Shown: in pieces, positions 1-49,906 of the stretch
Layout of the letters: each line of letters opens with the position of its first letter
Position numbering within the stretch: the stretch's first letter is position 1
Source of the DNA: Candidatus Aenigmatarchaeota archaeon
Lineage (GTDB): Archaea; Aenigmatarchaeota; Aenigmatarchaeia; GW2011-AR5; JACRMX01
Reading direction: 5' to 3'
Length of the DNA stretch: 49,906 nt
Assembly (NCBI GenBank): GCA_016219485.1
Contig: JACRMX010000003.1
Span: forward strand, 1 to 49,906
The notes under the pieces: model-generated
Database searches by the model: none
Told to the model about the DNA's origin: nothing
Seen by the model: only the letters and a program-made list of their open reading frames with translations
Program-made: the position numbers and the translations under genes

Positions 1-46
1 TAACTCTGAAGAGTTATGCAGTTTGCAGAACCTAAAGGTTCTGCAA
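1..46. repeat. Partial hairpin-array repeat at the window edge (two short perfect hairpins)
   Basis: The two hairpins are taactc-tgaa-gagtta and tgcagaacc-taaa-ggttctgca. The unit style matches the dispersed hairpin family. Confidence 0.4.
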
Positions 47-67
47 TAAACTAACATGACGTATAAC

Positions 68-685
68 TTAAAAAGGCTTTTCAGCAAGAACCAGCAAATT
101 CCAGAATAGTTCTCTATGGCCGCCAATGAATTTTTCAGATTTTATAATGTTAAAATCTGTTTTTCCCAGCGCGCCTTCCAGCTCCTTCTGCGAAAAAAGA
201 TAATAGTATCTCTCGTAGTCGTTCCATTTTCGTGTAATTTCTTTTCCAGAAATAACTGATGAGCTTCCTCTTTCTATTTGTTTTTTAAACGCATCCTGCT
301 CGCCATCCCAGACTGTTATCAGAACCCTGGCGCCTGGTTTAAGAATACGATAGCATTCATCCAGAACATGTTTCCAACCTGGCGTGCAATGAATGACAGC
401 AACCGCAACTATGTTATCAAATGAATCCTTTTTGAATGGCAGGCAAGACATATCTCCCTGAACAAAAATGCAATTCTGTTTTTTCTTTGCAATCTTCAGC
501 ATTTCTATGGAGAAATCAACTGCAACTATCTTTTTGCCTGGTAAAAAATTTCTGCCAGAACCACAGCCAATATCAAGAATGGCTCCGTTCATTTTTTCTG
601 TTAGTTCAATAACTTCTGGAAACGGTTTTTCCCTGTATTTGCTCCATTCTTCAGCGATATTATCCCAGACATGACGTTGGTCCAT
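68..685 (-). CDS. Class I SAM-dependent methyltransferase
   Basis: 205 aa ORF. Motif I is ILDIGCGSG, followed by the VAVDFS acidic loop and DNIVAVAVIH, which is the typical Rossmann methyltransferase order. Confidence 0.8.
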   Translation of the reverse strand: MDQRHVWDNIAEEWSKYREKPFPEVIELTEKMNGAILDIGCGSGRNFLPGKKIVAVDFSIEMLKIAKKKQNCIFVQGDMSCLPFKKDSFDNIVAVAVIHCTPGWKHVLDECYRILKPGARVLITVWDGEQDAFKKQIERGSSSVISGKEITRKWNDYERYYYLFSQKELEGALGKTDFNIIKSEKFIGGHRELFWNLLVLAEKPF

Positions 686-783
686 GATAAAGAAAGCTAT
701 GGTAAATATTAATTAGTGATGATTACTGAACGCTGATACAACGCATGAAAAAGATGCTACAAGACTTGATAAGATTTTGCGCT

Positions 784-1020
784 TTAGAGCAGATACTCTA
801 AGTATCGGTATGCATGAATTCTGGGAACCTTTGTATATATTTCTACCTCTGGCTCGCTGCCATTACGATGAATTCGCACATAGAAATGGAGTCCCTTTCC
901 ATTCAGGCCAAGAGCTGTGTGTCTTCCTGCTTCCTGGACGTCTCCGAATTTTCTATATTCGCTCAATGACATTGTGCCTATTGTTATTTCTATTTTTTCA
1001 CTCATAAAAATTCCCCGCAT
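784..1020 (-). CDS. Hypothetical small protein
   Basis: 78 aa ORF with no motif I recognise. It looks more protein-like than the overlapping plus-strand ORF. The start may instead be the internal MSEK. Confidence 0.3.
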   Translation of the reverse strand: MRGIFMSEKIEITIGTMSLSEYRKFGDVQEAGRHTALGLNGKGLHFYVRIHRNGSEPEVEIYTKVPRIHAYRYLEYLL

Positions 1021-1155
1021 AAAGTAGATGCAAATCTATTTAAAGATTTCCTGTCTGACATCCCAGAAGCCGAATCCTGTTCACTCATCTTATTCTCATT
1101 CTTTCTGCTGTTTTTCGCCAGCCTTTTAATCACAAATTATATAGAAAAGGCTGTA

Positions 1156-1425
1156 TGCTCCCACCGGGAATTTCACAGCCTGACGCTGATAGCGCGTCAC
1201 CCCAAGCCAATTGACGAGCAGAGCTCGTCTGTTTTCTCTTTCCCAGGGGTTTCTTTCTTGCTAAGAAAGAAAGGCCTTTTGAACCCGAGTCTTCGGCTCG
1301 AGAGGCCGACATCCTTGACCGGATTTTCCAACCCCTTTAATATGTGCTTTGAAAAAGCCTTCTGTTTCTTTTGAACCCAGGGGCCTTTTCTTTTCAAAGA
1401 AAAGGGGCCTCTAGACTATGGGAGC
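1156..1425 (-). tRNA. tRNA-Glu(CUC) interrupted by two long introns (D-loop about 87 nt, T-loop about 108 nt)
   Basis: On the minus strand three exons assemble into a clean 75-nt cloverleaf. Exon 1425-1411 is GCTCCCATAGTCTAG. Exon 1323-1278 is TCCGGTCAAGGATGTCGGCCTCTCGAGCCGAAGACTCGGGTTCAAA. Exon 1169-1156 is TCCCGGTGGGAGCA. The acceptor stem is GCTCCCA/TGGGAGC. The anticodon stem is TCGGC/GCCGA with loop CTCTCGA (anticodon at 1302-1300). The T arm is TCGGG-TTCAAAT-CCCGG. Confidence 0.75.
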
Positions 1426-1459
1426 ATTTCTTCACACTAAGAAAATAATAGCAATGCTT

Positions 1460-2077
1460 TTAATGCTTTTCGCAGTCTTCGGCAAGCGGACATTCTTTGC
1501 AAACAGGCTTTTTCATGCAGTGTTTTTTTGCAAGCTCCACAAACCCTGCATGGAATTTTTTGTATACGGATACATTTTTTTCAACAGATGATTCCAGCAG
1601 ATGCCTTATTTCTTCATAGCCTTCATTGCCTTTTAGTTTTCCCATTCGCTGCAATACCCTTCTTGTATACGCATCAACAGGCATGTATGGTTTGCCGTAT
1701 ACGTAAAGCAGAATAGAATCCGCTGTTTCTGGTCCAATGCCTTTTATTGCAAGCAGCTTTTCTCTGTCTGGATTTTTATTCTCTATGAAAAATTCGGCAA
1801 GCAGTTTAAGCCGCTCTGCTTTCTGTTTGTAAAATCCAGCAGGCTGTATGAGCTTTTCAAGCCTATTATCAGCCAAAGCAGCAACAGATCTTGCATCCTT
1901 TATTCCTGCTGCTGCAAGGTTGTCCAGAGCCTTTTCCACGTTTTTCCAGTTTGTGTTTTGCGTAAGTATGGCGCCGACACAAACCTCCCATTCCTTCGGC
2001 TTAAAGTTTCTCGTCATTGGCCACCAACCGTGCAGGTCAGAAAAATAGCTGACTAGTTCTTTGTAGATTTTTTGCAT
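1460..2077 (-). CDS. Endonuclease III-like HhH-GPD DNA glycosylase family protein with a C-terminal Fe-S cluster
   Basis: Carries ILTQNTNW, the HhH segment LLAIKGIGPETAD, and the C-terminal pattern CMKKPVCKECPLAEDC (CX6CX2CX5C). The start was moved to ATG 2077 (MQKIY). Confidence 0.75.
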   Translation of the reverse strand: MQKIYKELVSYFSDLHGWWPMTRNFKPKEWEVCVGAILTQNTNWKNVEKALDNLAAAGIKDARSVAALADNRLEKLIQPAGFYKQKAERLKLLAEFFIENKNPDREKLLAIKGIGPETADSILLYVYGKPYMPVDAYTRRVLQRMGKLKGNEGYEEIRHLLESSVEKNVSVYKKFHAGFVELAKKHCMKKPVCKECPLAEDCEKH

Positions 2078-2166
2078 GATAAATATCCCCACTGGAAATT
2101 TTTCTTTGGGGTAAACCCTAGACCTTTCTTTTGTTCTCAAACCAACGAAAAGAAAGGGATTGGGAA

Positions 2167-2358
2167 CGGGCGCGGAGGGATTTGAACCCCCGACCTTCTG
2201 GTCCGAAGCATCGTCCCCTAACTTTTTAGTTTTTGATCAAACTTTTTCCTAAAAAGTTTGAGCCAGACGCTCTTTTTGTCAGCCTTCTCTCTTTTTAGAG
2301 ATAATTTTATTTTTTTCTCTTTTTCCCCAAGGGCTTATCCAAGCTAAGCTACGCGCCC
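2167..2358 (-). tRNA. tRNA, probably Arg(UCG), with about 118 nt of intervening sequence in the anticodon-stem region
   Basis: The 5' part is GGGCGCG-TA-GCTT-AGCTTGGAT-AAGC and the D arm is intact. The 3' part is CTTCGGA-CCAGA-AGGTC-GGGGG-TTCAAAT-CCCTC-CGCGCCC-G. The anticodon loop CTTCGGA would place the anticodon UCG at 2206-2204. The 5' anticodon-stem strand is either CTTGG (adjacent, one intron at 2326-2209) or TCTGG (2267-2263, two introns). The isotype call is tentative. Confidence 0.6.
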
Positions 2359-2466
2359 AATTTTCTTCTGAAATTGTGCGGCAGTTCTGTTTAGTAAAAC
2401 AGAACTACGCGCCCAGGAATAAATGCGCTCAAACAAACTTAAAAGCATATTTTCATATTTATTTCT

Positions 2467-3528
2467 ATGGATATAATGAAGGTGCTGAAAGACATGTCCC
2501 CTGAAATTGACAGGGCAATAGAAAAATATATTCCAAGAAAGTATGACAAAAAGCGTCTGGAGTTTGCACTAGGCAAGCCTTCTTATAAATATAATATGGA
2601 TGCGCCAAACAAAGCAGTGGCTAAACCTATATGGAATTTGCTGGACAGGGGCGGCAAACGCTGGAGGCCTTGCCTGATGATGTTTGTATGCGAAGCGTTT
2701 TCCGGAGAATGGAAAAGGTTTGTGGATTTCGCAGTAATACCAGAAGTCATACACAATGGCACGCTTCTTGTCGATGATATTGAGGACGGAAGCGAGCTGA
2801 GAAGGGGCAAGCCCTGTGTGCATAAAATATTCGGCGAGGATGTTGCAATCAATGCAGGCAATGCGATGTACTTTCTTCCGCTGCTCGTGCTTATGAAAAA
2901 CAGAAGCAGGCTGGATAAAGACCGCATTATAAGAGCTTACGAGATTTACACGCAGGAGATGATAAACATTTCATTCGGCCAGGCAATGGACATTGCATGG
3001 CATAAAGGCATTGCAAACGCAGACAGCATAACTGAGGAAGAGTATCTGCAGATGTGCGCATACAAGACAGGAACGCTTGCACGAATGGCTGCAAAGCTCG
3101 GTGCGCTGATAAGTGGTGCTGATGAAGATGCAATGGAAAAAATAGGCAGGCTTGCAGAAAGCATAGGCGTGGCTTTTCAGATACAGGACGACATACTTAA
3201 CATTGCACCTTCAGAAGGCTGGGGAAAGGAAACAGGCGAGGATATAACAGAAGGCAAAAGAACGCTGCTTGTTATTCATACGCTAAAAAAGGCAGGAAAA
3301 GACAAAAAAAGACTGCTGAAAATTCTCACTATGCATACAAAAGACAAAAAAACAATAGAAGAGGCGATATCGCTAATAAAGAAACACGGTTCAATTGATT
3401 ATGCGACAGTTGCTGCAAAGAAAATCGTTACAGAGGCATGGAAGGATGCAAACGCAGTTCTGCCTGAAGGCCGGGCAAAGGATAAAATCAAAGCATTGGC
3501 TGATTTTTCCATTGAACGCGAAGTTTGA
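2467..3528 (+). CDS. Geranylgeranyl diphosphate synthase (trans-polyprenyl synthetase)
   Basis: The first Asp-rich motif is LLVDDIEDGSELRRG and the second is FQIQDDILN. The length of 353 aa is typical. Confidence 0.9.
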   Translation: MDIMKVLKDMSPEIDRAIEKYIPRKYDKKRLEFALGKPSYKYNMDAPNKAVAKPIWNLLDRGGKRWRPCLMMFVCEAFSGEWKRFVDFAVIPEVIHNGTLLVDDIEDGSELRRGKPCVHKIFGEDVAINAGNAMYFLPLLVLMKNRSRLDKDRIIRAYEIYTQEMINISFGQAMDIAWHKGIANADSITEEEYLQMCAYKTGTLARMAAKLGALISGADEDAMEKIGRLAESIGVAFQIQDDILNIAPSEGWGKETGEDITEGKRTLLVIHTLKKAGKDKKRLLKILTMHTKDKKTIEEAISLIKKHGSIDYATVAAKKIVTEAWKDANAVLPEGRAKDKIKALADFSIEREV

Positions 3529-3563
3529 ATTTTTATATATAAATGTAAAAAGAAAGTTTAATT

Positions 3564-4829
3564 ATGAAAGGCATCACACAAGCCTTTTTCTCCCGAGAAA
3601 AACGAAAACGAAGAGACGCATTGAAAATGCGTCAATCGGCTGGAAAAAGAGGGAATAGAATCTATTATTCAGGAAAACAAAAAGGCATCACGCCAGTTAT
3701 CGCTATTGTTCTTCTTTTGATGATTACCATAGCCATCGTAGGGTTTTCCTTTACGTTCCTCTCTGGCATGTTCCAAACCACGACTGAGACTACAGGAAAG
3801 CAGATTGCACACCAGCTTGGCGCCATGTCATCGTGCATGCAGATTGATTCAATCTATGGAAACAATGTTTACATAAGAAACTGCGGTTCAGGCTCGCTGT
3901 ACAATTTCAGCGTTTACGTTGATGGTAAAAATATAGCAGTGCAAAATCCTAGCCTAGTTATAGGAGAAAATGGAATAGGCAAAATTATATTATCAGAAGG
4001 CTTCGCCGGCGAAAAAATTAAGGTCAGCTCATCCTCAGCCAGCATTGAACAAAAAGCGCCAGCCATATCTGTCTATATCTCAGAAGGTGAGAATGAAAAA
4101 TTCTCAAATGGCGGGCGTTGTTCGCCTGACCTGTATGTGCTAGAAAACAAAAAGGTGAGGTTTTTTGTTGCATTGCCACCCATTCATGCTGGTGATTGCT
4201 CTTCGGGTTCCTACCCTGAGTTTTCAGGAACTCCCATGCGCATATGGACAAAAAATTCTGACTCACCGAGCTACAGGAAAGACAGTACTGTTATAGACGA
4301 TACTCTCCTTATGATACCATCAACAGTAATCAACAACAGGAATAATTTTTATGCAATCGAAAACGGACTTGAAATACAATTCAATCAGCAGGGCAATATA
4401 AAGCCAAAAGCAAGGTACACGATGTCAGAGAATTCCAACTATGTTAAAGTCGAGCTCAGGGCAGAAAACGTAGGCACATCAGCAGCAACTGTGAGACTAT
4501 ACTGGTACGGTGATCAGGATGGCGCAGGAACATGCCATTTCCAGTCTGGATTGCAGGGTAGTTGTAGTACAGCCGATCTTGGATTAAACCATGGCGAAAA
4601 ATGGCTTGCAGAGTGGACAGCAAAAAATGACATAATGGGATATATTGTCCAGACTGGTGAAGTTGAAATTTACGCCAACTATGAGAGCGTTAGAGTTGAA
4701 GAGACATCTTCAACAACTCTGCAGCCAGGAGAAACGCATACGTTTGTTTTCTACATAGTGTCTGACTTTAAAGGGCCTGCTGGCAACGAATGGAAACCTA
4801 TACAGGACACGTATAATAATTTAATTTAA
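3564..4829 (+). CDS. Archaeal type IV pilin-like protein with a large C-terminal domain
   Basis: A class III signal-peptide-like N-terminus (KQKG-ITPVIAIVLLLMITIAIVGFSF, Pilin_N style) is followed by about 350 aa of Ser/Gly/Asn-rich extracellular sequence. The true start is possibly the internal MRQSAG. Confidence 0.65.
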   Translation: MKGITQAFFSREKRKRRDALKMRQSAGKRGNRIYYSGKQKGITPVIAIVLLLMITIAIVGFSFTFLSGMFQTTTETTGKQIAHQLGAMSSCMQIDSIYGNNVYIRNCGSGSLYNFSVYVDGKNIAVQNPSLVIGENGIGKIILSEGFAGEKIKVSSSSASIEQKAPAISVYISEGENEKFSNGGRCSPDLYVLENKKVRFFVALPPIHAGDCSSGSYPEFSGTPMRIWTKNSDSPSYRKDSTVIDDTLLMIPSTVINNRNNFYAIENGLEIQFNQQGNIKPKARYTMSENSNYVKVELRAENVGTSAATVRLYWYGDQDGAGTCHFQSGLQGSCSTADLGLNHGEKWLAEWTAKNDIMGYIVQTGEVEIYANYESVRVEETSSTTLQPGETHTFVFYIVSDFKGPAGNEWKPIQDTYNNLI

Positions 4830-4857
4830 AAATCTATTATTTTTAAATGTGAACTAC

Positions 4858-4930
4858 CCGCCACTACATTGGAAAAAACAAAGTTTTTTCCATGCATAGA
4901 AAAGCTTTGCTTTTCTATGAAGTGGTGGCA
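4858..4930. repeat. Two-hairpin member of the dispersed hairpin family, enclosed by an outer stem
   Basis: Sequence layout is gccactaCATTGGAAAAAACaaaGTTTTTTCCATGCATAGAAAAGCtttGCTTTTCTATGaagtggtggc. A 33-nt stretch is identical to the reverse complement of 9607-9639. Confidence 0.8.
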
Positions 4931-4940
4931 TCAAAGCCTG

Positions 4941-5624
4941 TCAGAATTCTATCAGCTTTTTCTGCTCTTTTTCCGCCTTTATTGTCCTGGCAGTTATCCA
5001 GCTTGAGCGCACAAAGTCAGGAAACGAGCCATTGCTGCTAAACCATTCTCTTAGAAATTTTATTGTTGCCGGGTCTGATGAATAGCCTGTGCCACGAAAG
5101 CCGTAGCGCTGGCGAAGCCTTTCTATCTCCTTGTCTCTGTTTACTTTTGCTATCACAGAGGCTGCAGAAACAGGCGGGTGATTCTTGTCTGCAAAGTTCT
5201 CGCAGATGATTTTGCAGTCAAAGCCAAGCCCTGTTTTTATTTTCCTGTGAAAACCGTCAACATTGGCTTCTATGGCGTCTATAATTACCATGTCAGGCTC
5301 TGTGATTTTTATGATAGCCTTCATGGTTTCTATTTCTATGCGGTTAAGATTGGTCTTTGTCCTCAGTCTATCTATATCCTGCGCAGAAATCGATGAAAGA
5401 CTGACATCAAGCGCAAGCTTTTCAAGCTCTGGTAAAATGGATTCGCGCTGCTTTGCTGTCATCATTTTTGAGTCCCGGACGCCTGTTTTTCTGAGATGTC
5501 TTATGTTTTTTTCTTCTATTACATAGCCGCACATCACAAGCGGACCGACAACAGGGCCTAACGGCGATTCATGAGTTCTTGCTCATAAATCTCTACCGGC
5601 CTCATCGATCCCTAAAATCTTCAA
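4941..5624 (-). CDS. rnhB: Ribonuclease HII, interrupted by a 33-nt intervening sequence that contains an in-frame TGA
   Basis: The ORF track starts at 5537 (MMCGYV...). The same frame extends upstream to TTG 5624 and encodes KILGIDEAGR. Deleting 5559-5591 gives GIDEAGRGPVVGPLV, the canonical RNase HII N-terminal catalytic motif. The C-terminal part has SAASVIAKV and GSGYxSDP-like motifs. Confidence 0.85.
5559..5591 (-). other. Candidate BHB-bounded mini-intron (33 nt) in rnhB
   Basis: Contains the only stop codon (TGA 5583-5585). Forms a 10-bp hairpin GAUUUAUGAG-CAAGAA-CUCAUGAAUC. The flanks can form the helix CGGU/GCCG, with AGA and UUA bulges exactly 33 nt apart and an outer GGCC/GGCC pairing. 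Confidence 0.6.
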
Positions 5625-5631
5625 ATACCGG

Positions 5632-5639
5632 TCACCTCC
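5632..5639 (-). promoter_or_regulatory. Shine-Dalgarno-like GGAGGTGA upstream of rnhB exon 1
   Basis: GGAGGTGA lies 7 nt upstream of TTG 5624. Similar GGAGG or GAGGTG elements precede ftsZ, gatB and several pilin genes in this window. Confidence 0.5.
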
Positions 5640-5756
5640 TTCCACAACGATTGCAGGCCATTTTTTATTTTCTTAAAAATAATGCCAGGAATCTCATCCT
5701 CTACCACATGATGCAAAAATAGACAGAACTATAGCTCCAAAGAATATAAAATAAAA

Positions 5757-6149
5757 TTAACAAGTTTCTGTTACTTTGTTTGCCAGCCCTGTTACCTTTA
5801 TGCTATCGCCAGTTGCACAGAACGATGTTTTGGTGCAGCTTGCTATTCCGCCTGCTGCTATTGTTGCAGAGCTCCATGTACAGTTTGAAAGAACACTATT
5901 TACATAAACAACGAGTATGCTGGTATTAAGCGAAGCTGAGCCTGTATTCCTTACTGCAACGCCGCCTGCATAGACATTGTCTATGGATATCGTGCTTGCA
6001 AGCGCGCCTGTCTGGCTCTGGGTCTGCTCCTCTGTCTTCTCTGTAGCTATTCCAAGAATCTTCTGGAAGAAGCCGAATACAAATCCGACGATGGCAACTG
6101 TTATCAGCAACAAAAGCACTACTGCCACCACTGGAGTGATTCCTTTCAT
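5757..6149 (-). CDS. Archaeal type IV pilin-like protein (130 aa)
   Basis: The N-terminus MKG-ITPVVAVVLLLLITVAIVGFVFG is nearly identical in style to the 3564 gene. The C-terminal domain is small and Ser/Thr-rich. Confidence 0.7.
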   Translation of the reverse strand: MKGITPVVAVVLLLLITVAIVGFVFGFFQKILGIATEKTEEQTQSQTGALASTISIDNVYAGGVAVRNTGSASLNTSILVVYVNSVLSNCTWSSATIAAGGIASCTKTSFCATGDSIKVTGLANKVTETC

Positions 6150-6183
6150 GTAAATAAATATGCAACAGCTGCTTATAAAGGTT

Positions 6184-6822
6184 TCAGCGGATGCTTAGCA
6201 CAAACTTCCAGATATATGGAATCAGAAGCAATATCAGTAGCATTGACACGATAAGCAGCATCCCTCTTTTCCATCCTTCCCTTTTAAAGCCAAAAGCAAG
6301 GCCTATGAAAAGCCCGCCAAAATGCGCAGCATAGGATATGTTACCGGTTCCCTGGATAAACCCTATGGCATTATAAAGCGAATACATTACCCCAAGCAGC
6401 GCCAAAGGCACGGGTATGAAAAACGGGTAAAGGGAAAGGTCAAAGGGCCTGACTATCATGCCTAGCCCTACCAGCGCGAAAATGCCTGCACTTGCTCCTA
6501 TTGCAACTGTTTCAGAAGAATAAAAAAACAGCGATACGAAATCTCCAAAAAATGCGCCAGTGAAAAACAGCGCCAGCATCTTCAGCATGCCAAGCTCTGA
6601 TTCCACAGCAGCGCCAAAGAAGAACAGCACAAGTATATTTGACAGCAGATGCTCCAGCGAACCATGCAAAAATATGGAAGTCAGGAGTATCCACGGCCGT
6701 GTGGCAACAGCCTCACCGGAAAAACCATACTCCCCGAAGAACTGACTGTAGTCGGAAACGAAAAATACGGTGTAGACAAAGCCTGCTATGCACAAAAAAA
6801 TAAGAAAAAGCGTAAGCCTCAT
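6184..6822 (-). CDS. Rhomboid family intramembrane serine protease
   Basis: Polytopic membrane protein with HGSLEHLLSN, the catalytic GASAGIFALVG motif (GxSxG) and a downstream AHFGG histidine. The start was set to MRLTLF (6822). The ORF track extends to 7008. Confidence 0.75.
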   Translation of the reverse strand: MRLTLFLIFLCIAGFVYTVFFVSDYSQFFGEYGFSGEAVATRPWILLTSIFLHGSLEHLLSNILVLFFFGAAVESELGMLKMLALFFTGAFFGDFVSLFFYSSETVAIGASAGIFALVGLGMIVRPFDLSLYPFFIPVPLALLGVMYSLYNAIGFIQGTGNISYAAHFGGLFIGLAFGFKREGWKRGMLLIVSMLLILLLIPYIWKFVLSIR

Positions 6823-7272
6823 GCTGTTTCCTTTATCATAGGCTGGATAAAAAGATTTTATAGAAAAAACATATGGCGTTGCATCAGTACTCTGCATCTG
6901 CAAACATTGTTTTTGGATAAATTTGGCTATCCACACGAGAATAAATGTTCCCAATGGCACCAGTGAGCTCTTTTGAGCCAACTGCGCATAAATAACTATA
7001 CTATTCAAAATATATTAGATAAAATAGAAATGCTTTTTAAACGGTTACGTGATTAGTTTATATTCAAAAATTCAAAAATTTGCTTTTTTCCCTTGGACAA
7101 GGAAAATCGCATAGAACGCGAATGGACTTTGAACGAGAACTAGACAACTTCTATTTGATGGACTGGACTTTTGGACTAAAGGAGCATTGTTGCCTTATAT
7201 TTAAAGGCTTTTCGATGCTTAAAAGGATATTTTCGGAGATATATGTTTCCGGGAAACAAAGGAGGGGGTTAG

Positions 7273-8325
7273 ATGAATGAACTTAAATTTGACAACGTGA
7301 ACGGTGAGTTCGATGCCCACAAAGCGCGAATTCTCGTTCTAGGAGCAGGAGGAGCAGGTTGTAACACCGTTACGAGGCTCAGCGAAATAGGAATATGCGG
7401 CGCAAACATAATTGCCTTCAATACAGATGCAAAACACCTTTCAATCACCAAAGCTGAAAAGAAGATACTTATCGGAAAGGACCTGACAAGAGGCTTGGGA
7501 GCAGGTGGTTATCCTGAAATAGGCAAAAACGCTGCGTTGGAAAGCAAATCGGAGATCAAAGAAATTCTGAAGAATGTGGACCTGGTATTTATCACGTGCG
7601 GTCTTGGTGGCGGTACTGGTACAGGTGCTGCACCTGTGGTAGCAAAGGTTGCGAAGGAAGAGGGCGCAATAGTAATCGGAGCTGTTACACTGCCTTTCAA
7701 GCTTGAGGGAGCGAGAATCGTAAAAGCAGAAGAAGGTCTGGCACGATTAAGGGAAGTCAGCGACACGGTAATAGTAATAGAAAACCAGAAACTCTTGAAA
7801 TTCGCTGGTGAGATGCCGCTGAAAAAAGCCTTTGAAGTAGCAGACGACCTGATAGCCACGATGATAAAGGGCATAACAGAAACCATCAGTGAACCATCGC
7901 TTGTTAACCTTGACTATGCAGACGTAAGGGCTGTTATGAAATCAGGCGGTGTTGCAGCAATTGGCGTTGGCTACGCAGAATCACAGCACAGGGCACAGGA
8001 AGCAGTAGCAAAAGCTTTGAACCATCCATTGCTGGAAGTAGACTACGCAGGCGCAAAAGGAGCCCTTATCCAGGTTATAGGCGGAGAGGACATGAAGCTG
8101 GATGAGATTGGTGTAATAGGAGAAACTGTCTGCAAGGAACTTGACCCAGAATCCCAGGTAATATGGGGCGCTAGAGTGATACCTAAATTCGAAGGCATAC
8201 AGGTCATCACCATTGTAACAGGCGTAAAGAGCCCATACATACTCGGGCCTGTGCAGATGGAAGAGGTTGAAAGAGCTTCAGAAAGCAGGGTTTCCAGGGA
8301 ACTGGGAATCGAGATCATAAGATAG
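7273..8325 (+). CDS. ftsZ: Cell division GTPase FtsZ
   Basis: Has the tubulin signature GGGTGTGAAPVVA, VLGAGGAGCN, NTDAKHL, and the T7 region NLDYADV. GGAGGGGG lies 5 nt upstream of the ATG. Confidence 0.95.
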   Translation: MNELKFDNVNGEFDAHKARILVLGAGGAGCNTVTRLSEIGICGANIIAFNTDAKHLSITKAEKKILIGKDLTRGLGAGGYPEIGKNAALESKSEIKEILKNVDLVFITCGLGGGTGTGAAPVVAKVAKEEGAIVIGAVTLPFKLEGARIVKAEEGLARLREVSDTVIVIENQKLLKFAGEMPLKKAFEVADDLIATMIKGITETISEPSLVNLDYADVRAVMKSGGVAAIGVGYAESQHRAQEAVAKALNHPLLEVDYAGAKGALIQVIGGEDMKLDEIGVIGETVCKELDPESQVIWGARVIPKFEGIQVITIVTGVKSPYILGPVQMEEVERASESRVSRELGIEIIR

Positions 8326-8558
8326 AACAGTAAATCAGTGGGCTCTGCCCACTGTCGGTATGCAAGAAGCATACCGTTATGCTGACACGGGAAAATATGA
8401 CATCAATACGGTATCATATTGGTTAAAAAGGAAGCACCACACCTCCTTTTTTTAACCACACCCCAATCAAATCGGCAGCTGAAACCAGATGATGATCAGG
8501 GCAGATGCTCATCCTGCCCTCATTGATCTAATTTTGGCTGCCGCATTTTTCTTTTTTA

Positions 8559-8767
8559 CAGTAGATAAAGTATGGAATACTTTACAAGCAGAACCTTTGG
8601 TTCTGCTGTACATTAGAATACCTTTGGTATTCTATGTATCAGAAAGCTATGCTTTCTGAATACACCAAAAGCTTCGCTTTTGGTTGTATCTCTGCATCAA
8701 ATTCCTCAGAAAATTCATTCCAAAGGAATTTGCTTGTGATCAGAATTCCACCAGCCTGTTGACTGGC
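8559..8767. repeat. Hairpin-array repeat (at least 6 hairpins)
   Basis: Hairpins include gcagaacc-tttg-ggttctgc, agaatacc-tttg-ggtattct, cagaaagc-tat-gctttctg, caccaaaagc-ttc-gcttttggtt and ccagcc-tgtt-gactgg. It shares the cagtagataaagt leader and the cagaaagc and tgtt-loop modules with 15178-15530. Confidence 0.8.
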
Positions 8768-8803
8768 AATAATTATTAATAGATAATTTTTCCAGCAATA
8801 TTT

Positions 8804-9424
8804 TCAGACTTCAAAGGTAAGTATCTTCGTATCCAGGTCTTCTAACCTGAATTTATAATAAGTTGGGTCCGTCCTTCCATAATCTCTCTGAAACCTTACA
8901 AACTCTCCGGTCTCATCTCGTTCTAAAAAAACTTCTTCAATGGTAGGATCCCATGGGGCATATTTTATTCTCCCTTCTGGCCTGTATTCTATCCATTGAA
9001 CACCATCAAGTCTCCTGTATGTTATTCTCCATAAAAAATCGTAAACATCTTCGTCTATGGAATAGTGTGAGCCTGGATAGTCTGAAAAAGAATCTGAATC
9101 TGTGATGCCAAACATGGTAAATAATTTCCTTCTAAAATCTTTGAAATCGGATGTATCCCATACGTTCTTTTCTTGTCTATTATCACTCTGCATTGGACGA
9201 TATATTCTTAGCAAATAATATCGTGCTAACTGTCCAATAGGTTCATCGCTCTGTATCAGACAATATAATCCTACTAACTGTATAATATCTTCTGTAGGCA
9301 ATTCTCTACTTTCTCTTAATAAGCCTTTTTCATGGGAATAAGAAAAAGTTACACTCAAATCTGGATGCCCTTCACATCCATCGCTATGCCCATGCTCATA
9401 TAAATATAGAGTTATCCCTTTCAT
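8804..9424 (-). CDS. Hypothetical protein (206 aa)
   Basis: Long ORF with an acidic, aromatic-rich composition. No recognisable motif. Confidence 0.5.
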   Translation of the reverse strand: MKGITLYLYEHGHSDGCEGHPDLSVTFSYSHEKGLLRESRELPTEDIIQLVGLYCLIQSDEPIGQLARYYLLRIYRPMQSDNRQEKNVWDTSDFKDFRRKLFTMFGITDSDSFSDYPGSHYSIDEDVYDFLWRITYRRLDGVQWIEYRPEGRIKYAPWDPTIEEVFLERDETGEFVRFQRDYGRTDPTYYKFRLEDLDTKILTFEV

Positions 9425-9529
9425 AATAATTTAATTTTACAGGTAAAAATATAAAGCAGCTTCTATGATTGCTTTTTCTACTTAAGAAACTGCTACAAGC
9501 AAATCGCTTCTCTATGAATTCTTGAGCGA

Positions 9530-9672
9530 TTCATTAGAATTGCAAAGCAATTCATTAGAAATTCCGAAGGAATTTCTATGCACAGGAACGCAAAGCTTTC
9601 CTGATGCTATGCATGGAAAAAACTTTGTTTTTTCCAATGTGATGCATAAGATAAAGTTATAAACTTTATCTT
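9530..9672. repeat. Hairpin-array repeat, homologous to the left half of 37487-37728
   Basis: An about 110-nt segment starting cattagaattgcaaagcaattcattagaaattcc... is about 90 percent identical to 37505-37612. It holds five hairpins. Confidence 0.85.
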
Positions 9673-9699
9673 AATGAAATGATTTTGCGGATTTGATTT

Positions 9700-9858
9700 T
9701 CAGTGGTACATGAAATCCAGCACCATTTCTATTATCATCAGGATGCCTATGAGACTGAGAAGCAGTGGCGCTACTGTCTCGCCAGCAAAGCCCCTGGTTA
9801 TCAGGTATATGGCTACTACCAGCATAAGAATGCTCACAGCTATTTTTATTAGCACCAT
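9700..9858 (-). CDS. Small two-TM membrane protein (52 aa), not in the ORF track
   Basis: Manual translation gives MVLIKIAVSILMLVVAIYLITRGFAGETVAPLLLSLIGILMIIEMVLDFMYH. It sits just downstream of rpiB on the same strand and is more plausible than the plus-strand ORF 9710-9895. Confidence 0.4.
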   Translation of the reverse strand: MVLIKIAVSILMLVVAIYLITRGFAGETVAPLLLSLIGILMIIEMVLDFMYH

Positions 9859-9891
9859 AGTTATCGGGTTATTCTTATGTATTGCTGGTTT

Positions 9892-10323
9892 TTAAGCTTT
9901 AGCTAATTTTTTTATCCTGCTGATATGCCGCTCGTCGTTGCTGAATTCTGTACCAAGCCATGCGTAAACAATGGATTTTGCCTTGTCCTCTGTTAGTTCG
10001 CGGCTGCCAAGGCAGAGAACATTGGCATCATTGTGGCTGCGGCTCGTCACAGCTGTGCTTTCATTCCAGCAGAGCGCTGCGCGCGCGCCAAGCCTGTTGG
10101 CAGCCATTGCCATGCCGATGCCTGTACCACATATCAGTATAGCGCGCTCGCGCATGCCAGAAACAACGCTGGCAGCTATGTCCGGGTAGTCCACAGGCTT
10201 TGTACTGTCTGTCCCGTAATCGTTGCATTCATGACCCCATTCATTCAGCCAGAGCTTCACTTTTTCCTGGAGCTGATAACCTGCGTGGTCAGCGCCAAGT
10301 GCTATGTGCATAGTGCTATCCAC
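9892..10323 (-). CDS. rpiB: Ribose-5-phosphate isomerase B (RpiB/LacA/LacB family)
   Basis: Carries IALGADHAGY, ICGTGIGMAMAANR and SRSHNDANVL, which are family hallmarks. Confidence 0.85.
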   Translation of the reverse strand: MDSTMHIALGADHAGYQLQEKVKLWLNEWGHECNDYGTDSTKPVDYPDIAASVVSGMRERAILICGTGIGMAMAANRLGARAALCWNESTAVTSRSHNDANVLCLGSRELTEDKAKSIVYAWLGTEFSNDERHISRIKKLAKA

Positions 10324-10362
10324 CTGCTAAACTTTTAATAATTCATCTGCAATAATAACATA

Positions 10363-10635
10363 ATGCCTGTTTCAGTTGAAAAAGTTGCAAAGGCAGCGCG
10401 CCTCAATCTCACGCCTGACGAAAAAAAGCGCTTCCAGAAAGATATGGATAGCATCGTTGAAGCATTCTCGCTGCTGGACGAAGTCAAAGCTGACTGCGAG
10501 CCCAGCTTCCAACCTCTTCCTGTAAAGGGTACGCTGCGCAGCGACAGCGAAGAAAAAAGCCTTTCACAGAAGGACGCGCTGGCAAACACAAAGCACAAGG
10601 AGCGCGGATATTTCAAAGGCCCGAGGGCTGTTTAG
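10363..10635 (+). CDS. gatC: Asp/Glu-tRNA amidotransferase subunit C
   Basis: 90 aa with VEKVAKAARLNLTPDEKKRFQKDMDSIVEAF. It lies upstream of gatA and gatB. Confidence 0.8.
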   Translation: MPVSVEKVAKAARLNLTPDEKKRFQKDMDSIVEAFSLLDEVKADCEPSFQPLPVKGTLRSDSEEKSLSQKDALANTKHKERGYFKGPRAV

Positions 10636-10712
10636 ATGAGCTATCCTGGTTCGTGGCAGTCTTGAGCTATCCCGGTTAGTTGCAGTCTCCATGTTTACGC
10701 TACTAAGCGATA

Positions 10713-11570
10713 ATGATTAAACTTAAATGCTTTGCTGTTATAAAATTCTGCATGGCAATAGAAACGCCGACAATGGTAACTGTTTCAAGAATAGAGATTT
10801 ACGGAGTGGGAAGGCTGTTAGGATTAAAGAGATACGGCCCACACGTATTGGAAGGTCAGATAGGCACGGGCATAACAAATTTTGGTTCTAAGTTAAGTGA
10901 TACAATCAGTAGAGAAATAACTTTGGCTGACCAAAACACTCTTTTTCAGGCATATCTTATGCACAAATTCTGCAAAATGCAGCTTCCGGATAATATGAGG
11001 GGCGTTGTCTACAGGCTGTTTGATAAGCCGGGAAGCGGTAATAAGACAAGCGATGTTGTTGATTACAACAAAGGCGACACAGGCATGAAGAGGGCCAAGG
11101 ATACGGACAGGCGTGTCCTATGGGTCAGGGGCGTAGGCGAATTCTATCGAGACGAAGACGGCAGTGTAATATACAAAATGCGGGATGATGGGCATGAATT
11201 TTATAAAATACTTCCCTGCACGGGCTTTAATGAATGGACATGTGACGGTGGATGGGATCCGGAAACAGGGTTTGCATTCTCAACCAACCCAGACAGAAAA
11301 GCTGCTGTCAGGACATGGACAAGCAAAGGTTTCCCAGAAAATTTTGCAGAAGAGATGGTATCATACTCATATACAACAAATGAAGGTGAAGGTGTCGCTG
11401 GCGTTGGCCGCAGATATTTCGTCGGTGACGATGGTCGTTTCAGCGTCTTCGCGGGCTGGATTCCCGGGGAGTGGGATCACAACATCGGCTCGTTCCCGCG
11501 AGTAGGTCGCCGAGCGGAGCGAGGCACGCCGCAAGAACGTGATGCTACAACCGAAACGAACATGGGCTAA
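10713..11570 (+). CDS. Hypothetical protein inserted between gatC and gatA
   Basis: 285 aa ORF that is Gly/Asp/Trp-rich. No recognisable motif. Start uncertain. Confidence 0.45.
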   Translation: MIKLKCFAVIKFCMAIETPTMVTVSRIEIYGVGRLLGLKRYGPHVLEGQIGTGITNFGSKLSDTISREITLADQNTLFQAYLMHKFCKMQLPDNMRGVVYRLFDKPGSGNKTSDVVDYNKGDTGMKRAKDTDRRVLWVRGVGEFYRDEDGSVIYKMRDDGHEFYKILPCTGFNEWTCDGGWDPETGFAFSTNPDRKAAVRTWTSKGFPENFAEEMVSYSYTTNEGEGVAGVGRRYFVGDDGRFSVFAGWIPGEWDHNIGSFPRVGRRAERGTPQERDATTETNMG

Positions 11571-11618
11571 TTTCATTGGTTAATTTCTTTTATAAATATT
11601 ATCCGATAATTCTTAGTT

Positions 11619-12998
11619 ATGGGTTATAATATTTCTGTTTCAGAATTTCTCGAAAGCCGGGACATAGACTACGGGGATTTTGTTGCCTATGTCAATGCTG
11701 AAACCAGGCGGCTGAACAGCAAGCTTTTCTTTTTTCAGTCAGTATGCGAGCTTAAGACTGTAGAACAGAACGGAAAGCTTTCTGGCCTGCCTGTGTCTGT
11801 AAAGGACTGCATATGCACAAAAGGCATCCAGAGCAGTGCCGGCTCTGCCATACTGGAAGGCTACAAGCCACCTTTTGACGCCACTGTTGTTTCTGCCATA
11901 AAGAACGAAGGCAGCCAGATCCTTGGCAAAACCAACCAGGATGAATTTGGCTTTGGCACGTTTTCTGTAAACTCAGGCTATGGCGTACCTAAAAATCCTC
12001 TTGACCCTGAGCGCACATGCGGAGGAAGCAGCGGCGGCGCAGGCGGAATAACAGCTGCTGCAACGTTTCCGCACATAGCGCTTGCTGAGAGCACAGGCGG
12101 CTCAATATCATGCCCTGCTTCATTCTGCGGTGTTGTTGGGCTTACGCCGACTTATGGTCTCGTTTCGCGCTATGGCCTCATAGATTATGCCAACAGCTTA
12201 GACAAGATCGGGCCTATGGGAAAAACCGTGGACGATGTTGCTCTTATGCTTTCCATAATAGCAGGGTATGATGAAATGGACTCAACATCGCTGCCAGAGA
12301 AACAGAAGCATTACAGCACAGAAGGCGGAATAAAGGGCATGGTAATTGGCGTGCCCAAGGAATATTTTGAAAACGTGGATGAGCAGGTCAGCAAAAGCGT
12401 GTGGAACACAATAAAGAAAATGGAATCAGCTGGCGCATCGTATGTAGAAATATCACTGCCAAGCACAAAATACGCGCTTTCAGCTTATTATATAATTGCA
12501 ACAGCTGAAGCGTCCACAAATCTGGCCCGTTACTGCGGACTGAGATATGGCTTGCATAGCGAACTCAAGGAAGGGCAGAGCTTCAATGAATACTATGCAA
12601 AAACAAGGAGCGCAGGCTTTGGAGAAGAAGCAAAACGCAGAATTATACTTGGAACATTCGCAAGGATGTCAGGCTACCGTGACCAGTACTACATGAAAGC
12701 GCTGAAGGTTAGAACGCTGGTGATAAACGAATTCAAAAAAGCATTCAAAAAATGCGATCTTCTAGCTGCGCCAACCATGCCCATAACAGCGCCTAAATTT
12801 TCTGACATTCAAAAATTAACGCCACTGGAAAACTATCAGATGGATGTGCTCACTGTGCCGCCCAATCTGGCAGGCATTCCGATGCTTTCAGTGCCATGTA
12901 GTTCTGGAAAGCTGCCTGTCGGCATGCACCTCATGGCAGACTACCTGCAAGAAGAGCGCCTGTTGAAAGCTGGCAAAGTTGTGGAGGCTGTGAAATGA
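11619..12998 (+). CDS. gatA: Glu/Asp-tRNA amidotransferase subunit A (amidase signature family)
   Basis: Carries GLPVSVKDCICTKG, GGSSGGAGG and STGGSISCPASFCGVVGLTPTYG. Confidence 0.9.
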   Translation: MGYNISVSEFLESRDIDYGDFVAYVNAETRRLNSKLFFFQSVCELKTVEQNGKLSGLPVSVKDCICTKGIQSSAGSAILEGYKPPFDATVVSAIKNEGSQILGKTNQDEFGFGTFSVNSGYGVPKNPLDPERTCGGSSGGAGGITAAATFPHIALAESTGGSISCPASFCGVVGLTPTYGLVSRYGLIDYANSLDKIGPMGKTVDDVALMLSIIAGYDEMDSTSLPEKQKHYSTEGGIKGMVIGVPKEYFENVDEQVSKSVWNTIKKMESAGASYVEISLPSTKYALSAYYIIATAEASTNLARYCGLRYGLHSELKEGQSFNEYYAKTRSAGFGEEAKRRIILGTFARMSGYRDQYYMKALKVRTLVINEFKKAFKKCDLLAAPTMPITAPKFSDIQKLTPLENYQMDVLTVPPNLAGIPMLSVPCSSGKLPVGMHLMADYLQEERLLKAGKVVEAVK

Positions 12999-13513
12999 AA
13001 TTCAAAGAAGGAAAAATAATTGAAAAATTCAAAGCAGACGGAAAGGAAATAATTTTCAGGTTTCCGAAGAAATCTGATGCCAATAGGCTGAGGAAATACA
13101 TCAATGAACTCATAGATGAAAAGGCCTACATTGGCAAGCAGAAAAAAGTCACAAAAAAACAGGAAATTGAGTATGTTAAAAATAATCTGAAAGAAATTCG
13201 CAAGAAAGAGCGCATAGAAATCATAGCTGAACATGATGAAAAAATAATCGGAAATTCAAGCATATGGAAAAGCAGATTAGGCTACAGGGAAATGGGCATA
13301 GGAACAAAACTGCTTGAGCTTCTGATATCCATGGCAAAAAAAGAGCTCAAAGCCAGAATAGTCAGGCTGGATGTTTATGCAGACAATCCACGAGCAAAGC
13401 ATGTTTATGAGAATATAGGATTCAGGAAAATTGGTCGCATACCCAAAGGCTGCAAGCGCCAGAATGGAAGATACTACGATGATATAATCATGATTAATGA
13501 GGTGTGGAAATGA
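12995..13513 (+). CDS. GNAT-family N-acetyltransferase
   Basis: Motif A-like YREMGIGTKLLELL and NPRAKHVYENIGF. It overlaps the gatA stop and the gatB start. Confidence 0.65.
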   Translation: MKFKEGKIIEKFKADGKEIIFRFPKKSDANRLRKYINELIDEKAYIGKQKKVTKKQEIEYVKNNLKEIRKKERIEIIAEHDEKIIGNSSIWKSRLGYREMGIGTKLLELLISMAKKELKARIVRLDVYADNPRAKHVYENIGFRKIGRIPKGCKRQNGRYYDDIIMINEVWK

Positions 13514-14889
13514 TAAAAATAGGGCTTGAAATTCACTGCGCGCTGTCGTGCACAAAAACAAAGCTGTTCTGCGGGTGTCCGAACAGGGTCGTGGGCGAGC
13601 CAAACACAATAACATGCCCTGCATGTCTCGGCCTTCCAGGAAGCAAGCCCCGTGTGAACGCTGCAGCAATAGAAGCAGGGATAAAGATAGGGCTGGCGCT
13701 GAACTGTAAATTTCCCAAAGAAATTTTCTTTTCTCGAAAACAATACTTTTACAATGACCTGCCGAAGAACTTCCAGATAACGCAGTATGAAATACCGCTT
13801 GGAAAAGACGGGTTCTTTGAAACCCAGGAAAAGAGGATAGGAATAACAAGAATACACCTGGAAGAGGACCCGGGCAAAATCATTCACGCAGGAGGGGATA
13901 TGATAAAGGCTGACTACACGCTCATAGACTACAACCGCTCTGGTGTTCCGCTGTGCGAAATCGTTACAGAGCCTGACCTGCGCTCTGCACAGGAGGCGCG
14001 CATCTTTCTCGAAGAGCTTTCAAGAGTTTTGGAATATCTGGAAGTTTATGACTCTGGACGTGAAGGTGCATTGCGCGTGGACACAAATGTCTCTTCAGGA
14101 AGCGAAAGGGTTGAAGTCAAGAACATATCTTCTTTCAGGGATGTTGAAAAGGCGATTGAATATGAAATAAAGAGGCAGGCAAAAATAATAGAAAAAGGCA
14201 GCAAGGTTGTACGGGAAACGCGCGCATGGAATGGCAGCCAGACCGTCTCGCTGCGGGAAAAAGAGGCTGAAGAAGAGTATGGTTACATATTTGAGCCGGA
14301 CCTCACAAGAACAGCAATAGACGAGAAGGCTGTAAAATCGCTGAAAAAAACGCTTCCGGAAATGGCAGCTGACAAAGTAAAGCGGTACCAGAAAGAATTC
14401 AGGCTTTCCAGAGAAACCGCAGAGTCCATAACATCTGACCTGCATCTGGCGCGCATGTTCGAAACAGTGGTAAAGGATGTCGAACCGAAGCTTGCAGGAA
14501 GCTGGCTTGCTGTGCAGGTGCCAAAAACGCTAAACTACAATAACCTCAGAATAAAAGACAGCGGACTCAGACCAGAGCACCTGATTAAGTTATTAAAGCT
14601 TGTAGAACATGAAAAGATAACTGAGAAGACGGCAGAAGAAACCCTGCGAAAGATAGTGCTTAATCCACAGGACCCTGAAAATCTTGTAAAGGACATGGCA
14701 AAGATATTCGATAAAAAAGAACTCGAGGATGCTGTCAACGAAGTCCTGGCAAGCCATCCAAAGGCTATCATTGACTTCAAAAGCGGCAAAAAAGAGGCTT
14801 TAAACTTTTTAATGGGCCAGGTCATGAGAAAGACAAAAGGAAGAGGCGACTCTGCGACAATAAGGGATATTTTAAAAAAGAGGTTGTAA
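13504..14889 (+). CDS. gatB: Asp/Glu-tRNA amidotransferase subunit B
   Basis: Carries GLEIHC, CPACLGLPGSKP, HLEEDPGK, DYNRSGVPLCEIVTEPD and a C-terminal GatB/YqeY-like tail. Confidence 0.9.
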   Translation: MEMIKIGLEIHCALSCTKTKLFCGCPNRVVGEPNTITCPACLGLPGSKPRVNAAAIEAGIKIGLALNCKFPKEIFFSRKQYFYNDLPKNFQITQYEIPLGKDGFFETQEKRIGITRIHLEEDPGKIIHAGGDMIKADYTLIDYNRSGVPLCEIVTEPDLRSAQEARIFLEELSRVLEYLEVYDSGREGALRVDTNVSSGSERVEVKNISSFRDVEKAIEYEIKRQAKIIEKGSKVVRETRAWNGSQTVSLREKEAEEEYGYIFEPDLTRTAIDEKAVKSLKKTLPEMAADKVKRYQKEFRLSRETAESITSDLHLARMFETVVKDVEPKLAGSWLAVQVPKTLNYNNLRIKDSGLRPEHLIKLLKLVEHEKITEKTAEETLRKIVLNPQDPENLVKDMAKIFDKKELEDAVNEVLASHPKAIIDFKSGKKEALNFLMGQVMRKTKGRGDSATIRDILKKRL

Positions 14890-14891
14890 TA

Positions 14892-15167
14892 ATGTCAGCA
14901 CCATATAAAAGAGGATACCACCACACAAAATCCAAAGGTCAGGAATCCCATGTAAACTGCCAGTTCTGCGGCAGGACTGTTCCGAGATGGAAAACCTTTA
15001 CCTCGTACAGGGGATTCAGGCTTAATGACCCTGTTTTGAGAAAGCAGATAGACAGGCGGTTTGTTTCGTCCTTTGTGCGAAAGATGTACGTCTGCCCTGC
15101 CTGCGCAAGGCACCGCGGAATAGTGAAGGTTGGTAGAAGCAGAAAATCCAGAGCCACGAAATACTGA
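14892..15167 (+). CDS. rps26e: Ribosomal protein eS26
   Basis: HVNCQFCGRTVPRWK and YVCPACARHRGIVKV align with the eukaryotic/archaeal S26e zinc-ribbon pattern (HVxxxxCxxCxRxVP ... CxxCAxH). Confidence 0.7.
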   Translation: MSAPYKRGYHHTKSKGQESHVNCQFCGRTVPRWKTFTSYRGFRLNDPVLRKQIDRRFVSSFVRKMYVCPACARHRGIVKVGRSRKSRATKY

Positions 15168-15177
15168 TTTCTATTTC

Positions 15178-15530
15178 CAGTAGATAAAGTGGAATAGATG
15201 ACTTTGAAATCTTGCATTCCACTAGTCTATAGGACTAGTGGTGGAATGCGGGATGCAAGAACCACTGTAACATTGTAATGTTCGGAAAGCCTACTTTCCG
15301 ACATGTCAGAAAGCTTTGCTTTCTGAACATAGCAGCATTTTGATGAGTTCGGGATGCCACTGGTCTGTTGACCAGTGGTTCTTCACAAACCCCGTTTTTT
15401 TACAATACGCATGTAGTTTTTTTCTCTTTCCCCCTGAAATATAAGGGGAAAGAGAAAAAAACGTTCTGACAAAACATTAGGAAAGCGAGGATTTTCTGAT
15501 AAATTCCTTCAGAACTCGGAAGGAATTTGT
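15178..15530. repeat. Largest hairpin-array repeat (at least 9 hairpins, including the 16-bp TTTTTTCTCTTTCCCC/GGGGAAAGAGAAAAAA hairpin)
   Basis: Hairpins include cactagtc-tatag-gactagtg, aacatt-gt-aatgtt, cggaaag-ccta-ctttccg, cagaaagc-ttt-gctttctg, ccactggtc-tgtt-gaccagtgg, the big hairpin at 15418-15461, and aattccttc-agaactcg-gaaggaatt. Confidence 0.85.
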
Positions 15531-15578
15531 TTGTCCAGTAAAAGATAATTTATATAGAACCCGCGCTATTTATTTATT

Positions 15579-17288
15579 ATGCGCAGTGAACAAACGCCTA
15601 TGCTTAAAAAAATAAAATCCATGCGCGGCGTTCTTTACAGAAAAATCATGGAAAGAAGGAAGCCGCCTGAGCCTGCTGCAGAAAAATCAAGGGCAGGCAC
15701 AATGCTTGAAATTATGAGAAAAGGCCATGAAAGAAAGCAGGCTAAAAAGTCGAAAAAAACCAGGCGCGTTTACCCAAAATTCAGGGTAGAAGAACGCGAA
15801 AAGTTTATACTCTCCTCGTGGAACAAAAGCAGGCCAATGATATATCCGCTCATAAAGCCCTATGCGTACACCAATATACGATGGAACCCTGCGGAAAACG
15901 CGGTTGTTTATAATCTGATTGAGCCCAACCTGACGCCAAAAGAATCAGAAATGCTTCATAAAATCAAAGAAGGGCTTGTTCAGGTGATAAACGTAAGCCT
16001 TGACAAAGTAAAGAAATCCGGGGAAATGATGGGTTTTCTTGAGGAAAGCGTCCAGAGCCTGCTGGATGACTATGGCTATGAGCTCGGTGATGACCAGTAC
16101 CTGAAAATAATGTACTATGTATACAGGGATTATACAGGGCTGAACGAAATAGAGCCTCTGCTGAATGACCCGTACATAGAAGACATTTCATGCGATGGCG
16201 TAGAAACGCCTATATTTGTGGTGCATCAAAAACTCGGCTCGCTGAAAACAAACATAGTGTTTGAAGAGGACAAAAAGCTGAAGGAATTTGTCGTAAAGCT
16301 TGCTGAGCGTTGCGACCGCTACATAAGCTACGCTGAGCCGCTGCTTGATGGCTCTCTTCCGGACGGAACAAGAGTGCAGGCTTCGCTTGCAGGCGATGTC
16401 ACAACAAGAGGCCCTACTTTTTCAATAAGAAAATTCCCTGAAAAGCCTTTTACCCCTGTGGATATGCTCAAACTTGGAACTGCTTCTCCGGAGATGCTTG
16501 CATATCTCTGGTTTGTGGTTGAAAATGGGGCAAACATTCTTATAGCTGGCGGCACAGCAACAGGAAAAACAAGCTTCCTGAATGCGATATCACTGTTCAT
16601 CAACCCTGAATCCAAGATAGTAAGCATAGAAGACACGAGGGAGCTGAACCTGCCGCATGAAAACTGGGTGCCAGGCGTTTCAAGAATAGGATTTGTTGGT
16701 ACGAAGGTTGGTGAGGTAAGCATGTATGACCTGCTCAGGGAAAGCTTCAGGCAGAACCCGGATTACCTTATAGTAGGAGAAGTCAGGGGCAGGGAAGCTT
16801 CTGTAATGTTTCAGGGAATGGCATCAGGGCATATCAGCATATCAACCATGCACGCAGGCGATGTTGATGACGTCATTAAAAGGCTTATAACAAGGCCAAT
16901 AAGCCTGACACCTTCGCTCATAGAAGTTCTTGATATAGTAATCCTGATGGTCCACGCCAGGGAAAAGGGGAAATCAGCAAGAAGGGTCAAAAAAATAGTT
17001 GAAATTGAAAGCGTCTCTGAAAAGGGGGAGATACGCTCGCATGACATTTTCAACTGGAACCCTGTATCAGACAGCTTTGAATATTCGGGCGATTCAAAAG
17101 TCCTGAAAAAGATGTCTGAAGAAAAGGGTATTTCAATGGAGGGCATAATCAAAGTGATAGATGAAAGAAAGGATGTTCTCACATGGCTTGTCCAGCAGGA
17201 CCATAAAGACTGGAAAGAGGTTGTGAGGCATATGATAGAATACATCAATAAACCGGAAAAAATGATGGAAAAAATAAGAGGCTCCTGA
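15579..17288 (+). CDS. Type IV pilus/archaellum-type secretion ATPase (FlaI/PilB/VirB11 superfamily)
   Basis: Walker A is IAGGTATGKTSFLNA, Walker B region is PDYLIVGEVRG, and there is a His-box-like ISTMHAGD. The N-terminal domain has the YNLIEPNLTP pattern of FlaI-like proteins. Confidence 0.85.
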   Translation: MRSEQTPMLKKIKSMRGVLYRKIMERRKPPEPAAEKSRAGTMLEIMRKGHERKQAKKSKKTRRVYPKFRVEEREKFILSSWNKSRPMIYPLIKPYAYTNIRWNPAENAVVYNLIEPNLTPKESEMLHKIKEGLVQVINVSLDKVKKSGEMMGFLEESVQSLLDDYGYELGDDQYLKIMYYVYRDYTGLNEIEPLLNDPYIEDISCDGVETPIFVVHQKLGSLKTNIVFEEDKKLKEFVVKLAERCDRYISYAEPLLDGSLPDGTRVQASLAGDVTTRGPTFSIRKFPEKPFTPVDMLKLGTASPEMLAYLWFVVENGANILIAGGTATGKTSFLNAISLFINPESKIVSIEDTRELNLPHENWVPGVSRIGFVGTKVGEVSMYDLLRESFRQNPDYLIVGEVRGREASVMFQGMASGHISISTMHAGDVDDVIKRLITRPISLTPSLIEVLDIVILMVHAREKGKSARRVKKIVEIESVSEKGEIRSHDIFNWNPVSDSFEYSGDSKVLKKMSEEKGISMEGIIKVIDERKDVLTWLVQQDHKDWKEVVRHMIEYINKPEKMMEKIRGS

Positions 17289-18158
17289 ATGTACAAAAAA
17301 ATGGTAAGGCGGTTTTCCAGATTTGGGCTGAAATACTTTTCAAACTACATGAGCCCGCTCAAGGAGGAAATAAAGCAATCAGACATAGGCACTGTGTATG
17401 AAATTTATGTCGGAAAAATGTTTTTCTTTTCCTTGATCTCCTCTATCCTTATATTTATTTACGCTATTGCTATCTTCACGCTTATCGGCAGGTTTAGCCT
17501 GCTTATCTCTTCAGTCTCCGGCCTGCTGATGGCTGTGATATCATTTTTTGCGATACTGACTATTTTCCACTCATACCCGTTCCATCTCTCAGCCAACAAA
17601 AAATTGAGCATAGATTCCAACCTGCCTTTTGCGATGAATCACGCAGCAGCTATCGCAGCAAGCGGCGCACCGCCTTCTGTCTTATTCAGGCTGCTCATGG
17701 CAGTGCCTGAATACGGACAGATTTCAAAAGAGTCCGGCAAAATAATAAGAAACATAACAGTTTTTGGCATGGACACAGTCTCTGCGATAAGGGATGTTGC
17801 TGACAGGACGCCGTCAACCGAGTTTCGCCAGTACCTTTATGGAATAATTTCAACCATAGAAACCGGCGGCGACCTGAAATCTTATCTGGAGGGCACTGCA
17901 AAAGATGCGCTGTTCGCTTACGAGCTTAAGAGGGAGAGATTTTTGAATACATTAACCACATATGCTGATTTTTATACCAGTGTACTTATAGCAGCGCCTC
18001 TGTTTTTCGTATCCATTTTATCGATGATGTCACTCGTAGGAGGCCAGGTACTTGGCATGGACATAACAACTGCAATGAGACTGGGCATATATCTGGTAAT
18101 TCCACTGCTGAATATAGGGTTCATTTTATTCGTGCACTATACCCAACCTTCGGTGTAA
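17289..18158 (+). CDS. TadC/FlaJ-like polytopic membrane platform protein (T2SS-F domain)
   Basis: Immediately follows the ATPase. Has an N-terminal TM pair, a cytoplasmic helical domain and C-terminal TMs, which is the typical architecture. Confidence 0.65.
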   Translation: MYKKMVRRFSRFGLKYFSNYMSPLKEEIKQSDIGTVYEIYVGKMFFFSLISSILIFIYAIAIFTLIGRFSLLISSVSGLLMAVISFFAILTIFHSYPFHLSANKKLSIDSNLPFAMNHAAAIAASGAPPSVLFRLLMAVPEYGQISKESGKIIRNITVFGMDTVSAIRDVADRTPSTEFRQYLYGIISTIETGGDLKSYLEGTAKDALFAYELKRERFLNTLTTYADFYTSVLIAAPLFFVSILSMMSLVGGQVLGMDITTAMRLGIYLVIPLLNIGFILFVHYTQPSV

Positions 18159-18161
18159 AAA

Positions 18162-18950
18162 ATGAAAATGAGAACAATTACGCTTTTGAGCATTGCTGCG
18201 GGAAGCATTATATTTATAATAAACTACCGGTTTTTTCAGCACTACGAGCATATTTTCATGGCTTTAAACATAGTGGCAATACTGATAGCGCTGGTACTTC
18301 CGCTGGGAATGAAGTATGAGCAGTTCAGCAGGATTAAAAAGATTGAAACGCTTTTCCCTATTTTTCTGAGGGACATAACAGATAATATCAAAAGCGGCAT
18401 GACCCTGCCGCAGGCGATAAGGGCGTCAACATCAAACAACTATGGCGTGCTTACGAATCATGTCAAGGAGCTGAGCGCAAAGATAGAATGGGGCATATCA
18501 TTTGAAAATGCCCTGAACAATTTTGCAGAAAGGGTGGGAAGCAACGTTATAAAAAGGACTGTGCAGTCCATAATAGAAGCGCACGAGTCAGGCGGCACCA
18601 TTGACAGCGTACTTGAAGTTGTTGCTTCTTCTGTGCAGGAAATAGAAAAAATAAACAAAAAGAGGGCAACAAGAATCTATTCCCAGATGCTGAACGGCTA
18701 TTTCATATACTTCATATTTCTCGGTGTAATGTATGCCATGACACATTTTCTGCTGCCAGCGTTTCAGTTCGCGGGGTCGCAGGCAGGGATACAGGAAATA
18801 TTCAACGAAATGTTCAGAAACCTTGTCGTGATTCAGGGTATTTTCGCAGGCCTGGCAATAGGCAAAATGGCTGAAGGCACTATAACAGCAGGGTTCAAAC
18901 ACTCGTTCTTTCTTGTTGTAATGGGATATTCTGTGTTAACGCTGTTGTGA
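18162..18950 (+). CDS. Second TadB/TadC/FlaJ-like membrane platform protein
   Basis: Same architecture as the preceding gene and 3 nt downstream of it. The soluble domain has a GMTLPQAIRA motif similar to T2SS-F. Confidence 0.65.
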   Translation: MKMRTITLLSIAAGSIIFIINYRFFQHYEHIFMALNIVAILIALVLPLGMKYEQFSRIKKIETLFPIFLRDITDNIKSGMTLPQAIRASTSNNYGVLTNHVKELSAKIEWGISFENALNNFAERVGSNVIKRTVQSIIEAHESGGTIDSVLEVVASSVQEIEKINKKRATRIYSQMLNGYFIYFIFLGVMYAMTHFLLPAFQFAGSQAGIQEIFNEMFRNLVVIQGIFAGLAIGKMAEGTITAGFKHSFFLVVMGYSVLTLL

Positions 18951-19034
18951 CCTGAGCTTTAAATAGCGTGAGAAATAATAGTATATCATTGATAATCACT
19001 TAAGTGATTATCATATAAATGATTAAATGATTCT

Positions 19035-19640
19035 ATGGATCATGATGCATGTGAGGGTGTAATAGAAAAATGGCTCGTTGAAAAAGGCTATGCGTGCTTT
19101 AACAATGCATCGATAGGTGGAAAATTTCCTGATATTGTAGCCTTGAAGGATGGGAAACTGATAGCAGTAGAAGTTAAGAACAATGCTCTTGAGATTCCCG
19201 TTGCATTGGGGCAGTGCTTATTCTATCTGGTCGAGGCAAATGAAGCATACATAGCTATACCCTATCAAGAACACGCTCTTATTTCTGATGGTACATTGGA
19301 GGTGTTGAAATCAAACAGCATAGGATTACTGGGATGCAGCAAAAGTGATGTTAAAATAATTTTGAAGGGGGATTTTAAAAGAAAAAATAATTCTGCGTTT
19401 ATTGATTCGCTACGCAACCGAACGCAAAAAAACAGGACAAAAATAAAAAATAGCCAAGAATTTATGAAAAAAATTAAAAGGGCACTATTAAAACAACCAA
19501 TGACCGTGGAAGAAATAAGCAGATGCTTCAATATAAACAGAGCCACTGCTTCCAAGTACCTTGCTGTCATGGAAATGGGTGGATTAATCAAATGCAGGAT
19601 GATTGGAAATGCAAAGCTGTTTTCGGTGGTGAAGAAATGA
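19035..19640 (+). CDS. PD-(D/E)xK nuclease-fold domain fused to a C-terminal winged-HTH
   Basis: The N-terminal part has PDIVAL...IAVEVK (D...ExK). The C-terminal part has TVEEISRCFNINRATASKYLAVMEMGGLI, an ArsR/MarR-like wHTH. Confidence 0.55.
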   Translation: MDHDACEGVIEKWLVEKGYACFNNASIGGKFPDIVALKDGKLIAVEVKNNALEIPVALGQCLFYLVEANEAYIAIPYQEHALISDGTLEVLKSNSIGLLGCSKSDVKIILKGDFKRKNNSAFIDSLRNRTQKNRTKIKNSQEFMKKIKRALLKQPMTVEEISRCFNINRATASKYLAVMEMGGLIKCRMIGNAKLFSVVKK

Positions 19641-19647
19641 AAACTGA

Positions 19648-19881
19648 GAGTTTTGAAAAACCATCAGCTCGTGGACAACTGAATAGGTATGAGAAAAAGT
19701 TAGAAACTTTTTCTATGTTGGGCTATGCCCGACACATGGAAATCCTATGGATTTCCAATGTACATGGAAAAGGCTGTGCCTTTTCCAATGTTTTGTCAGA
19801 ACGTTTTTTTTCTGCTTTCCCCTCGATATTCAGGAAGAAAGAGAAAAAACCGATTTTAATAAAGAGTTTTTCAAAGTCCTC
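19648..19881. mobile_element. MITE-like member of the hairpin family with terminal inverted repeats
   Basis: The left end is GAGTTTTGAAAAACC. The reverse complement of the right end is GAGGACTTTGAAAAAC. It has the same architecture as 37487-37728 (TIR, variable hairpins, big TTTTTTCTGCTTTCCC hairpin, TIR). Confidence 0.7.
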
Positions 19882-22210
19882 AATCTTTATTATTATAATT
19901 TTAATGCTGGTGCTGCTAAGCGGGTGCATAGAGACAGGGCATCCGATAGTAGAAATAGACGTAAAGTATGGAAAACACAAAATATATGGCGAAAATAACA
20001 ACGTAGTTGCTACCTATGAAATTAAAAAGGGTAAAAACGGAGACGATGTAGAAATATACGCAGAGAATTATGGTCATGTCAAAATAAACGGGATGAAAGG
20101 AAATCCTAAAAAAATGCATGTACAAGCAGGGCTTGCTGATTTTAATACACCAATAATAGCAGTCAACGAATCTGTGACATTTGAAAAAGCCGAGATAACT
20201 CTGATGAAAACAGGGTTTGTAAACAAAATATTTTATTGTTCCGGATGGAATATGGAACAATTTAGTTGTTCAGAATGGGTAAAAACCAACCTAAGTCTTG
20301 TTGCCAATAGCACGCACATTGTTTTCACTGTAGACCATTTCACAGCCTATGCCGGCGGTGTTGGTTACGAGTCAAACCTGACTGTATGGGATGATAGCGA
20401 TGAAAAAGCTGTAGGCGAGAACCAGAATGTTTATTTCTATGCAAACTTCACTAATGCGACGTCTGGTAAACCGATAAATGGAACAGGTGTGAACTGTTCG
20501 ATTGCATTCGGTGAACAAAAAGAAATGCGATGGAATGCCACCTCTTTGTTGCACGAATACAACACGTCGTTCTCTGCCCCAGGAACATTTAGCTGGAATG
20601 TTACGTGCAATGGAACATCTTTGGGTTATGATTTTTTGAATACCACTGATACCGTCCTGATATTGGACACAACCAACCCTGTTGTAAATATACAGCTGCC
20701 GCTGAATGCAACTAATATGACAACTCAGGGCATAAATTTTACAGCAACAGATAACGTAGCTGTAGACAAATGCTGGTATTCACTGGGTGCTGGAAATACA
20801 AGCCTGTCAAATTGCGCAAATATTTCTTCTATAACAGGCGAGCAGCAGGGCTTCAACAGGCTGCGTGTCTATGCAAATGATACAACTGGTAACATAGGCA
20901 TGAACGAAATTAACTATACACTAGATTCCAAGGGCCCTGTAATAAAAGATTTGACTGAAATGCCAACAGATCCAGCAGAGTATTTAGCATCACAATTCTA
21001 CGAATTCAATGCAACAATAACAGATGCGCAGAGGGCAGTCAGCAGCGTGTGGATTGAATGGAATGGCACAAACTACACCAGCATCTATAACACCGGAAGC
21101 ATATACTCTTTCAACAGGTCTAATCTTCCCATTGCATCACATAGTTATAAATGGTATGCAAATGACAGCCTTGGAAATGTAAATGTAACTGCGTTACAAA
21201 CATATATAGTAAGGGATACTACGCCACCTTTTGTTGCCATACAGCTGCCGCAGAATAGATCATATACAAACATGACGATGAATTTCACAGCTGTTGACCA
21301 GGCTTTTGGAGTATGCTGGTATTCGCTGAACAGGGGCACAACAAACACCAGCCTGCCCAGCTGCAGCAATCTTTCATCAATCGGAACAGAAGGTTTCAAT
21401 GAGCTGTGGTTATGGGCAAATGATACGACAGGAAATGAAAACGTCGCTAAAATAAATTTCACAAAAGACCTCACTGGGCCATTTATATTGCTGGGAAATC
21501 CTGCTAACAACAGCTGGTCAGCCTCATCGTCAAATACATTCTACTATACACCATATGATAATAGTACCATAGCAAATTGTACGCTTGTTATTGATAGCGC
21601 ATATAACCAATCGAATGCAAGTGCAGTTTCAAAAGGCACTGCAAATACCATGGCAGCAGGGCTGGCAGACGGAACGCACCTATGGACAGTAAACTGTACA
21701 GATGAGCTTGGAAATCAGGGCACAAACACGACAGCAAAAACCATCAATATAGATACGATAACACCAGTCGTGCAGATAGTGTACCCGCAAAACGCCACTT
21801 ATACGACTACATCCTTGCATCTGAACTTCACCTTCACGGAGCAGAACAGAGACAGCTGCTGGTACAGCCTTAACAATGGTGCCAATACGACCATCACCGG
21901 ATGCGCCAATGGCACAGCAATAACAGCTATGCATGGGCATAACAACATAACGCTATGGATGAATGATTCTGCCGGCAACACAGGCTCTGGCAGCGTTTTT
22001 TTTGTGCAAAATAATGCTCCAGGCATAGTTAACCAGAATGCGACATCTGGCGCAACAGGCGTGATAAGTAATGCAACAAACCCGACCAATAACAATACAT
22101 TTGTGAGGTTTACAGCAGAATATTCAGACGCGGACAGCGATAATGCAACAGTTTACATATGCAAACAGGATGATGGCAACCGCTATGGGTGCGGCCAAAT
22201 GGAACAATAA
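19736..22210 (+). CDS. Giant surface adhesin-like glycoprotein, N-terminal part (reading frame broken at about 22195)
   Basis: Signal or lipobox-like segment KKEKKPILIKSFSKSSIFIIIILMLVLLSGC, followed by three approximately 90-aa Ig-like modules (DTTNPVV...CWYSL...ANDTTGN). N-x-S/T sequons are very dense. The start is uncertain (ATG at 19637, 19715, 19736 or 19904). The ORF-track start 19523 overlaps the upstream gene and is rejected. Confidence 0.7.
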   Translation: MEILWISNVHGKGCAFSNVLSERFFSAFPSIFRKKEKKPILIKSFSKSSIFIIIILMLVLLSGCIETGHPIVEIDVKYGKHKIYGENNNVVATYEIKKGKNGDDVEIYAENYGHVKINGMKGNPKKMHVQAGLADFNTPIIAVNESVTFEKAEITLMKTGFVNKIFYCSGWNMEQFSCSEWVKTNLSLVANSTHIVFTVDHFTAYAGGVGYESNLTVWDDSDEKAVGENQNVYFYANFTNATSGKPINGTGVNCSIAFGEQKEMRWNATSLLHEYNTSFSAPGTFSWNVTCNGTSLGYDFLNTTDTVLILDTTNPVVNIQLPLNATNMTTQGINFTATDNVAVDKCWYSLGAGNTSLSNCANISSITGEQQGFNRLRVYANDTTGNIGMNEINYTLDSKGPVIKDLTEMPTDPAEYLASQFYEFNATITDAQRAVSSVWIEWNGTNYTSIYNTGSIYSFNRSNLPIASHSYKWYANDSLGNVNVTALQTYIVRDTTPPFVAIQLPQNRSYTNMTMNFTAVDQAFGVCWYSLNRGTTNTSLPSCSNLSSIGTEGFNELWLWANDTTGNENVAKINFTKDLTGPFILLGNPANNSWSASSSNTFYYTPYDNSTIANCTLVIDSAYNQSNASAVSKGTANTMAAGLADGTHLWTVNCTDELGNQGTNTTAKTINIDTITPVVQIVYPQNATYTTTSLHLNFTFTEQNRDSCWYSLNNGANTTITGCANGTAITAMHGHNNITLWMNDSAGNTGSGSVFFVQNNAPGIVNQNATSGATGVISNATNPTNNNTFVRFTAEYSDADSDNATVYICKQDDGNRYGCGQMEQ

Positions 22211-25200
22211 CAGATGACAGCAGCGATACAGTAACGCTGTCATACAAATGGTACAAAAACAGCGCAGAAATAGCTGGCCAAACACAGTGGAATCTTACAG
22301 GCTCATCGTTCAATCATTATGACAACATAACCTGCGAAATAATGCCAACAGACAACCATAATTATGCTGGTGCTGCCAGGAACTCAACAACCATCCAGAT
22401 TAAAAACTCTCCGCCTGTTGTGTCCATAGGCAACACATTTACAGACTATACAACACAGCACGCATTCAATGTAACAGCAACTGCAACAGACGCAGACGGG
22501 CTAGCTGATATAACGTCGTGTAAAATCTGGCGAAGAACCGGCAGTGACGCTTACGTTTCTGAAGCAGGTGAAATTTCCAGCGGCAACTGTATTGCAAAAA
22601 TAGACACGACTGATAGCGATGGCAGCGGTGCATTCGCTGTAAATGACAACATCAGCATAATGGTAGAATTTTTTGATGCATCAGACAGTACAAACACAAC
22701 TGCCTCTTTGCATGCTATACCAAACCAGCCACCTTCTGCCAGTAACGGCGATGTTTTACCAAGCAGCCCGAATACAACACAAACACTGACATGCTCATAT
22801 ACGTTTTCTGATCTAGAAGGCGATGCTGATAACTCAACATTCAAATGGTATAAAGACAATGTTGTCCAGGCAGGATTAAATTCAGCAACAGTTTCTGGCA
22901 GCTATACAACAGAGGGCGAGACATGGAAATGCGAAATAGCTCCTATTGACCAGTATGGCGGCACAGGCAGTGCTATAAACTCAACAAACGAAACAATAGT
23001 AAACAGCCCGCCAACCATATCCATAGGCAACACGTTCACAGACTACACAACCGAGCACGCATTCAATGTTACAGCAACTGCTTCTGATGCAGACGGACTG
23101 ACGGACATAACGTCATGCAAAGTGTGGCGAAGAACAGGCAGCGATGCCCATGTTTCCGAGTCTGGCATATACATCTCAGCAACTGGAAACTGTACAGCAA
23201 AGATTAATACGTCAGACAGCGATGGCGGCGGAACATTTGCTGTATACGATAGTGTGGATATAAAAGTGGAATTCTTTGATGAAGCTGAGAGCGTGAATAC
23301 ATCCTCATCATCGAATAGTATACCAAACAGGGCGCCTGAAACCAGTACGCCAGCACTCGTGCCTGCTACAGTATACAAAAATACAGCAAACATAACATGT
23401 GCAAACACAACAACAACAGATGCAGACAGCGATAACGTAACATTTCATTACAAATGGTTCAACAATAGCGCTGTGATAACAGGCGCAATAACCAATTATC
23501 TTACCAATGACAGCTATGCGCACTTCAATAATATAACATGCCAGATAATGCCTGATGACAGCTACATCAATGGCAGTGCCAGAAATGTATCTGTTGTGAT
23601 AACAAACACGCCGCCAGCTGTTGCCTCGTCAGAGATTGTGCCTGCTGTGGCTTACGAGACCACTGTTTTGAACTGTACCAATGGCAGCGTAAGCGATATT
23701 GACAGCGATGTAGTAACGCTGCTGTACAAATGGTACAAGAATAGTGCTGTGATATCAGGCCAGACACAATGGAATCTGACTGGAACGTACTTTAACCATT
23801 TTGACAATGTGACATGCCAAATAACGCCTTATGATGGATATGACAGCGGAACGCCTGTCAATGCAACTGCTGTGCAGATACTGAACACAGTGCCAGCAAT
23901 AAGCAATGTTGCTGTTACGCCAAGCATAGCGTATACAAATGACACGCTGACATGTAGTGGAACATTTGCAGATGTGGACAGCGATACAGAGGCTGGCTCA
24001 ACATTCAAATGGTACAGGAATGGAACTGTAATTGACGGCCAGACGAACAGGCAGCTTAATGCTTATGTCATACGCAAGCATGAAAATGTAAGTTGTGAGT
24101 ACAGGCCAAAGGACGGTTATGATTTTGGCAGTGCTGCGAACAGCACTATGGTAACTATACTGAACGCCAAGCCTATTGTATCGTCTGTTTCAATTCTGCC
24201 TTCGCCTGCCTACGAGAATTCTGTGTTAAATTGTACAAATGGCACAGTAACAGACAGGGATAATGATACGATAACGCTATTCTACAAGTGGTACAGGAAC
24301 GGAAGCGAAATAGGACAGGTCGCGTGGAACTTGACAGGCACATATTTCAACCACTTCGATAATGTAACATGCCAGATTACACCATACGATAATGACGAGA
24401 ATGGGACAGCTATAAATTCCAGCACCCTGCAAATATCAAACACACCGCCAACGCTGGATTCAGCATCTATTGTTCCAGCTACTGCTTACGAAACTTCTGT
24501 TTTGAACTGTACCAATGGCTCGACGAGTGACGTGGATGCTGACAGCGTAACGCTGCTGTACAAATGGTACAAAAACAGCATTGTCATAAGCGGCCAGACA
24601 CAATGGAATCTGACTGGAACGTACTTTAATCATTTTGACAATGTGACATGCCAAATAACGCCTTATGATGGCTATGACAGCGGAACGCCTGTCAATGCAT
24701 CAGCTGTGTCAATACTTAATACACCGCCTGTGATAGCTAACGTTGCTGTTACGCCAAGCATTGCGTATACAAATGATACGCTGACATGCGACGGGACGTT
24801 TACAGATGTGGACAGCGATGCAGAGGCTGGCTCGATGTTCAAATGGTACAGGAACGGAACTGTAATTGACGGCCAGACGAACAGGCAGCTTAGCGCTTAT
24901 GTCATACGCAAGCATGAAAATGTAAGCTGTGAGTACAGGCCAAAGGACGGTTATGATTTTGGCAGTGCTGCGAACAGCACTATGGTAACTATACTAAATG
25001 CTAAGCCCATCACTACGTTAACAAATATAACGCCAAAAATTGCGTATGAAACCTCGGTGCTAAACTGCACAAATGGTACAATAATAGACAGGGATAATGA
25101 TACGATAACGCTATTCTACAAGTGGTACAGGAACGGAAGCGAAATAGGACAGGTCGCGTGGAATTTGACAGGCACATATTTCAACCACTTCGACAACATC

Positions 25201-26418
25201 ACATGCCAGATTATGCCGTACGATACAGAAGAAAATGGAACATCTGCAAATGATACAATAGAAATACAAAACAGCCTGCCTGTCATTTATTTCATAAATG
25301 TAACCCCGTCTGCAGACGGGTGGGGCGAAACCTTCACGTTCATTACGAATGTCAGCGATGTAGACAATGATAGCGTAAACATATCGCTCTGGCTTTCATC
25401 AAATAATGCAACATGGTCATATGACCGGACAACAAACTGCACATCATGCCTTCAGAAAACTAAAATAAATATTACAAAGACTGATTTCACATGTTCCAAC
25501 ATAGGTCAAAACTTCTTCAGAATTAATGCAACAGATGAATATGGTGCTACAAATATCTCATGGAGTGCAAACTTTACACTGCTCAAAAGCACGCTAAATC
25601 AGGGTAATATGGTAATAACACAGGGCGACGGCACACGCGTAGGTACAAGAGGCACTGAAAGTACGCACATAACTGTATCCATATATGATTCAAAAAGAAA
25701 TATATTTGTAACATCAGGCGTACGAGGCAGAATATGGGTAATGAAGAATAGTACGCTGTGGAACACCGGACAGCCGTGCACAACAACCAGCAATGGCAAT
25801 TGTACCATAACATTCGACCCGGACTGCACCTATCAGGGTGATGCAAGAGAATTCAGGGGCGGAATATACAATGACACGTGTTATTTTGATGTTAATTCCA
25901 CAACAGGCCATATAATAATAGACCCTGGCGTGGAATGCATGCATGAAATAACCTTCGTACTTGAGCTGAATATAAGCGGAACAGAAGATGACGTATTCAG
26001 AACATCGGCAGGAACTGGTGATGCCTTTTTCATATCAGGGGAAACCACCCAGTACTATATATGCGTAGAAGATGCTGCAATAGAAAAAATTCCTGTATTC
26101 GGCATCGTATTCTCCGGGGATGATTTTAGTACGCTGAACATAAGCTCGCGTAAGATGCAAATGTCCCAGTATCAGGCAGGGAACATGTTCATAATGCCTG
26201 TAACCTATGGTGGCTGCAGCGCAATACAGAGAAAAATAGACCTGATAAAAAACAACAGGTTTCTTACGCAGCCATATGCGTGGTTTAATGACAATACATA
26301 CCCGCTGGAGATTTCGCTTGACTATCCGGTAAATATAAGAGGCGAAGAGTCGCTGAAGGGAAGCTTCATATTGACACTTGAAAAAAATGGAAGCACGATA
26401 GACGCCAAAGTGAGGTGA
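22189..26418 (+). CDS. Giant surface adhesin-like glycoprotein, C-terminal part (1,409 aa)
   Basis: At least nine modules share the C-x-NG-x3-D-x-D-x-D-x2-T-x2-YKWY-x-N...DN(V/I)(T/S)C pattern, and sequons are dense. It continues the module that begins in the upstream frame. Confidence 0.8.
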   Translation: MRPNGTITDDSSDTVTLSYKWYKNSAEIAGQTQWNLTGSSFNHYDNITCEIMPTDNHNYAGAARNSTTIQIKNSPPVVSIGNTFTDYTTQHAFNVTATATDADGLADITSCKIWRRTGSDAYVSEAGEISSGNCIAKIDTTDSDGSGAFAVNDNISIMVEFFDASDSTNTTASLHAIPNQPPSASNGDVLPSSPNTTQTLTCSYTFSDLEGDADNSTFKWYKDNVVQAGLNSATVSGSYTTEGETWKCEIAPIDQYGGTGSAINSTNETIVNSPPTISIGNTFTDYTTEHAFNVTATASDADGLTDITSCKVWRRTGSDAHVSESGIYISATGNCTAKINTSDSDGGGTFAVYDSVDIKVEFFDEAESVNTSSSSNSIPNRAPETSTPALVPATVYKNTANITCANTTTTDADSDNVTFHYKWFNNSAVITGAITNYLTNDSYAHFNNITCQIMPDDSYINGSARNVSVVITNTPPAVASSEIVPAVAYETTVLNCTNGSVSDIDSDVVTLLYKWYKNSAVISGQTQWNLTGTYFNHFDNVTCQITPYDGYDSGTPVNATAVQILNTVPAISNVAVTPSIAYTNDTLTCSGTFADVDSDTEAGSTFKWYRNGTVIDGQTNRQLNAYVIRKHENVSCEYRPKDGYDFGSAANSTMVTILNAKPIVSSVSILPSPAYENSVLNCTNGTVTDRDNDTITLFYKWYRNGSEIGQVAWNLTGTYFNHFDNVTCQITPYDNDENGTAINSSTLQISNTPPTLDSASIVPATAYETSVLNCTNGSTSDVDADSVTLLYKWYKNSIVISGQTQWNLTGTYFNHFDNVTCQITPYDGYDSGTPVNASAVSILNTPPVIANVAVTPSIAYTNDTLTCDGTFTDVDSDAEAGSMFKWYRNGTVIDGQTNRQLSAYVIRKHENVSCEYRPKDGYDFGSAANSTMVTILNAKPITTLTNITPKIAYETSVLNCTNGTIIDRDNDTITLFYKWYRNGSEIGQVAWNLTGTYFNHFDNITCQIMPYDTEENGTSANDTIEIQNSLPVIYFINVTPSADGWGETFTFITNVSDVDNDSVNISLWLSSNNATWSYDRTTNCTSCLQKTKINITKTDFTCSNIGQNFFRINATDEYGATNISWSANFTLLKSTLNQGNMVITQGDGTRVGTRGTESTHITVSIYDSKRNIFVTSGVRGRIWVMKNSTLWNTGQPCTTTSNGNCTITFDPDCTYQGDAREFRGGIYNDTCYFDVNSTTGHIIIDPGVECMHEITFVLELNISGTEDDVFRTSAGTGDAFFISGETTQYYICVEDAAIEKIPVFGIVFSGDDFSTLNISSRKMQMSQYQAGNMFIMPVTYGGCSAIQRKIDLIKNNRFLTQPYAWFNDNTYPLEISLDYPVNIRGEESLKGSFILTLEKNGSTIDAKVR
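23611..25278 (+). repeat. Tandem duplication of an 834-bp (278-aa, three-module) unit inside the adhesin gene
   Basis: Unit 1 is 23611-24444 and unit 2 is 24445-25278. Long runs are identical, for example ggccagacgaacaggcagctta and gtacaggccaaaggacggttatgattttggcagtgctgcgaacagcactatggtaactatact. Confidence 0.85.
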
Positions 26419-26427
26419 AACAAGAAC

Positions 26428-27135
26428 ATGAATCCTATAATTGGTGCTGTAGTAGCAATAGCGGTAGTTGTGGCTTCAACTGTAATGGTAATGAATACGA
26501 TAACTGATGTTGTCAGGGAAGGCAGCGATGCCAGCAAATTCAACATGGCAAAGCAGCTTATGTCATCCGTGGATATGAATGTAAGGGAGCTTATGTACGA
26601 ATCAACAGGAGCCAAGAGGGTCATCAAGCTTGAAGCCAGAGACGGCATGTTTATAGTGTCTGAAAAAGAGGATAAAATAAAATACCAGCTCAGCCCTGAT
26701 ATAAAAATATACGAGCCAGGCACAAGATTCAGGGAGGGAAACATGATAATATCAAGCGGGCCTTTCATGGATGCATACGAATCTGACATAGACGGAAACA
26801 ATGAATCAGACCTCGTGCTTGAGAATGACGTTGTGCTGTTCGCAATAAGAAAAATAGGAAATGCAACGCATTTTGATGAGCTCAATACCACGACTATTAT
26901 AGCGCTCATAAGGAACAAAAAAACAGGCACAGACGCTGTGCCAAAAAGCGGCATATTCATAGACGGAACCAGCTCATATGGAAACGGGTATACAGAGCTG
27001 GTGAGAAGTGGCGATGCGCTTATGTCATCTGGCGTACGTGTTGTTATGAATTCAACATATGACTATGAAGCTGTATTTACGCTTGGCGCAGGCAGAGACT
27101 TCATAGAAATGGAGGTAAGACATATATCTGGGTGA
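26428..27135 (+). CDS. Pilin_N-type pilin-like protein (paralog of 29899-30588)
   Basis: The N-terminus is MNPIIGAVVAIAVVVASTVMV. The C-terminal YTELVRSGDAL...FTLGAGRDFIEMEVRHI matches YTELVSQGRSL...YTLYAGADFLDIEIRNV in the paralog. Confidence 0.65.
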   Translation: MNPIIGAVVAIAVVVASTVMVMNTITDVVREGSDASKFNMAKQLMSSVDMNVRELMYESTGAKRVIKLEARDGMFIVSEKEDKIKYQLSPDIKIYEPGTRFREGNMIISSGPFMDAYESDIDGNNESDLVLENDVVLFAIRKIGNATHFDELNTTTIIALIRNKKTGTDAVPKSGIFIDGTSSYGNGYTELVRSGDALMSSGVRVVMNSTYDYEAVFTLGAGRDFIEMEVRHISG

Positions 27136-27139
27136 TATA

Positions 27140-27688
27140 ATGAAAAAAATTATTTTACTGCTAATGCTTCTGCTGCCTGTTGCCGTCAGCGCGCACACGG
27201 TGACTTTAACTGTAAAATTCAACATATCTGACAGCGACACTGTTTACATAAACAGCTCATCTTACGGAATAAACCAGAGCGCAAACCAGTCATGGGCCAA
27301 CCTTACAAAAAAGTATATAGGATCTTCCTATGATGGCTACAGCGCAGGCATGGTGTTTACAGGCGAAGACTTTATTCAGGTTTCTCTGGACAGCGAACGT
27401 ATATTCAGAATGAAGCAGGGAGATGAAAATAAATTTTCCCTGTTCTTTACAAAAACGGACTGGTCATTTGCGGATAACAGGATTTTGTCAGCCGGAAGGC
27501 TCATGCGCACAACTTTTGGGCAGGCACTTTCGCTCATAAACCCGTCATCTGTTTTTCTGCAGCTTCACTACAGCTATATTGACATAATAAACGATGAGCA
27601 GTGGGGAAGCGGGTCCCATGAGATTCTGATAAAGAATACTGGAAGACTGAATGGAAAAAATACGATAAAAATAGAAAAGGTGAGGTAA
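27140..27688 (+). CDS. Secreted protein with a Sec-type signal peptide
   Basis: The N-terminus is MKKIILLLMLLLPVAVSA-HT. No other motif. Lies within the pilus operon. Confidence 0.55.
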   Translation: MKKIILLLMLLLPVAVSAHTVTLTVKFNISDSDTVYINSSSYGINQSANQSWANLTKKYIGSSYDGYSAGMVFTGEDFIQVSLDSERIFRMKQGDENKFSLFFTKTDWSFADNRILSAGRLMRTTFGQALSLINPSSVFLQLHYSYIDIINDEQWGSGSHEILIKNTGRLNGKNTIKIEKVR

Positions 27689-28122
27689 TGAAAGGGCAAT
27701 CATCATTAATAGGGCATACAATAGCATTTGCGCTAAGCATAGGACTGATATCAGCGCTTGTTGTGGCGCTTTCTTCAGTGCAGACTAACTACAGGGAATT
27801 CACCATAGACCACGAAATAGGAAACGTATGTAACATGGTAAAAAATTCCGTTGAAAAAATATACTGGCCATCCTCCTATATGCCAATCAATACAACAATG
27901 GGCAGAATTGTAATTGAACTTCCTGAAAAAATCGGCGATATCGGATATGAGGCGCGGTTTGATAATACGTCGCTGAAAGTTGAGATGAATGAGCTTGCGA
28001 TAAACAGGTCATGTGAAATGGGCTTCAATATAAGTTTCAGTGGAAGGACTGACGGAGGGAGAACCGTCATAAAATGGCTTGCAGAATCTAAAAATAAAAT
28101 CATAATGGAAAGGGAAATCTGA
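27688..28122 (+). CDS. Minor pilin-like protein (class III signal peptide)
   Basis: MKG-QSSLIGHTIAFALSIGLISALVVAL. Its ATGA start overlaps the previous stop. Confidence 0.6.
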   Translation: MKGQSSLIGHTIAFALSIGLISALVVALSSVQTNYREFTIDHEIGNVCNMVKNSVEKIYWPSSYMPINTTMGRIVIELPEKIGDIGYEARFDNTSLKVEMNELAINRSCEMGFNISFSGRTDGGRTVIKWLAESKNKIIMEREI

Positions 28123-28913
28123 TGGCAACCCAGATAGACTTCATAGTTGCTGCAGGAGTTTTCATACTCATAACAGGGTTTGTGCTTTTTTTTACAACAG
28201 ACTATCTGGAAACGATAAGAACATCAGTCAAAATAGCTGAACTCCGCTCTGATGCAATGAGCCTGCTGTCGCTTGCTGACAGGGACTTTGAATATGCTCC
28301 GCAGACAACGAGAATCGGGCTGCATTCGTATGCCTACAGGTTATGGATATTGGTAAATAACACGCAGGAGAATCTCGTCAATCAGAGCCTCGCGCCAATA
28401 AGGCTGGAAAATGAGCTTGTGACATTCAGCTATGCACAGCTTGGATTTGGCAGCGTAGACTACAACTCAACAGCTGTGTATGAAAATGGCACGCATGAAA
28501 TAGCGAGGCAGGTTTCAGGCAATACCGTAAGCTTTTCAACAGCTATTGATGCCAGCGAAGAAAAATGGTTTCTTGTCTATTTTGATGACGACTCCAATTT
28601 CACAAGAAGCTCGGATAATGTATCAGGAAGCAGCAATATCACGGAAAAAATTTTCCCTGTTTATAAAATCAGCCTTGTACAGTACAAAAAAATTCAGACA
28701 GTTGAATCCCTTGGCTATGAGAGCCTGAGGAATACAACAGGCGCGAAAAATTTCAGAATAACAATTACAGACATTTCGGATAGCCAGAATATTCTGGATT
28801 TCGGCGGCACGGTACCAAAGGAAGCCAACGTCGTGGCGCTCGACAGGCGTGTCATTTTCCAGAACGAGACTGGTGGAATAAGAAGCGGAGATCTGATAGT
28901 AAAAATATGGTGA
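28122..28913 (+). CDS. Pilin-like or pilus-associated protein with an N-terminal hydrophobic helix
   Basis: MATQIDFIVAAGVFILITGFVLFF. Translationally coupled to the previous gene (TGATG). Confidence 0.5.
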   Translation: MATQIDFIVAAGVFILITGFVLFFTTDYLETIRTSVKIAELRSDAMSLLSLADRDFEYAPQTTRIGLHSYAYRLWILVNNTQENLVNQSLAPIRLENELVTFSYAQLGFGSVDYNSTAVYENGTHEIARQVSGNTVSFSTAIDASEEKWFLVYFDDDSNFTRSSDNVSGSSNITEKIFPVYKISLVQYKKIQTVESLGYESLRNTTGAKNFRITITDISDSQNILDFGGTVPKEANVVALDRRVIFQNETGGIRSGDLIVKIW

Positions 28914-28917
28914 TAGC

Positions 28918-29304
28918 ATGAAAGGGTATATTTACACACTTGAGGTCCTGATAGCAGCATCGCTCATATTCGTAACGCTTGCCCTCATCTATAAAACTCC
29001 TCCAATAAAGCCGGAGATGCAGCTGAGCACCATGGAAAAAACAGGCTCGAATGCGCTGGATTACTTTTACGAAAAAGGCGATATGAGAATATGGGCATAC
29101 TATAACAATGAAAGCATATTCGAGTCAGAGCTCAGAAATGTAATACCAAGGTCGGTTGACTTCGAGATTTCGCTAAGCCGCGAATGCGACTCCAAAAATG
29201 TCCCTGAAAATAGGACCGTTATAGTTGTTACCAGATATATCTCCGGGTTGAACGACAAGTTGGATATCAAAAAAGTATGCCTGTATATGTGGGAGGGCTA
29301 CTGA
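28918..29304 (+). CDS. Minor pilin-like protein (class III signal peptide)
   Basis: MKG-YIYTLEVLIAASLIFVTLALIY. Confidence 0.6.
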   Translation: MKGYIYTLEVLIAASLIFVTLALIYKTPPIKPEMQLSTMEKTGSNALDYFYEKGDMRIWAYYNNESIFESELRNVIPRSVDFEISLSRECDSKNVPENRTVIVVTRYISGLNDKLDIKKVCLYMWEGY

Positions 29305-29897
29305 TGAAAGGCCAGGTCTTTCTTATAGGCGCTATTATAATACTCATAGCCATAGTTCTGCTGAAGAACCTGTACAGCATATACGACACGCTGGAAGAAA
29401 AGAGGTGGGTTGAAAGCGGTGATATTGAAAAGAAAATAAAAAATATAATCAGGGAGTACGGCTATTCTGCCGGCATAGCAACAGTCCAGAAAAGTGTGAA
29501 TGCAGAATACCTGAATGAGCTGTCTGTTTTTCTGGGAAATGATACGGACATAGAGAGCCTGTACATTTTTGCCTATGCCAATGGAACGCGGTATGATGTT
29601 ACTGTCGGAAATTTTCTTGGAGAAAGAATAAACGCAACTGTAAATGCAACAAACTCAACGCCGGCATCATATGCATTCGGGGTGCTGGAAGACAAAACCA
29701 ATTTAACAGCCAGCTTTGTTTCCGGGATAAATGGCAGCATAACGCTGACTCTGAGCTACACAGCTGAAAATAAAATAGTGAATGAAAATATCATCCTTGC
29801 CATAGCAAATAATTCTATGGTGTCATTCTTTGATGTAAAACTAAAAGAGAATGACCTGTGGCTAAGAAGCAAAGATGTGTTCAACAGGACGTGGTAG
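29304..29897 (+). CDS. Minor pilin-like protein (class III signal peptide)
   Basis: The start was reset to ATG 29304 (ATGA overlap). The N-terminus is MKG-QVFLIGAIIILIAIVLL. Confidence 0.6.
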   Translation: MKGQVFLIGAIIILIAIVLLKNLYSIYDTLEEKRWVESGDIEKKIKNIIREYGYSAGIATVQKSVNAEYLNELSVFLGNDTDIESLYIFAYANGTRYDVTVGNFLGERINATVNATNSTPASYAFGVLEDKTNLTASFVSGINGSITLTLSYTAENKIVNENIILAIANNSMVSFFDVKLKENDLWLRSKDVFNRTW

Positions 29898-29898
29898 C

Positions 29899-30588
29899 AT
29901 GGATTCGCTAATATCAACGGTTGTGGTAATTCTCATCGCCGTTACATCATTTTCCATCGTACTGACAGCCGGCGTTCCTCTTATAGAAAAATCTCTGGAC
30001 AGTATAAAATTTTCAGAAGCTGAAAAAATCTTCAGCTACATAGACAACTGCATAAACGAAGTGGCCAACGAAGGTCCTGGGGCATCGCGCATACTGAAGT
30101 TCAGGACAGATGCCAAAAACTTCAGGGTTTCATCACAGGACAATTCCATAGAAGTTGAAATGGGAACAGCTGCAAAGCTGATGGATTATTATTCCCGGAG
30201 CATCCATGGAAACATCATACAGGTATCTGGAAATGACATGAGCTGCACAAACACGACGAGCGCCATAGCAATGGGGAACAGTTATATTTCAGTAATTCTC
30301 AGGCATACGCCACAGGCTAGCCCCATGGCTGTCATTGATACATCCGGCATAATAGCAAATATTACTGAAAAAAGATCCGGGCGTTCCATCGCTTTTGCAG
30401 ATTCATCCATAGCCATTGATGAGAATGAAGAGACGAGCAGTGGCGTAGGCTATACTGAACTTGTGTCACAAGGCAGGTCTTTATGCAGGGCCCATGCCTT
30501 TGTCAATTCAACGGTTAAATACGACGTTTACTACACTTTATATGCGGGCGCGGATTTTTTAGATATAGAAATAAGAAATGTGGTGTGA
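29899..30588 (+). CDS. Pilin_N-type pilin-like protein (paralog of 26428-27135)
   Basis: The start was reset to ATG 29899. The N-terminus is MDSLISTVVVILIAVTSFSIVL. Internal and C-terminal similarity to the 26428 gene. Confidence 0.65.
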   Translation: MDSLISTVVVILIAVTSFSIVLTAGVPLIEKSLDSIKFSEAEKIFSYIDNCINEVANEGPGASRILKFRTDAKNFRVSSQDNSIEVEMGTAAKLMDYYSRSIHGNIIQVSGNDMSCTNTTSAIAMGNSYISVILRHTPQASPMAVIDTSGIIANITEKRSGRSIAFADSSIAIDENEETSSGVGYTELVSQGRSLCRAHAFVNSTVKYDVYYTLYAGADFLDIEIRNVV

Positions 30589-30592
30589 ATCT

Positions 30593-31519
30593 ATGTGGGC
30601 AATTGTGCTGCTTCTTCTGCTTGGCCTGTTCCTGCTATCAAGATTCAGCGATCTGTGCGTGAGGTCTGTTGAAAAGTTTGCAGGCATAATAGGAATAAGC
30701 CACATGGCTATTGGCTTTGTGGTCGTTGGCATAACTACGTCGCTGCCTGAACTGGCTGTGGCAATAACATCTGCGCTCAAAGGGGAAGGCGCGTTGGGTG
30801 TAGGAACACTGATAGGTGCCAACATTGCTGACATGACTGTAGTAATTGGTGCGGTAGCATTGTTTACAGTTTTCAGAATCGTAAAAAAAGATGCTAAAGA
30901 AATATACAACGCCATTGCAATAACATCGGTCATCGCTGTATTCGCCATTTTTCTGCCACGAATTGATGCGTACTTCGGCATGTTCTGCCTGATTCTTTTC
31001 TGGCTCTCAATAGCCACCATTATGAAAAAGGGTATTCCTGTTGCCAGAAGAAACAAGAACATTATGCTGCCAACAGCCGAGGTTATGAAAGCCATTTTAA
31101 TTGTAGCAGTAAGCATAACGCTTGTTGTAATAAGCGCACAGATTGTTGTAAATGCAGCGATAGAAATTTCAAAAATTTTCGGATTGGCTGAAACCCTTAT
31201 CGGTGCAGGCATTATTGCATTCGGTACGACGCTGCCTGAGCTTACTGTAAGCATCGCTGCTGTCAGAAGAGGAAACTACTCCCTTGCAATAGGAAACTCC
31301 ATAGGCTCTCTTGTAACGAACCTGGCTCTCATACTTGGATTGAGCTCCATCCTTTCAGTAACTCTGCTTACCGGACTGGAACATGCGGCATTCTCTATGC
31401 TACTCGTTGCAAACGTTCTATTCCTTATATTGAGCATGAGAATGAAATTTGACAGGATAGCAGGAATCATTTTGCTGGCAGGCCATGCACTGATGCTGAT
31501 AATCTTATTTTCGATTTAG
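30593..31519 (+). CDS. Na+/Ca2+ exchanger family (CaCA, YrbG-like) membrane transporter
   Basis: Two alpha-repeat motifs are present, GITTSLPELAVAITSA and AFGTTLPELTVSIAAV. About 10 TM segments. Confidence 0.85.
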   Translation: MWAIVLLLLLGLFLLSRFSDLCVRSVEKFAGIIGISHMAIGFVVVGITTSLPELAVAITSALKGEGALGVGTLIGANIADMTVVIGAVALFTVFRIVKKDAKEIYNAIAITSVIAVFAIFLPRIDAYFGMFCLILFWLSIATIMKKGIPVARRNKNIMLPTAEVMKAILIVAVSITLVVISAQIVVNAAIEISKIFGLAETLIGAGIIAFGTTLPELTVSIAAVRRGNYSLAIGNSIGSLVTNLALILGLSSILSVTLLTGLEHAAFSMLLVANVLFLILSMRMKFDRIAGIILLAGHALMLIILFSI

Positions 31520-31957
31520 GATAAGACTGGTTTTCTTTTTTCCAAGCAGCTCCCCGTTCCGGGCATCAAATTCCCATGAAGCAACGTCCATCGACCTTCC
31601 GATAACATTAATAGTCCATACATGCTTTTTGTGAAGAAAAACAAGGGTTTTTATCGCGCCTTTCATTATACTGACGTTCTTAAGCACTTCCGCAAGCTCA
31701 ACTTTTACGTTGTCCGGCTCAAGTGGCTTCGTTGGTTTCAGTGCAGGGGCTTCTCCCCCTTCTTTTATATCCGAAGAAACATAGAAATCCACGATGGTTT
31801 TTTTCTTCGGGTTGTAAAAGTTGACTATCCATTCCGAAGGCTCTTCTGCGCCTTTTAGCGTAGTAAAACAAGATGCCAAAAAATAATCCTTTCTGGCTTT
31901 GATGCCGCCTTCATCAAGAACCCTTTTAATAGCATCTTTTACGTTCATTTTCAACAC
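31505..31957 (-). CDS. Hypothetical protein (150 aa)
   Basis: ORF directly abutting the 31958 gene. No confident motif. Confidence 0.45.
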   Translation of the reverse strand: MLKMNVKDAIKRVLDEGGIKARKDYFLASCFTTLKGAEEPSEWIVNFYNPKKKTIVDFYVSSDIKEGGEAPALKPTKPLEPDNVKVELAEVLKNVSIMKGAIKTLVFLHKKHVWTINVIGRSMDVASWEFDARNGELLGKKKTSLILNRK

Positions 31958-32194
31958 TCATTCTTTGCCCATTTCTTTTATGTTTTCAGAAACAAATTTC
32001 ACAACTGAGCTGTCCAGAGGTATTGTGAATGATTTTTTATATCTCTTTTCGCCGGTTGGTGTCTTGAAACCTCTGCTCAGCGATATGAAGGTATTTTCGC
32101 CTTCCTCTGTTTTTGCCTTCTTTCTTGCTACTTCAATGAAGTTGTTGTTTCCAAATTCGATTTCTTTTGCTTTCAGCGTTTCGAATTCTACCAT
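31958..32194 (-). CDS. Small basic protein, possibly PC4/YdbC-like ssDNA-binding
   Basis: 78 aa. IEFGNNNFIEVARKK...FISLSRGFKTPTGEKRYKKSFTIP loosely resembles the PC4-like beta-sheet pattern. It is co-oriented with XPD and topA. Weak call. Confidence 0.3.
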   Translation of the reverse strand: MVEFETLKAKEIEFGNNNFIEVARKKAKTEEGENTFISLSRGFKTPTGEKRYKKSFTIPLDSSVVKFVSENIKEMGKE

Positions 32195-32218
32195 GTTATT
32201 TCCTCCTTGTCATCGTTT

Positions 32219-34117
32219 CTAATTGATATAGGCGTTATCTTTATAAAGTTTAAAATTCTGTCTGAAAAAATTTTCTATCAGGACTTCAGGGCTCTTTGTG
32301 ACATGGATTGCCATGTCCCTCGGAAACAGCTTCCTGTAGTTGTTCCATAAAAAGCGCTTGTCCATGAATATGCAAACACCACGGTCTGTCTCGCTTCGTA
32401 TGCATCGTCCGGCTGTCTGAAGAGCGCGCAGAACAGCCGGATAAACATAAGCGTATTCCCAGCCTTTGCCAAATTTCTTATTGTAGTGATCTATAAGCGC
32501 CTGAACCTTCAGTGTGGGCTTTTCCAGCGCAACACCGACAACTATGACAGCATTCAGCGCTTCACCAGGATAATCTGTGCCTTCTGCATAGGACCCGGAT
32601 TGCGCTCCTAGAAGCATGCCGCCTTCCGTGTAGCTTGATATGAATGTTTCGTAGAGAATATTTTTTTCCTTCTTGGTCATGCCCTGCTCTTCTATGAACA
32701 GCATTTTGTCTGTAGTCAGAAAGTTCATCACCATATCCCGCATGCTGTAGCTTGGAAAAAATACTGCTATATTTCCCGGTATTTTTGAAGCGCATTTGTT
32801 TATGTACGATGCCATCGTCCTGTACTGTTCATCATTTCTTTCCGTGTATTTTGTCGTGACATCAGGCAATGCTATATTGAGCCTGTTCTCCCTAGGAAAG
32901 TCTGACTTGTACTCTCTGTAAACAGACCTGCCGGCTTCAAGCCCGAGAACATCTCTGTACATCTCAGCAGGCCTGAGCGTTCCAGACATGAGCACAGAAG
33001 AATGAATTGCCGTGAATATATCACGGGTTATCAGCGATGGGTCAAGGCAGTCATAGTGCAGTGTTATAACTTTTTTCTTTCTTATTGTCTCTGACTTCAG
33101 TATTCTTGCAAAGCCCTCGTCCTCGCCAGGCCATGCCTGCAGGAAGCCTGCGATGCCGCCTATAAAGGACTTTCTCTTTTCATCCCTGACTATGTCAGCT
33201 GCCTCTGAAAGGCTTGTAATAAGGTCAAAATAATCGCAGCTGCTTTCTATCCCTGATATCAGCTCCTGCTTTTTGACAAACCTGTCTTCTCCGGAGTACT
33301 GCTCGTTTACGATTGATTTTATGAGGTCAATTTTTTCAGTCAGTTCATCGTCTTTAAGTTCCTCTGCCTCCTTTCGTGCATTGTGCAGGCCAAGCGTGGA
33401 CATTCTCTGCGAAAGAAGTTTTCTCACGCGCTCTGGCAGATTGTGCGCCTCATCCACAATAAGTATGCAGTCACCAAGCTCCTTTTTCATTCTTCCCAGA
33501 AGCTGCTCCCTTATTATTGAAAACATGTGATAATAATCTCCGATTACAAGGCTGCTTTCCCTTGCCAGCCTCAGCACAATCTCATAAGAGCAGTGAAGCC
33601 TTGCCATATCCTTAATTTCCTCTGCATGCCTTGGCTGCTTTTTTATATCATGCAGGCAAGCGTAGGCAGATTTTGTAAACTTCTGGTTTTCAATTGTCTT
33701 GTTGAAAAAAGCGCACCTTCCTGTTTCCCTCATTCTTTTGCAGAATTCAAAAAAGTCTGGCATCGGCAGCGTGTCAACAGCAGGCTGGTTGCACAGCCAT
33801 TTTTTTCCTATTATGTCCGCAGCAACTATGCCAGCGCCCTTCTGGTTCATTTTCTTTATTGTTTCTATTACAATCCTGTGCTGCGAGTGGCGGGATGTGA
33901 GAAAGAAAACAACCTTTCCGTTGTCAACAGCGTATTCCATTGCAGGCACCAGGACAGCAGCTGTTTTTCCTATTCCTGTCGGCGCATCTGCAAGCAGATG
34001 ATTTCCTGAAGCCACGCAATTTGCAACATCTTCCATAAAATCTTTCTGCCCGGCGCGTATTTTGTCAAACGGAAAAAACCTCATAGAAGAAACATTTTCC
34101 GGCAATTTTAAATGCAT
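32219..34117 (-). CDS. xpd: XPD/Rad3-family Fe-S DNA helicase
   Basis: Walker A is ADAPTGIGKT and the DEAH box is IVDEAHNL. Four Cys lie in the Fe-S insertion (CNQ...C KRMRETGRC ...C). Late helicase motifs include QTAGRCIR. Confidence 0.85.
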   Translation of the reverse strand: MHLKLPENVSSMRFFPFDKIRAGQKDFMEDVANCVASGNHLLADAPTGIGKTAAVLVPAMEYAVDNGKVVFFLTSRHSQHRIVIETIKKMNQKGAGIVAADIIGKKWLCNQPAVDTLPMPDFFEFCKRMRETGRCAFFNKTIENQKFTKSAYACLHDIKKQPRHAEEIKDMARLHCSYEIVLRLARESSLVIGDYYHMFSIIREQLLGRMKKELGDCILIVDEAHNLPERVRKLLSQRMSTLGLHNARKEAEELKDDELTEKIDLIKSIVNEQYSGEDRFVKKQELISGIESSCDYFDLITSLSEAADIVRDEKRKSFIGGIAGFLQAWPGEDEGFARILKSETIRKKKVITLHYDCLDPSLITRDIFTAIHSSVLMSGTLRPAEMYRDVLGLEAGRSVYREYKSDFPRENRLNIALPDVTTKYTERNDEQYRTMASYINKCASKIPGNIAVFFPSYSMRDMVMNFLTTDKMLFIEEQGMTKKEKNILYETFISSYTEGGMLLGAQSGSYAEGTDYPGEALNAVIVVGVALEKPTLKVQALIDHYNKKFGKGWEYAYVYPAVLRALQTAGRCIRSETDRGVCIFMDKRFLWNNYRKLFPRDMAIHVTKSPEVLIENFFRQNFKLYKDNAYIN

Positions 34118-37100
34118 TAAGATATCTTGCTTTGAACTGTTTTTTTCGCCTCTTCGCTTGTCTTTCTGCTTTCCTTTTTTGCTTTTTCGAGCTTTGCCTT
34201 GTCAAGCCAGTCTTTTTTTGTAGGGCACTCCATGTCCAGGCACATCCGGAATGGCCTGCCTCCCTGCCGCCTTACCTGTATAATAGGCGTCTTGCATTCG
34301 TTGCATGTCTTTCCTGTGCTCATGATAAGCCCTTCGTGCGGAAGCGGAAAGCCGACTCTACAGCCCTTTTTGTAGCCAGAGCACCCGACAAATCTTTTCT
34401 TCGTTTTCCAGTTCTTATGGACTTTTAGCGTCCCGCCGCATTTCAGGCATACGCCCAGTTTATTTTGCTTATCCTGCGTTGCTATGACAGCATCTGTCAG
34501 CTCTTCGCCTATTTTTTTCTCTTTCTTTTTGAACTCTGCTGAAATTTTTTCTATTGTTTTTTTTGCATCCTCAAGAACATCTTCCCTTTTTTTGTTCCCC
34601 TGCTCGACAAGGTCGCACTCCTCTTCAAAGTGGCGCGTAAGCTTTTCTGAAACAACTTCTGAAACATTTTTTTCAAGTATATTCGCAAGATTTACTCCAA
34701 GTTCAGTAACTTCAATGCTGCTCCCTATGAGATAGCCACGGTTATATAGTATCTGCAGAATAGATGAACGCGTAGAATTATGAACCAATACTGAACCATT
34801 AGTTATGAAATTAGGAGACTCCGGCGACACGGAGATGTCAAACACAAACAAATTGTCATCATTAAGCTCTTCAATACTAGTAACCTCTGAGGCGTACAAC
34901 TCGCCAGAAATGTGCTCATAGCTGGCCCTTAACGCATGTATAAAATAGTCTTTGTCCAGAATCTCGTATAAAACTCTGTTAGGCGGTCTGGAATATGGCG
35001 AAAGTCTTTTTCTTTTTATGATACCAAGTTTAACCAACCGCTTCAAAGCTGTTTCTATTTCATAAGCATTATATCCTGTAATATGCTTAAGCTGGCATGC
35101 ATCAAGATCATGTTTTTTCAATGCCAATAATAGAGCATAACATACTTGCAGCCTCTTATACCTTAAACAATCGGCCATCAGACCTTTATAAAGAATATTT
35201 CTTTTGTGGTCTACATCAAAACCTACTTTCCATGCATATCTATCTACATTATCTCTGCTTCCAATTCGTATTGTGAAGCAGTCAAAATATTTTTCCTTTA
35301 GTTTTGCCTTTTGTTCATGGACCATGACTTCAATCCCAATAGAAGCCAGAAGATCCTTTATCCATAAAATATGGTCTTTTCTGGCTAATGAAATTTTAAC
35401 TCTTGGCACGCCATGAGCCATGCATGCAGTGCCTTGTATTTTTACCGGACCTATATTTCTAAAATGAACATTGCCATCTGCATCAAAGAACCCCCGCAAA
35501 AAGTCTCCGCAAAATTCTGCAGGAATGTCAAACCGTGCTTTGCTTTTAATTTCAGGAAAATTTTCTGCCATAAATCTTGAAATCAAAGCATTACACTGAA
35601 CCTTATATTGATTATTTTTGACTAGATAAACGCCTAGTTCCACACCAAATATTCTTTTTATGCGTTTTTTCAGAATATTCAAAGCTTTTTTTTCTGTAGT
35701 GGTGAAGTAAACCTGATGAGAACCGTTATATTTTGGAGAGCTATAGCTTCCATCACCATAAAAATAACCCAGCAACCATGCCAAATCACTTGTCCATTTA
35801 ATAGGCAGGGCATTTCTGTTTATACCTAAATTACCTTTTGAAGAAAACTTGTTAAGATACATATCATTGTATAGCTTGAAATTTCTATTAAGAAACCAGC
35901 TTTCGTCTGCCAAGGGCGCACCTGTTTTGTTTTTGGATATTATGCTGAGAAGCTTATCGCCTTTGGAAATGTCTTTTGCAGCCTTAAGTTTTACTCCGCC
36001 ATCAAAGAGATAGATAGGGTGGTCTCCTGTTGCTTTCAGTTCTCCTCCATTTATGCTAATACAGAATAATTTTTCATTTTTCATGAGTTTTCTTCTTGAT
36101 ATCAGTTGCGGCTTATGAAATTCAACATCAAAACTATTTTCATTCAGAGCTGCTTCAAGCGTGCGCTTTCCTGTAACGCTGAACAGCGCGCCATTGACAT
36201 CAAAAATAATTTTCTGTGACTCGCGCTTTGCAGGCTCGCCAAAGACTGCCATAAACCTGCGCACAACTAAATCATAAACATTCTTCTGCCTGTTGCCAAG
36301 CAGTTTAGGAACCTGCCATGTTGGATAAACAGCAGGGTGCGCAGGGTCTTTTTTCGCGCCCTCGTTGGGCTTTAATGAGCCCTGCAAAAGAAGGCTGGCG
36401 CCTTTTTCATACTCCTTGCGTTTTGAAAGGCTGGTAATAATGCGCTTGTAATTTATGTCAGCCGGCAATTTTTCGCTAGCTGTGCGCGGATACGAGATGT
36501 AACCTTTCTGGTACAATTCTTCTGCAAGCATCATGCCCTGCTGCGGCGAATAGCCGAAATAACGGTAGATATCAGCAAGCAGCGATGTAGTGTTGTAAGG
36601 TATTGGCGGTTTTTGCGTGTATTTTCTTGTTTTGATATCTGTAACAACAGCGTCCTTTGCCTTTGCCTTTTCCAGAAGCTTTTCAGCCTCTTTCCTATCC
36701 CATATTTTGTCTTTTTCATATTGTGCCTTCAGTGTTTCCTTGCCGATTTCAATCTGCGCCTCAATCTGCCAGAACGGCTTGGGCTTAAACGCCTGAATTT
36801 TTTTTTCATGTCTGGCAAGCATGTGTAGCACAGGACCCTGAACCCTGCCTGTAGATAAAATCCTGAATCTTTTGTTCGCAGCCTTTATTGCATTGGTCAG
36901 CGCCCTTGTTAAATTTATGCCCCAGTACCAGTCAAGATAATGCCGGGTAAATCCGGATTCGGCAAGATTTTTATTCAGTGATGTCGCGGCATGCTCGTAG
37001 CTTTCTATGAGCTCTTCTTTTACCATGGTACTAAATTTCATGCGGGCCGCATCGTTCTTTCCGCATATCAGGCTAAGAATATTGTAGCCTATTATCTCGC

Positions 37101-37440
37101 CTTCATCATCATAGTCAGTTGCAACAAAAAAGTCATTTGCACCTTTTGCAAGCTGCTCCATGTTCCTAAAATAAGGCTCTGAGAATGCAGCAAAACGGCT
37201 TGCCTTGAAGCTTGGCACCCATTCCACGTCAAAACGCGGGTAGTCCCAGCCTTTGCCTGTCTGCTTTAGAGTAAAGAGATGACCAACAGCAGGCGCTGCA
37301 ATGAAGTTCTTCCCATCACGCTGGAACTCGTACCATACAGCATTCTTTTCGCCGTATTTTTTTATGCCATTTTCAGCCAGCGCATCAGCTATTGCCTTTG
37401 CAGCAGACGGTTTTTCGCATATAATAAGCGCATGTGACAT
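34117..37440 (-). CDS. topA: Type IA DNA topoisomerase containing an intein, with C-terminal zinc ribbons
   Basis: The Toprim region has IICEKPS and TDYDDEGE. The catalytic Tyr region is GYISYPRTAS. It also has RRFMAVF and STRSSILQILYNRGYL...VTELG, plus C-terminal CxxC...GCSGY zinc ribbons. The stop overlaps the XPD start by 1 nt. Confidence 0.9.
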   Translation of the reverse strand: MSHALIICEKPSAAKAIADALAENGIKKYGEKNAVWYEFQRDGKNFIAAPAVGHLFTLKQTGKGWDYPRFDVEWVPSFKASRFAAFSEPYFRNMEQLAKGANDFFVATDYDDEGEIIGYNILSLICGKNDAARMKFSTMVKEELIESYEHAATSLNKNLAESGFTRHYLDWYWGINLTRALTNAIKAANKRFRILSTGRVQGPVLHMLARHEKKIQAFKPKPFWQIEAQIEIGKETLKAQYEKDKIWDRKEAEKLLEKAKAKDAVVTDIKTRKYTQKPPIPYNTTSLLADIYRYFGYSPQQGMMLAEELYQKGYISYPRTASEKLPADINYKRIITSLSKRKEYEKGASLLLQGSLKPNEGAKKDPAHPAVYPTWQVPKLLGNRQKNVYDLVVRRFMAVFGEPAKRESQKIIFDVNGALFSVTGKRTLEAALNENSFDVEFHKPQLISRRKLMKNEKLFCISINGGELKATGDHPIYLFDGGVKLKAAKDISKGDKLLSIISKNKTGAPLADESWFLNRNFKLYNDMYLNKFSSKGNLGINRNALPIKWTSDLAWLLGYFYGDGSYSSPKYNGSHQVYFTTTEKKALNILKKRIKRIFGVELGVYLVKNNQYKVQCNALISRFMAENFPEIKSKARFDIPAEFCGDFLRGFFDADGNVHFRNIGPVKIQGTACMAHGVPRVKISLARKDHILWIKDLLASIGIEVMVHEQKAKLKEKYFDCFTIRIGSRDNVDRYAWKVGFDVDHKRNILYKGLMADCLRYKRLQVCYALLLALKKHDLDACQLKHITGYNAYEIETALKRLVKLGIIKRKRLSPYSRPPNRVLYEILDKDYFIHALRASYEHISGELYASEVTSIEELNDDNLFVFDISVSPESPNFITNGSVLVHNSTRSSILQILYNRGYLIGSSIEVTELGVNLANILEKNVSEVVSEKLTRHFEEECDLVEQGNKKREDVLEDAKKTIEKISAEFKKKEKKIGEELTDAVIATQDKQNKLGVCLKCGGTLKVHKNWKTKKRFVGCSGYKKGCRVGFPLPHEGLIMSTGKTCNECKTPIIQVRRQGGRPFRMCLDMECPTKKDWLDKAKLEKAKKESRKTSEEAKKTVQSKIS
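34777..36063 (-). mobile_element. Intein with a LAGLIDADG homing-endonuclease domain inside topA (N-terminal boundary uncertain, possibly up to 36150)
   Basis: Block B is ATGDHPIYLF. The DOD motifs are LLGYFYGDGS and LRGFFDADGN. Blocks F and G are NLFVFDISV...NFITNGSVLVHN, followed by Ser+1 (S889). Confidence 0.8.
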
Positions 37441-37486
37441 AGAGAACCACTTTCTATAATATAAGATGAGCTTTTTAAATATGTTA

Positions 37487-37728
37487 GAGTTTTGAAAAAC
37501 CCTACATTAGAATTGCAAAGCAATTCATTAGAAATTCCTTCGGAATTTCTATGCATCGGAAAGCTCGGCTTTCCTGATGCTATGCATGAGAAAAACTTTG
37601 TTTTTCCCAATGTCTCGTAAACAGTTGAATAGATTTGTTATAACGTTTTTTTCTGCTTTCCCTCAAAATTAGGGGGAAAGAGAAAAAAACCGTATGTGAT
37701 TGGAAAAACAGGGTTTTTCAAAGTCCTC
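37487..37728. mobile_element. MITE-like member of the hairpin family with 13-bp terminal inverted repeats
   Basis: The left end is GAGTTTTGAAAAACCCT. The reverse complement of the right end is GAGGACTTTGAAAAACCCTG. Inside are four hairpins homologous to 9530-9640 plus the big hairpin TTTTTTTCTGCTTTCCCT-caaaatt-AGGGGGAAAGAGAAAAAAA. Confidence 0.75.
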
Positions 37729-37833
37729 GTGTTATTATTGTTTGCGCGAAGGTTATGCATATCAATTCCGAAAGAAGTGATTATAGTTTTAAAATTTTGC
37801 TACATACCAAATATAATACTGTATGCTAACATT

Positions 37834-39105
37834 CTATCTCGCAATCTCTTTGAAGTCTGTATACTTCTGCAGAGCCTTTGGCACTTCTATGCTGCCGTCT
37901 TCGCGCTGGTAGTTTTCGATTATAGCGACAATCGTTCTGCCAAGAGCAAGTGCTGTGCTGTTCAGCGTGTGAGCAAATCCTTTGGGTTCTGCGCCTTTTT
38001 TTTCAGCATATTTTGTGTTCATTCTGCGCGCTTGGTAGTCTGTACAGTTTGAGCAGGAAACGACTTCGCGGTATTTATTTTGTCCGGGAAACCATGCCTC
38101 AATGTCATATTTCTTTGCAGCAACCATGCCCATTTCTCCACTGCATACATTAACGACGCGGTAGTGCATGCCGAGCTTCTGCTGAAACTCCTCGGCTGTT
38201 TTTATCAGCTTTTCATGCTCATTCCATGAATCTTCAGGCGAGCTGTAAATGAACATCTCTATCTTCTCAAACTGGTGGACGCGGAATATGCCCTTGGTAT
38301 CACGACCATGCGAGCCTGCCTCTGTCCTGAAACAAGGCGAGAATCCGCAGTAGTATTTCGGAAGCTGGTCTTTTGTAAGCGTTTCATTCATATGGTAACC
38401 TGCCAGGGGTTGTTCAGACGTTCCTATAAGGCACAGCCCTTCTCTTTGTATCATGTAGATGTCTTCTTCGCCAACAGGGAGCCATCCTGCGCCCTGCATA
38501 GCATTTTTAGTAATGAGGAAAGGCGGTATAAGCAGGGTGAATCCTTTTTTCTTAAGCAGGTCAGTAGCAAACTGCGCAAGAACAAGCTCTAGCGTCACTG
38601 CTTCATTTTTCAAAAAATAAAAGCGCGATCCTGATATCTTTGCTGCACGCTCAATATCAAACAAATCCAATGCAAGACCCAGGTCTATGTGGTCCTTTGG
38701 ATTTTTTATGTCAGGCTTTTTGCCCCATTTCCTGACAACGACATTGTCATTTTCATCCTTGCCTTTTGGCACGCTGTCGTGTAGTATGTTAGGCATGAGA
38801 AGCAGGATGTTATCAAGCTTGTTTTTCAGCTCTTCTGTCTTTTTTTCAAACTCACTGATTTTTTTTGGCAGCTCTTTCATCTCAGCAAGTTTTTTTTCAA
38901 CGCTTTTCTTCTGCTGCTTCATTTCAGCTACTTCTTTGGACAGGTTATTGCGCTTCCTCCTGAGCTCGTTAAGCTCGCCCAGGCTTTCGCGCCACTGCCT
39001 GTCTGCTTTGATAAACTGATTAAGCAGGCTGTCATCCTTGTCGCGCCTTTTGAAATTTTCCTTTACGACTTCAGGATTATTCCTCAGTATATTAACATCA
39101 ATCAT
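37834..39105 (-). CDS. serS: Seryl-tRNA synthetase
   Basis: N-terminal coiled-coil arm. Class II motif 2 is FRTEAGSHGRDTKGIFRVHQFEKIE and motif 3 is the GLALGRTIVAIIEN region. The start was set to MIDVNIL. Confidence 0.9.
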   Translation of the reverse strand: MIDVNILRNNPEVVKENFKRRDKDDSLLNQFIKADRQWRESLGELNELRRKRNNLSKEVAEMKQQKKSVEKKLAEMKELPKKISEFEKKTEELKNKLDNILLLMPNILHDSVPKGKDENDNVVVRKWGKKPDIKNPKDHIDLGLALDLFDIERAAKISGSRFYFLKNEAVTLELVLAQFATDLLKKKGFTLLIPPFLITKNAMQGAGWLPVGEEDIYMIQREGLCLIGTSEQPLAGYHMNETLTKDQLPKYYCGFSPCFRTEAGSHGRDTKGIFRVHQFEKIEMFIYSSPEDSWNEHEKLIKTAEEFQQKLGMHYRVVNVCSGEMGMVAAKKYDIEAWFPGQNKYREVVSCSNCTDYQARRMNTKYAEKKGAEPKGFAHTLNSTALALGRTIVAIIENYQREDGSIEVPKALQKYTDFKEIAR

Positions 39106-39183
39106 AGTTTTGAATTTGCCCTGCAATATTTAAAAAGGTTTGAAAAGATTGCAAAGAGGGTGAGAAAAAATAAAATTCTATAG

Positions 39184-40290
39184 TTATCTTGTAATCTTCT
39201 GTTTCTTCACAAATTCATACAGCTTGCTGGCCTTTCCTTTCTCAAAATGCTCGCGAACAGGTTTTACTAACGCATCTATGTTTTCAGCCACAGCGTTTTT
39301 CAAATCCATTGGGTGCAGCTCGCCCATGCGGAATGCTTTTTCCAGTTTTTCATAACTTTCGAATTCAACCGGTCCACCGAATTTTGCCGGCCTAGTGATT
39401 TTCATTGTTCCAAAAGCCCGGAATATTATATGCTTTGAATAATCCAGCATAGGATTGTTTTCTATGTCTCTAGGCGCGCAATAGGCTCTGGATATTTTTT
39501 CTTTTATCTGCTCTTTGCTGTCATGAACAAAAATGCCTGTATTTGGCTTGCTCTTGCTCATCTTTGATGATATGGATGCATCCATTTCCTTGTTTTGCTC
39601 AAAACCTTCCGGAGTTTTCAGACCTTCAAGTCCCATAAGCATGTGATGGCTTACAACAACAGGCTTTTTCCAGCCTAGTTTTGGGGCAACTTCGCGGGCA
39701 AGCATCCCTGCTCTGCGTTGGTCCAAGCCAAGCTGCGTTATGTCAACGTCAAGATGAAAAATATCAGCACACTGCATCATGGGATAAAAATACTGCGCAG
39801 TTTCTGCCATTTCGCCTTCCTTTCTGCCCATTATTGTAAGGCAGCGGGTAGCGCGGCTCACGGTAGTATTTTTCGCTATCAGAATAACCTTTTTCCAGTA
39901 TTCGCTGTCCATGCTTTTGCTCGCGAATACGTATTCAACATCCTTTACGCCTGCTGCTTTCCATACTTCTATGAAATATTCTCCGACTTTCTGTATTTTT
40001 TCCAGGTCTCCATCCATTTTGTTGTTAATCCACGCAAACCAGTCTGCAAGCCATAGCTTAAACTTAATGCCAGCTTTCTGCATATCCTTAAGCAATAGGG
40101 GACGGAATACGCCGAAAGGCAAATGAGCTACTGTGTCTGAGTAACAGAACGTTAATCAGTATCCACTAGGCTCAAAGCCGTCGTAAGCTATTGGGTGCTG
40201 CTTCATTTCCAATAGTTCTCGCAATTCCTGCTCTGTTATGATTTCCTCGCCTACGCTTTTAATTAATTCTAATTTTGATTCTATATCCAT
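39184..40290 (-). CDS. tyrS: Tyrosyl-tRNA synthetase, interrupted by a 30-nt intervening sequence containing an in-frame TGA
   Basis: The ORF track starts at 40122 (TTG). The same frame continues upstream to ATG 40290, encoding MDIESKLELIKSVGEEIITEQELRELLEMKQHPIAYDGFEPSG, then Y-stop. Removing 40132-40161 gives GFEPSG-VA-HLPFG, which has the same spacing as GFEPSG-KI-HLGH in archaeal TyrRS. Downstream motifs are KMSKSKP and the C-terminal ELHPMDLKNAVAE. Confidence 0.85.
40132..40161 (-). other. Candidate relaxed-BHB mini-intron (30 nt) in tyrS
   Basis: Holds the only stop (TGA 40156-40158) and the hairpin CUGAUUAAC-GUUCU-GUUACUCAG. An AUA bulge lies 5' of the hairpin, a GUG/CAC short helix pairs 5' exon with the intron 3' end, AG(U) is unpaired on the 3' side, and an outer helix GAGC.UA/UAGCUC can form. 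Confidence 0.55.
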
Positions 40291-40312
40291 ACAAGTTAGT
40301 TGGCAGGACAGA

Positions 40313-40320
40313 TTTTAATA
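40313..40320 (-). promoter_or_regulatory. TATA-box-like element (TATTAAAA) about 26 nt upstream of the tyrS exon-1 ATG
   Basis: The spacing fits a leaderless archaeal transcript that begins at the exon-1 start codon. Confidence 0.4.
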
Positions 40321-40371
40321 GTTTTTAGGTATCCTGCTTCAGAAATAATTATTAGTGAACTACTCCCAGCT

Positions 40372-40552
40372 ACAAGGAAAAGTTAGAAACTTTTCCTTGT
40401 ATCGTTAGAAGGTTTTTTCTGCTTTCCCTTGTATTAGGGGGAAAGAGAAAAAAAACCGCACTGGATATATTGGAAATTCCGAAAGAATTTCCACATACAG
40501 AATTACTTTGTAATTCTGATATATTGGAAAAACGGGGTTTTTCAACGTCTTC
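40372..40552. repeat. Hairpin-array repeat with a right TIR-like end only
   Basis: Contains aggaaaagt-taga-aacttttcct, the big hairpin TTTTTTCTGCTTTCCCT-tgtatt-AGGGGGAAAGAGAAAAAAAA, ggaaattc-cgaaa-gaatttcc and agaattac-tttg-taattct. It ends GGGGTTTTTCAACGTCTTC. Confidence 0.8.
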
Positions 40553-40617
40553 GATTATCGAATATCTTATTTTGGCTCTTCAAAAACCTTAAATTGCTTG
40601 GATACCTATTTCTTTTA

Positions 40618-41430
40618 ATGAATCCCTATTGCAAGCTGCTAAGGCCAACTGTTTGCCTGCTTAGTGCTTTCGGCCTTCTCGTTGGTGCAATAGTAGCGCA
40701 GGCGCTGGTTCCGGTTCTTGCACTGGGGCTTATTGCAGCATTCATAATCTGCGGCGCCGGCAATGCTATCAATGATTATTTTGATTACGAAATCGACAAA
40801 ATCAATCAACCAAAGCGCCCCATACCGTCAGGCAGAGTAAGCAGAAAGGCTGCGCTGATTTATTTTGCTGTTCTCTCCATAGCAGGTGCTGCGCTGGCTT
40901 TCTTTGTGTCATTGCCATTCTTTGTAATTGCAGTTTTCAATATCTTCGTCCTTTTCATATATTCGTGGAAGCTTAAGCCTGTTGCGCTCATAGGTAATGC
41001 TGCTGTTGCATATCTTGCAGCTTCGTCATTCTTGGCAGCAGGGCTTATCATCAGTAATTTCAACAGCTTATGGGGTTCTGCCATATTCATGCTGGCTGTT
41101 GTATCATTTCTTGGTACGATAGCAAGGGAAATCATAAAAGACGTGGAAGACATTAAGGGCGATGAGAAATTAGGCATGAGAACGCTGCCCATAGTTGTTG
41201 GCGAGAAAATAGCCAAAGCAGTTGCTTATGCTATTCTGGTCATTGCCTGCGCTTCGCTGATATGGCCATATCAAATGTTGTCTACCTATTACCTGATTGG
41301 CGCCATACCTGGCATACTGGCCTGCCTGTATGCCATAGCAAAGCACAAGAACCCGAGAAAATCGCAGAAAATGGTAAAGGTTGCGATGTACTTTGTAATG
41401 CTTGGTTTCCTGCTTGGAAGCTTATTGTAA
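40618..41430 (+). CDS. UbiA-family prenyltransferase, likely digeranylgeranylglyceryl phosphate synthase
   Basis: Carries NAINDYFDYEIDKINQPKRPIPSG (NxxxDxxxD) and a second Asp-rich motif, DVEDIKGDEKLGMRTLP. About 8 TM segments. The ORF-track TTG start at 40594 is also possible. Confidence 0.8.
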   Translation: MNPYCKLLRPTVCLLSAFGLLVGAIVAQALVPVLALGLIAAFIICGAGNAINDYFDYEIDKINQPKRPIPSGRVSRKAALIYFAVLSIAGAALAFFVSLPFFVIAVFNIFVLFIYSWKLKPVALIGNAAVAYLAASSFLAAGLIISNFNSLWGSAIFMLAVVSFLGTIAREIIKDVEDIKGDEKLGMRTLPIVVGEKIAKAVAYAILVIACASLIWPYQMLSTYYLIGAIPGILACLYAIAKHKNPRKSQKMVKVAMYFVMLGFLLGSLL

Positions 41431-41497
41431 GGTATACTATAGTAATACAATCAATAACTTTAAATAGTATACCATAGTATATATATGTGGTGATTAA

Positions 41498-41686
41498 ATG
41501 AAAAGCATACCTGCTAAAATAACCGAAAAATTGGAAATGGAAATGGATGAAATTATTGAAGAAGGGTGGTACGCCAGCAGATCTGAGTTTATACGGGATG
41601 CAATAAGAGAAATGGTTAGAAAAATGAAAATAGAAAGGCTAGAAACTGCTATAGAAGAAGATATAAAATGGGGCCTAAAAAAATGA
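41498..41686 (+). CDS. Ribbon-helix-helix (CopG-like) protein, putative antitoxin
   Basis: 62 aa with the SRSEFIRDAIREMV RHH signature. ATGA overlap with the next gene. Confidence 0.6.
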   Translation: MKSIPAKITEKLEMEMDEIIEEGWYASRSEFIRDAIREMVRKMKIERLETAIEEDIKWGLKK

Positions 41687-42180
41687 GAGCTGTCTCAAAT
41701 TCTGGGCCTCTTATACATCTTGCCCAGATTAAAAAATTTAGGGCTTTGAAAATTTTTAATGAAATTTTTATTCCTGAAGCAGTCCGACACGAAATTCTTA
41801 TAAAGAATGCACCTGGAAAGGAAGAAATCCAAAAAACCAGCTTTATAAAACTAAAAGAGCTTTCTCCCTGTTCAAAAGACCTGGCAATTCTTTTAGGAAA
41901 GAGGTACTCAATTGATATGGGAGAAGCGCAAGCTATAACACTCTGCAAGCAGGAAAAAATCCCGTTGTTTCTCACAGATGATCTTGATGCAAGAACTGTT
42001 GCAAAGAGCATTGTAATAGAAACTCATGGCACTGTAGGCATTCTTCTAAGAAGTTTTCAGGAAAAATTAATAACTAAAAAGGAAGCTATAAAAGCTGTTG
42101 AGGCACTTCGCTCAGATTCAACACTTTTCATAACAAATGATCTGGTCAAAAGAATAATAAGCGAGATTCAAAAATCATGA
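41683..42180 (+). CDS. PIN-like (DUF3368-type) nucleic-acid-binding protein, putative toxin
   Basis: SNSGPLIHL...GEAQAITLCKQEKIPLFLTDDLDARTVA...HGTVGILL matches the GEA...DD..AR...G..G pattern of PIN-like DUF3368 proteins. Confidence 0.55.
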   Translation: MRAVSNSGPLIHLAQIKKFRALKIFNEIFIPEAVRHEILIKNAPGKEEIQKTSFIKLKELSPCSKDLAILLGKRYSIDMGEAQAITLCKQEKIPLFLTDDLDARTVAKSIVIETHGTVGILLRSFQEKLITKKEAIKAVEALRSDSTLFITNDLVKRIISEIQKS

Positions 42181-42238
42181 AGATGCCAGAAAACCTAATC
42201 TGAAAAGTTTTTTAACCTTCTTTTACCAATTAGCCTAT

Positions 42239-42970
42239 ATGTCAGGAATCCTTAACTGGATAAATCGTGAAACAAAAAAAGGAACTCTGCATTTTACATT
42301 GATAGACCCTGAAAAACCAGACAATCTTAAACAAAAAGCAAAAGAACTGAAGCTAATGGGCTCTGACGCTTTTCTTGTTGGAGGATCAACAAACATCAGA
42401 AAAAACGTGCTGGACAAAACAGTAAAAATCTTAAAGAAAACATCCATGCCTGTTATTCTTTATCCCGGAGACATAAACGGCGTAACAAAATATGCTGATG
42501 CTATTCTCTTCATGTCGCTTATGAACTCAAAAAACCCTTACTGGATTACAGGCGCGCAGGCAAAAAGCTCGATCTCGGTCAAGCAATCCAAACTTGAGCC
42601 CCTGTCAATGGGTTACATAATTGTCGAACCTGGCGGCGCAGCAGGCCGCGTTGGCGAGGCTGAGCTCATAAAAAGAACAGACAGCAAAAAAGCTATTGGC
42701 TATGCATTAGCAGCCCAGTATATGGGCATGTCTCTGGTTTATCTGGAAGCAGGCTCTGGTGCAGCAACTCCTATTCCTGTCAATATGGTAAAAAAAGTGA
42801 AAAAAGCTGTAAGCATACCGCTCATAGTTGGCGGAGGCATTCGTGACGCAGCAGCGGCAAAGGCCGCCACGAAAGCCGGCGCTGACATCATTGTAACCGG
42901 CAACGTCACAGAAGACAACTTTGATGCAATAAAAGGAATCATCACAGCGATAAAGAACGTGAAAAGATAG
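42239..42970 (+). CDS. Geranylgeranylglyceryl phosphate synthase (PcrB/GGGPS family)
   Basis: Carries LIDPEK, FLVGGS, VYLEAGSGA, PLIVGGGIRD and GADIIVTGN. Confidence 0.85.
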   Translation: MSGILNWINRETKKGTLHFTLIDPEKPDNLKQKAKELKLMGSDAFLVGGSTNIRKNVLDKTVKILKKTSMPVILYPGDINGVTKYADAILFMSLMNSKNPYWITGAQAKSSISVKQSKLEPLSMGYIIVEPGGAAGRVGEAELIKRTDSKKAIGYALAAQYMGMSLVYLEAGSGAATPIPVNMVKKVKKAVSIPLIVGGGIRDAAAAKAATKAGADIIVTGNVTEDNFDAIKGIITAIKNVKR

Positions 42971-42988
42971 ACGCATAACATACGCCAA

Positions 42989-43282
42989 ATGGAAGATAAT
43001 GATTTTTATAAACTTCATCTACCCTATACTTCTATGATGAAACAAAAAATTATTGACGAAACAATCGGCTGGTATGGCACTTGTGCAATAATTCTCGCTT
43101 ATGCTCTTGTAAGTTTCAATTATATGTCTCCTTCAACATTTCTATACCAAATTTTGAATGGCACAGGCGCTTTAGGGATTGTGTATATCTCATTAAAAAA
43201 GAAAGCATATCAACCTGGCGTTCTTAATATTATTTGGGCGATTATTGCTTTGATTGCTATAATAAAATTATTGATTTACTGA
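42989..43282 (+). CDS. Small membrane protein (about 3 TM)
   Basis: 97 aa ORF with hydrophobic segments. No motif. Confidence 0.45.
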   Translation: MEDNDFYKLHLPYTSMMKQKIIDETIGWYGTCAIILAYALVSFNYMSPSTFLYQILNGTGALGIVYISLKKKAYQPGVLNIIWAIIALIAIIKLLIY

Positions 43283-43380
43283 ACTTTGACGGTTTATATA
43301 CTTTTTCTTTGTCCATCCTTTACAGAGACAAAGAAAAAGGTGAAATATAGAGATTTTTCAGTCATTTTTTACCTTCCTTT

Positions 43381-43454
43381 GAGATTGAGACAACAAAATG
43401 GCTCTGAATCATTTAATGAGATTGAGACAACAAAATGGCTCTGAATCATTTAAA
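43381..43454. repeat. Tandem direct repeat, 2 x 37 bp
   Basis: gagattgagacaacaaaatggctctgaatcatttaa(t/a) occurs twice with no spacer. It is preceded by a 13-bp-stem hairpin at 43300-43338. Confidence 0.9.
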
Positions 43455-43485
43455 TACAGTCAAAGTTGAGTGATTTAATTGCCTT

Positions 43486-43974
43486 TTACCTTTTTTGCCT
43501 TCGGCTTAAAAGTTCAACATACTCTTCGCAAAAAGCTCCATTATAAGGTCTAATATTTGCATAATTTCTGCTAAATCTTAGATTTGGATTTATTACTTCC
43601 ATCATTCTTTGGATTGATAGTTCTCCTATATCCTTACATACAAATCTTGTTTCCAAATCCAATTCTCTACATGCCTCTAGATATGGGCAGAAATTATACG
43701 ATGCTATCCTAATTTTTCTTGGAGAAACTCTCACTATTTTTGAGTATTCTGGATTAATTTGCATATGGTCAAAGAAGACAATTCTATATGCTTGCTCCTC
43801 AGGGCTTAATCCCTCATATTTTACTAGCATATCATCCAGATTTTCTTGAATCCATCCAACTCTCCTTTGTGCAATTAAATCTGCCAATTCCTGAGGAGTT
43901 AATTCTCCTTCTTTGACTCTCTGTAACTGTTCGAGTTTCTCCTGTATAGCTTTTTGCTCAGTTTCTGAAAACAT
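43486..43974 (-). CDS. Hypothetical Cys-containing protein (possibly ATC-hydrolase-like fold)
   Basis: 162 aa. The FCPYLEACRELDLETRFVCKD...NPNLRFSR...GAFCEEY pattern resembles L-2-amino-thiazoline-4-carboxylate hydrolase-like proteins. Weak call. Confidence 0.35.
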   Translation of the reverse strand: MFSETEQKAIQEKLEQLQRVKEGELTPQELADLIAQRRVGWIQENLDDMLVKYEGLSPEEQAYRIVFFDHMQINPEYSKIVRVSPRKIRIASYNFCPYLEACRELDLETRFVCKDIGELSIQRMMEVINPNLRFSRNYANIRPYNGAFCEEYVELLSRRQKR

Positions 43975-44152
43975 AATAATTAGAATAATAGATGTAAAGT
44001 TATAAATTTTACGCCCTTAAAACGGGTTTTACGGTTCGGCTCTTGCAGAGCCTCAGCCCAAACCCGATATTGCTGACTTTGTATAGTTGCACATATTAGT
44101 TGCGAGCACGAACCGAAACATTTATATATCTGCTGCTCTATAAATATAGCAT

Positions 44153-44677
44153 ATGCTACAAAATTATAGCAGATATAAAGTGTTGCAGGAATTTTTCGAT
44201 TTCCCAAGAAAGAGTTTTCAGATGAGGGAACTCTCCAGAATGGTAAAGCTTGCCCAACCTTCGGTAATAAATCATCTTGAAGCGCTGCAGAAAGAAGGGC
44301 TGGTAATAAAGGAGAAGCGCGGTATCTATCCATCATTCCGTGCGAACCGGGAAAGTGATGATTTCAAATTGTTGAAAAAACAAAACCTCGCATGGCGCAT
44401 CTACAATTGCGGCCTAATTTCTTTTTTGGACCAAGAGCTAAGGCCAGACTGCATTGTTTTGTTTGGCTCAGCAGCTAGAGGCGAGGATACGGAATCGAGC
44501 GACATCGACATGTTTATTCAGGCAGAAGAAACAAGCCTGAGGCTGGAAAAATATGAAAGAGCTTTGAATAGAAAGATAAGCCTGGTTTTTGAGACTAAAG
44601 TAACTAAGTTGAGCAAAGAGCTGCTGAACAACATAATCAATGGAGACGTACTTTACGGCTACATGAAGGTGTTTTGA
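44153..44677 (+). CDS. Minimal nucleotidyltransferase (MNT) with an N-terminal wHTH
   Basis: The NTase motif is LFGSAARGEDTESSDIDMFI. The N-terminal part is an HTH (MRELSRMVKLAQPSVINHLEALQKEGLV). Confidence 0.75.
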   Translation: MLQNYSRYKVLQEFFDFPRKSFQMRELSRMVKLAQPSVINHLEALQKEGLVIKEKRGIYPSFRANRESDDFKLLKKQNLAWRIYNCGLISFLDQELRPDCIVLFGSAARGEDTESSDIDMFIQAEETSLRLEKYERALNRKISLVFETKVTKLSKELLNNIINGDVLYGYMKVF

Positions 44678-45100
44678 ATGTTGGAATGGGATGAGATGAC
44701 AGAGCAGGTAACAAAGATTGCGCCTGACAAGGAAAAAGCAAAGGCGCTGCTGCAGATCATAGCGTTGCGGGAGAAAAACATAGCTTTGATGAATACGGGC
44801 GAATTTGCGACATTGATAGTCGAAGATTATTATGATATAATGAAAGAGCTGATAACTGCCATTATGTCGGTCGATGGCTGGAAAACTGTAAGCCATGAAA
44901 TGCTGATAGGCTATCTGGCAAGATTTTACAAGGAATTTTCGCAGGCAGAACTGTACGCAATTGACCAGCTGAGAAAAACTAGGAACGACATCTCGTATAG
45001 GGGTGCAAAAATAAAACCAGACTATCTGACAAGAAATGGGGAGCTTATTTTGAAAATAATCGGCAAATTAAAACAAACCGTGGAGAGAAAAATAAAATAG
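44678..45100 (+). CDS. HEPN domain protein (partner of the MNT)
   Basis: Starts 1 nt after the MNT stop. All-helical, 140 aa, with an LRKTRNDISYRG motif region. Confidence 0.6.
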   Translation: MLEWDEMTEQVTKIAPDKEKAKALLQIIALREKNIALMNTGEFATLIVEDYYDIMKELITAIMSVDGWKTVSHEMLIGYLARFYKEFSQAELYAIDQLRKTRNDISYRGAKIKPDYLTRNGELILKIIGKLKQTVERKIK

Positions 45101-45208
45101 TGGTAATTGCCAGCTCAGCAGACTATTACATTAATTAATTTGTTTATTCGGGCTAGGGGTAAATTAATTTCTCTTTCCACCAGTCCAGCATGCTTGGTTC
45201 ATGAAAAA

Positions 45209-49906: not shown

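Follow-up and report, generated by a model that had tools for sequence, protein, structure and literature searches.

What is the 33-nt insert that interrupts the gene for ribonuclease HII (rnhB) in a genome of Candidatus Aenigmatarchaeota? The stretch of DNA in question (GCA_016219485.1, JACRMX010000003.1:1-49906; 49,906 nucleotides, the whole of which is called the window in the following) carries rnhB on the minus strand; a TTG start at 5624–5622 opens MKILGIDEAGR, which is continued by DL-stop-ARTHESPL and then by GPVVGPLVMCGYV, up to the stop at 4941. The internal stop is an in-frame TGA (5585–5583, minus strand) inside the insert, and an ORF finder begins the gene only at GTG 5537, past the insert. 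It appears highly likely that the insert is a mini-intron of the bulge-helix-bulge (BHB) type in the coding sequence of rnhB, which would be spliced out by the tRNA splicing endonuclease. The grounds for this reading are the anatomy of the insert, the conservation of its site, covariation in its helices, the logic of the reading frame and selection on the exons; the splicing event and the participating enzymes we infer from these.

That the frame from TTG 5624 runs through KILGIDEAGR into DL-stop-ARTHESPL, and that the called gene lacks the N-terminus of RNase HII, had been stated in the original prediction, which was made from the sequence alone; direct reading of the minus strand confirmed both. 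Against the Pfam family RNase_HII (PF01351) the ORF beginning at GTG 5537 aligned with positions 17–198 only. The restoration of RNase HII by deletion of 33 nt, as had been claimed, was likewise borne out: removal of either 5559–5591 or 5560–5592 (A5592 and A5559 are interchangeable) yielded the identical protein of 216 amino acids, which aligned with positions 1–198 of the 199 positions of the Pfam profile (E = 6.9e-46), the comparison that had been proposed as a check. The full-length RNase HII domain, including the N-terminal catalytic motif DEAGRG, is thus present in the spliced product, and the junction obtained in silico reads ...GCCGGUAG joined to AGGCCCUG. The spliced protein is colinear from residue 1 with RNase HII of Pyrococcus horikoshii (1UAX), MKVAGVDEAGRGPVIGPLV (residues 1–207, E = 6.6e-48), and its best protein matches are RNase HII sequences of Aenigmatarchaeota. 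A tblastn search with the spliced protein covered 5624–4944. Exon 1 encodes MKILGIDEAG and the first two bases of the arginine codon, and includes the catalytic Asp-Glu. The arrangement GAGGTGA-spacer-TTGA at the start of the gene was also found in relatives, both with and without the intron. Upstream of rnhB, a pilin-like gene is located in the window (5757–6149). The features of the locus are compiled in Table 1.

Table 1. Positions of the rnhB exons, the predicted intron and the RNA structural elements in the window.
Feature	Position	Strand	Basis or remark
Shine-Dalgarno-like GGAGGTGA	5632..5639	-	direct reading; upstream of rnhB start
rnhB exon 1, TTG to AG of the Arg codon	5593..5624	-	profile and structure alignment, tblastn
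33-nt BHB-type mini-intron (predicted)	5560..5592	-	cuts between G5593 and A5592 and between U5560 and A5559; homologous inserts elsewhere
rnhB exon 2, A completing AGA (Arg), GPVVGPLV... to stop	4941..5559	-	ORF, profile, structure alignment
Central helix, 5' strand CGGU, end of exon 1	5595..5598	-	pairs with 5562-5565
Central helix, 3' strand GCCG, near intron 3' end	5562..5565	-	covariation, 32 sequences
5' bulge AGA	5592..5594	-	predicted cut between G5593 and A5592
3' bulge UUA (with G5558 for a 4-bp central helix)	5558..5561	-	predicted cut between U5560 and A5559
Intron hairpin, 10 bp, 6-nt loop CAAGAA	5566..5591	-	5591-5582 with 5575-5566, loop 5581-5576
Outer helix, 3'-exon strand	5542..5557	-	5555-5557 with 5599-5601; 5542-5551 with 5602-5611
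Outer helix, 5'-exon strand (GGAUCGAUGAGGC)	5599..5611	-	fold and family alignment

The 10-bp hairpin that had been noticed in the insert is present, with one U.G pair. Of the BHB anatomy drawn originally, the pairing of CGGU with GCCG and the bulges AGA and UUA could be traced; an outer helix GGCC/GGCC alongside a central helix of 4 bp could not, as C5598 had been counted twice. Since C5598 cannot sit in the outer and the central helix at the same time, the motif in the window is a relaxed BHB and not a strict 3-4-3 structure. The fold of a 76-nt region reaches -32.4 kcal/mol (z = -4.55), and one of 200 shuffled sequences was as stable. A conformer with a central helix of 4 bp, an outer helix of 3 bp and a UUAG bulge (conformer A) lies 1.0 kcal/mol above the minimum-energy fold; conformer B, with a central helix of 3 bp, an outer helix of 4 bp and a GUUA bulge, lies 0.1 kcal/mol above it. 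CUG at 5552–5554 is unpaired within the 3'-exon strand of the outer helix. No match to Rfam was found in the window at gathering thresholds.

Metagenome and species-genome collections were scanned with the pattern GGNRTNGAYGARGCNGGNAG-N(13-43)-CCNTTAGG, which left free the third bases of the alanine and glycine codons and most of the intron. The scan provided 32 distinct sequences, i.e., the window and 31 further distinct loci, and four more loci were obtained from the contexts of an endonuclease gene (see below). An insert at the DEAGRG site of rnhB was thus found in 35 other distinct archaeal loci; in 34 of them it is situated in the same arginine codon, and in one, the Micrarchaeota locus L074, 2 nt downstream. 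Lengths of 21, 28, 29, 30, 31, 32, 33, 34, 35, 36, 37, 38 and 42 nt occur, with 29 nt in 13 pattern-scan loci and in L081. It had been pointed out originally that the insert is 33 nt long and carries a stop codon; this is correct, but the TGA and the divisibility by three are incidental, since most of the lengths are not multiples of three and, in most relatives, an insert of 28–38 nt shifts the frame. When the insert was taken out, G[IVL]D[ED]AGRG and an open frame resulted every time, with more than 200 amino acids where the contig allowed it; identities between the spliced proteins of the family range down to 42%. According to the record titles, the sequences belong to Aenigmatarchaeota, Woesearchaeota (complete chromosome CP066683.1), Micrarchaeota, Nanoarchaeota and Norongarragalinales, and two further intron-bearing records are titled as bins of "uncultured Methanosarcinales". 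All bacterial pattern matches of 48 nt proved to be uninterrupted rnhB genes, in which CCNTTAGG encodes ...LPLG, and L015, L016, L035, L031 and L051 (Zestosphaera) were also discarded as false positives of the pattern scan. An assembly error, which the original prediction had named as grounds for its own rejection, is excluded because the insert recurs in about 35 independent assemblies.

A number of homologues in the databases lack the N-terminus and start with MPLGPV... or MLNLPLGCV..., which echoes the ...SPL followed by GPVV in the window. The very same site is occupied by an insert in their contigs, of 29 nt and frame-shifting, with conserved flanks (GCCGGTAGA...GCCGTTAGG) and unrelated internal hairpins. 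Shortening of rnhB by gene callers was seen in the window and also for P0101, P0111 and P0114. Among the best 120 RNase HII matches, 3–6% look interrupted; seven of these proteins are truncated at the N-terminus, and four of the seven were checked in the DNA.

For the analysis of covariation, the exon ends and the intron ends of each of the 32 distinct sequences were aligned without gaps. The central helix of 4 bp is paired to 100% and free of mismatches in this set, in which G7, G8, C40 and C41 as well as the UUA bulge were fixed by the search pattern and are therefore uninformative, and both of its free positions covary. The third base of the alanine codon and intron base -3 form the combinations C-G (23 sequences), U-A (5), G-C (3) and G-U (1); for the third base of the glycine codon and intron base -6 these are U-G (15), C-G (7), U-A (7) and G-C (3). 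A fifth type of central-helix pair, A-U, is contributed by L081. None of 500 shuffles reached the observed covariation score, and pairing fell to 23–52% when the partners were slid by one to three columns. The complete four-pair central helix is part of the minimum-energy fold of RNAfold in just 5 of the 32 sequences, and the version with 3 bp is often found instead; the central helix of 4 bp is thus backed by covariation and not by thermodynamics. If the third base of the alanine codon is a guanine, no pair is possible with the G that invariantly begins the following glycine codon, and the covariation therefore favours the central helix of 4 bp over the alternative usually preferred by RNAfold.

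In every homologous intron a hairpin abuts the bulge and the central helix, and its sequence differs each time; the four pairs nearest the junction are paired to 97.7%, with changes on both sides at all four. All members share a 3-nt 5' bulge that the intron hairpin closes, and in the window and most other members either the 3' bulge comprises 4 nt, or just 3 bp remain in the central helix. The outer helix between the exons is paired to about 89% across the family, which is weak evidence because this helix lies in conserved codons. After the Gly-Pro codons, the sequence GUCAU is present in 19 of 32 alleles with the intron and in one of five without it, a sample too small for a conclusion.

The splicing endonuclease cuts canonically between nucleotides 2 and 3 of each bulge, which corresponds to the 37/38 geometry of tRNA introns. 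In the window, canonical cuts would join ...GGUAG to AGGCC... and give GGU AGA GGC (Gly-Arg-Gly) in a colinear RNase HII; equivalent cuts restore the conserved product in all 36 loci. Some loci are informative with respect to the exact position. The 5' bulge of L063 is AGC, and canonical cuts lead to arginine there, while the sole other pair of cuts preserving the frame leads to serine. The 3' bulge is UUA, AGA, UAA or AAG, depending on the lineage; in L077 and L082 (AGA) and in L081 (UAA), the third bulge base is the A of the AGA codon. The Micrarchaeota locus L074, with an intron of 21 nt, possesses a strictly canonical BHB, consisting of the outer helix GCUG/CAGC, the central helix GCAG/CUGC, the bulges AGA and AAG and the hairpin UUUG/CAAA, from which canonical cuts yield GLDEAGRGSVLGPLV. 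As judged from L063, L074 and L077, the frame and the conserved arginine are both restored only if each bulge is cut between its second and third nucleotide.

Genes with the insert are functional and under purifying selection. Between L017 and L036, which both contain the intron, 82 synonymous and 28 non-synonymous codon differences were counted; for L018 and L032, also both with the intron, the numbers were 89 and 26. L055 (with intron) and L071 (intron-less) differ in 27 nucleotides of the gene but in just three amino acids. Recurrence, covariation, the logic of the cut sites and purifying selection together lend support to the BHB intron, and to the tRNA splicing endonuclease as its processing enzyme, as originally proposed.

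The following course of events would be expected. In the pre-mRNA, CGGU, the last bases of exon 1 before the arginine codon, would pair with GCCG near the 3' end of the intron; the AGA bulge would be closed by the 10-bp hairpin of the intron, and the UUA(G) bulge, of 3–4 nt, by the helix between the exons. The endonuclease EndA would cut each bulge between the second and third nucleotide, and a ligase of the RtcB type would then connect ...GGUAG with AGGCC..., resulting in the message for a full-length, catalytically complete RNase HII. An unspliced message could provide only a peptide of 11 residues before the stop, or an N-terminally truncated protein without the catalytic Asp-Glu. EndA is considered to be present in all archaea. 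Neither EndA nor RtcB was present among ten size-matched ORFs of the window which were scanned against Pfam; these represented GatA, GatB, GNAT, HhH-GPD, an ATPase, a nucleotidyltransferase and unknowns. The contig of L074 carries tRNA_int_endo genes, one EndA-domain gene being 1.2 kb away. The EndA enzymes of DPANN archaea bear loop inserts which have been linked to a broad substrate range (PMC5829648). With ARAGORN in default mode no tRNA was detected in the window or in 31 loci; the intron mode made five calls, one of them a doubtful tRNA-Phe(aaa) at 2166–2359 of the window.

Other explanations of the insert can be weighed against these data. The 33 nt might never be removed, being a hairpin element or a spacer that confers immunity to a homing endonuclease, and rnhB would then be a pseudogene or encode a truncated, inactive protein. 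The in-frame stop and the truncated gene calls would fit such a state, and a second rnhB might exist elsewhere; an intact second copy had been named originally as an argument against the intron, and tblastn found none in the 50-kb window, which is what the search covered. On the other hand, about 35 lineages, with identities down to 42%, have kept exon frames of more than 200 amino acids with a strong excess of synonymous changes, the codons of exon 1 as well as the Shine-Dalgarno sequence and start are retained, and the paired positions covary, which a dead insertion would not maintain. As far as sequence goes, a decaying pseudogene is excluded, because open frames of 200 amino acids with a synonymous excess have been kept; the permanent presence of the insert in the message is accordingly rated as very improbable. 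An excision by another route, e.g., by an endonuclease recognizing the hairpin or by a self-cleaving element, followed by ligation, with a merely fortuitous likeness to a BHB, appears improbable to nearly the same degree, and nothing in the data requires it. The 3' bulge is indeed non-canonical in most members, and the scanned ORFs of the window included no EndA; but inserts of 28–42 nt are too small for any known self-splicing intron, there is no Rfam match, and the conserved features are exactly those of a BHB, namely the 4-bp helix, the 5' bulge of 3 nt, the flanking hairpin and cuts after bulge nucleotide 2. In addition, the Micrarchaeota version is fully canonical and has an EndA-domain gene close by on its contig.

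Least probable, with hardly any chance left to it, would be a mechanism without RNA cleavage, in which ribosomes bypass the insert, as they do the gap in gene 60 of phage T4, or read through the TGA. There is a superficial likeness, as the stop follows three codons past the arginine (AGA GAU UUA UGA) and a stable hairpin spans the insert. But no matched take-off and landing codons result in DEAGRGP: a hop from GGU to GGC skips arginine and glycine, and one from AGA to AGG leads into another frame. Upon read-through, 11 extra residues would come to lie in the catalytic loop, and the inserts of 28–38 nt in the relatives shift the frame, with stops at no fixed position. An exon base that covaries with intron base -3 or -6 is predicted by a BHB and not by bypassing. 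Removal of the insert as a BHB intron is the preferred reading.

BHB introns themselves possess neither ribozyme nor reverse-splicing activity. In 12 relatives an ORF of the LAGLIDADG type abuts rnhB directly upstream and 11 of these contain the intron, an association which, as a 2x2 test of intron and endonuclease, is biased by the way in which the loci were collected, so that only five look-ups starting from the ORF are unbiased; these showed it upstream of rnhB in five of five contexts and the intron in four of the five, compared with the 3–6% of apparently interrupted genes among the best 120 RNase HII matches. Among the distinct pattern-scan loci with enough upstream sequence, 7 of 24 have the ORF directly upstream of rnhB, and the Pacearchaeota locus L075 has the ORF and an rnhB without intron. 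The ORF family comprises 168 database matches of about 340 amino acids from several DPANN phyla. Two LAGLIDADG-like motifs with acidic residues, GLWLAEGD and GFFAGEGN, are conserved to at least 90% in 118 homologues. Pfam LAGLIDADG_3 (cut-off 22.5 bits) scored 27.6 bits with the ORF of L001 and 21.4 bits with that of L055. An AlphaFold model of the ORF (pLDDT 93.6) gave I-DmoI as best match (probability 1.0, TM 0.63), with two winged-helix domains following the I-DmoI-like part. The ORF adjacent to rnhB is therefore considered a putative LAGLIDADG homing endonuclease similar to I-DmoI. In the window, no remnant of the endonuclease gene was found by tblastn. The sequence GAGGTGAT...TTGA before rnhB had been taken as a possible relic of its 3' end; it is also present in the intron-less loci L073 and L079 and represents a ribosome-binding site and start.

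Within the protein tree, rnhB genes with the intron are interspersed with others that lack it, and the protein of L055 (with intron) is 99% identical to that of the intron-less P0069. L055 and L071 share 96.6% of their DNA sequence and differ in one block, which comprises the ORF, exon 1, the intron and the start of exon 2; the extra segment of about 1.1 kb in L055 holds an ORF of 338 amino acids which ends at the start of rnhB. The site in L071, which lacks the intron, reads GAAGCCGGCCGCGGCCCGGTGATAGGG. Over the initial 21 nt of exon 2, the two loci differ at seven of seven third-codon positions, and only 20 differences follow in the next 619 nt. Joint presence or absence together with a tract that resembles co-conversion suggests a mobile unit of endonuclease gene and intron, while selection for the outer helix could be another cause of the synonymous tract. 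It is probable that the intron family travels in many DPANN genomes with a LAGLIDADG gene directly upstream of rnhB.

A composite selfish element could thus be envisaged, consisting of an ORF-less BHB intron and a free-standing LAGLIDADG gene which spread by collaborative homing, with an orphan intron in the window; we regard this tentatively, at somewhat less than an even chance. The endonuclease would cut intron-less rnhB alleles at the DNA coding for DEAGRGP, while the target site in the genome of the element would be split by the BHB intron. When the break is repaired, the recipient would receive copies of the endonuclease gene, of exon 1 with the intron, and of approximately 20 nt from the beginning of exon 2; later loss of the endonuclease gene would leave an orphan intron as in the window. 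If true, this would explain how protein-spliced introns of archaea get into genes that code for proteins. To our knowledge, collaborative homing has so far been described only for a phage group I intron.

We know of only one protein-coding sequence, cbf5, that has been found interrupted by a BHB intron in over twenty years. A literature search yielded no paper on a BHB intron in RNase HII (rnhB) or in an mRNA of DPANN archaea. A review from 2023 lists two archaeal mRNAs with BHB introns in total and expects more (PMC10485636). The gene rnhB would very probably be the second archaeal protein-coding sequence with a BHB intron, after cbf5. New in comparison with cbf5 would be the DPANN superphylum, the position in the catalytic motif of an enzyme of DNA repair and replication, and the occurrence in at least four named candidate phyla. 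RNase HII appears to be systematically mis-annotated as truncated in these genomes, e.g., as database proteins beginning with MPLGPV..., and intron-aware gene calling should be needed for reconstructions of metabolism and repair in DPANN archaea. The adjacent LAGLIDADG gene makes it testable how BHB introns spread into new genes.

The closest counterpart is the intron of cbf5, which reportedly was described for Crenarchaeota (Desulfurococcales and Sulfolobales) by Watanabe in 2002 and Yokobori in 2009. Introns in cbf5 pre-mRNA possess relaxed BHB motifs and are spliced by EndA (PMC2738675; PMC10485636). Like that of rnhB, the cbf5 intron is short, lies inside the coding sequence and has a relaxed BHB at the exon-intron borders; both are patchily distributed, with gains and losses, and are routinely mis-called in annotations. 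Removal of the cbf5 intron by the tRNA splicing endonuclease and a ligase has been shown experimentally, while the rnhB intron is known from sequence. In contrast to cbf5 of the TACK group, the host gene is rnhB, the hosts are DPANN archaea, the codons of the catalytic DEAGRG motif are affected and a LAGLIDADG gene is often in the neighbourhood. The original prediction had presented cbf5 as the lone case, which holds for coding sequences; a further mRNA is HVO_1309 of Haloferax volcanii, whose 5' UTR contains a BHB intron of 46 nt that is cut by EndA in vitro and gives rise to spliced RNA in vivo (PMC7714728; PMC10485636). It is a BHB in an mRNA like that of rnhB, but is located in an untranslated leader of a euryarchaeon, interrupts no reading frame and has no associated endonuclease gene.

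BHB introns in archaeal rRNA and tRNA genes occur with LAGLIDADG enzymes, e.g., I-DmoI, from the 23S rRNA intron of Desulfurococcus mobilis. The rnhB system shares with this example the combination of a BHB-type intron with a monomeric LAGLIDADG enzyme of two motifs. The gene for I-DmoI is inside the intron and its host is an RNA gene, whereas the rnhB introns are ORF-less, with 21–42 nt, and the endonuclease gene is free-standing just upstream of a protein gene; in the window it is missing. With respect to this organization, the cyanophage S-PM2 is comparable, where the free-standing gene for F-CphI adjoins an intron-containing psbA and collaborative homing takes place (PMC6083498). Both cases have an ORF-less intron at a conserved coding site and an adjacent free-standing endonuclease gene, and if the same logic applied to rnhB, the intron would shield the host copy from the endonuclease, which in turn would mobilise both elements. 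The components are different: S-PM2 is a phage and has a self-splicing group I intron with an enzyme of the Endo VII type, while rnhB would combine a protein-spliced BHB intron with a LAGLIDADG enzyme in cellular archaeal genomes.

A gene for a conserved protein of about 340 amino acids lies directly 5' of rnhB, on the same strand, in the loci of 12 relatives (listed in the table), and its stop codon overlaps or adjoins the rnhB start. The protein combines an I-DmoI-like two-motif LAGLIDADG domain with two winged-helix domains. The predicted mini-intron was present in 11 of the 12 rnhB genes with this gene upstream; the window lacks this protein. Just 5' of the intron-less rnhB genes of loci L073 and L079, ORFs open with a YGIDESG motif resembling the start of RNase HII; beyond this motif the two ORFs share no relationship with one another, with the LAGLIDADG protein or with any Pfam family.

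A different, LAGLIDADG_3-type ORF (193–255 amino acids) was observed immediately 5' of a tRNA gene near rnhB in the near-identical strains L055 (with intron) and L071 (without), between which this region is likewise variable. The tRNA gene (Rfam tRNA, 31.1 bits) is 149 nt long and therefore intron-containing; the arrangement may represent a second instance of an endonuclease gene adjoining a BHB-intron gene. No tRNA or other RNA genes were detected in the window (1-49906, 50 kb) by default ARAGORN and Rfam searches, and ARAGORN in intron mode proposed just one gene there, a questionable tRNA-Phe(aaa) at 2166-2359 (-) that would contain a 96-nt intron.

Coordinates of features in the window and in related rnhB loci (L)
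Feature	Location	Strand	Remark
LAGLIDADG-protein gene	L055:4388-5404	(-)	directly upstream of rnhB
LAGLIDADG-protein gene	L001:1076-2095	(+)	directly upstream of rnhB
LAGLIDADG-protein gene, further loci	L038, L021, L023, L059, L066, L074, L075, L077, L081, L082
tRNA gene/LAGLIDADG_3-type ORF region	L071:2832-2980 and L071:2963-3544	(-)
LAGLIDADG_3-type ORF region	L055:5939-6706	(-)
YGIDESG ORFs	L073:747-1412 and L079:2227-2952		just upstream of intron-less rnhB
Pro-replacing codon	L003, L005, L042		exon 2, second codon past intron
Pilin/archaellin-like N-terminus genes	window 5757-6149 (-) and 3564-4829 (+)		flank rnhB
tRNA_int_endo-domain genes	L074:1-276 and 698-1840

In three of the eight loci whose Glu codon is GAA rather than GAG, the conserved Pro of GRGP is replaced by Cys or Ser (codons UGU, UGC, UCU), and the replacement restores an A-U pair of the outer helix; RNA structure may have driven the change. 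In public protein databases, the mini-intron has led gene callers to produce artefactual RNase HII entries, which begin with MPLGPV or MLNLPLGCV or start at an internal Met and lack the exon encoding the catalytic Asp-Glu. Shortened entries P0101, P0111 and P0114 were checked at the DNA level; P0091, P0092 and P0112 are probably of this kind too.

Window positions 2467-8325 are syntenic with NCBI contig JAIYGY010000037.1, both containing rhomboid, a pilin-like protein, rnhB and polyprenyl synthase, with FtsZ nearby. The rnhB of that contig is 73% identical to the window's (BLASTP) and runs without interruption (GAG TCG GGC AGG GGA CCA). In the window, rnhB is flanked by genes for two proteins whose N-termini resemble those of archaeal type IV pilins or archaellins (MKGITPVVAVVLLLLITVAIVGF..., ...QKGITPVIAIVLLLMITIAIVGF...). 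Elsewhere (44153-45100, +), a 174-amino-acid ORF with HTH and Pol-beta-type nucleotidyltransferase domains is followed at once by a 140-amino-acid ORF; by the domains of just the first, the pair looks like a nucleotidyltransferase-type toxin-antitoxin.

On the Micrarchaeota contig L074, the LAGLIDADG-rnhB pair is preceded, at a distance of 1.2 kb, by two tRNA_int_endo-domain genes, one of which encodes a protein of 380 amino acids, a size matching the three-unit epsilon-type EndA.

Follow-up and report, generated by a model that had tools for sequence, protein, structure and literature searches.

A dispersed family of mosaic hairpin arrays that very probably behave as insertions in a Candidatus Aenigmatarchaeota contig

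Small hairpins are strung together in nine arrays along the window analysed here, i.e. the whole of a 49,906-nucleotide stretch of Candidatus Aenigmatarchaeota DNA; to judge from the sequence that the arrays have in common, the hairpins are one family, real, dispersed and modular, and not unrelated AT-rich palindromes. That the repeats are a genuine dispersed family, and that they behave as insertions, can be held with considerable confidence. The overall reading that is moderately favoured is of a lineage-specific, non-autonomous family of mosaic repeats that has spread at the DNA level. The window, apparently one whole 49.9-kb contig with a G+C content of ~42%, comes from a DPANN lineage, and DPANN archaea have small, compact genomes. 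The nine arrays together occupy 1,766 bp (3.5% of the window) and contain, with one mismatch allowed, ~37 hairpin units within 50 kb, of 19-47 nt each and mostly of 19-25 nt. The focal array (array C) lies among gatCAB, an S26e-like gene, a FlaI/T2SSE-T2SSF pilus operon and two very large surface-protein genes; an exact-sequence look-up of the T2SSE protein (a 569-aa ORF call) gave no record, and a search with GatB for further contigs of the genome found distant taxa only, at 50% identity or less.

The excess of hairpins in the window is substantial. Perfect hairpins with a stem of at least 8 bp and a loop of 3-8 nt number 37, compared with 5.3 +/- 1.7 in dinucleotide-preserving shuffles, a 7-fold excess overall; stems of at least 9 bp number 29 (1.4 in shuffles), and those of at least 9 bp that also have a 3-nt loop number 19 (0.23 in shuffles), the excess for the latter being ~80-fold. 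The great majority (29 of 37) are intergenic, although intergenic DNA makes up just 11.8% of the window on an ORF-based gene map, and three more are inside an insertion at 19643-19882. Nearly all of the hairpins fall within the nine arrays, and the excess is limited to non-coding DNA. The window has 4.8 hairpins with stems of 9 bp or more per 10 kb, compared with 0.71 in unrelated prokaryotic loci (1.2 Mb in total), while for those with an RGAA foot the corresponding densities are 3.0 and 0.01 per 10 kb, i.e. a ~300-fold excess over these other genomes. Every locus for which the original prediction, made on this DNA alone, had proposed a string of hairpins was found to contain one, the hairpins being perfect or nearly so. 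The accompanying statement, that arrays occupy most long spacers, was too strong, in that 13 spacers are 200 bp or longer and 6 of these carry family arrays.

Homology between the arrays spans stems, loops and linkers, in both orientations, so extending beyond AT-rich palindromy, as had been proposed. Positions 4866-4899 are a perfect reverse complement of 9607-9640 (34/34 nt), identity between 9532-9640 and 37505-37613 is 89% across 109 nt, and 15418-15485 matches the reverse complement of 19780-19849 at 87% over 71 aligned positions; within this match, identity reaches 94% between 15455-15485 and reverse-complemented 19780-19810. Shorter matches connect all nine arrays, with orders and orientations that differ from locus to locus, and BLAST E-values between loci are as low as 1e-36. 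That the hairpins are chance AT-rich palindromes or an assembly artefact has a negligible probability; the window is a contig of a MAG, and AT-rich DNA often has low-complexity runs of GAAA/TTTC, but neither point is readily reconciled with the excesses over shuffles and over other genomes, with such E-values, or with the presence of the same modules in an independently assembled sister genome. No identical full-length copies were found among the arrays, so recent transposition is not demonstrated, and the modules may have been spread by recombination or gene conversion alone.

The commonest unit is a perfect hairpin of 21-25 nt, with an 8-10-bp stem, the outer end (foot) of which has the sequence YRGAAA in its 5' arm and TTTCYR in its 3' arm, with variable inner pairs and a 3-nt loop that is most often TTT. 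The flanks are asymmetric, TGCA abutting one side and ATG the other (CAT on the opposite strand), so the units have an orientation, and both orientations are present; successive units are linked by TGCA alone or by ATGYNATGCA. Stem diversity is high, the 26 purine-first hairpins having 24 different stems. When 22 units from three assemblies are aligned, each of the eight stem pairs scored has changed on both sides and 97.7% of the cells are paired. The latter figure is partly by construction, the units having been selected as hairpins; the diversity of pair types in the alignment is not a product of that selection. The stems covary while remaining perfectly paired, with the two central A-T pairs of the foot being nearly invariant (20-21 of 22 units). 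Nearly all stems are perfect, unlike those of decaying junk, which implies that something maintains them, be it host selection, a recognition requirement or arm-to-arm correction. A role as palindromic duplex sites (TGGAAA-N-TTTCCA) to which a dimeric nucleoid or other DNA-binding protein attaches would accommodate the conserved outer half-sites, but is very improbable, both because the spacing of the half-sites varies, total length being 19-27 bp, and because the variable inner positions stay complementary, as is needed by a hairpin but not by a dimer binding the duplex.

Mosaics of the small unit and of several larger modules span 65-365 bp. The larger modules include a 17-19-bp polypyrimidine/polypurine hairpin present in four copies, three of which have a one-base G bulge (TTTTTTTCT-G-CTTTCCC against GGGAAAG-AGAAAAAAA); this is the feature that had been described as a conserved G.A mismatch. 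There are also a AAATTCCT...AGGAATTTGYTTG module (given also as a AAATTCCT...AGGAATTT hairpin), a TAAGATAAAGT...ACTTTATCTTA module, CCACYRGTC hairpins, and terminal inverted repeats (TIRs) of 14-17 bp. The stem TAGAAATTCC has the loop GAA at 9556 and the loop TTC at 37529, within a direct 109-nt repeat; such a loop flip is characteristic of template switching, or of recombination between the arms, in a DNA hairpin.

Array C (15178-15542; no strand is assigned to this array or to arrays D, F, G, H and Z below) is a 365-bp insertion that extends from the stop codon of the S26e-like gene to the promoter of the T2SSE/FlaI-like ATPase gene. It contains six hairpins (15219-15241, 15282-15301, 15306-15326, 15357-15378, 15416-15462 and 15501-15528), of which that at 15416-15462 is the long polypyrimidine/polypurine hairpin, with 19 of 20 stem positions paired. 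When 15178-15530 is folded as single-stranded DNA, z is -9.5 compared with dinucleotide shuffles. The h5-linker part of array C is inverted relative to elements A and B, two composites that have TIRs of 14-17 bp in common (AGTTTTGAAAAACC / GACTTTGAAAAACC, the ends being GAG(N)TTTGAAAAACC) and in which the terminal repeats pair, so closing the whole element as a long stem. Element B (19643-19882, + strand) is a 240-nt composite, with the TIRs AGTTTTGAAAAACC ... GTTTTTCAAAGTC, located directly after ATGAAA at the start of a large surface lipoprotein gene; its predicted RNA fold has a z of -6.2, with the TIRs forming the closing stem. Element A (37484-37735, + strand), of ~245 bp, has the same type of TIRs and is located between the start of a topoisomerase gene and the stop codon of that for SerRS; it is made up of h1 (GAATTGC), h2 (TAGAAATTCC), h3 and h4, together with the long bulged hairpin and, as terminal module, a TGGAAAAAC hairpin.

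Array D (40328-40606), a 279-bp insertion in the spacer containing the divergent promoters of UbiA and a class-I aaRS, is bounded by GGTATCC/GGATACC; inside it are three hairpins of the foot type, the long bulged hairpin and a single right TIR of the A/B type. Array E (9516-9690, + strand) has five hairpins, and includes the 109 nt in common with element A; it is present, together with an ORFan at 8804-9424(-), inside a window-specific insertion of 953 bp (8738-9690). Array F (8557-8745), downstream of ftsZ, comprises five tandem hairpins with a period of ~25 nt and differing stems, followed by the AAATTCCT...AGGAATTTGYTTG module, which also occurs four times in the sister genome; its left end (CAGTAGATAAAGT) and right-hand module are common to array C. 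Array G (4858-4930), between convergent genes, has two adjacent hairpins joined by TGCA and nested within an outer GCCACTAC/GTGGTGGC stem, and array H (48408-48472) has two, an imperfect TGGAAAAACC hairpin and TAGAAAGTC, joined by ATGCA. Array Z (1-67) has a TTGCAGAACC-TAAA-GGTTCTGCAA hairpin, the stem of which is related to 8587-8607. The contig begins inside array Z, and in a sister contig there is a module just beyond the window's other end, both as would result from the effect of a multi-copy repeat on assembly.

Comparison with orthologous regions drawn from related Aenigmatarchaeota assemblies indicates that mosaics have been inserted into spacers that had been very short and, in one case, into a gene at its start. 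The spacer occupied by array C is 411 bp in the window, compared with 93 (L081), 73 (L083), 25 (L194), 34 (L195) and 3 bp (L198) in the relatives; the junctions at 15177/15543 correspond to L081 9917/9927, and on alignment the 365 bp of the array fall between the stop codon and GATAATTTATATAG, the conserved promoter. The regulator and surface-lipoprotein genes of the sister genome overlap (ATGA), the latter starting ATGAAAGTCTTTATT (MKVFIIV...LLSGC), where the sequence is an uninterrupted ATGAAAGTC; in the window exactly 240 nt, i.e. element B, are present between ATGAAA and ATCTTTATT, with boundaries at 19642/19884 corresponding to L081 14037/14039. The site of array D is 279 bp in the window compared with 15 bp in the sister spacer (40607/40327 corresponding to L196 8775/8791) and has been rearranged with respect to L196. 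The array of five hairpins downstream of ftsZ stands in place of unrelated sequence, and at the site upstream of the topoisomerase gene there are arrays in both genomes, with different modules (L196 12975-13190 in the sister).

Element B is in frame and stop-free; six arrays are 175 nt or longer, and of their 36 frames no other is without a stop. Its being open in the frame of the gene suggests read-through from the original start or initiation at one of the in-frame ATGs, the latter being supplied by the CATGG flanks, and it is probably translated as an 80-residue N-terminal extension of the lipoprotein. Element B has no bulge-helix-bulge motif at its ends and so was rejected as an intron of that type.

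The clean 240-nt insertion of element B, the similarity of elements A and B in their TIRs, length and module order, and the bounds of array D, which has TA on both sides, are features that would be expected of classical TIR-MITEs. On that explanation A, B and perhaps D (240-280 bp) would be deletion derivatives of an IS mobilised by a DDE transposase, with the hairpins as passengers. It is unlikely, in that both TIRs are present in just two of the nine arrays, whereas arrays C, E, F, G and H are without TIRs yet have the hairpin modules, in other orders and orientations. The duplication of target sequence is at most 2 nt for element B (A(C/T)), no clear duplication is present at array C, and overall none is convincing; no IS with ends of the A/B type was found in the window or in the relatives' loci, and the TIR motif is absent from 38 kb of the sister genome.

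The locations of the arrays also bear on the proposal that they are host-selected RNA or transcription elements, i.e. 3'-end, stability or insulator modules, such as terminators, barriers to exonucleases or sites for RNA-binding proteins, that selection has kept perfect and recombination has spread. Such a role would be consistent with the near-perfect stems and compensatory changes, with the finding that seven or eight of the nine arrays adjoin the 3' end of a gene, with RNA folds far more stable than those of shuffles, and with runs of T5-T8 on both strands in eight of the nine arrays (all but F). The probability assigned to it is nevertheless low, since relatives with the same gene order have spacers of 3-93 bp without hairpins, and since array D is between divergent gene starts and element B is inside a coding start. 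Array orientation has no relation to the direction of the flanking genes, which argues against a strand-specific RNA role. Imperfect stems, when used as a test of an RNA-level role, gave no trend towards G.U pairs on the transcribed strand, the mismatches being too few, and the loop flip points to events at the level of DNA. The layout of a hairpin followed by a T-tract was found for only one (19765-19787) of the ~25 array hairpins scanned in 4500-20500; the arrays are not, therefore, ordinary terminators, the outcome that had been named in advance as contradicting a mobile-element reading, and bacterial-type terminators are further disfavoured by the arrays between divergent starts and in the coding start.

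Other types of element were considered and rejected. The arrays are not CRISPR arrays, in that the units differ, their spacing is 2-10 nt, there is no repeat-spacer periodicity and there is no Rfam CRISPR repeat. Inspection did not reveal consistent box motifs of C/D-box or H/ACA sRNAs. No Rfam family reached the gathering threshold anywhere in the window, and at E <= 10 the region 600-2600 gave noise only. Family fragments had been proposed to occur inside tRNA introns. Neither ARAGORN (default settings) nor Rfam made a tRNA call in the window; there is a tRNA-like gene at 2166-2368(-), with an intervening sequence of ~120 nt, but its hairpins have the opposite, pyrimidine-first, polarity and just a 13-nt polypyrimidine match in common with the family.

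The family extends beyond the window, but apparently not far. The sister genome (GCA_053536615.1), with 80-83% protein identity to the window, has arrays of its own elsewhere (L081 453-680 and L196 12975-13190), and its modules at non-orthologous sites are 80-93% identical to those of the window; confinement of the modules to the window, which would have counted against mobility, is thus not observed. Logan assemblies of run SRR16110284 reproduce the gene regions flanking the sister's arrays, in contigs that do not span the arrays themselves. Traces only are present in GCA_053537175.1 and GCA_053537055.1 (a CCACCAGTC hairpin and a CAGAAAGC hairpin), L195 has a different hairpin family, and no members were found in L194, L198 and L199 (61-63% protein identity). 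Overall, the family fades or vanishes in relatives whose T2SSE or SerRS, taken as marker proteins, have 60-74% identity to those of the window. L173 was set aside, its many 'hairpins' being an (AT)n run.

Searches of wider collections were likewise negative. A metagenome scan with the conserved two-hairpin pattern gave no matches; 110 metagenome matches to AATTCCTY...AGGAATTTGYTTG were judged to be due to chance, being without other family modules or clusters of RGAA-type hairpins. Pattern scans of viral contigs and BLAST against plasmids and phages gave no members. The absence of members from distant relatives and from these collections suggests that the family is confined to a narrow clade.

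The proposal of a REP/BIME-like system carried with it the suggestion to look for a RAYT-like Y1 transposase or another candidate mobilising enzyme. None was seen: the ORFs of the window include no transposase and no IS200/IS605, RAYT-like, HUH or Y1 enzyme or TnpB, and no transposase is listed in precomputed Pfam tables for ~86 kb of the relatives' loci, the total sequence covered being ~135 kb. The ORFan at 8804-9424 was rejected as a known type of mobilising enzyme, having no Pfam or NCBIfam match and no homolog among 5.8 billion proteins.

With regard to mechanism, the preferred reading of a non-autonomous family spread at the DNA level would involve modules that are copied or moved as single-stranded DNA hairpins by a trans-acting enzyme encoded elsewhere in the genome. 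By analogy with the IS200/IS605 TnpA and with the RAYT enzymes that act on REP/BIME (PMC2817692), it can be inferred that the hairpin foot and the flanking tetranucleotide (TGCA) may be the determinants of recognition and cleavage by such an enzyme. That the enzyme is specifically of the HUH/Y1 type, for which the closest model is IS200/IS605-RAYT, is a tentative suggestion; for the composite elements A and B, a TIR-binding transposase may be involved. The mosaic order of modules could arise by insertion beside existing hairpins, together with recombination or template switching between hairpins. Once in place, the arrays would act mainly as spacers that uncouple neighbouring transcription units. 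Runs of T (T5-T8) are the archaeal termination signal, and their presence on both strands makes it likely that arrays stop archaeal RNA polymerase in either direction, so uncoupling the neighbours.

The resemblance of the arrays to known repeat systems is partial. RAYTs are Y1 transposases, related to those of IS200/IS605, that mobilise bacterial REP sequences, BIMEs and REPINs. The arrays described here resemble the REP/BIME/REPIN-RAYT systems in consisting of short extragenic palindromes in mosaic clusters, with recurring linkers and both unit orientations; as with REPs and BIMEs, palindromy is kept by complementary changes, arrays vary between related genomes, and there is a short conserved motif beside the hairpin (here TGCA/CATG). 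BIMEs are described as clusters of REPs with defined linkers (PMC2817692); in the present arrays the period is ~25 nt and the linkers recur, with both orientations being present but not strictly alternating. By contrast with REPs, which have one to few classes of stem, there are here at least 20 stems, A+T-rich and with a conserved foot and variable interior. The GTAG/CGTC head that defines a REP (PMC3733652) is missing, the flanks instead being TGCA/CATG, and there is no RAYT or other Y1 gene in the ~135 kb covered. The REP/BIME likeness that had been put forward is thus retained for the BIME-like grammar of palindrome clusters and linkers, but membership of the REP/RAYT family is not supported, given the heterogeneous stems, the missing head and the absence of a RAYT from the sequence covered.

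Similarities are also apparent with MITEs such as Correia, ERIC/RU and Nezha (PMC3184786), and with BOX elements. Like these, the arrays are modular non-coding intergenic repeats of 100-300 bp, with variable module number and order and stable predicted structures; they have no internal transposase, so that mobilisation would be in trans, and elements A and B have TIRs. The pneumococcal BOX elements, however, have three modules (A, B and C) in fixed order, whereas there are here more than 10 types in free order and orientation; further, the modules are near-perfect mini-hairpins, target-site duplications are not evident, and TIRs are present in A and B (14-17 bp) and D (7 bp) but absent from C, E, F, G and H. 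In architecture, the arrays are closest to BIMEs and pneumococcal BOX elements.

Element B, being palindromic, in frame and stop-free, and possibly adding a peptide, is similar in this regard to the Rickettsia RPE and to RU/ERIC within ORFs (PMC2759123, PMC3184786), but differs in that there is a single case, seen from sequence alone, immediately downstream of the start codon, where the signal peptide is encoded. Hairpins have also colonised compact genomes in organelles, e.g. the sponge mitochondrial RHEs, the Volvox palindromes and the yeast GC clusters (PMC2800124, PMC2670323, PMC4478555), again with no element-encoded transposase; host and sequences differ, and the organellar repeats are usually single or double hairpins rather than ordered strings with conserved linkers. 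The view that there is no described archaeal equivalent accords with the literature, in which no description of such arrays in DPANN archaea was found, and with a report that REP/REPIN-type repeats were not detected in archaea (10.1101/2021.07.10.451892).

It is conceivable, though unlikely, that the family is a first archaeal counterpart of the REP/BIME-RAYT systems, in which a single-copy domesticated HUH/Y1-like enzyme, or a new enzyme, for which the foot of the hairpin and the flanking TGCA are the sole recognition features, maintains a diversified set of mini-hairpins. If so, hairpins would supply genes with raw material, including an N-terminal extension, promoters or terminators and, possibly, intron-like inserts.

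The family has expanded spacers from <100 bp to ~400 bp, has separated formerly overlapping genes and has entered a coding start. The arrays should provide natural markers for strain typing and explain contig breaks in these MAGs, and the conserved foot (YRGAAA) together with the TGCA flank constitutes a concrete target in the search for the responsible enzyme. If translated, element B would be an example of repeat-driven protein innovation in archaea. More generally, the findings suggest that compact genomes of the DPANN type can be colonised by hairpin-based selfish DNA.

The class-I (Trp/Tyr-type) aminoacyl-tRNA synthetase gene that starts at 40290 on the minus strand contains a 30-nt insert (40131-40160, minus strand) which splits the conserved GFEPSG|LAHLPFG segment and carries an in-frame TGA codon. 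The orthologs at locus L196 of the sister genome (GCA_053536615.1) and at L199, from a relative with 61-63% protein identity, have no break at this segment, and removal of exactly those 30 nt restores G-L-A-H. A relaxed bulge-helix-bulge can be sketched for the RNA surrounding the insert, in which two 3-nt bulges, AU^A and AG^U, flank a helix of four positions; under a nearest-neighbour model this fold is not the favored one (-11.0 kcal/mol, as against -21.4 kcal/mol for the minimum free energy structure). A splicing-endonuclease intron within a coding gene is the candidate explanation for the insert; alternatively, the gene could be a pseudogene, or the insert a sequencing error.

The gene for topoisomerase IA (minus strand, 34117-37440; 1107 aa) includes a segment, within 34774-36193, with LAGLIDADG_3 and HTH domains. 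The sister-genome ortholog comprises 711 aa and is without this ~1.2-kb segment, which has the look of an inserted intein or homing endonuclease that only one of the two genomes carries.

The tRNA-like gene at 2166-2368 (minus strand), in which the acceptor, D, and T arms are readable, has an intervening sequence of ~120 nt; it is detected by ARAGORN only with the intron option and has no match in Rfam. A second RNA-like region (~1150-1445, minus strand), closed by GCTCCCA...TGGGAGCA, contains two pyrimidine-first hairpins, each framed by GGCC...CCCCTGGG, and has a conserved counterpart at 1436-1682 of L196.

The perfect palindrome TGATAATCAC-TTAA-GTGATTATCA (18990-19013) has a 100% conserved counterpart at 13385-13408 of L081, the orthologous site of the sister genome. 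It is not a member of the hairpin family and is probably an operator; the gene downstream encodes a wHTH domain and a weak Hjc-like N-terminal match. Elsewhere, the spacer of two convergent genes holds two copies of a 37-nt unit, TGAGATTGAGACAACAAAATGGCTCTGAATCATTTAA, in perfect tandem duplication (43380-43453).

Hairpin arrays lie to either side of a 206-aa ORFan (8804-9424, minus strand), located within a window-specific insertion (8738-9690). The ORFan matches nothing in Pfam or NCBIfam, and a search of 5.8 billion proteins gave no homolog. The contig itself starts within an array (1-67); its other end is at 49885-49906, and a family module is present on the sister contig (L196, 505-549) just past the point matching that end. 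The assembly therefore probably broke at hairpin repeats, and MAGs are thus likely to understate how abundant these repeats really are. In a more distant relative (GCA_053537055.1, locus L195), intergenic hairpin repeats at 19030-19230 and 3720-3770 belong to a different family, with a CAGC/GCCG... stem, the loop GAATTTTTATNATAA, and a conserved GAGCAAT tail; separate Aenigmatarchaeota lineages may thus have been colonized by separate hairpin families.

Follow-up and report, generated by a model that had tools for sequence, protein, structure and literature searches.

Among archaeal type IV pili (T4P), those of the euryarchaeal 'clade 2' kind have loci in which KaiC and large proteins of the PilY type accompany a pair of tadC genes (Makarova et al., 2016, PMC4858521), and in which S-layer-like proteins have also been noted. 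T4P islands with unrecognisable pilins have been described in DPANN archaea as well (Makarova et al., 2019, PMC6393860). The window, a stretch of 49,906 nt from a Candidatus Aenigmatarchaeota archaeon (contig JACRMX010000003.1), contains at 15579-30588 an ATPase gene, two tadC genes, a multi-pilin set and a large surface protein, which is the clade-2 plan of PMC4858521. An earlier statement that this was not a described archaeal pilus type was too strong in view of that plan and of the DPANN islands (PMC6393860): the arrangement is new, and the kinds of parts were already known. On balance, an adhesive T4P of the clade-2 kind, in which a minor-pilin-like tip set presents a PilY1-like adhesin, is the moderately favoured interpretation.

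The region comprises 13 same-strand ORFs corresponding to 12 genes, instead of the 14 ORFs and 13 genes counted in the initial annotation, all of whose listed elements were found where it had placed them or close by. The genes are closely spaced, with gaps or overlaps of 9 nt or less throughout, except for 84 nt ahead of a 201-aa gene. The start of the adhesin was moved from 19523 to 19637, where an ATGA overlaps the preceding stop, and the starts of the last two genes were placed at 29304 and 29899 by comparison with orthologs. The first part of the region holds the following features:

15549-15556, + strand: TATA-box-like motif TTTATATA, seen by sequence inspection, 22 nt ahead of the ATPase start codon
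15579-17288, + strand: ATPase of the PilB/FlaI/GspE family, non-archaellum type, 569 aa (Pfam T2SSE, E 2.6e-34)
17289-18158, + strand: TadC/FlaJ platform protein, equivalent of the N-terminal half, 289 aa, single T2SSF domain
18162-18950, + strand: TadC/FlaJ platform protein, equivalent of the C-terminal half, 262 aa, single T2SSF domain

The motif TTTATATA would be the promoter of this ATPase-TadC-TadC module, giving a leaderless or short-leader transcript. The ATPase scored 377 bits against the NCBIfam FlaI model, under its cutoff of 550, and its best solved relative was GspE of A. fulgidus (2OAP, 375 bits), with FlaI (4II7) at 251 bits. Thousands of homologs were found at about 55-65% identity, many with a PilB3_N domain; most carry no source name and, among the named ones, the majority are labelled Aenigmarchaeota. 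When tested for affinity to another secretion system, the ATPase grouped with archaeal non-archaellum pilus ATPases (afGspE/PilB-type), a placement drawn from best hits and not from a phylogeny. The annotation of homologs as 'flagellar protein FlaI' and the listing of FlaG/FlaI/FlaJ in Aenigmarchaeota (Li et al., 2021) would suit a degenerate archaellum, with FlaI and FlaJ left from a lost motility apparatus, but the score below the FlaI equivalog cutoff, the better score of afGspE and a FlaJ split as in clade-2 pili make this extremely improbable; in addition, neither archaellin, as had been noted before, nor FlaC-H genes were found in the window.

The two platform proteins align to positions 11-248 and 265-482, respectively, of the 555-position ArlJ model. 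The gene for the first also adjoins the ATPase in loci L001, L003 and L013-L021; the order S26e-ATPase-TadC-TadC is widespread in Aenigmarchaeota, being kept in L001, L003, L013, L014, L016, L018 and L020, and L021, whose 5' end is cut off, retains ATPase-TadC-TadC.

The exceptional 84-nt gap precedes a gene for a nuclease-HTH protein (NucHTH):

18990-19013, no strand: perfect 24-nt palindrome TGATAATCACTTAAGTGATTATCA, followed by ATATAAAT and then by the start of the 201-aa gene
19035-19640, + strand: NucHTH, 201 aa, cytoplasmic, with an N-terminal PD-(D/E)xK domain (Hjc/XisH-like) and a C-terminal ArsR/SmtB-type wHTH domain

The palindrome occurs once in the window and is unchanged in relatives L001 and L002, in which the aligned coding DNA flanking this gene pair on each side is just 77-83% identical; its half-site TGATAATCA was found again upstream of the L009 homolog. 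Together with the TATA-like box before NucHTH, it is a candidate operator plus internal promoter. The Pfam matches of NucHTH are weak (Hjc, E 7e-5; HTH_5, E 3.4e-5). In Foldseek searches with its AlphaFold (AF2) model (pLDDT 87.6), the N-terminal domain matched SPO1766 (3dnx), XisH (2inb/2okf) and Hjc (4tkd), and the C-terminal domain matched wHTH proteins of the CzrA/HlyU type. Residues D33, E46 and K48 are invariant across five sequences.

Giant secreted-protein genes lie directly downstream of NucHTH in L001, L008-L010 and L024-L035, and in P0146 and P0147 NucHTH is fused to giant secreted proteins. An unrelated giant surface-protein gene was located directly 3' of NucHTH in each of the further loci with downstream DNA retained (11/11), and no ATPase ORF was found on the + strand of the upstream DNA retrieved for those 11 loci. 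In type-A loci, a wHTH alone, with the nuclease domain absent, holds the NucHTH position. Judged by gene order, NucHTH is not the pilus component that its inclusion in the pilus gene combination had implied; it belongs, as a conserved neighbour on the upstream side, to giant surface-protein genes generally.

A competence-like T4P for DNA uptake or nucleotide scavenging, with the adhesin gripping the host and NucHTH processing incoming DNA, would be in line with the invariant catalytic-type triad, with the nuclease fold confirmed by the Foldseek matches and with the precedent of the SPEARE proteins of Nanohaloarchaeota, giant adhesins whose cytoplasmic restriction-endonuclease region has been proposed to break down DNA taken up by the cell. 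Such a function is very unlikely, as the cluster yielded neither a ComEC/ComEA-like channel nor a DNA receptor, and NucHTH accompanies giant surface-protein genes regardless of pilus genes, is preceded by a conserved palindrome of the sort typical for transcription factors that regulate themselves and has a nuclease-less counterpart in the same position of type-A loci.

The giant gene that follows NucHTH is made up as follows:

19637-22210, + strand: N-terminal ORF of the adhesin, 857 aa, with lipobox-like signal IFIIIILMLVLLSG↓C and Ig-like modules
19643-19883, + strand: MITE-like insertion of 241 nt (net +240 nt, in frame) after adhesin codon 2, absent from L001
22189-26418, + strand: C-terminal ORF of the adhesin, 1409 aa, in another frame, overlapping the N-terminal ORF
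about 25930-26415, + strand: conserved C-terminal domain, ~160 aa, at the end of the C-terminal ORF

The N-terminal ORF gave weak Pfam matches to Big_13 and Big_3_3 and is 81% identical to the uninterrupted adhesin ORF of L001; the lipobox-like SG↓C is kept in L001 and L006. The C-terminal ORF contains Ig-like repeats of ~92 aa and an 834-nt super-repeat; the whole adhesin is about 2,200-2,270 aa long. The number of N-x-S/T sequons is 125 (50 in the N-terminal and 75 in the C-terminal ORF), a density of 5.3-5.8 per 100 aa versus 0.55 for a set of eight housekeeping proteins encoded in the window, which is about tenfold. The Ig-like repeats, the sequon enrichment and the conserved signal/lipobox give the protein its adhesin character; it is predicted to be Sec-exported, possibly lipid-anchored, and heavily N-glycosylated. 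Its C-terminal region shares 46-70% identity with those of L004, L006 and L007, and the conserved domain there is also homologous to the wHTH-TM proteins of type-A loci (hhalign 100%). Related giant proteins carry LamG/CBM domains.

Compared with L001, an 80%-identical relative in which the ORF is continuous across the junction, 226 nt are missing from the window at about 22182-22198, with a resulting frameshift. An imperfect inverted repeat of 26 nt borders the MITE-like insertion, which moves the signal peptide inward by about 80 aa; the palindromic core of the insertion was found again at 15418-15485, 37634-37728 and 40371-40453. What the initial annotation had described as a frameshift is this 226-nt deficit, and the likely damage or misassembly of the gene had been missed. 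The adhesin gene is probably disrupted or misassembled here and, as its ORF is interrupted twice, this organism may have no working system.

Seven small genes (g1-g7) follow the adhesin:

26428-27135, + strand: g1, pilin-like, 235 aa, DUF7289-like, paralog of g7, following the adhesin C-terminal domain
27140-27688, + strand: g2, Sec-signal protein, 182 aa, signal MKKIILLLMLLLPVAVSA↓H, the adhesin C-terminal domain as a stand-alone protein
27688-28122, + strand: g3, pilin-like, 144 aa, class III signal MKG↓Q, DUF7266 (29.0 bits, cutoff 27.6)
28122-28913, + strand: g4, pilin-like, 263 aa, DUF7287-like, N-terminus MA↓TQIDFIVAAGVF
28918-29304, + strand: g5, pilin-like, 128 aa, class III signal MKG↓YIYTLE, weakly DUF7288-like
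29304-29897, + strand: g6, pilin-like, 197 aa, class III signal MKG↓QVFLIG, KG↓Q plus hydrophobic stretch
29899-30588, + strand: g7, 229 aa, DUF7289-like, paralog of g1, K-G leader absent

These proteins were tested as pilins through their class III motifs, folds and family matches, several of which fall under the curated Pfam cutoffs. The AF2 model of g1 (pLDDT 84) has a lollipop fold, with an N-terminal helix at residues 3-56 (54 residues) and an all-beta head. No PDB structure was significantly similar to it, so the term 'pilin' rests on architecture and not on demonstrated homology to solved pilins. The DUF7289 matches of g1 are weak and recurrent; its similarity to g7 is clear (30% identity, hhalign probability 99.9%), and the L019 ortholog of g7 scored 26.6 bits against DUF7289. 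Here g1, g4 and g7 are without the canonical K/R-G cleavage motif; the majority of g1 orthologs begin with MKG↓D. As in g6, the class III leaders of g3 and g5 run into a hydrophobic stretch, and K-G↓Q/Y/D leaders with a hydrophobic helix recur from species to species. The orthologs of g3 retain KG↓Q and score 27-32 bits against DUF7266. For g4, DUF7287 scores are 23.7 bits here, 33.4 in L004 and 27.1 in L019 (cutoff 27), and the L019 ortholog has an inserted Laminin_G_3 domain. The motif of g5 is retained in four orthologs (DUF7288 E 0.022 here, 0.0046 in L019). No Pfam family above threshold was found for g6, whose KG↓Q and hydrophobic stretch are retained in L004, L011 and L015; the ORF start of L019, as given, falls short of the motif. 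By these signatures, g1 and g3-g7 are pilin-like. The relationship of g2 to the adhesin C-terminus was detected both by hhalign (97.5%, E 5.9e-12) and by BLASTP (E 8e-8).

The order g1-g7 is colinear in the window, L004, L006/L011, L015 and L019, and each DUF family goes with its own position in the series (g3 DUF7266, g4 DUF7287, g5 DUF7288, g1 and g7 DUF7289). A gene ending in the adhesin C-terminal domain is directly followed by g1 in 10 of 12 GTDB loci, the remaining two being cut off there. This pair adjoins ATPase-KaiC-TadC-TadC in six species and PilA-type pilins in L006, L015 and L019, and both T4P arrangements, motor and PilA-type pilins, occur together in the window and in L001 plus L004. 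These three independent arrangements link the adhesin and g1 to T4P. In type-A loci, g1 alone lies beside the motor and g2-g7 are absent; it may therefore be that g1-g7 do not all work together in a single complex. Comparison of the loci, together with the second promoter-like region and its 24-nt palindrome before NucHTH, argues against the single conserved 15-kb operon proposed earlier: the cluster is, by synteny, at least two separable modules.

That the giant protein and the filament are mere neighbours, the former being an S-layer-like envelope coat with NucHTH as its own regulator, is unlikely. The NucHTH and giant-protein cassettes lacking an ATPase ORF in the 11 further loci (+ strand, retrieved upstream DNA), the presence in L003 of the ATPase module without this adhesin, the S-layer-like proteins of clade-2 loci (PMC4858521) and the S-layer genes of Aenigmarchaeota (Li et al., 2021) all speak for such uncoupling. 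However, g1 follows the adhesin C-terminal domain wherever that side is present, in two genomic settings; g2, inside the pilin block, duplicates the domain; P0147 is a single polypeptide that joins the C-terminal domain to Laminin_G_3 and a g1-like pilin module; and the internal repeats point to binding and not to lattice formation, as do the LamG/CBM domains present in related giants.

Two further prepilin genes of canonical Pilin_N type, the first of them for a likely major pilin that had been overlooked, lie outside the pilus-adhesin region:

5757-6149, - strand: PilA/Pilin_N-type prepilin, 130 aa, MKG↓ITPVVAVVLLLLITVAIVGF (class III motif scan; Pfam Pilin_N, E 0.0011)
3627-4829, + strand: pilin-like protein, 400 aa, …KQKG↓ITPVIAIVLLLMITIAIVGF (Pfam Pilin_N, E 6.9e-4; motif scan), candidate large minor pilin

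The two are 43% identical over 121 aligned residues, and pilins resembling the 130-aa protein lie beside the adhesin/g-block in L006, L015 and L019. In agreement with the initial annotation, neither tblastn with the enzyme of a relative nor Pfam scans of the large ORFs turned up an A24 prepilin peptidase in the window.

A short T2SS-like pseudopilus made of the motor and the g-proteins, which would form no long fibre and would push or position the Sec-exported adhesin, together with g2, across the S-layer or envelope while the adhesin stayed lipid-anchored at its N-terminus, would explain why the signals of adhesin and g2 are Sec-type and not class III, the conservation of the lipobox-like SG↓C, the several differing pilin-like genes of low-abundance type in a cluster with no PilA-type pilin and the one pilin-like gene beside the motor in type-A loci. 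This possibility is unlikely, since PilA-type pilins flank the g-block in those three loci and one lies 9 kb off in the window, archaea are without the outer-membrane secretin behind T2SS logic, and the literature consulted describes no archaeal pseudopilus secretion system.

In the favoured adhesive pilus, the first module (15579-18950), under its own TATA-like promoter, would supply the assembly motor, a hexameric ATPase plus a platform in two half-size proteins. The second (18990-30588) would start at the palindrome-guarded promoter and encode the regulator NucHTH, the adhesin and g1-g7, with NucHTH binding the palindrome and so controlling expression of the adhesin and minor pilins. After trimming of class III leaders by a prepilin peptidase encoded elsewhere, g1 and g3-g7 would build up, on the platform, a priming or tip complex, onto which the adhesin would dock by its C-terminal domain, g2 being a free-standing copy of that domain. 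The 5757-6149 pilin would then polymerise beneath, pushing the adhesin outward to bind a host or surface, in a mechanism like that of the minor-pilin/PilY1 tip complex of bacteria. A tip location fits poorly with the lipobox-like N-terminus of the adhesin, which points to an anchor in the membrane. The association of a T4P-like machine with a giant, predictedly glycosylated adhesin in this small-genome DPANN archaeon is supported by the present analysis, and cell-cell or host attachment is a plausible role for it.

Comparison with loci from related archaea revealed that the cluster at 15579-30588 is modular, and not the single operon described in the initial annotation. Module 1 (15579-18950) encodes an ATPase and its platform, and module 2 (18990-30588) encodes NucHTH (a 201-aa PD-(D/E)xK plus wHTH protein, 19035-19640), a giant adhesin in two ORFs (19637-22210 and 22189-26418) and seven small genes, g1-g7 (26428-30588). 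ORF calls gave thirteen co-directional ORFs, equivalent to twelve genes, which corrects an earlier count of fourteen and thirteen; the domain calls made at that time for the ATPase, the platform, the 201-aa protein and the repeat adhesin were upheld by Pfam and, for the 201-aa protein, by a structure model. The intergenic gaps or overlaps did not exceed 9 nt, with the sole exception of 84 nt located 5' of the 201-aa gene.

The window is chromosomal DNA from a DPANN archaeon, with housekeeping genes on either side of the cluster (FtsZ, GatA/GatB, ribosomal protein S26e, XPD helicase, an intein-containing topoisomerase, SerRS and a class I tRNA synthetase). GC content is even along the region, and the composition of the cluster equals that of its flanks. 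A viral or mobile-element origin was rejected on the basis of this composition, of the housekeeping neighbours and of the absence of an integrase among 34 of the larger ORFs scanned with Pfam. Homologs of the ATPase were found by the thousands at ~55-65% identity, those with a source name being mostly from Candidatus Aenigmarchaeota/Aenigmatarchaeota. The closest relative, GCA_053536615.1, has an ATPase 80% identical and the same layout, and its assembly is broken inside the adhesin into contigs L001 and L004. The features of the window referred to below are listed here.

Features of the window (coordinates, strand, description)
3627-4829, plus strand: pilin-like protein of 400 aa, KG↓ITPV…, weak Pilin_N match
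5757-6149, minus strand: PilA-type prepilin of 130 aa, MKG↓ITPVVAVV…, weak Pilin_N match
15418-15485, minus strand: MITE-like repeat copy with palindromic core
18990-19013: perfect 24-nt palindrome TGATAATCACTTAAGTGATTATCA, just 5' of the NucHTH gene, found once only in the window
19643-19883: MITE-like repeat copy with palindromic core
30578-31519, plus strand: Na+/Ca2+ exchanger gene, with an 11-nt overlap with the end of g7
34117-37440, minus strand: topoisomerase of 1107 aa with a LAGLIDADG insert that its L004 ortholog of 711 aa lacks
37634-37728, plus strand: MITE-like repeat copy with palindromic core
40371-40453, plus strand: MITE-like repeat copy with palindromic core

The ATPase of module 1 matched T2SSE (Pfam, E 2.6e-34), as expected for the PilB/FlaI/GspE family, and an exact-sequence look-up returned no record. 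Among solved relatives, Archaeoglobus fulgidus GspE (2OAP) scored higher than FlaI (375 versus 251 bits). The platform genes carry one T2SSF domain apiece, the first corresponding to the N-terminal half of the ArlJ/FlaJ models and the second to the C-terminal half; therefore, the platform is split. A TTTATATA box, read from the sequence, lies 22 nt 5' of the ATPase start codon. An archaellum remnant could draw on the similarity of the ATPase to FlaI, but the FlaI equivalog model gave 377 bits, below its cutoff of 550, and FlaB, FlaC-H and any other archaellin or Fla accessory family were absent from all the window ORFs scanned, so that we give this origin hardly any credence. For the Sulfolobales systems (the Bas bindosome and Ups), scores were also below the equivalog cutoffs for BasE (219 bits versus 1000), BasF (36 versus 1300) and UpsF (33-40 versus 400).

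The order S26e-ATPase-TadC-TadC was kept in L001, L003, L013, L014, L016, L018 and L020, regardless of the genes downstream, and ATPase-TadC-TadC was retained in L021, the 5' end of which is cut. In six GTDB species, one of them archaeon GW2011_AR5, the genes for the ATPase and TadC are separated by one for a KaiC-family ATPase, in agreement with the described association of KaiC with archaeal T4P (PMC4858521); the window has no KaiC gene. The pilus ATPase of L016 (1306-4461, 1051 aa) contains an Intein_splicing plus LAGLIDADG insert, and those of L014 and L020 are similarly long (about 1050-1060 aa). The S26e/ATPase spacer is 411 nt in the window versus 93 nt in L001. Several further hairpin-forming inverted repeats (e.g. 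ccactagtctataggactagtgg and gccactggtctgttgaccagtgg) were detected at 15200-15480 within this spacer without Rfam match, and an Rfam scan of the whole window gave zero matches.

Regarding the small proteins of module 2, g3, g5 and g6 have a hydrophobic stretch right after an MKG↓Q or MKG↓Y start, as class III signal subunits do; g2 has a Sec signal, and g1 and g7 are paralogs. Orthologs of all seven genes occur in the same order in the window and in L004, L006/L011, L015 and L019 (27-73% identity), the g1/g7 loci being searched with a close 8-sequence alignment. The K-G↓Q/Y/D leaders of g1, g3, g5 and g6 are kept across species, with MKG↓D in most g1 orthologs; in the window, g1 begins with MNP, and g1, g4 and g7 have no K/R-G motif. 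The AlphaFold model of g1 (pLDDT 84) has the typical outline of a pilin, with a 54-residue N-terminal helix and a beta head. Foldseek returned nothing for it in the PDB at E <= 0.001, so the pilin fold is assigned solely from architecture. Pfam matches were position-specific and repeated in the orthologs: g3 matched DUF7266 above cutoff, g4 matched DUF7287 above cutoff in L004 and L019, g5 matched DUF7288 weakly and g1/g7 fell just below the cutoff for DUF7289. No paper on these four families was found in full-text literature. The 538-aa g4 ortholog of L019 (6150-7766) has an inserted Laminin_G_3 domain, which implies that a pilin-like protein can itself carry a binding module. The Na+/Ca2+ exchanger gene is also found 3' of the g-block in L004/L005, and at ~3 kb in L011. 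Acidic motifs of the D-x-D-x-D type abound in the repeats of the adhesin, and a calcium link between adhesin and exchanger is conceivable from these sequences.

The most conserved part of the adhesin is its last ~160 aa. This C-terminal domain is homologous to g2 (hhalign 97.5%, E 6e-12) and to the C-termini of the wHTH-TM proteins encoded by type-A loci (L013, L014, L016, L018, L020 and L021; hhalign 100%, E 9e-43). A gene ending in this domain was found directly 5' of g1 in all the GTDB loci in which that side was present (10/10). The resulting unit appeared in three settings: directly 3' of ATPase-KaiC-TadC-TadC, in six species; beside PilA/Pilin_N-type pilins and without a motor, the pilins being divergent in L006, downstream in L015 and on both sides in L019; and joined to the motor, the arrangement of the window. 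That the motor and a cassette for an envelope protein are neighbours only is a rival reading, which we consider quite improbable.

The genes for the PilA-type prepilin and the 400-aa pilin-like protein of the window are flanked by polyprenyl synthase, RNase HII and rhomboid genes, and this neighbourhood is syntenic with that of L006 in which the adhesin plus g1-g7 block sits. As initially annotated, neither a prepilin peptidase nor archaellin-type genes could be found in the window. A tblastn search of the 49.9 kb with the Peptidase_A24 (PibD/FlaK/EppA) protein of L003 gave only matches at E > 4, and the family was likewise not detected when the large ORFs were scanned with Pfam. In L003 the A24 gene is located 4 kb from the ATPase gene, so that the peptidase is probably encoded elsewhere in this genome.

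The adhesin has 125 N-x-S/T sequons, a density ten times that of housekeeping proteins. Matches of its ORFs to Ig-like domains were weak, and neither ORF matched DUF2341, vWA or beta-propeller PilY1 domains (Pfam); a phmmer search of PDB sequences with the C-terminal ORF found no match. Tandem Repeats Finder detected nothing in the adhesin DNA, whose repeats exceed the length or divergence that it can handle, and the repeat families were recovered by a separate repeat search.

Two alterations were observed in this gene. In L001, one uninterrupted ORF spans a junction at which the window has 226 nt fewer; as 226 is not a multiple of three, the adhesin of the window is divided into two overlapping ORFs. 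Programmed frameshifting was discarded in view of these 226 extra nt in the relative, as opposed to a slippery site. The second alteration is a net 240-nt in-frame insertion right after the codons ATG-AAA, bordered by an imperfect 26-nt inverted repeat. Its core occurs at three further places in the window, all intergenic, which identifies a small, dispersed element of the MITE type. The palindromic core reads TTTTTTTCT(G)CTTTCCCC…GGGGAAAGAGAAAAAA; besides the three intergenic copies, one copy lies in frame in the 5' part of the adhesin gene. Both the insertion and the 226-nt deficit may be real changes or assembly errors; the 44-nt frameshift junction had no match in JGI metagenome contigs, which are independent assemblies.

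The insertion shifts a conserved lipobox-like signal (…LLSG↓C) ~80 residues inward. This signal would fit a short pseudopilus displaying a lipid-anchored adhesin, an arrangement that we regard as unlikely given the PilA-type prepilin gene in the window and the PilA-type pilins beside the g-block in L006, L015 and L019.

Sequence matches of NucHTH to Hjc and to an ArsR-type HTH were both weak. In its AlphaFold model (pLDDT 87.6), the N-terminal domain resembles SPO1766, XisH and Hjc and the C-terminal domain a CzrA/HlyU/CadC-type wHTH, with Foldseek matches to 3dnx, 2inb, 2okf and 4tkd (E 6e-6 to 5e-4). Residues D33, E46 and K48 are invariant in five sequences, and the modelled protein combines the alpha/beta fold and the D...(D/E)xK motif of the restriction-endonuclease-like PD-(D/E)xK superfamily. 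Module 2 opens with the 18990-19013 palindrome and a ATATAAAT box, both 100% conserved in L001 and L002, where the flanking aligned coding DNA is 77-83% identical. A half-site of the palindrome recurs 5' of the NucHTH homolog of L009. Palindrome and box look like a putative operator-promoter for a dimeric wHTH protein.

An exhaustive profile search for NucHTH yielded ~22 full-length clusters and many wHTH-only relatives. Downstream DNA was retained in 11 further NucHTH loci (L008, L009, L010, L024, L026, L027, L029, L031, L032, L034 and L035), and in 11/11 a signal- or TM-bearing ORF of 873 to >2,351 aa starts within 0-900 nt 3' of the NucHTH gene, mostly overlapping or directly adjoining it. 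An ATPase ORF was found in 0/11, on the plus strand of the retrieved upstream DNA. NucHTH had been taken as part of a pilus gene combination; these loci argue instead for giant surface-protein genes as its partner, and the gene order suggests that it belongs with the adhesin and not with the pilus motor. A DNA-uptake pilus with a cytoplasmic nuclease would employ both the motor and NucHTH; the occurrence of NucHTH beside giant surface-protein genes irrespective of pilus genes speaks against this reading, which we regard as very unlikely. The giant proteins of L008 and L009 showed no BLASTP similarity to the window adhesin, so the partners of NucHTH are not adhesin orthologs; Laminin_G_3 or CBM96 domains are found in them.

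In some predicted proteins of the profile search the two partners are fused.

Predicted fusions to giant surface proteins
P0146: NucHTH, followed by a signal/TM segment and a protein of 2,000 aa that contains DUF2341 and Laminin_G_3
P0147: NucHTH, class III prepilin signal (...KSQKG↓VSQLISTV...), g1-like domain (hhalign 99.8%), Laminin_G_3, then an adhesin-C-terminal-like domain (95.4%)
P0212: wHTH, TM segment, then a giant protein
P0223: also among the predicted N-terminal NucHTH/wHTH fusions

These fused forms may be gene-calling or sequencing artefacts. In the type-A loci, the position of NucHTH is held by a bare wHTH joined through one TM helix to the adhesin C-terminal domain, in a protein of ~305 aa that is encoded about 200-350 nt (range 170-380) 3' of TadC2 and followed by g1. 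Further small wHTH genes lie in these loci directly 5' of genes for secreted proteins of 845-1234 aa with a common N-terminal motif (…PT(L/V)IDFQGKLTDNNNN…).

Taken at its widest, the pairing would make NucHTH, or a bare wHTH elsewhere, an undescribed dedicated cis-partner of DPANN giant surface-protein genes, implying a new coupling mechanism; we hold this to be doubtful. In lineages with the fused forms, the domain would be made as the cytoplasmic N-terminus of the surface protein, in front of a TM signal (P0146, P0212) or a class III prepilin signal (P0147). Two forms of coupling are suggested. In the first, export and cleavage by prepilin peptidase (or another enzyme) would free the DNA-binding/nuclease domain, which would report adhesin/pilus assembly to the chromosome, with the 18990-19013 palindrome as its target. 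In the second, the nuclease would drive rearrangement of the repeat-rich adhesin gene, leading to phase or antigenic variation.

The nearest precedent for the NucHTH plus giant-protein cassette is the SPEARE family of Nanohaloarchaeota (Hamm et al. 2019; PMC6642349), giant adhesins of 3,000-8,500 aa (LamG etc.), mostly C-terminally anchored, in which a TM span separates the adhesion domains from a cytoplasmic part with a restriction-endonuclease fold, namely a type III restriction-enzyme region; a toxin-like domain and a protease are also present. The fused P0146 and P0147 resemble them, with NucHTH followed by a TM or class III signal and then the adhesin. In contrast to SPEARE, the nuclease here is a ~110-aa Hjc/XisH-like domain with a wHTH, usually encoded by a separate upstream gene and linked to pilin-like genes; in the window the genes are separate, and no protease or ResIII match was found.

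The general plan of the locus, judged from gene content, resembles that of euryarchaeal clade-2 T4P such as the Haloferax volcanii PilB3/PilB4 and A. fulgidus afGspE loci (Makarova, Koonin & Albers 2016; PMC4858521). Clade-2 loci are marked by a pair of tadC-like genes, a major pilin of the PilA family, a minor pilin of 250-550 aa (arCOG02911) and, frequently, a KaiC-like ATPase. Common to both are a VirB11/PilB-family ATPase, two tadC-like genes (often so in clade 2), a major pilin of the PilA family that may be in trans (a candidate in the window), several distinct pilin-like proteins and a large surface protein; the KaiC-like ATPase is matched in the type-A loci only. PilB3_N on many ATPase homologs, afGspE as the best solved relative (the assignment is by best match) and the matches of g3, g4, g5 and g1/g7 to DUF7266, DUF7287, DUF7288 and DUF7289 add to the likeness. 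Unlike clade-2 systems, the host is a DPANN archaeon, the seven-gene pilin set is bracketed by paralogs, the C-terminal domain of the ~2,200-aa adhesin is duplicated as a separate gene, and the window has a nuclease-wHTH gene and no KaiC gene.

Aenigmarchaeota MAGs are reported to contain FlaI/FlaJ genes (Li et al. 2021), and microscopy of ultrasmall cells from groundwater, not those of this organism, has shown pili-like appendages (PMC7906910). The T4P "dark matter" islands of DPANN (Makarova, Wolf & Koonin 2019, Fig. 2A; PMC6393860) share a FlaI-type ATPase, TadC, surface proteins and several signal-peptide proteins that are unlike known pilins and are all predicted to be pilins; in that paper the annotation is general and does not include the pairing of the adhesin C-terminal domain with g1, the two modules or the NucHTH cassette. 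In the literature searched, no description was found of that pairing, of the seven-gene block bracketed by paralogs or of the NucHTH/wHTH plus giant-surface-protein cassette and its fused forms.

The best reading, which we consider reasonably probable, is an adhesive PilA-type pilus with a minor-pilin-like tip complex, a docked adhesin and control by NucHTH. The ATPase and the split TadC would assemble a PilA-type filament, with g1 and g3-g7 making up a complex of minor-pilin type that primes assembly or forms the tip. The Ig-repeat adhesin, glycosylated and exported by Sec, would dock through its C-terminal domain on the g-protein complex, g2 being a small paralog of this docking domain, and NucHTH would regulate the cassette from its palindromic operator. 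In bacterial T4aP, the large Sec-exported non-pilin adhesin PilY1 is encoded beside several low-abundance pilin-like proteins. The proposed mechanism would work by analogy with this minor-pilin/PilY1 complex: a Sec-exported adhesin accompanies a pilin block, with a conserved C-terminal domain and a predicted priming or tip role. Homology to PilY1 was not detected in sequence or fold, which makes this analogy and not membership, and DUF2341 plus Laminin_G_3 occur only in related giants (P0146), not in the window adhesin. PilY-like DUF2341 proteins have been proposed in Methanococcus Epd-pilus loci (Makarova et al. 2016; PMC4858521). The weak points of the best reading are that the window has no peptidase, that family matches are sub-threshold for some g-proteins, that the lipobox sequence argues for membrane anchoring of the adhesin, that type-A loci carry g1 only and that the reading frame of the adhesin is broken.

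A host-attached way of life is assumed for DPANN archaea, and few of the means by which they recognise and hold a host are known. For one lineage, Aenigmarchaeota, this locus and its relatives provide a testable parts list, consisting of a conserved pilus motor and a portable adhesin cassette in which one particular pilin-like protein, g1, invariably accompanies a constant C-terminal domain. The outward-facing binding modules vary, with Ig repeats in the window and Laminin_G_3, CBM96 and DUF2341 in relatives, which would explain how host-binding specificity can be swapped while one presentation machine is kept. The pairing of NucHTH with giant genes, and their occasional fusion, recalls the SPEARE proteins and points to a recurring link in DPANN between cytoplasmic DNA-binding/nuclease domains and adhesins.

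Follow-up and report, generated by a model that had tools for sequence, protein, structure and literature searches.

The window, i.e., the whole stretch of 49,906 nt of Candidatus Aenigmatarchaeota DNA that was analysed, contains on its minus strand an essential and presumably single-locus tyrS gene, encoding tyrosyl-tRNA synthetase (TyrRS), in which 30 nt (40131-40160) very probably constitute a relaxed bulge-helix-bulge (BHB) pre-mRNA intron that would be cut by the tRNA splicing endonuclease EndA and religated (Table 1). The insert carries an in-frame TGA and interrupts the gene between the GFEPSG motif and the His of the HIGH-equivalent motif. An original prediction, made from the DNA letters, had described such a 30-nt insert splitting TyrRS after GFEPSG, and all elements of that description were present in the sequence. 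Its reading of the insert as an EndA-type BHB intron in an essential gene is likewise supported, namely by recurrence of the insert in other species, the BHB cut rule, a compensated base pair, the dN/dS ratio, and the normal use of TGA as a stop, although the borders and parts of the structure had to be revised.

Table 1. Features of the interrupted tyrS and rnhB genes (positions of the window; predicted RNA elements in RNA letters; a slash marks a predicted cut).
Feature	Positions	Strand	Description
TATA-like box TATTAAAA	40313..40320	-	centre about 26 nt 5' of the ATG; identical in L001
tyrS exon 1	40161..40290	-	ATG 40290; 43 codons plus U of the Leu codon; ends ...GGA U
BHB-like mini-intron ACUGAUUAACGUUCUGUUACUCAGACACAG	40131..40160	-	30 nt; not in the syntenic ortholog L001
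tyrS exon 2	39184..40130	-	starts UA GCU CAU (Leu completed, then Ala-His); runs to the TAA stop
In-frame UGA	40156..40158	-	second codon past the last full exon-1 codon (GGA-UAC-UGA); also in the inner stem of CUGA with UCAG
Outer exon-exon helix, 5' strand UGAGC	40170..40174	-	Phe-Glu-Pro codons; RNAalifold consensus
Outer exon-exon helix, 3' strand GCUCA	40124..40128	-	Ala-His codons; RNAalifold consensus
Central helix, 5' strand GUGG	40163..40166	-	exon 1, Ser AGU and Gly GGA codons
Central helix, 3' strand ACAC	40133..40136	-	intron; three Watson-Crick pairs and G.A with GUGG
5' bulge AUA	40160..40162	-	3 nt, canonical; predicted cut between 40161 and 40160 (AU/A)
3' splice-site loop AGU	40130..40132	-	predicted cut between 40131 and 40130 (AG/U); opposite unpaired exon-1 40167-40169
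Inner hairpin CUGAUUAAC-GUUCU-GUUACUCAG	40137..40159	-	8 bp and one U.C mismatch
rnhB gene	TTG 5624 to 4941	-	interrupted inside the DEAGRG motif
rnhB mini-intron	5560..5592	-	33 nt, inside DEAGR/G; architecture as in tyrS

The ORF listed at this locus (39184..40122, minus strand) starts at a TTG (40122) located downstream of the His and is without the N-terminal signature region; its frame continues upstream to an ATG, as had been predicted. Read without splicing, the 43 residues of exon 1 (MDIES...AYDGFEPSG), which align with the N-termini of intact Aenigmarchaeota TyrRS, are followed by Y-stop-LTFCYSDT and then by VAHLPFGVF up to the TAA, again as originally described. The predicted TATA-like box upstream of the ATG was also retrieved; as a candidate promoter element, its position suggests that tyrS gives rise to a leaderless mRNA. 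After removal of the insert, the coding sequence specifies 358 amino acids, containing ...GFEPSGLAHLPFG..., with no further stop or frameshift. Comparison of this joined product with TyrRS profiles, proposed earlier as a check, gave a match to the archaeal equivalog NF006330 over residues 1-346 (387.6 bits, cut-off 220), besides the Pfam domain tRNA-synt_1b at residues 31-332. Similarly, the alignment with the PDB TyrRS 8zmi (E 2.7e-92) is ungapped at the junction (query ...YDGFEPSGVAHLPFGV versus ...YDGFEPSGRMHIAQGV). The spliced RNA would read ...CCUAGUGGAU/UAGCUCAUUUG... at its junction (GGAU/UAGCU), and the predicted junction-spanning peptide is ...GFEPSGLAHLPFGVFR.

The borders of the insert could be placed by comparison with an intronless ortholog. 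The best 120 database matches of the spliced TyrRS were all intact TyrRS of about 356-388 amino acids, those with a named source being from Aenigmarchaeota; the closest were P0001 (89% identity) and P0002 (80%). The gene of P0001 is located on a contig (L001) that is syntenic with the window (CN_hydrolase ... PcrB, UbiA, tyrS, serS, topA, XPD). A DNA alignment of both regions revealed that the L001 ortholog is without exactly 30 nt, the gap falling at GGAT/TAGCT. Indeed, only the deletion of 40131-40160 recreates the GGA TTA GCT (Gly-Leu-Ala) of L001, since a border one base to the left yields GTA (Val) and one base to the right a TAA stop. The original prediction, which gave 40132-40161, was thus correct in length and one base off in position. 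Similarly, its two-residue spacing between GFEPSG and His was found in all 11 aligned homologs, but the first of these residues is Leu rather than the predicted Val (L-A in 8 of the 11). The positions 40131-40160 are the best-supported intron borders, as the borders defined by homology coincide exactly with those given by the BHB cut rule. A tblastn search with the L001 proteins against the window revealed no further short inserts, the other common genes being colinear with two exceptions, namely topA, which has an insertion of the size of an intein, and a single small ORF of poor conservation.

The in-frame stop in an essential gene, together with the fact that the view of the source genome is the window alone, might point to an inactivated tyrS copy, with a functional copy elsewhere, or to an assembly error. 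However, its syntenic ortholog in L001 is intact, and no second stop or frameshift occurs at the locus. Furthermore, the dN/dS ratio of tyrS versus L001 (Nei-Gojobori) was 0.087 overall, at a dS of 0.73, which makes a pseudogene very unlikely. The ratio was 0.046 in exon 1 and 0.093 in exon 2, indicating that both exons have been kept under strong purifying selection. In addition, homologous inserts occupy this site in nine further loci, which stem from independent projects, the flanking exon ORFs being intact wherever the locus was long enough. A decayed copy or a faulty assembly is therefore considered extremely improbable.

The RNA of the insert and its flanks can be folded into a BHB-like structure. 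In the cbf5 pre-mRNA intron, cleavage separates the second residue of each BHB bulge from the third (PMC2738675), and this cut rule was applied here. Within the window, the cuts predicted in this way reproduce the junction GGA TTA GCT of the intronless ortholog. A central helix of four positions separates the cut sites (three Watson-Crick pairs and a G.A) and is flanked by an outer, exon-exon helix (UGAGC/GCUCA) and an inner, intron helix (CUGA/UCAG). The 5' bulge is canonical; two clean 3-nt bulges, as in a strict hBHBh' motif, were not found, the 3' element being an internal loop. As the AGU on the 3' side faces unpaired exon nucleotides, the motif has to be classified as a relaxed BHB and not as a strict hBHBh'. 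Hence, of the topology described in the original prediction, the outer helix, the AUA bulge, the central helix of 3 bp plus G.A, and the hairpin were recovered, whereas the unpaired nucleotides described on the 3' strand turned out to be an AGU opposite unpaired nucleotides of the 5' strand; the hairpin has 8 bp and one U.C mismatch instead of 9 bp. The 101-nt stretch around the insert had a fold z-score of -2.6 versus shuffles. For the window sequence at this site, the unconstrained MFE fold differed from the BHB fold and was better by 1.7 kcal/mol (-16.3 versus -14.6 kcal/mol). Moreover, a loose BHB descriptor matched about 3,100 times in the window (both strands, tighter version of the scan). 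Given the modest z-score and this number of matches, the structure alone proves nothing. What lifts it beyond chance is the coincidence of the predicted cuts with the junction defined by homology, together with the presence of inserts at this position in other species.

This recurrence was revealed by a search among relatives with a degenerate pattern on the flanking codons, allowing 13-43 extra bases between the Gly GGN and His codons and leaving the Ser codon family, the third base of Gly, and the Ala codon free. Inserts at the same tyrS site were found in at least nine other public Aenigmarchaeota loci (L003-L011), representing eight distinct sequences. Six of these loci came from GTDB species-representative genomes, four of them titled Aenigmatarchaeota MAGs and two labelled 'archaeon' or 'uncultured archaeon'; three more originated from JGI metagenomes, one being identical to a GTDB locus. 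By sequence, the tyrS mini-intron occurs in at least seven other species. As the pattern required GAGCC and a HLPFGxFRP context, these prevalences are lower bounds and biased to close relatives. The inserts of the nine loci measure 29, 20, 21, 20, 31, 29, 20, 31, and 21 nt. Among these, only the 21-nt inserts are divisible by three; in the other loci neither read-through nor an in-frame insertion in the protein would work, and the frame can be restored only by removal at the RNA level. Indeed, the BHB cut rule restored both the frame and G-(L/M)-A-H in all ten loci, the window included, and the spliced ORFs were 359-369 amino acids long in all six other loci that were long enough for the test. 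In addition, GGA-WAC-UGA was present in every intron-bearing locus.

The latter constellation, a stop followed by a stable hairpin, resembles bypass or frameshift signals, and the insert length in the window is a multiple of three. Translational recoding might thus be envisaged, with TGA read as sense and a 10-residue insertion in the protein, or with a bypass or frameshift over the hairpin. Against read-through, TGA terminates 15 of the 37 long ORFs in the window, indicating that the standard code is used and that TGA is an ordinary stop; a reassignment of this codon finds no basis there. Moreover, simple read-through is excluded by the insert lengths of 20, 29, or 31 nt seen in six of the eight other distinct sequences. 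Bypass is contradicted by the finding that none of the sequences contains a GGN landing codon matching the GGA take-off codon before exon 2. A hop from UAC to UAC that keeps the frame would, in the window, add four residues to a loop that has a constant length in all aligned homologs. Recoding in either form is accordingly given hardly any credence.

The conservation of the structure was assessed on nine distinct sequences, for which RNAalifold predicted the outer, central, and inner helices independently. When the three-helix structure was imposed explicitly, 88% of the cells were paired, versus 26-40% with the partners slid; for the outer helix UGAGC/GCUCA, this was 87%. Column pair 12:44 joins the third position of the Ser codon to a base of the intron. 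Five sequences have C-G here and the other four U-A, the pair being broken in none, and each state is represented among the long (29-31 nt) as well as the short (20-21 nt) introns. The covariation score was matched or beaten in 54 of 500 shuffles. Because this outcome is not extreme and the sample is small (one compensated pair in nine related sequences), the covariation is supporting evidence and not proof. Four standard pairs make up the central helix in L004, L005, L006, and L011 (GCGG/CCGU, GCGG/CCGC, GUGG/CCAU). Every homologous intron has AUA or AAA as its 5' bulge. The 3' element (AGU, AAU, or AUU) lies opposite two unpaired exon nucleotides (N-A), forming a 2x3 internal loop in all species. 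As to the inner helix, the first three pairs are invariant and the fourth is kept in eight of the nine sequences. Codon usage at the site differs too, with a Ser codon AGY in 9/9 intron-bearing versus 3/7 intronless sequences and a Gly codon GGA in 9/9 versus 2/7, the intronless set consisting of L001, L002, and five sister genes; these are raw counts that ignore phylogeny.

A split gene would provide another explanation. In that case, a peptide of about 44 residues from the N-terminus and a C-terminal protein of about 312-318 residues would assemble non-covalently, as with the split genes of Nanoarchaeum, and the RNA structure would either couple their translation or have no role. DPANN are known to possess split protein genes (PMC3491384), and L004, L005, L006, and L011 have a UUG or AUG exactly at the exon-2 border (last intron base plus UG), 12-14 nt past the UGA, so that termination and re-initiation are conceivable there. 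However, such a start codon is absent from the border in the window and in L003, L007/L010, L008, and L009 (GUA, AUA, UUA). In the window, the first possible start is the TTG at 40122, past the conserved His of the HIGH-equivalent motif, and consequently the C-terminal piece would be without a catalytic residue. Moreover, two separate pieces leave unexplained the compensated exon-intron pair, the AGY/GGA codon bias, and the BHB cuts that restore the frame at every locus. This makes a split tyrS gene very improbable.

The splicing of tyrS that is favoured instead may proceed as follows. In the transcript, UGAGC of exon 1 would pair with GCUCA of exon 2 into the outer helix, and GUGG of exon 1 would pair with ACAC at the 3' end of the intron into the four-position central helix. 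The AUA bulge would then precede the intron hairpin, the AGU loop being positioned between the central and outer helices. EndA would cut between nucleotides 2 and 3 of each 3-nt element, after which an RtcB-type ligase may join ...GGAU to UAGCU..., thereby creating the Leu codon UUA. Translation of the ligated mRNA would give an uninterrupted TyrRS of 358 amino acids with GFEPSG-LA-HLPFG, and translation of an unspliced mRNA would end at the UGA two codons into the insert. Both cleavage and ligation, as well as the enzymes responsible for them, we infer from the sequence. DPANN variants of EndA with extra loops have been linked to more tRNA gene disruption (PMC5829648), which makes cleavage of a relaxed motif plausible. 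A search for EndA with an M. jannaschii query in about 159 kb of Aenigmarchaeota DNA gave no match and is uninformative.

A second insert of similar architecture is present in the rnhB gene, which the original prediction had put forward as a parallel case and which was borne out. It has a central helix of four pairs (CGGU/GCCG), a 5' bulge AGA, UUA past the central helix on the 3' strand, a hairpin of 10 pairs, and a long exon-exon helix. Application of the BHB cut rule gives AGA GGC (Arg-Gly), whereby the DEAGRG motif is restored, and the joined protein aligns without gaps with RNase HII (1uax) over residues 1-207. A generic BHB scan for more introns, combined with an ORF-merging filter, retrieved both tyrS and rnhB; this approach was rejected, as it produced thousands of raw matches and spurious mergers at gene borders. 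Six-frame inspection of the gaps between long ORFs in the window revealed only ordinary small genes (gatC, ribosomal protein S26e) and repeats. Rfam and default ARAGORN gave no match in the window. Separately, a tRNA-like gene was noticed at 2166-2359, for which ARAGORN returns tRNA-Arg(UCG) once about 118 nt are deleted by brute force. This gene appears to contain an intron of about 118 nt at a non-canonical position, and no convincing BHB was found in it.

The distribution of the tyrS intron is patchy. In a neighbour-joining tree of the best 120 matches and the spliced proteins, intron-bearing genes are scattered, and six of the seven, including that of the window, adjoin an intronless sister; for six lineages with an intron, sister genes lacking it were retrieved. 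Furthermore, L003 and L008 share an identical 29-nt intron, while their flanking exons are only 77% and 62% identical. This identity suggests either that the whole intron is strongly constrained or that it has recently moved laterally; taken together with the scatter in the tree, it points to lateral spread or repeated gain and loss. It may be speculated, with considerable doubt, that Aenigmarchaeota carry mini-BHB introns of 20-33 nt that are mobile and insert into codons of catalytic motifs in essential protein genes, the invariant UGA serving as a safeguard by stopping translation of mRNA that has not been spliced. If so, two introns per approximately 46 genes in 50 kb would amount to dozens per genome, compared with cbf5 as the single known archaeal case.

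If the tyrS and rnhB introns are genuine, mRNA splicing of the tRNA type is not a crenarchaeal oddity but occurs in DPANN too, in core genes of translation and replication. One may then ask how splicing is fitted to the coupling of transcription with translation; here the conserved early UGA offers a testable idea. In addition, gene callers split or truncate such genes, so that some essential DPANN genes reported as 'missing' or 'pseudogenised' may partly be annotation artefacts, and such calls feed the inference of host dependence and genome completeness. Finally, the tyrS intron would be a compact natural case of coding and RNA-structure constraint in one sequence. Indeed, both flanking helices are built from codons, whereby structure and coding constrain the same bases.

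Several known systems resemble the proposed tyrS splicing in part. The splicing of HAC1/XBP1 is likewise independent of the spliceosome, removes a short mRNA segment set by stem-loops, involves joining by tRNA ligase or RtcB, and changes downstream translation. It differs in that IRE1 rather than EndA performs the cleavage, at two 7-nt loops, and in that it belongs to a regulated stress response, whereas nothing regulatory is indicated for tyrS. Gene 60 of phage T4 shares with tyrS a stop soon past a Gly GGA, a hairpin in a short non-coding gap, and its location in an essential gene. However, gene 60 needs matching take-off and landing codons, whereas the gap lengths and structure in tyrS fit the geometry of an endonuclease. 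Closer are the BHB introns of archaeal tRNA and rRNA, which, their relaxed forms included, were reportedly surveyed by Marck and Grosjean in 2003. As in tyrS, their cuts lie 2 nt past the central helix on each strand. Shared features are further the four-position helix, the two flanking 3-nt elements, and the outer and inner helices, and tRNA introns of 11-175 nt cover a range similar to that of the mini-introns (PMC5829648; PMC12397907). Relaxed forms (HBh'/hBH/BHL) are common where the specificity of EndA has been broadened, DPANN included (PMC5829648; PMC12397907). The tyrS intron differs from these in its mRNA substrate and in the 2x3 internal loop at the 3' site.

The closest counterpart is the intron in the cbf5 pre-mRNA, reportedly studied by Watanabe in 2002 and Yoshinari in 2006, and by Yokobori in 2009 (PMC2738675). 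In the literature searched, BHB introns of archaeal protein genes are cited only for crenarchaeal cbf5, and a full-text literature search retrieved no report of a BHB intron in tyrS, in rnhB, or in protein genes of Aenigmarchaeota or DPANN. The evidence for cbf5 comprises cDNA and in-vitro cleavage by EndA, whereas the tyrS intron is predicted from sequence. The crenarchaeal heterotetrameric EndA with its specific loop is not known in these Aenigmarchaeota. Also, the invariant in-frame UGA two codons into the tyrS intron sets it apart from cbf5. The likenesses are nevertheless specific. The cbf5 intron of Crenarchaeota (Desulfurococcales/Sulfolobales) has, like that of tyrS, its predicted cuts between bulge nucleotides 2 and 3, interrupts a codon after its first base within a motif that is catalytic or highly conserved, is present in some related species and absent from others, and leads gene callers to wrong annotations (PMC2738675). 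As for cbf5, an intact ORF under selection is interrupted in tyrS and intronless orthologs with a precise junction exist. Judged by its sequence, the putative tyrS intron is of the same mechanism class as that of cbf5, in new genes (tyrS and rnhB instead of cbf5) and in a new phylum, Aenigmarchaeota/DPANN instead of Crenarchaeota.

The 29-nt introns in the tyrosyl-tRNA synthetase gene (tyrS) of L003 and L008, two Aenigmarchaeota loci with an insert at the same tyrS site, were identical, while the flanking exons were only 77% and 62% identical. The two loci came from the representative genomes of two distinct Aenigmatarchaeota species, which had been obtained in a single groundwater project. 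In rnhB, an insert resembling the bulge-helix-bulge (BHB) structure interrupted the catalytic motif DEAGRG of RNase HII and contained an in-frame UGA. Its central helix was CGGU/GCCG. Cleavage placed between the second and third nucleotides of the bulge restores R-G; the joined product aligned without gaps to PDB 1uax.

Coordinates of the features described (window or locus)
Feature	Sequence	Positions	Strand
tyrS intron locus	L003	25-97	-
tyrS intron locus	L008	137-209	-
BHB-like insert, 33 nt, within rnhB (4941-5624)	window	5560-5592	-
tRNA-like gene	window	2166-2359	-
ORF, 1409 aa	window	22189-26418	+
Topoisomerase IA-like ORF, 1107 aa	window	34117-37440	-
ORF, 529 aa, between serS and topA	L001	12524-14113	
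Palindromic intergenic element, ~58 nt, 4 copies	window	15417-15474, 19806-19863, 37645-37702, 40412-40469	
Intergenic repeat, 109 nt, 2 copies	window	9532-9640, 37505-37613	

The tRNA-like gene was matched neither by default ARAGORN nor by Rfam. GGGCGCGUAGCUUAGCUUGGAUAAGC supplied its D arm together with the 5' acceptor strand, and GGGGGUUCAAAUCCCUCCGCGCCCG supplied the T arm together with the 3' acceptor strand; between the two lay an AT-rich stretch of approximately 118 nt. Removal of about 2209/2210-2326 resulted in a tRNA-Arg(UCG) of 74-75 nt, which implies a putative non-canonical intron near position 31/32 of this candidate tRNA; no convincing BHB could be identified there. A second GGGCGCGTAG occurred approximately 55 nt upstream (window about 2376-2415).

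Several repeats were found between genes. One copy of the palindromic element (UUUUUUCUCUUUCCCC...GGGGAAAGAGAAAAAA) preceded the tyrS ATG by approximately 120 nt; the element may represent a repeat of the terminator-like or MITE-like type. The two copies of the 109-nt repeat were 89% identical, and a 34-nt piece of it was present as its reverse complement directly downstream of rnhB (4866-4899). In addition, an intergenic 37-nt unit was duplicated perfectly in tandem (43380-43453). Repeats also occurred within the 1409-aa ORF (approximately 830 nt, plus shorter ones; families D1-D5). This ORF and a neighbouring 895-aa ORF adjoined T2SSE/T2SSF (pilus/archaellum-type) genes; of this pair, the 895-aa ORF was searched against Pfam and gave no match.

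The window lacked a counterpart of the 529-aa ORF of L001, the syntenic contig of an intronless relative, and this ORF had no Pfam match. Compared with its 711-aa ortholog in L001, the topoisomerase IA-like ORF carried an insertion of approximately 310-400 aa, which is probably an intein, as indicated by a LAGLIDADG_3 match at aa 646-740.
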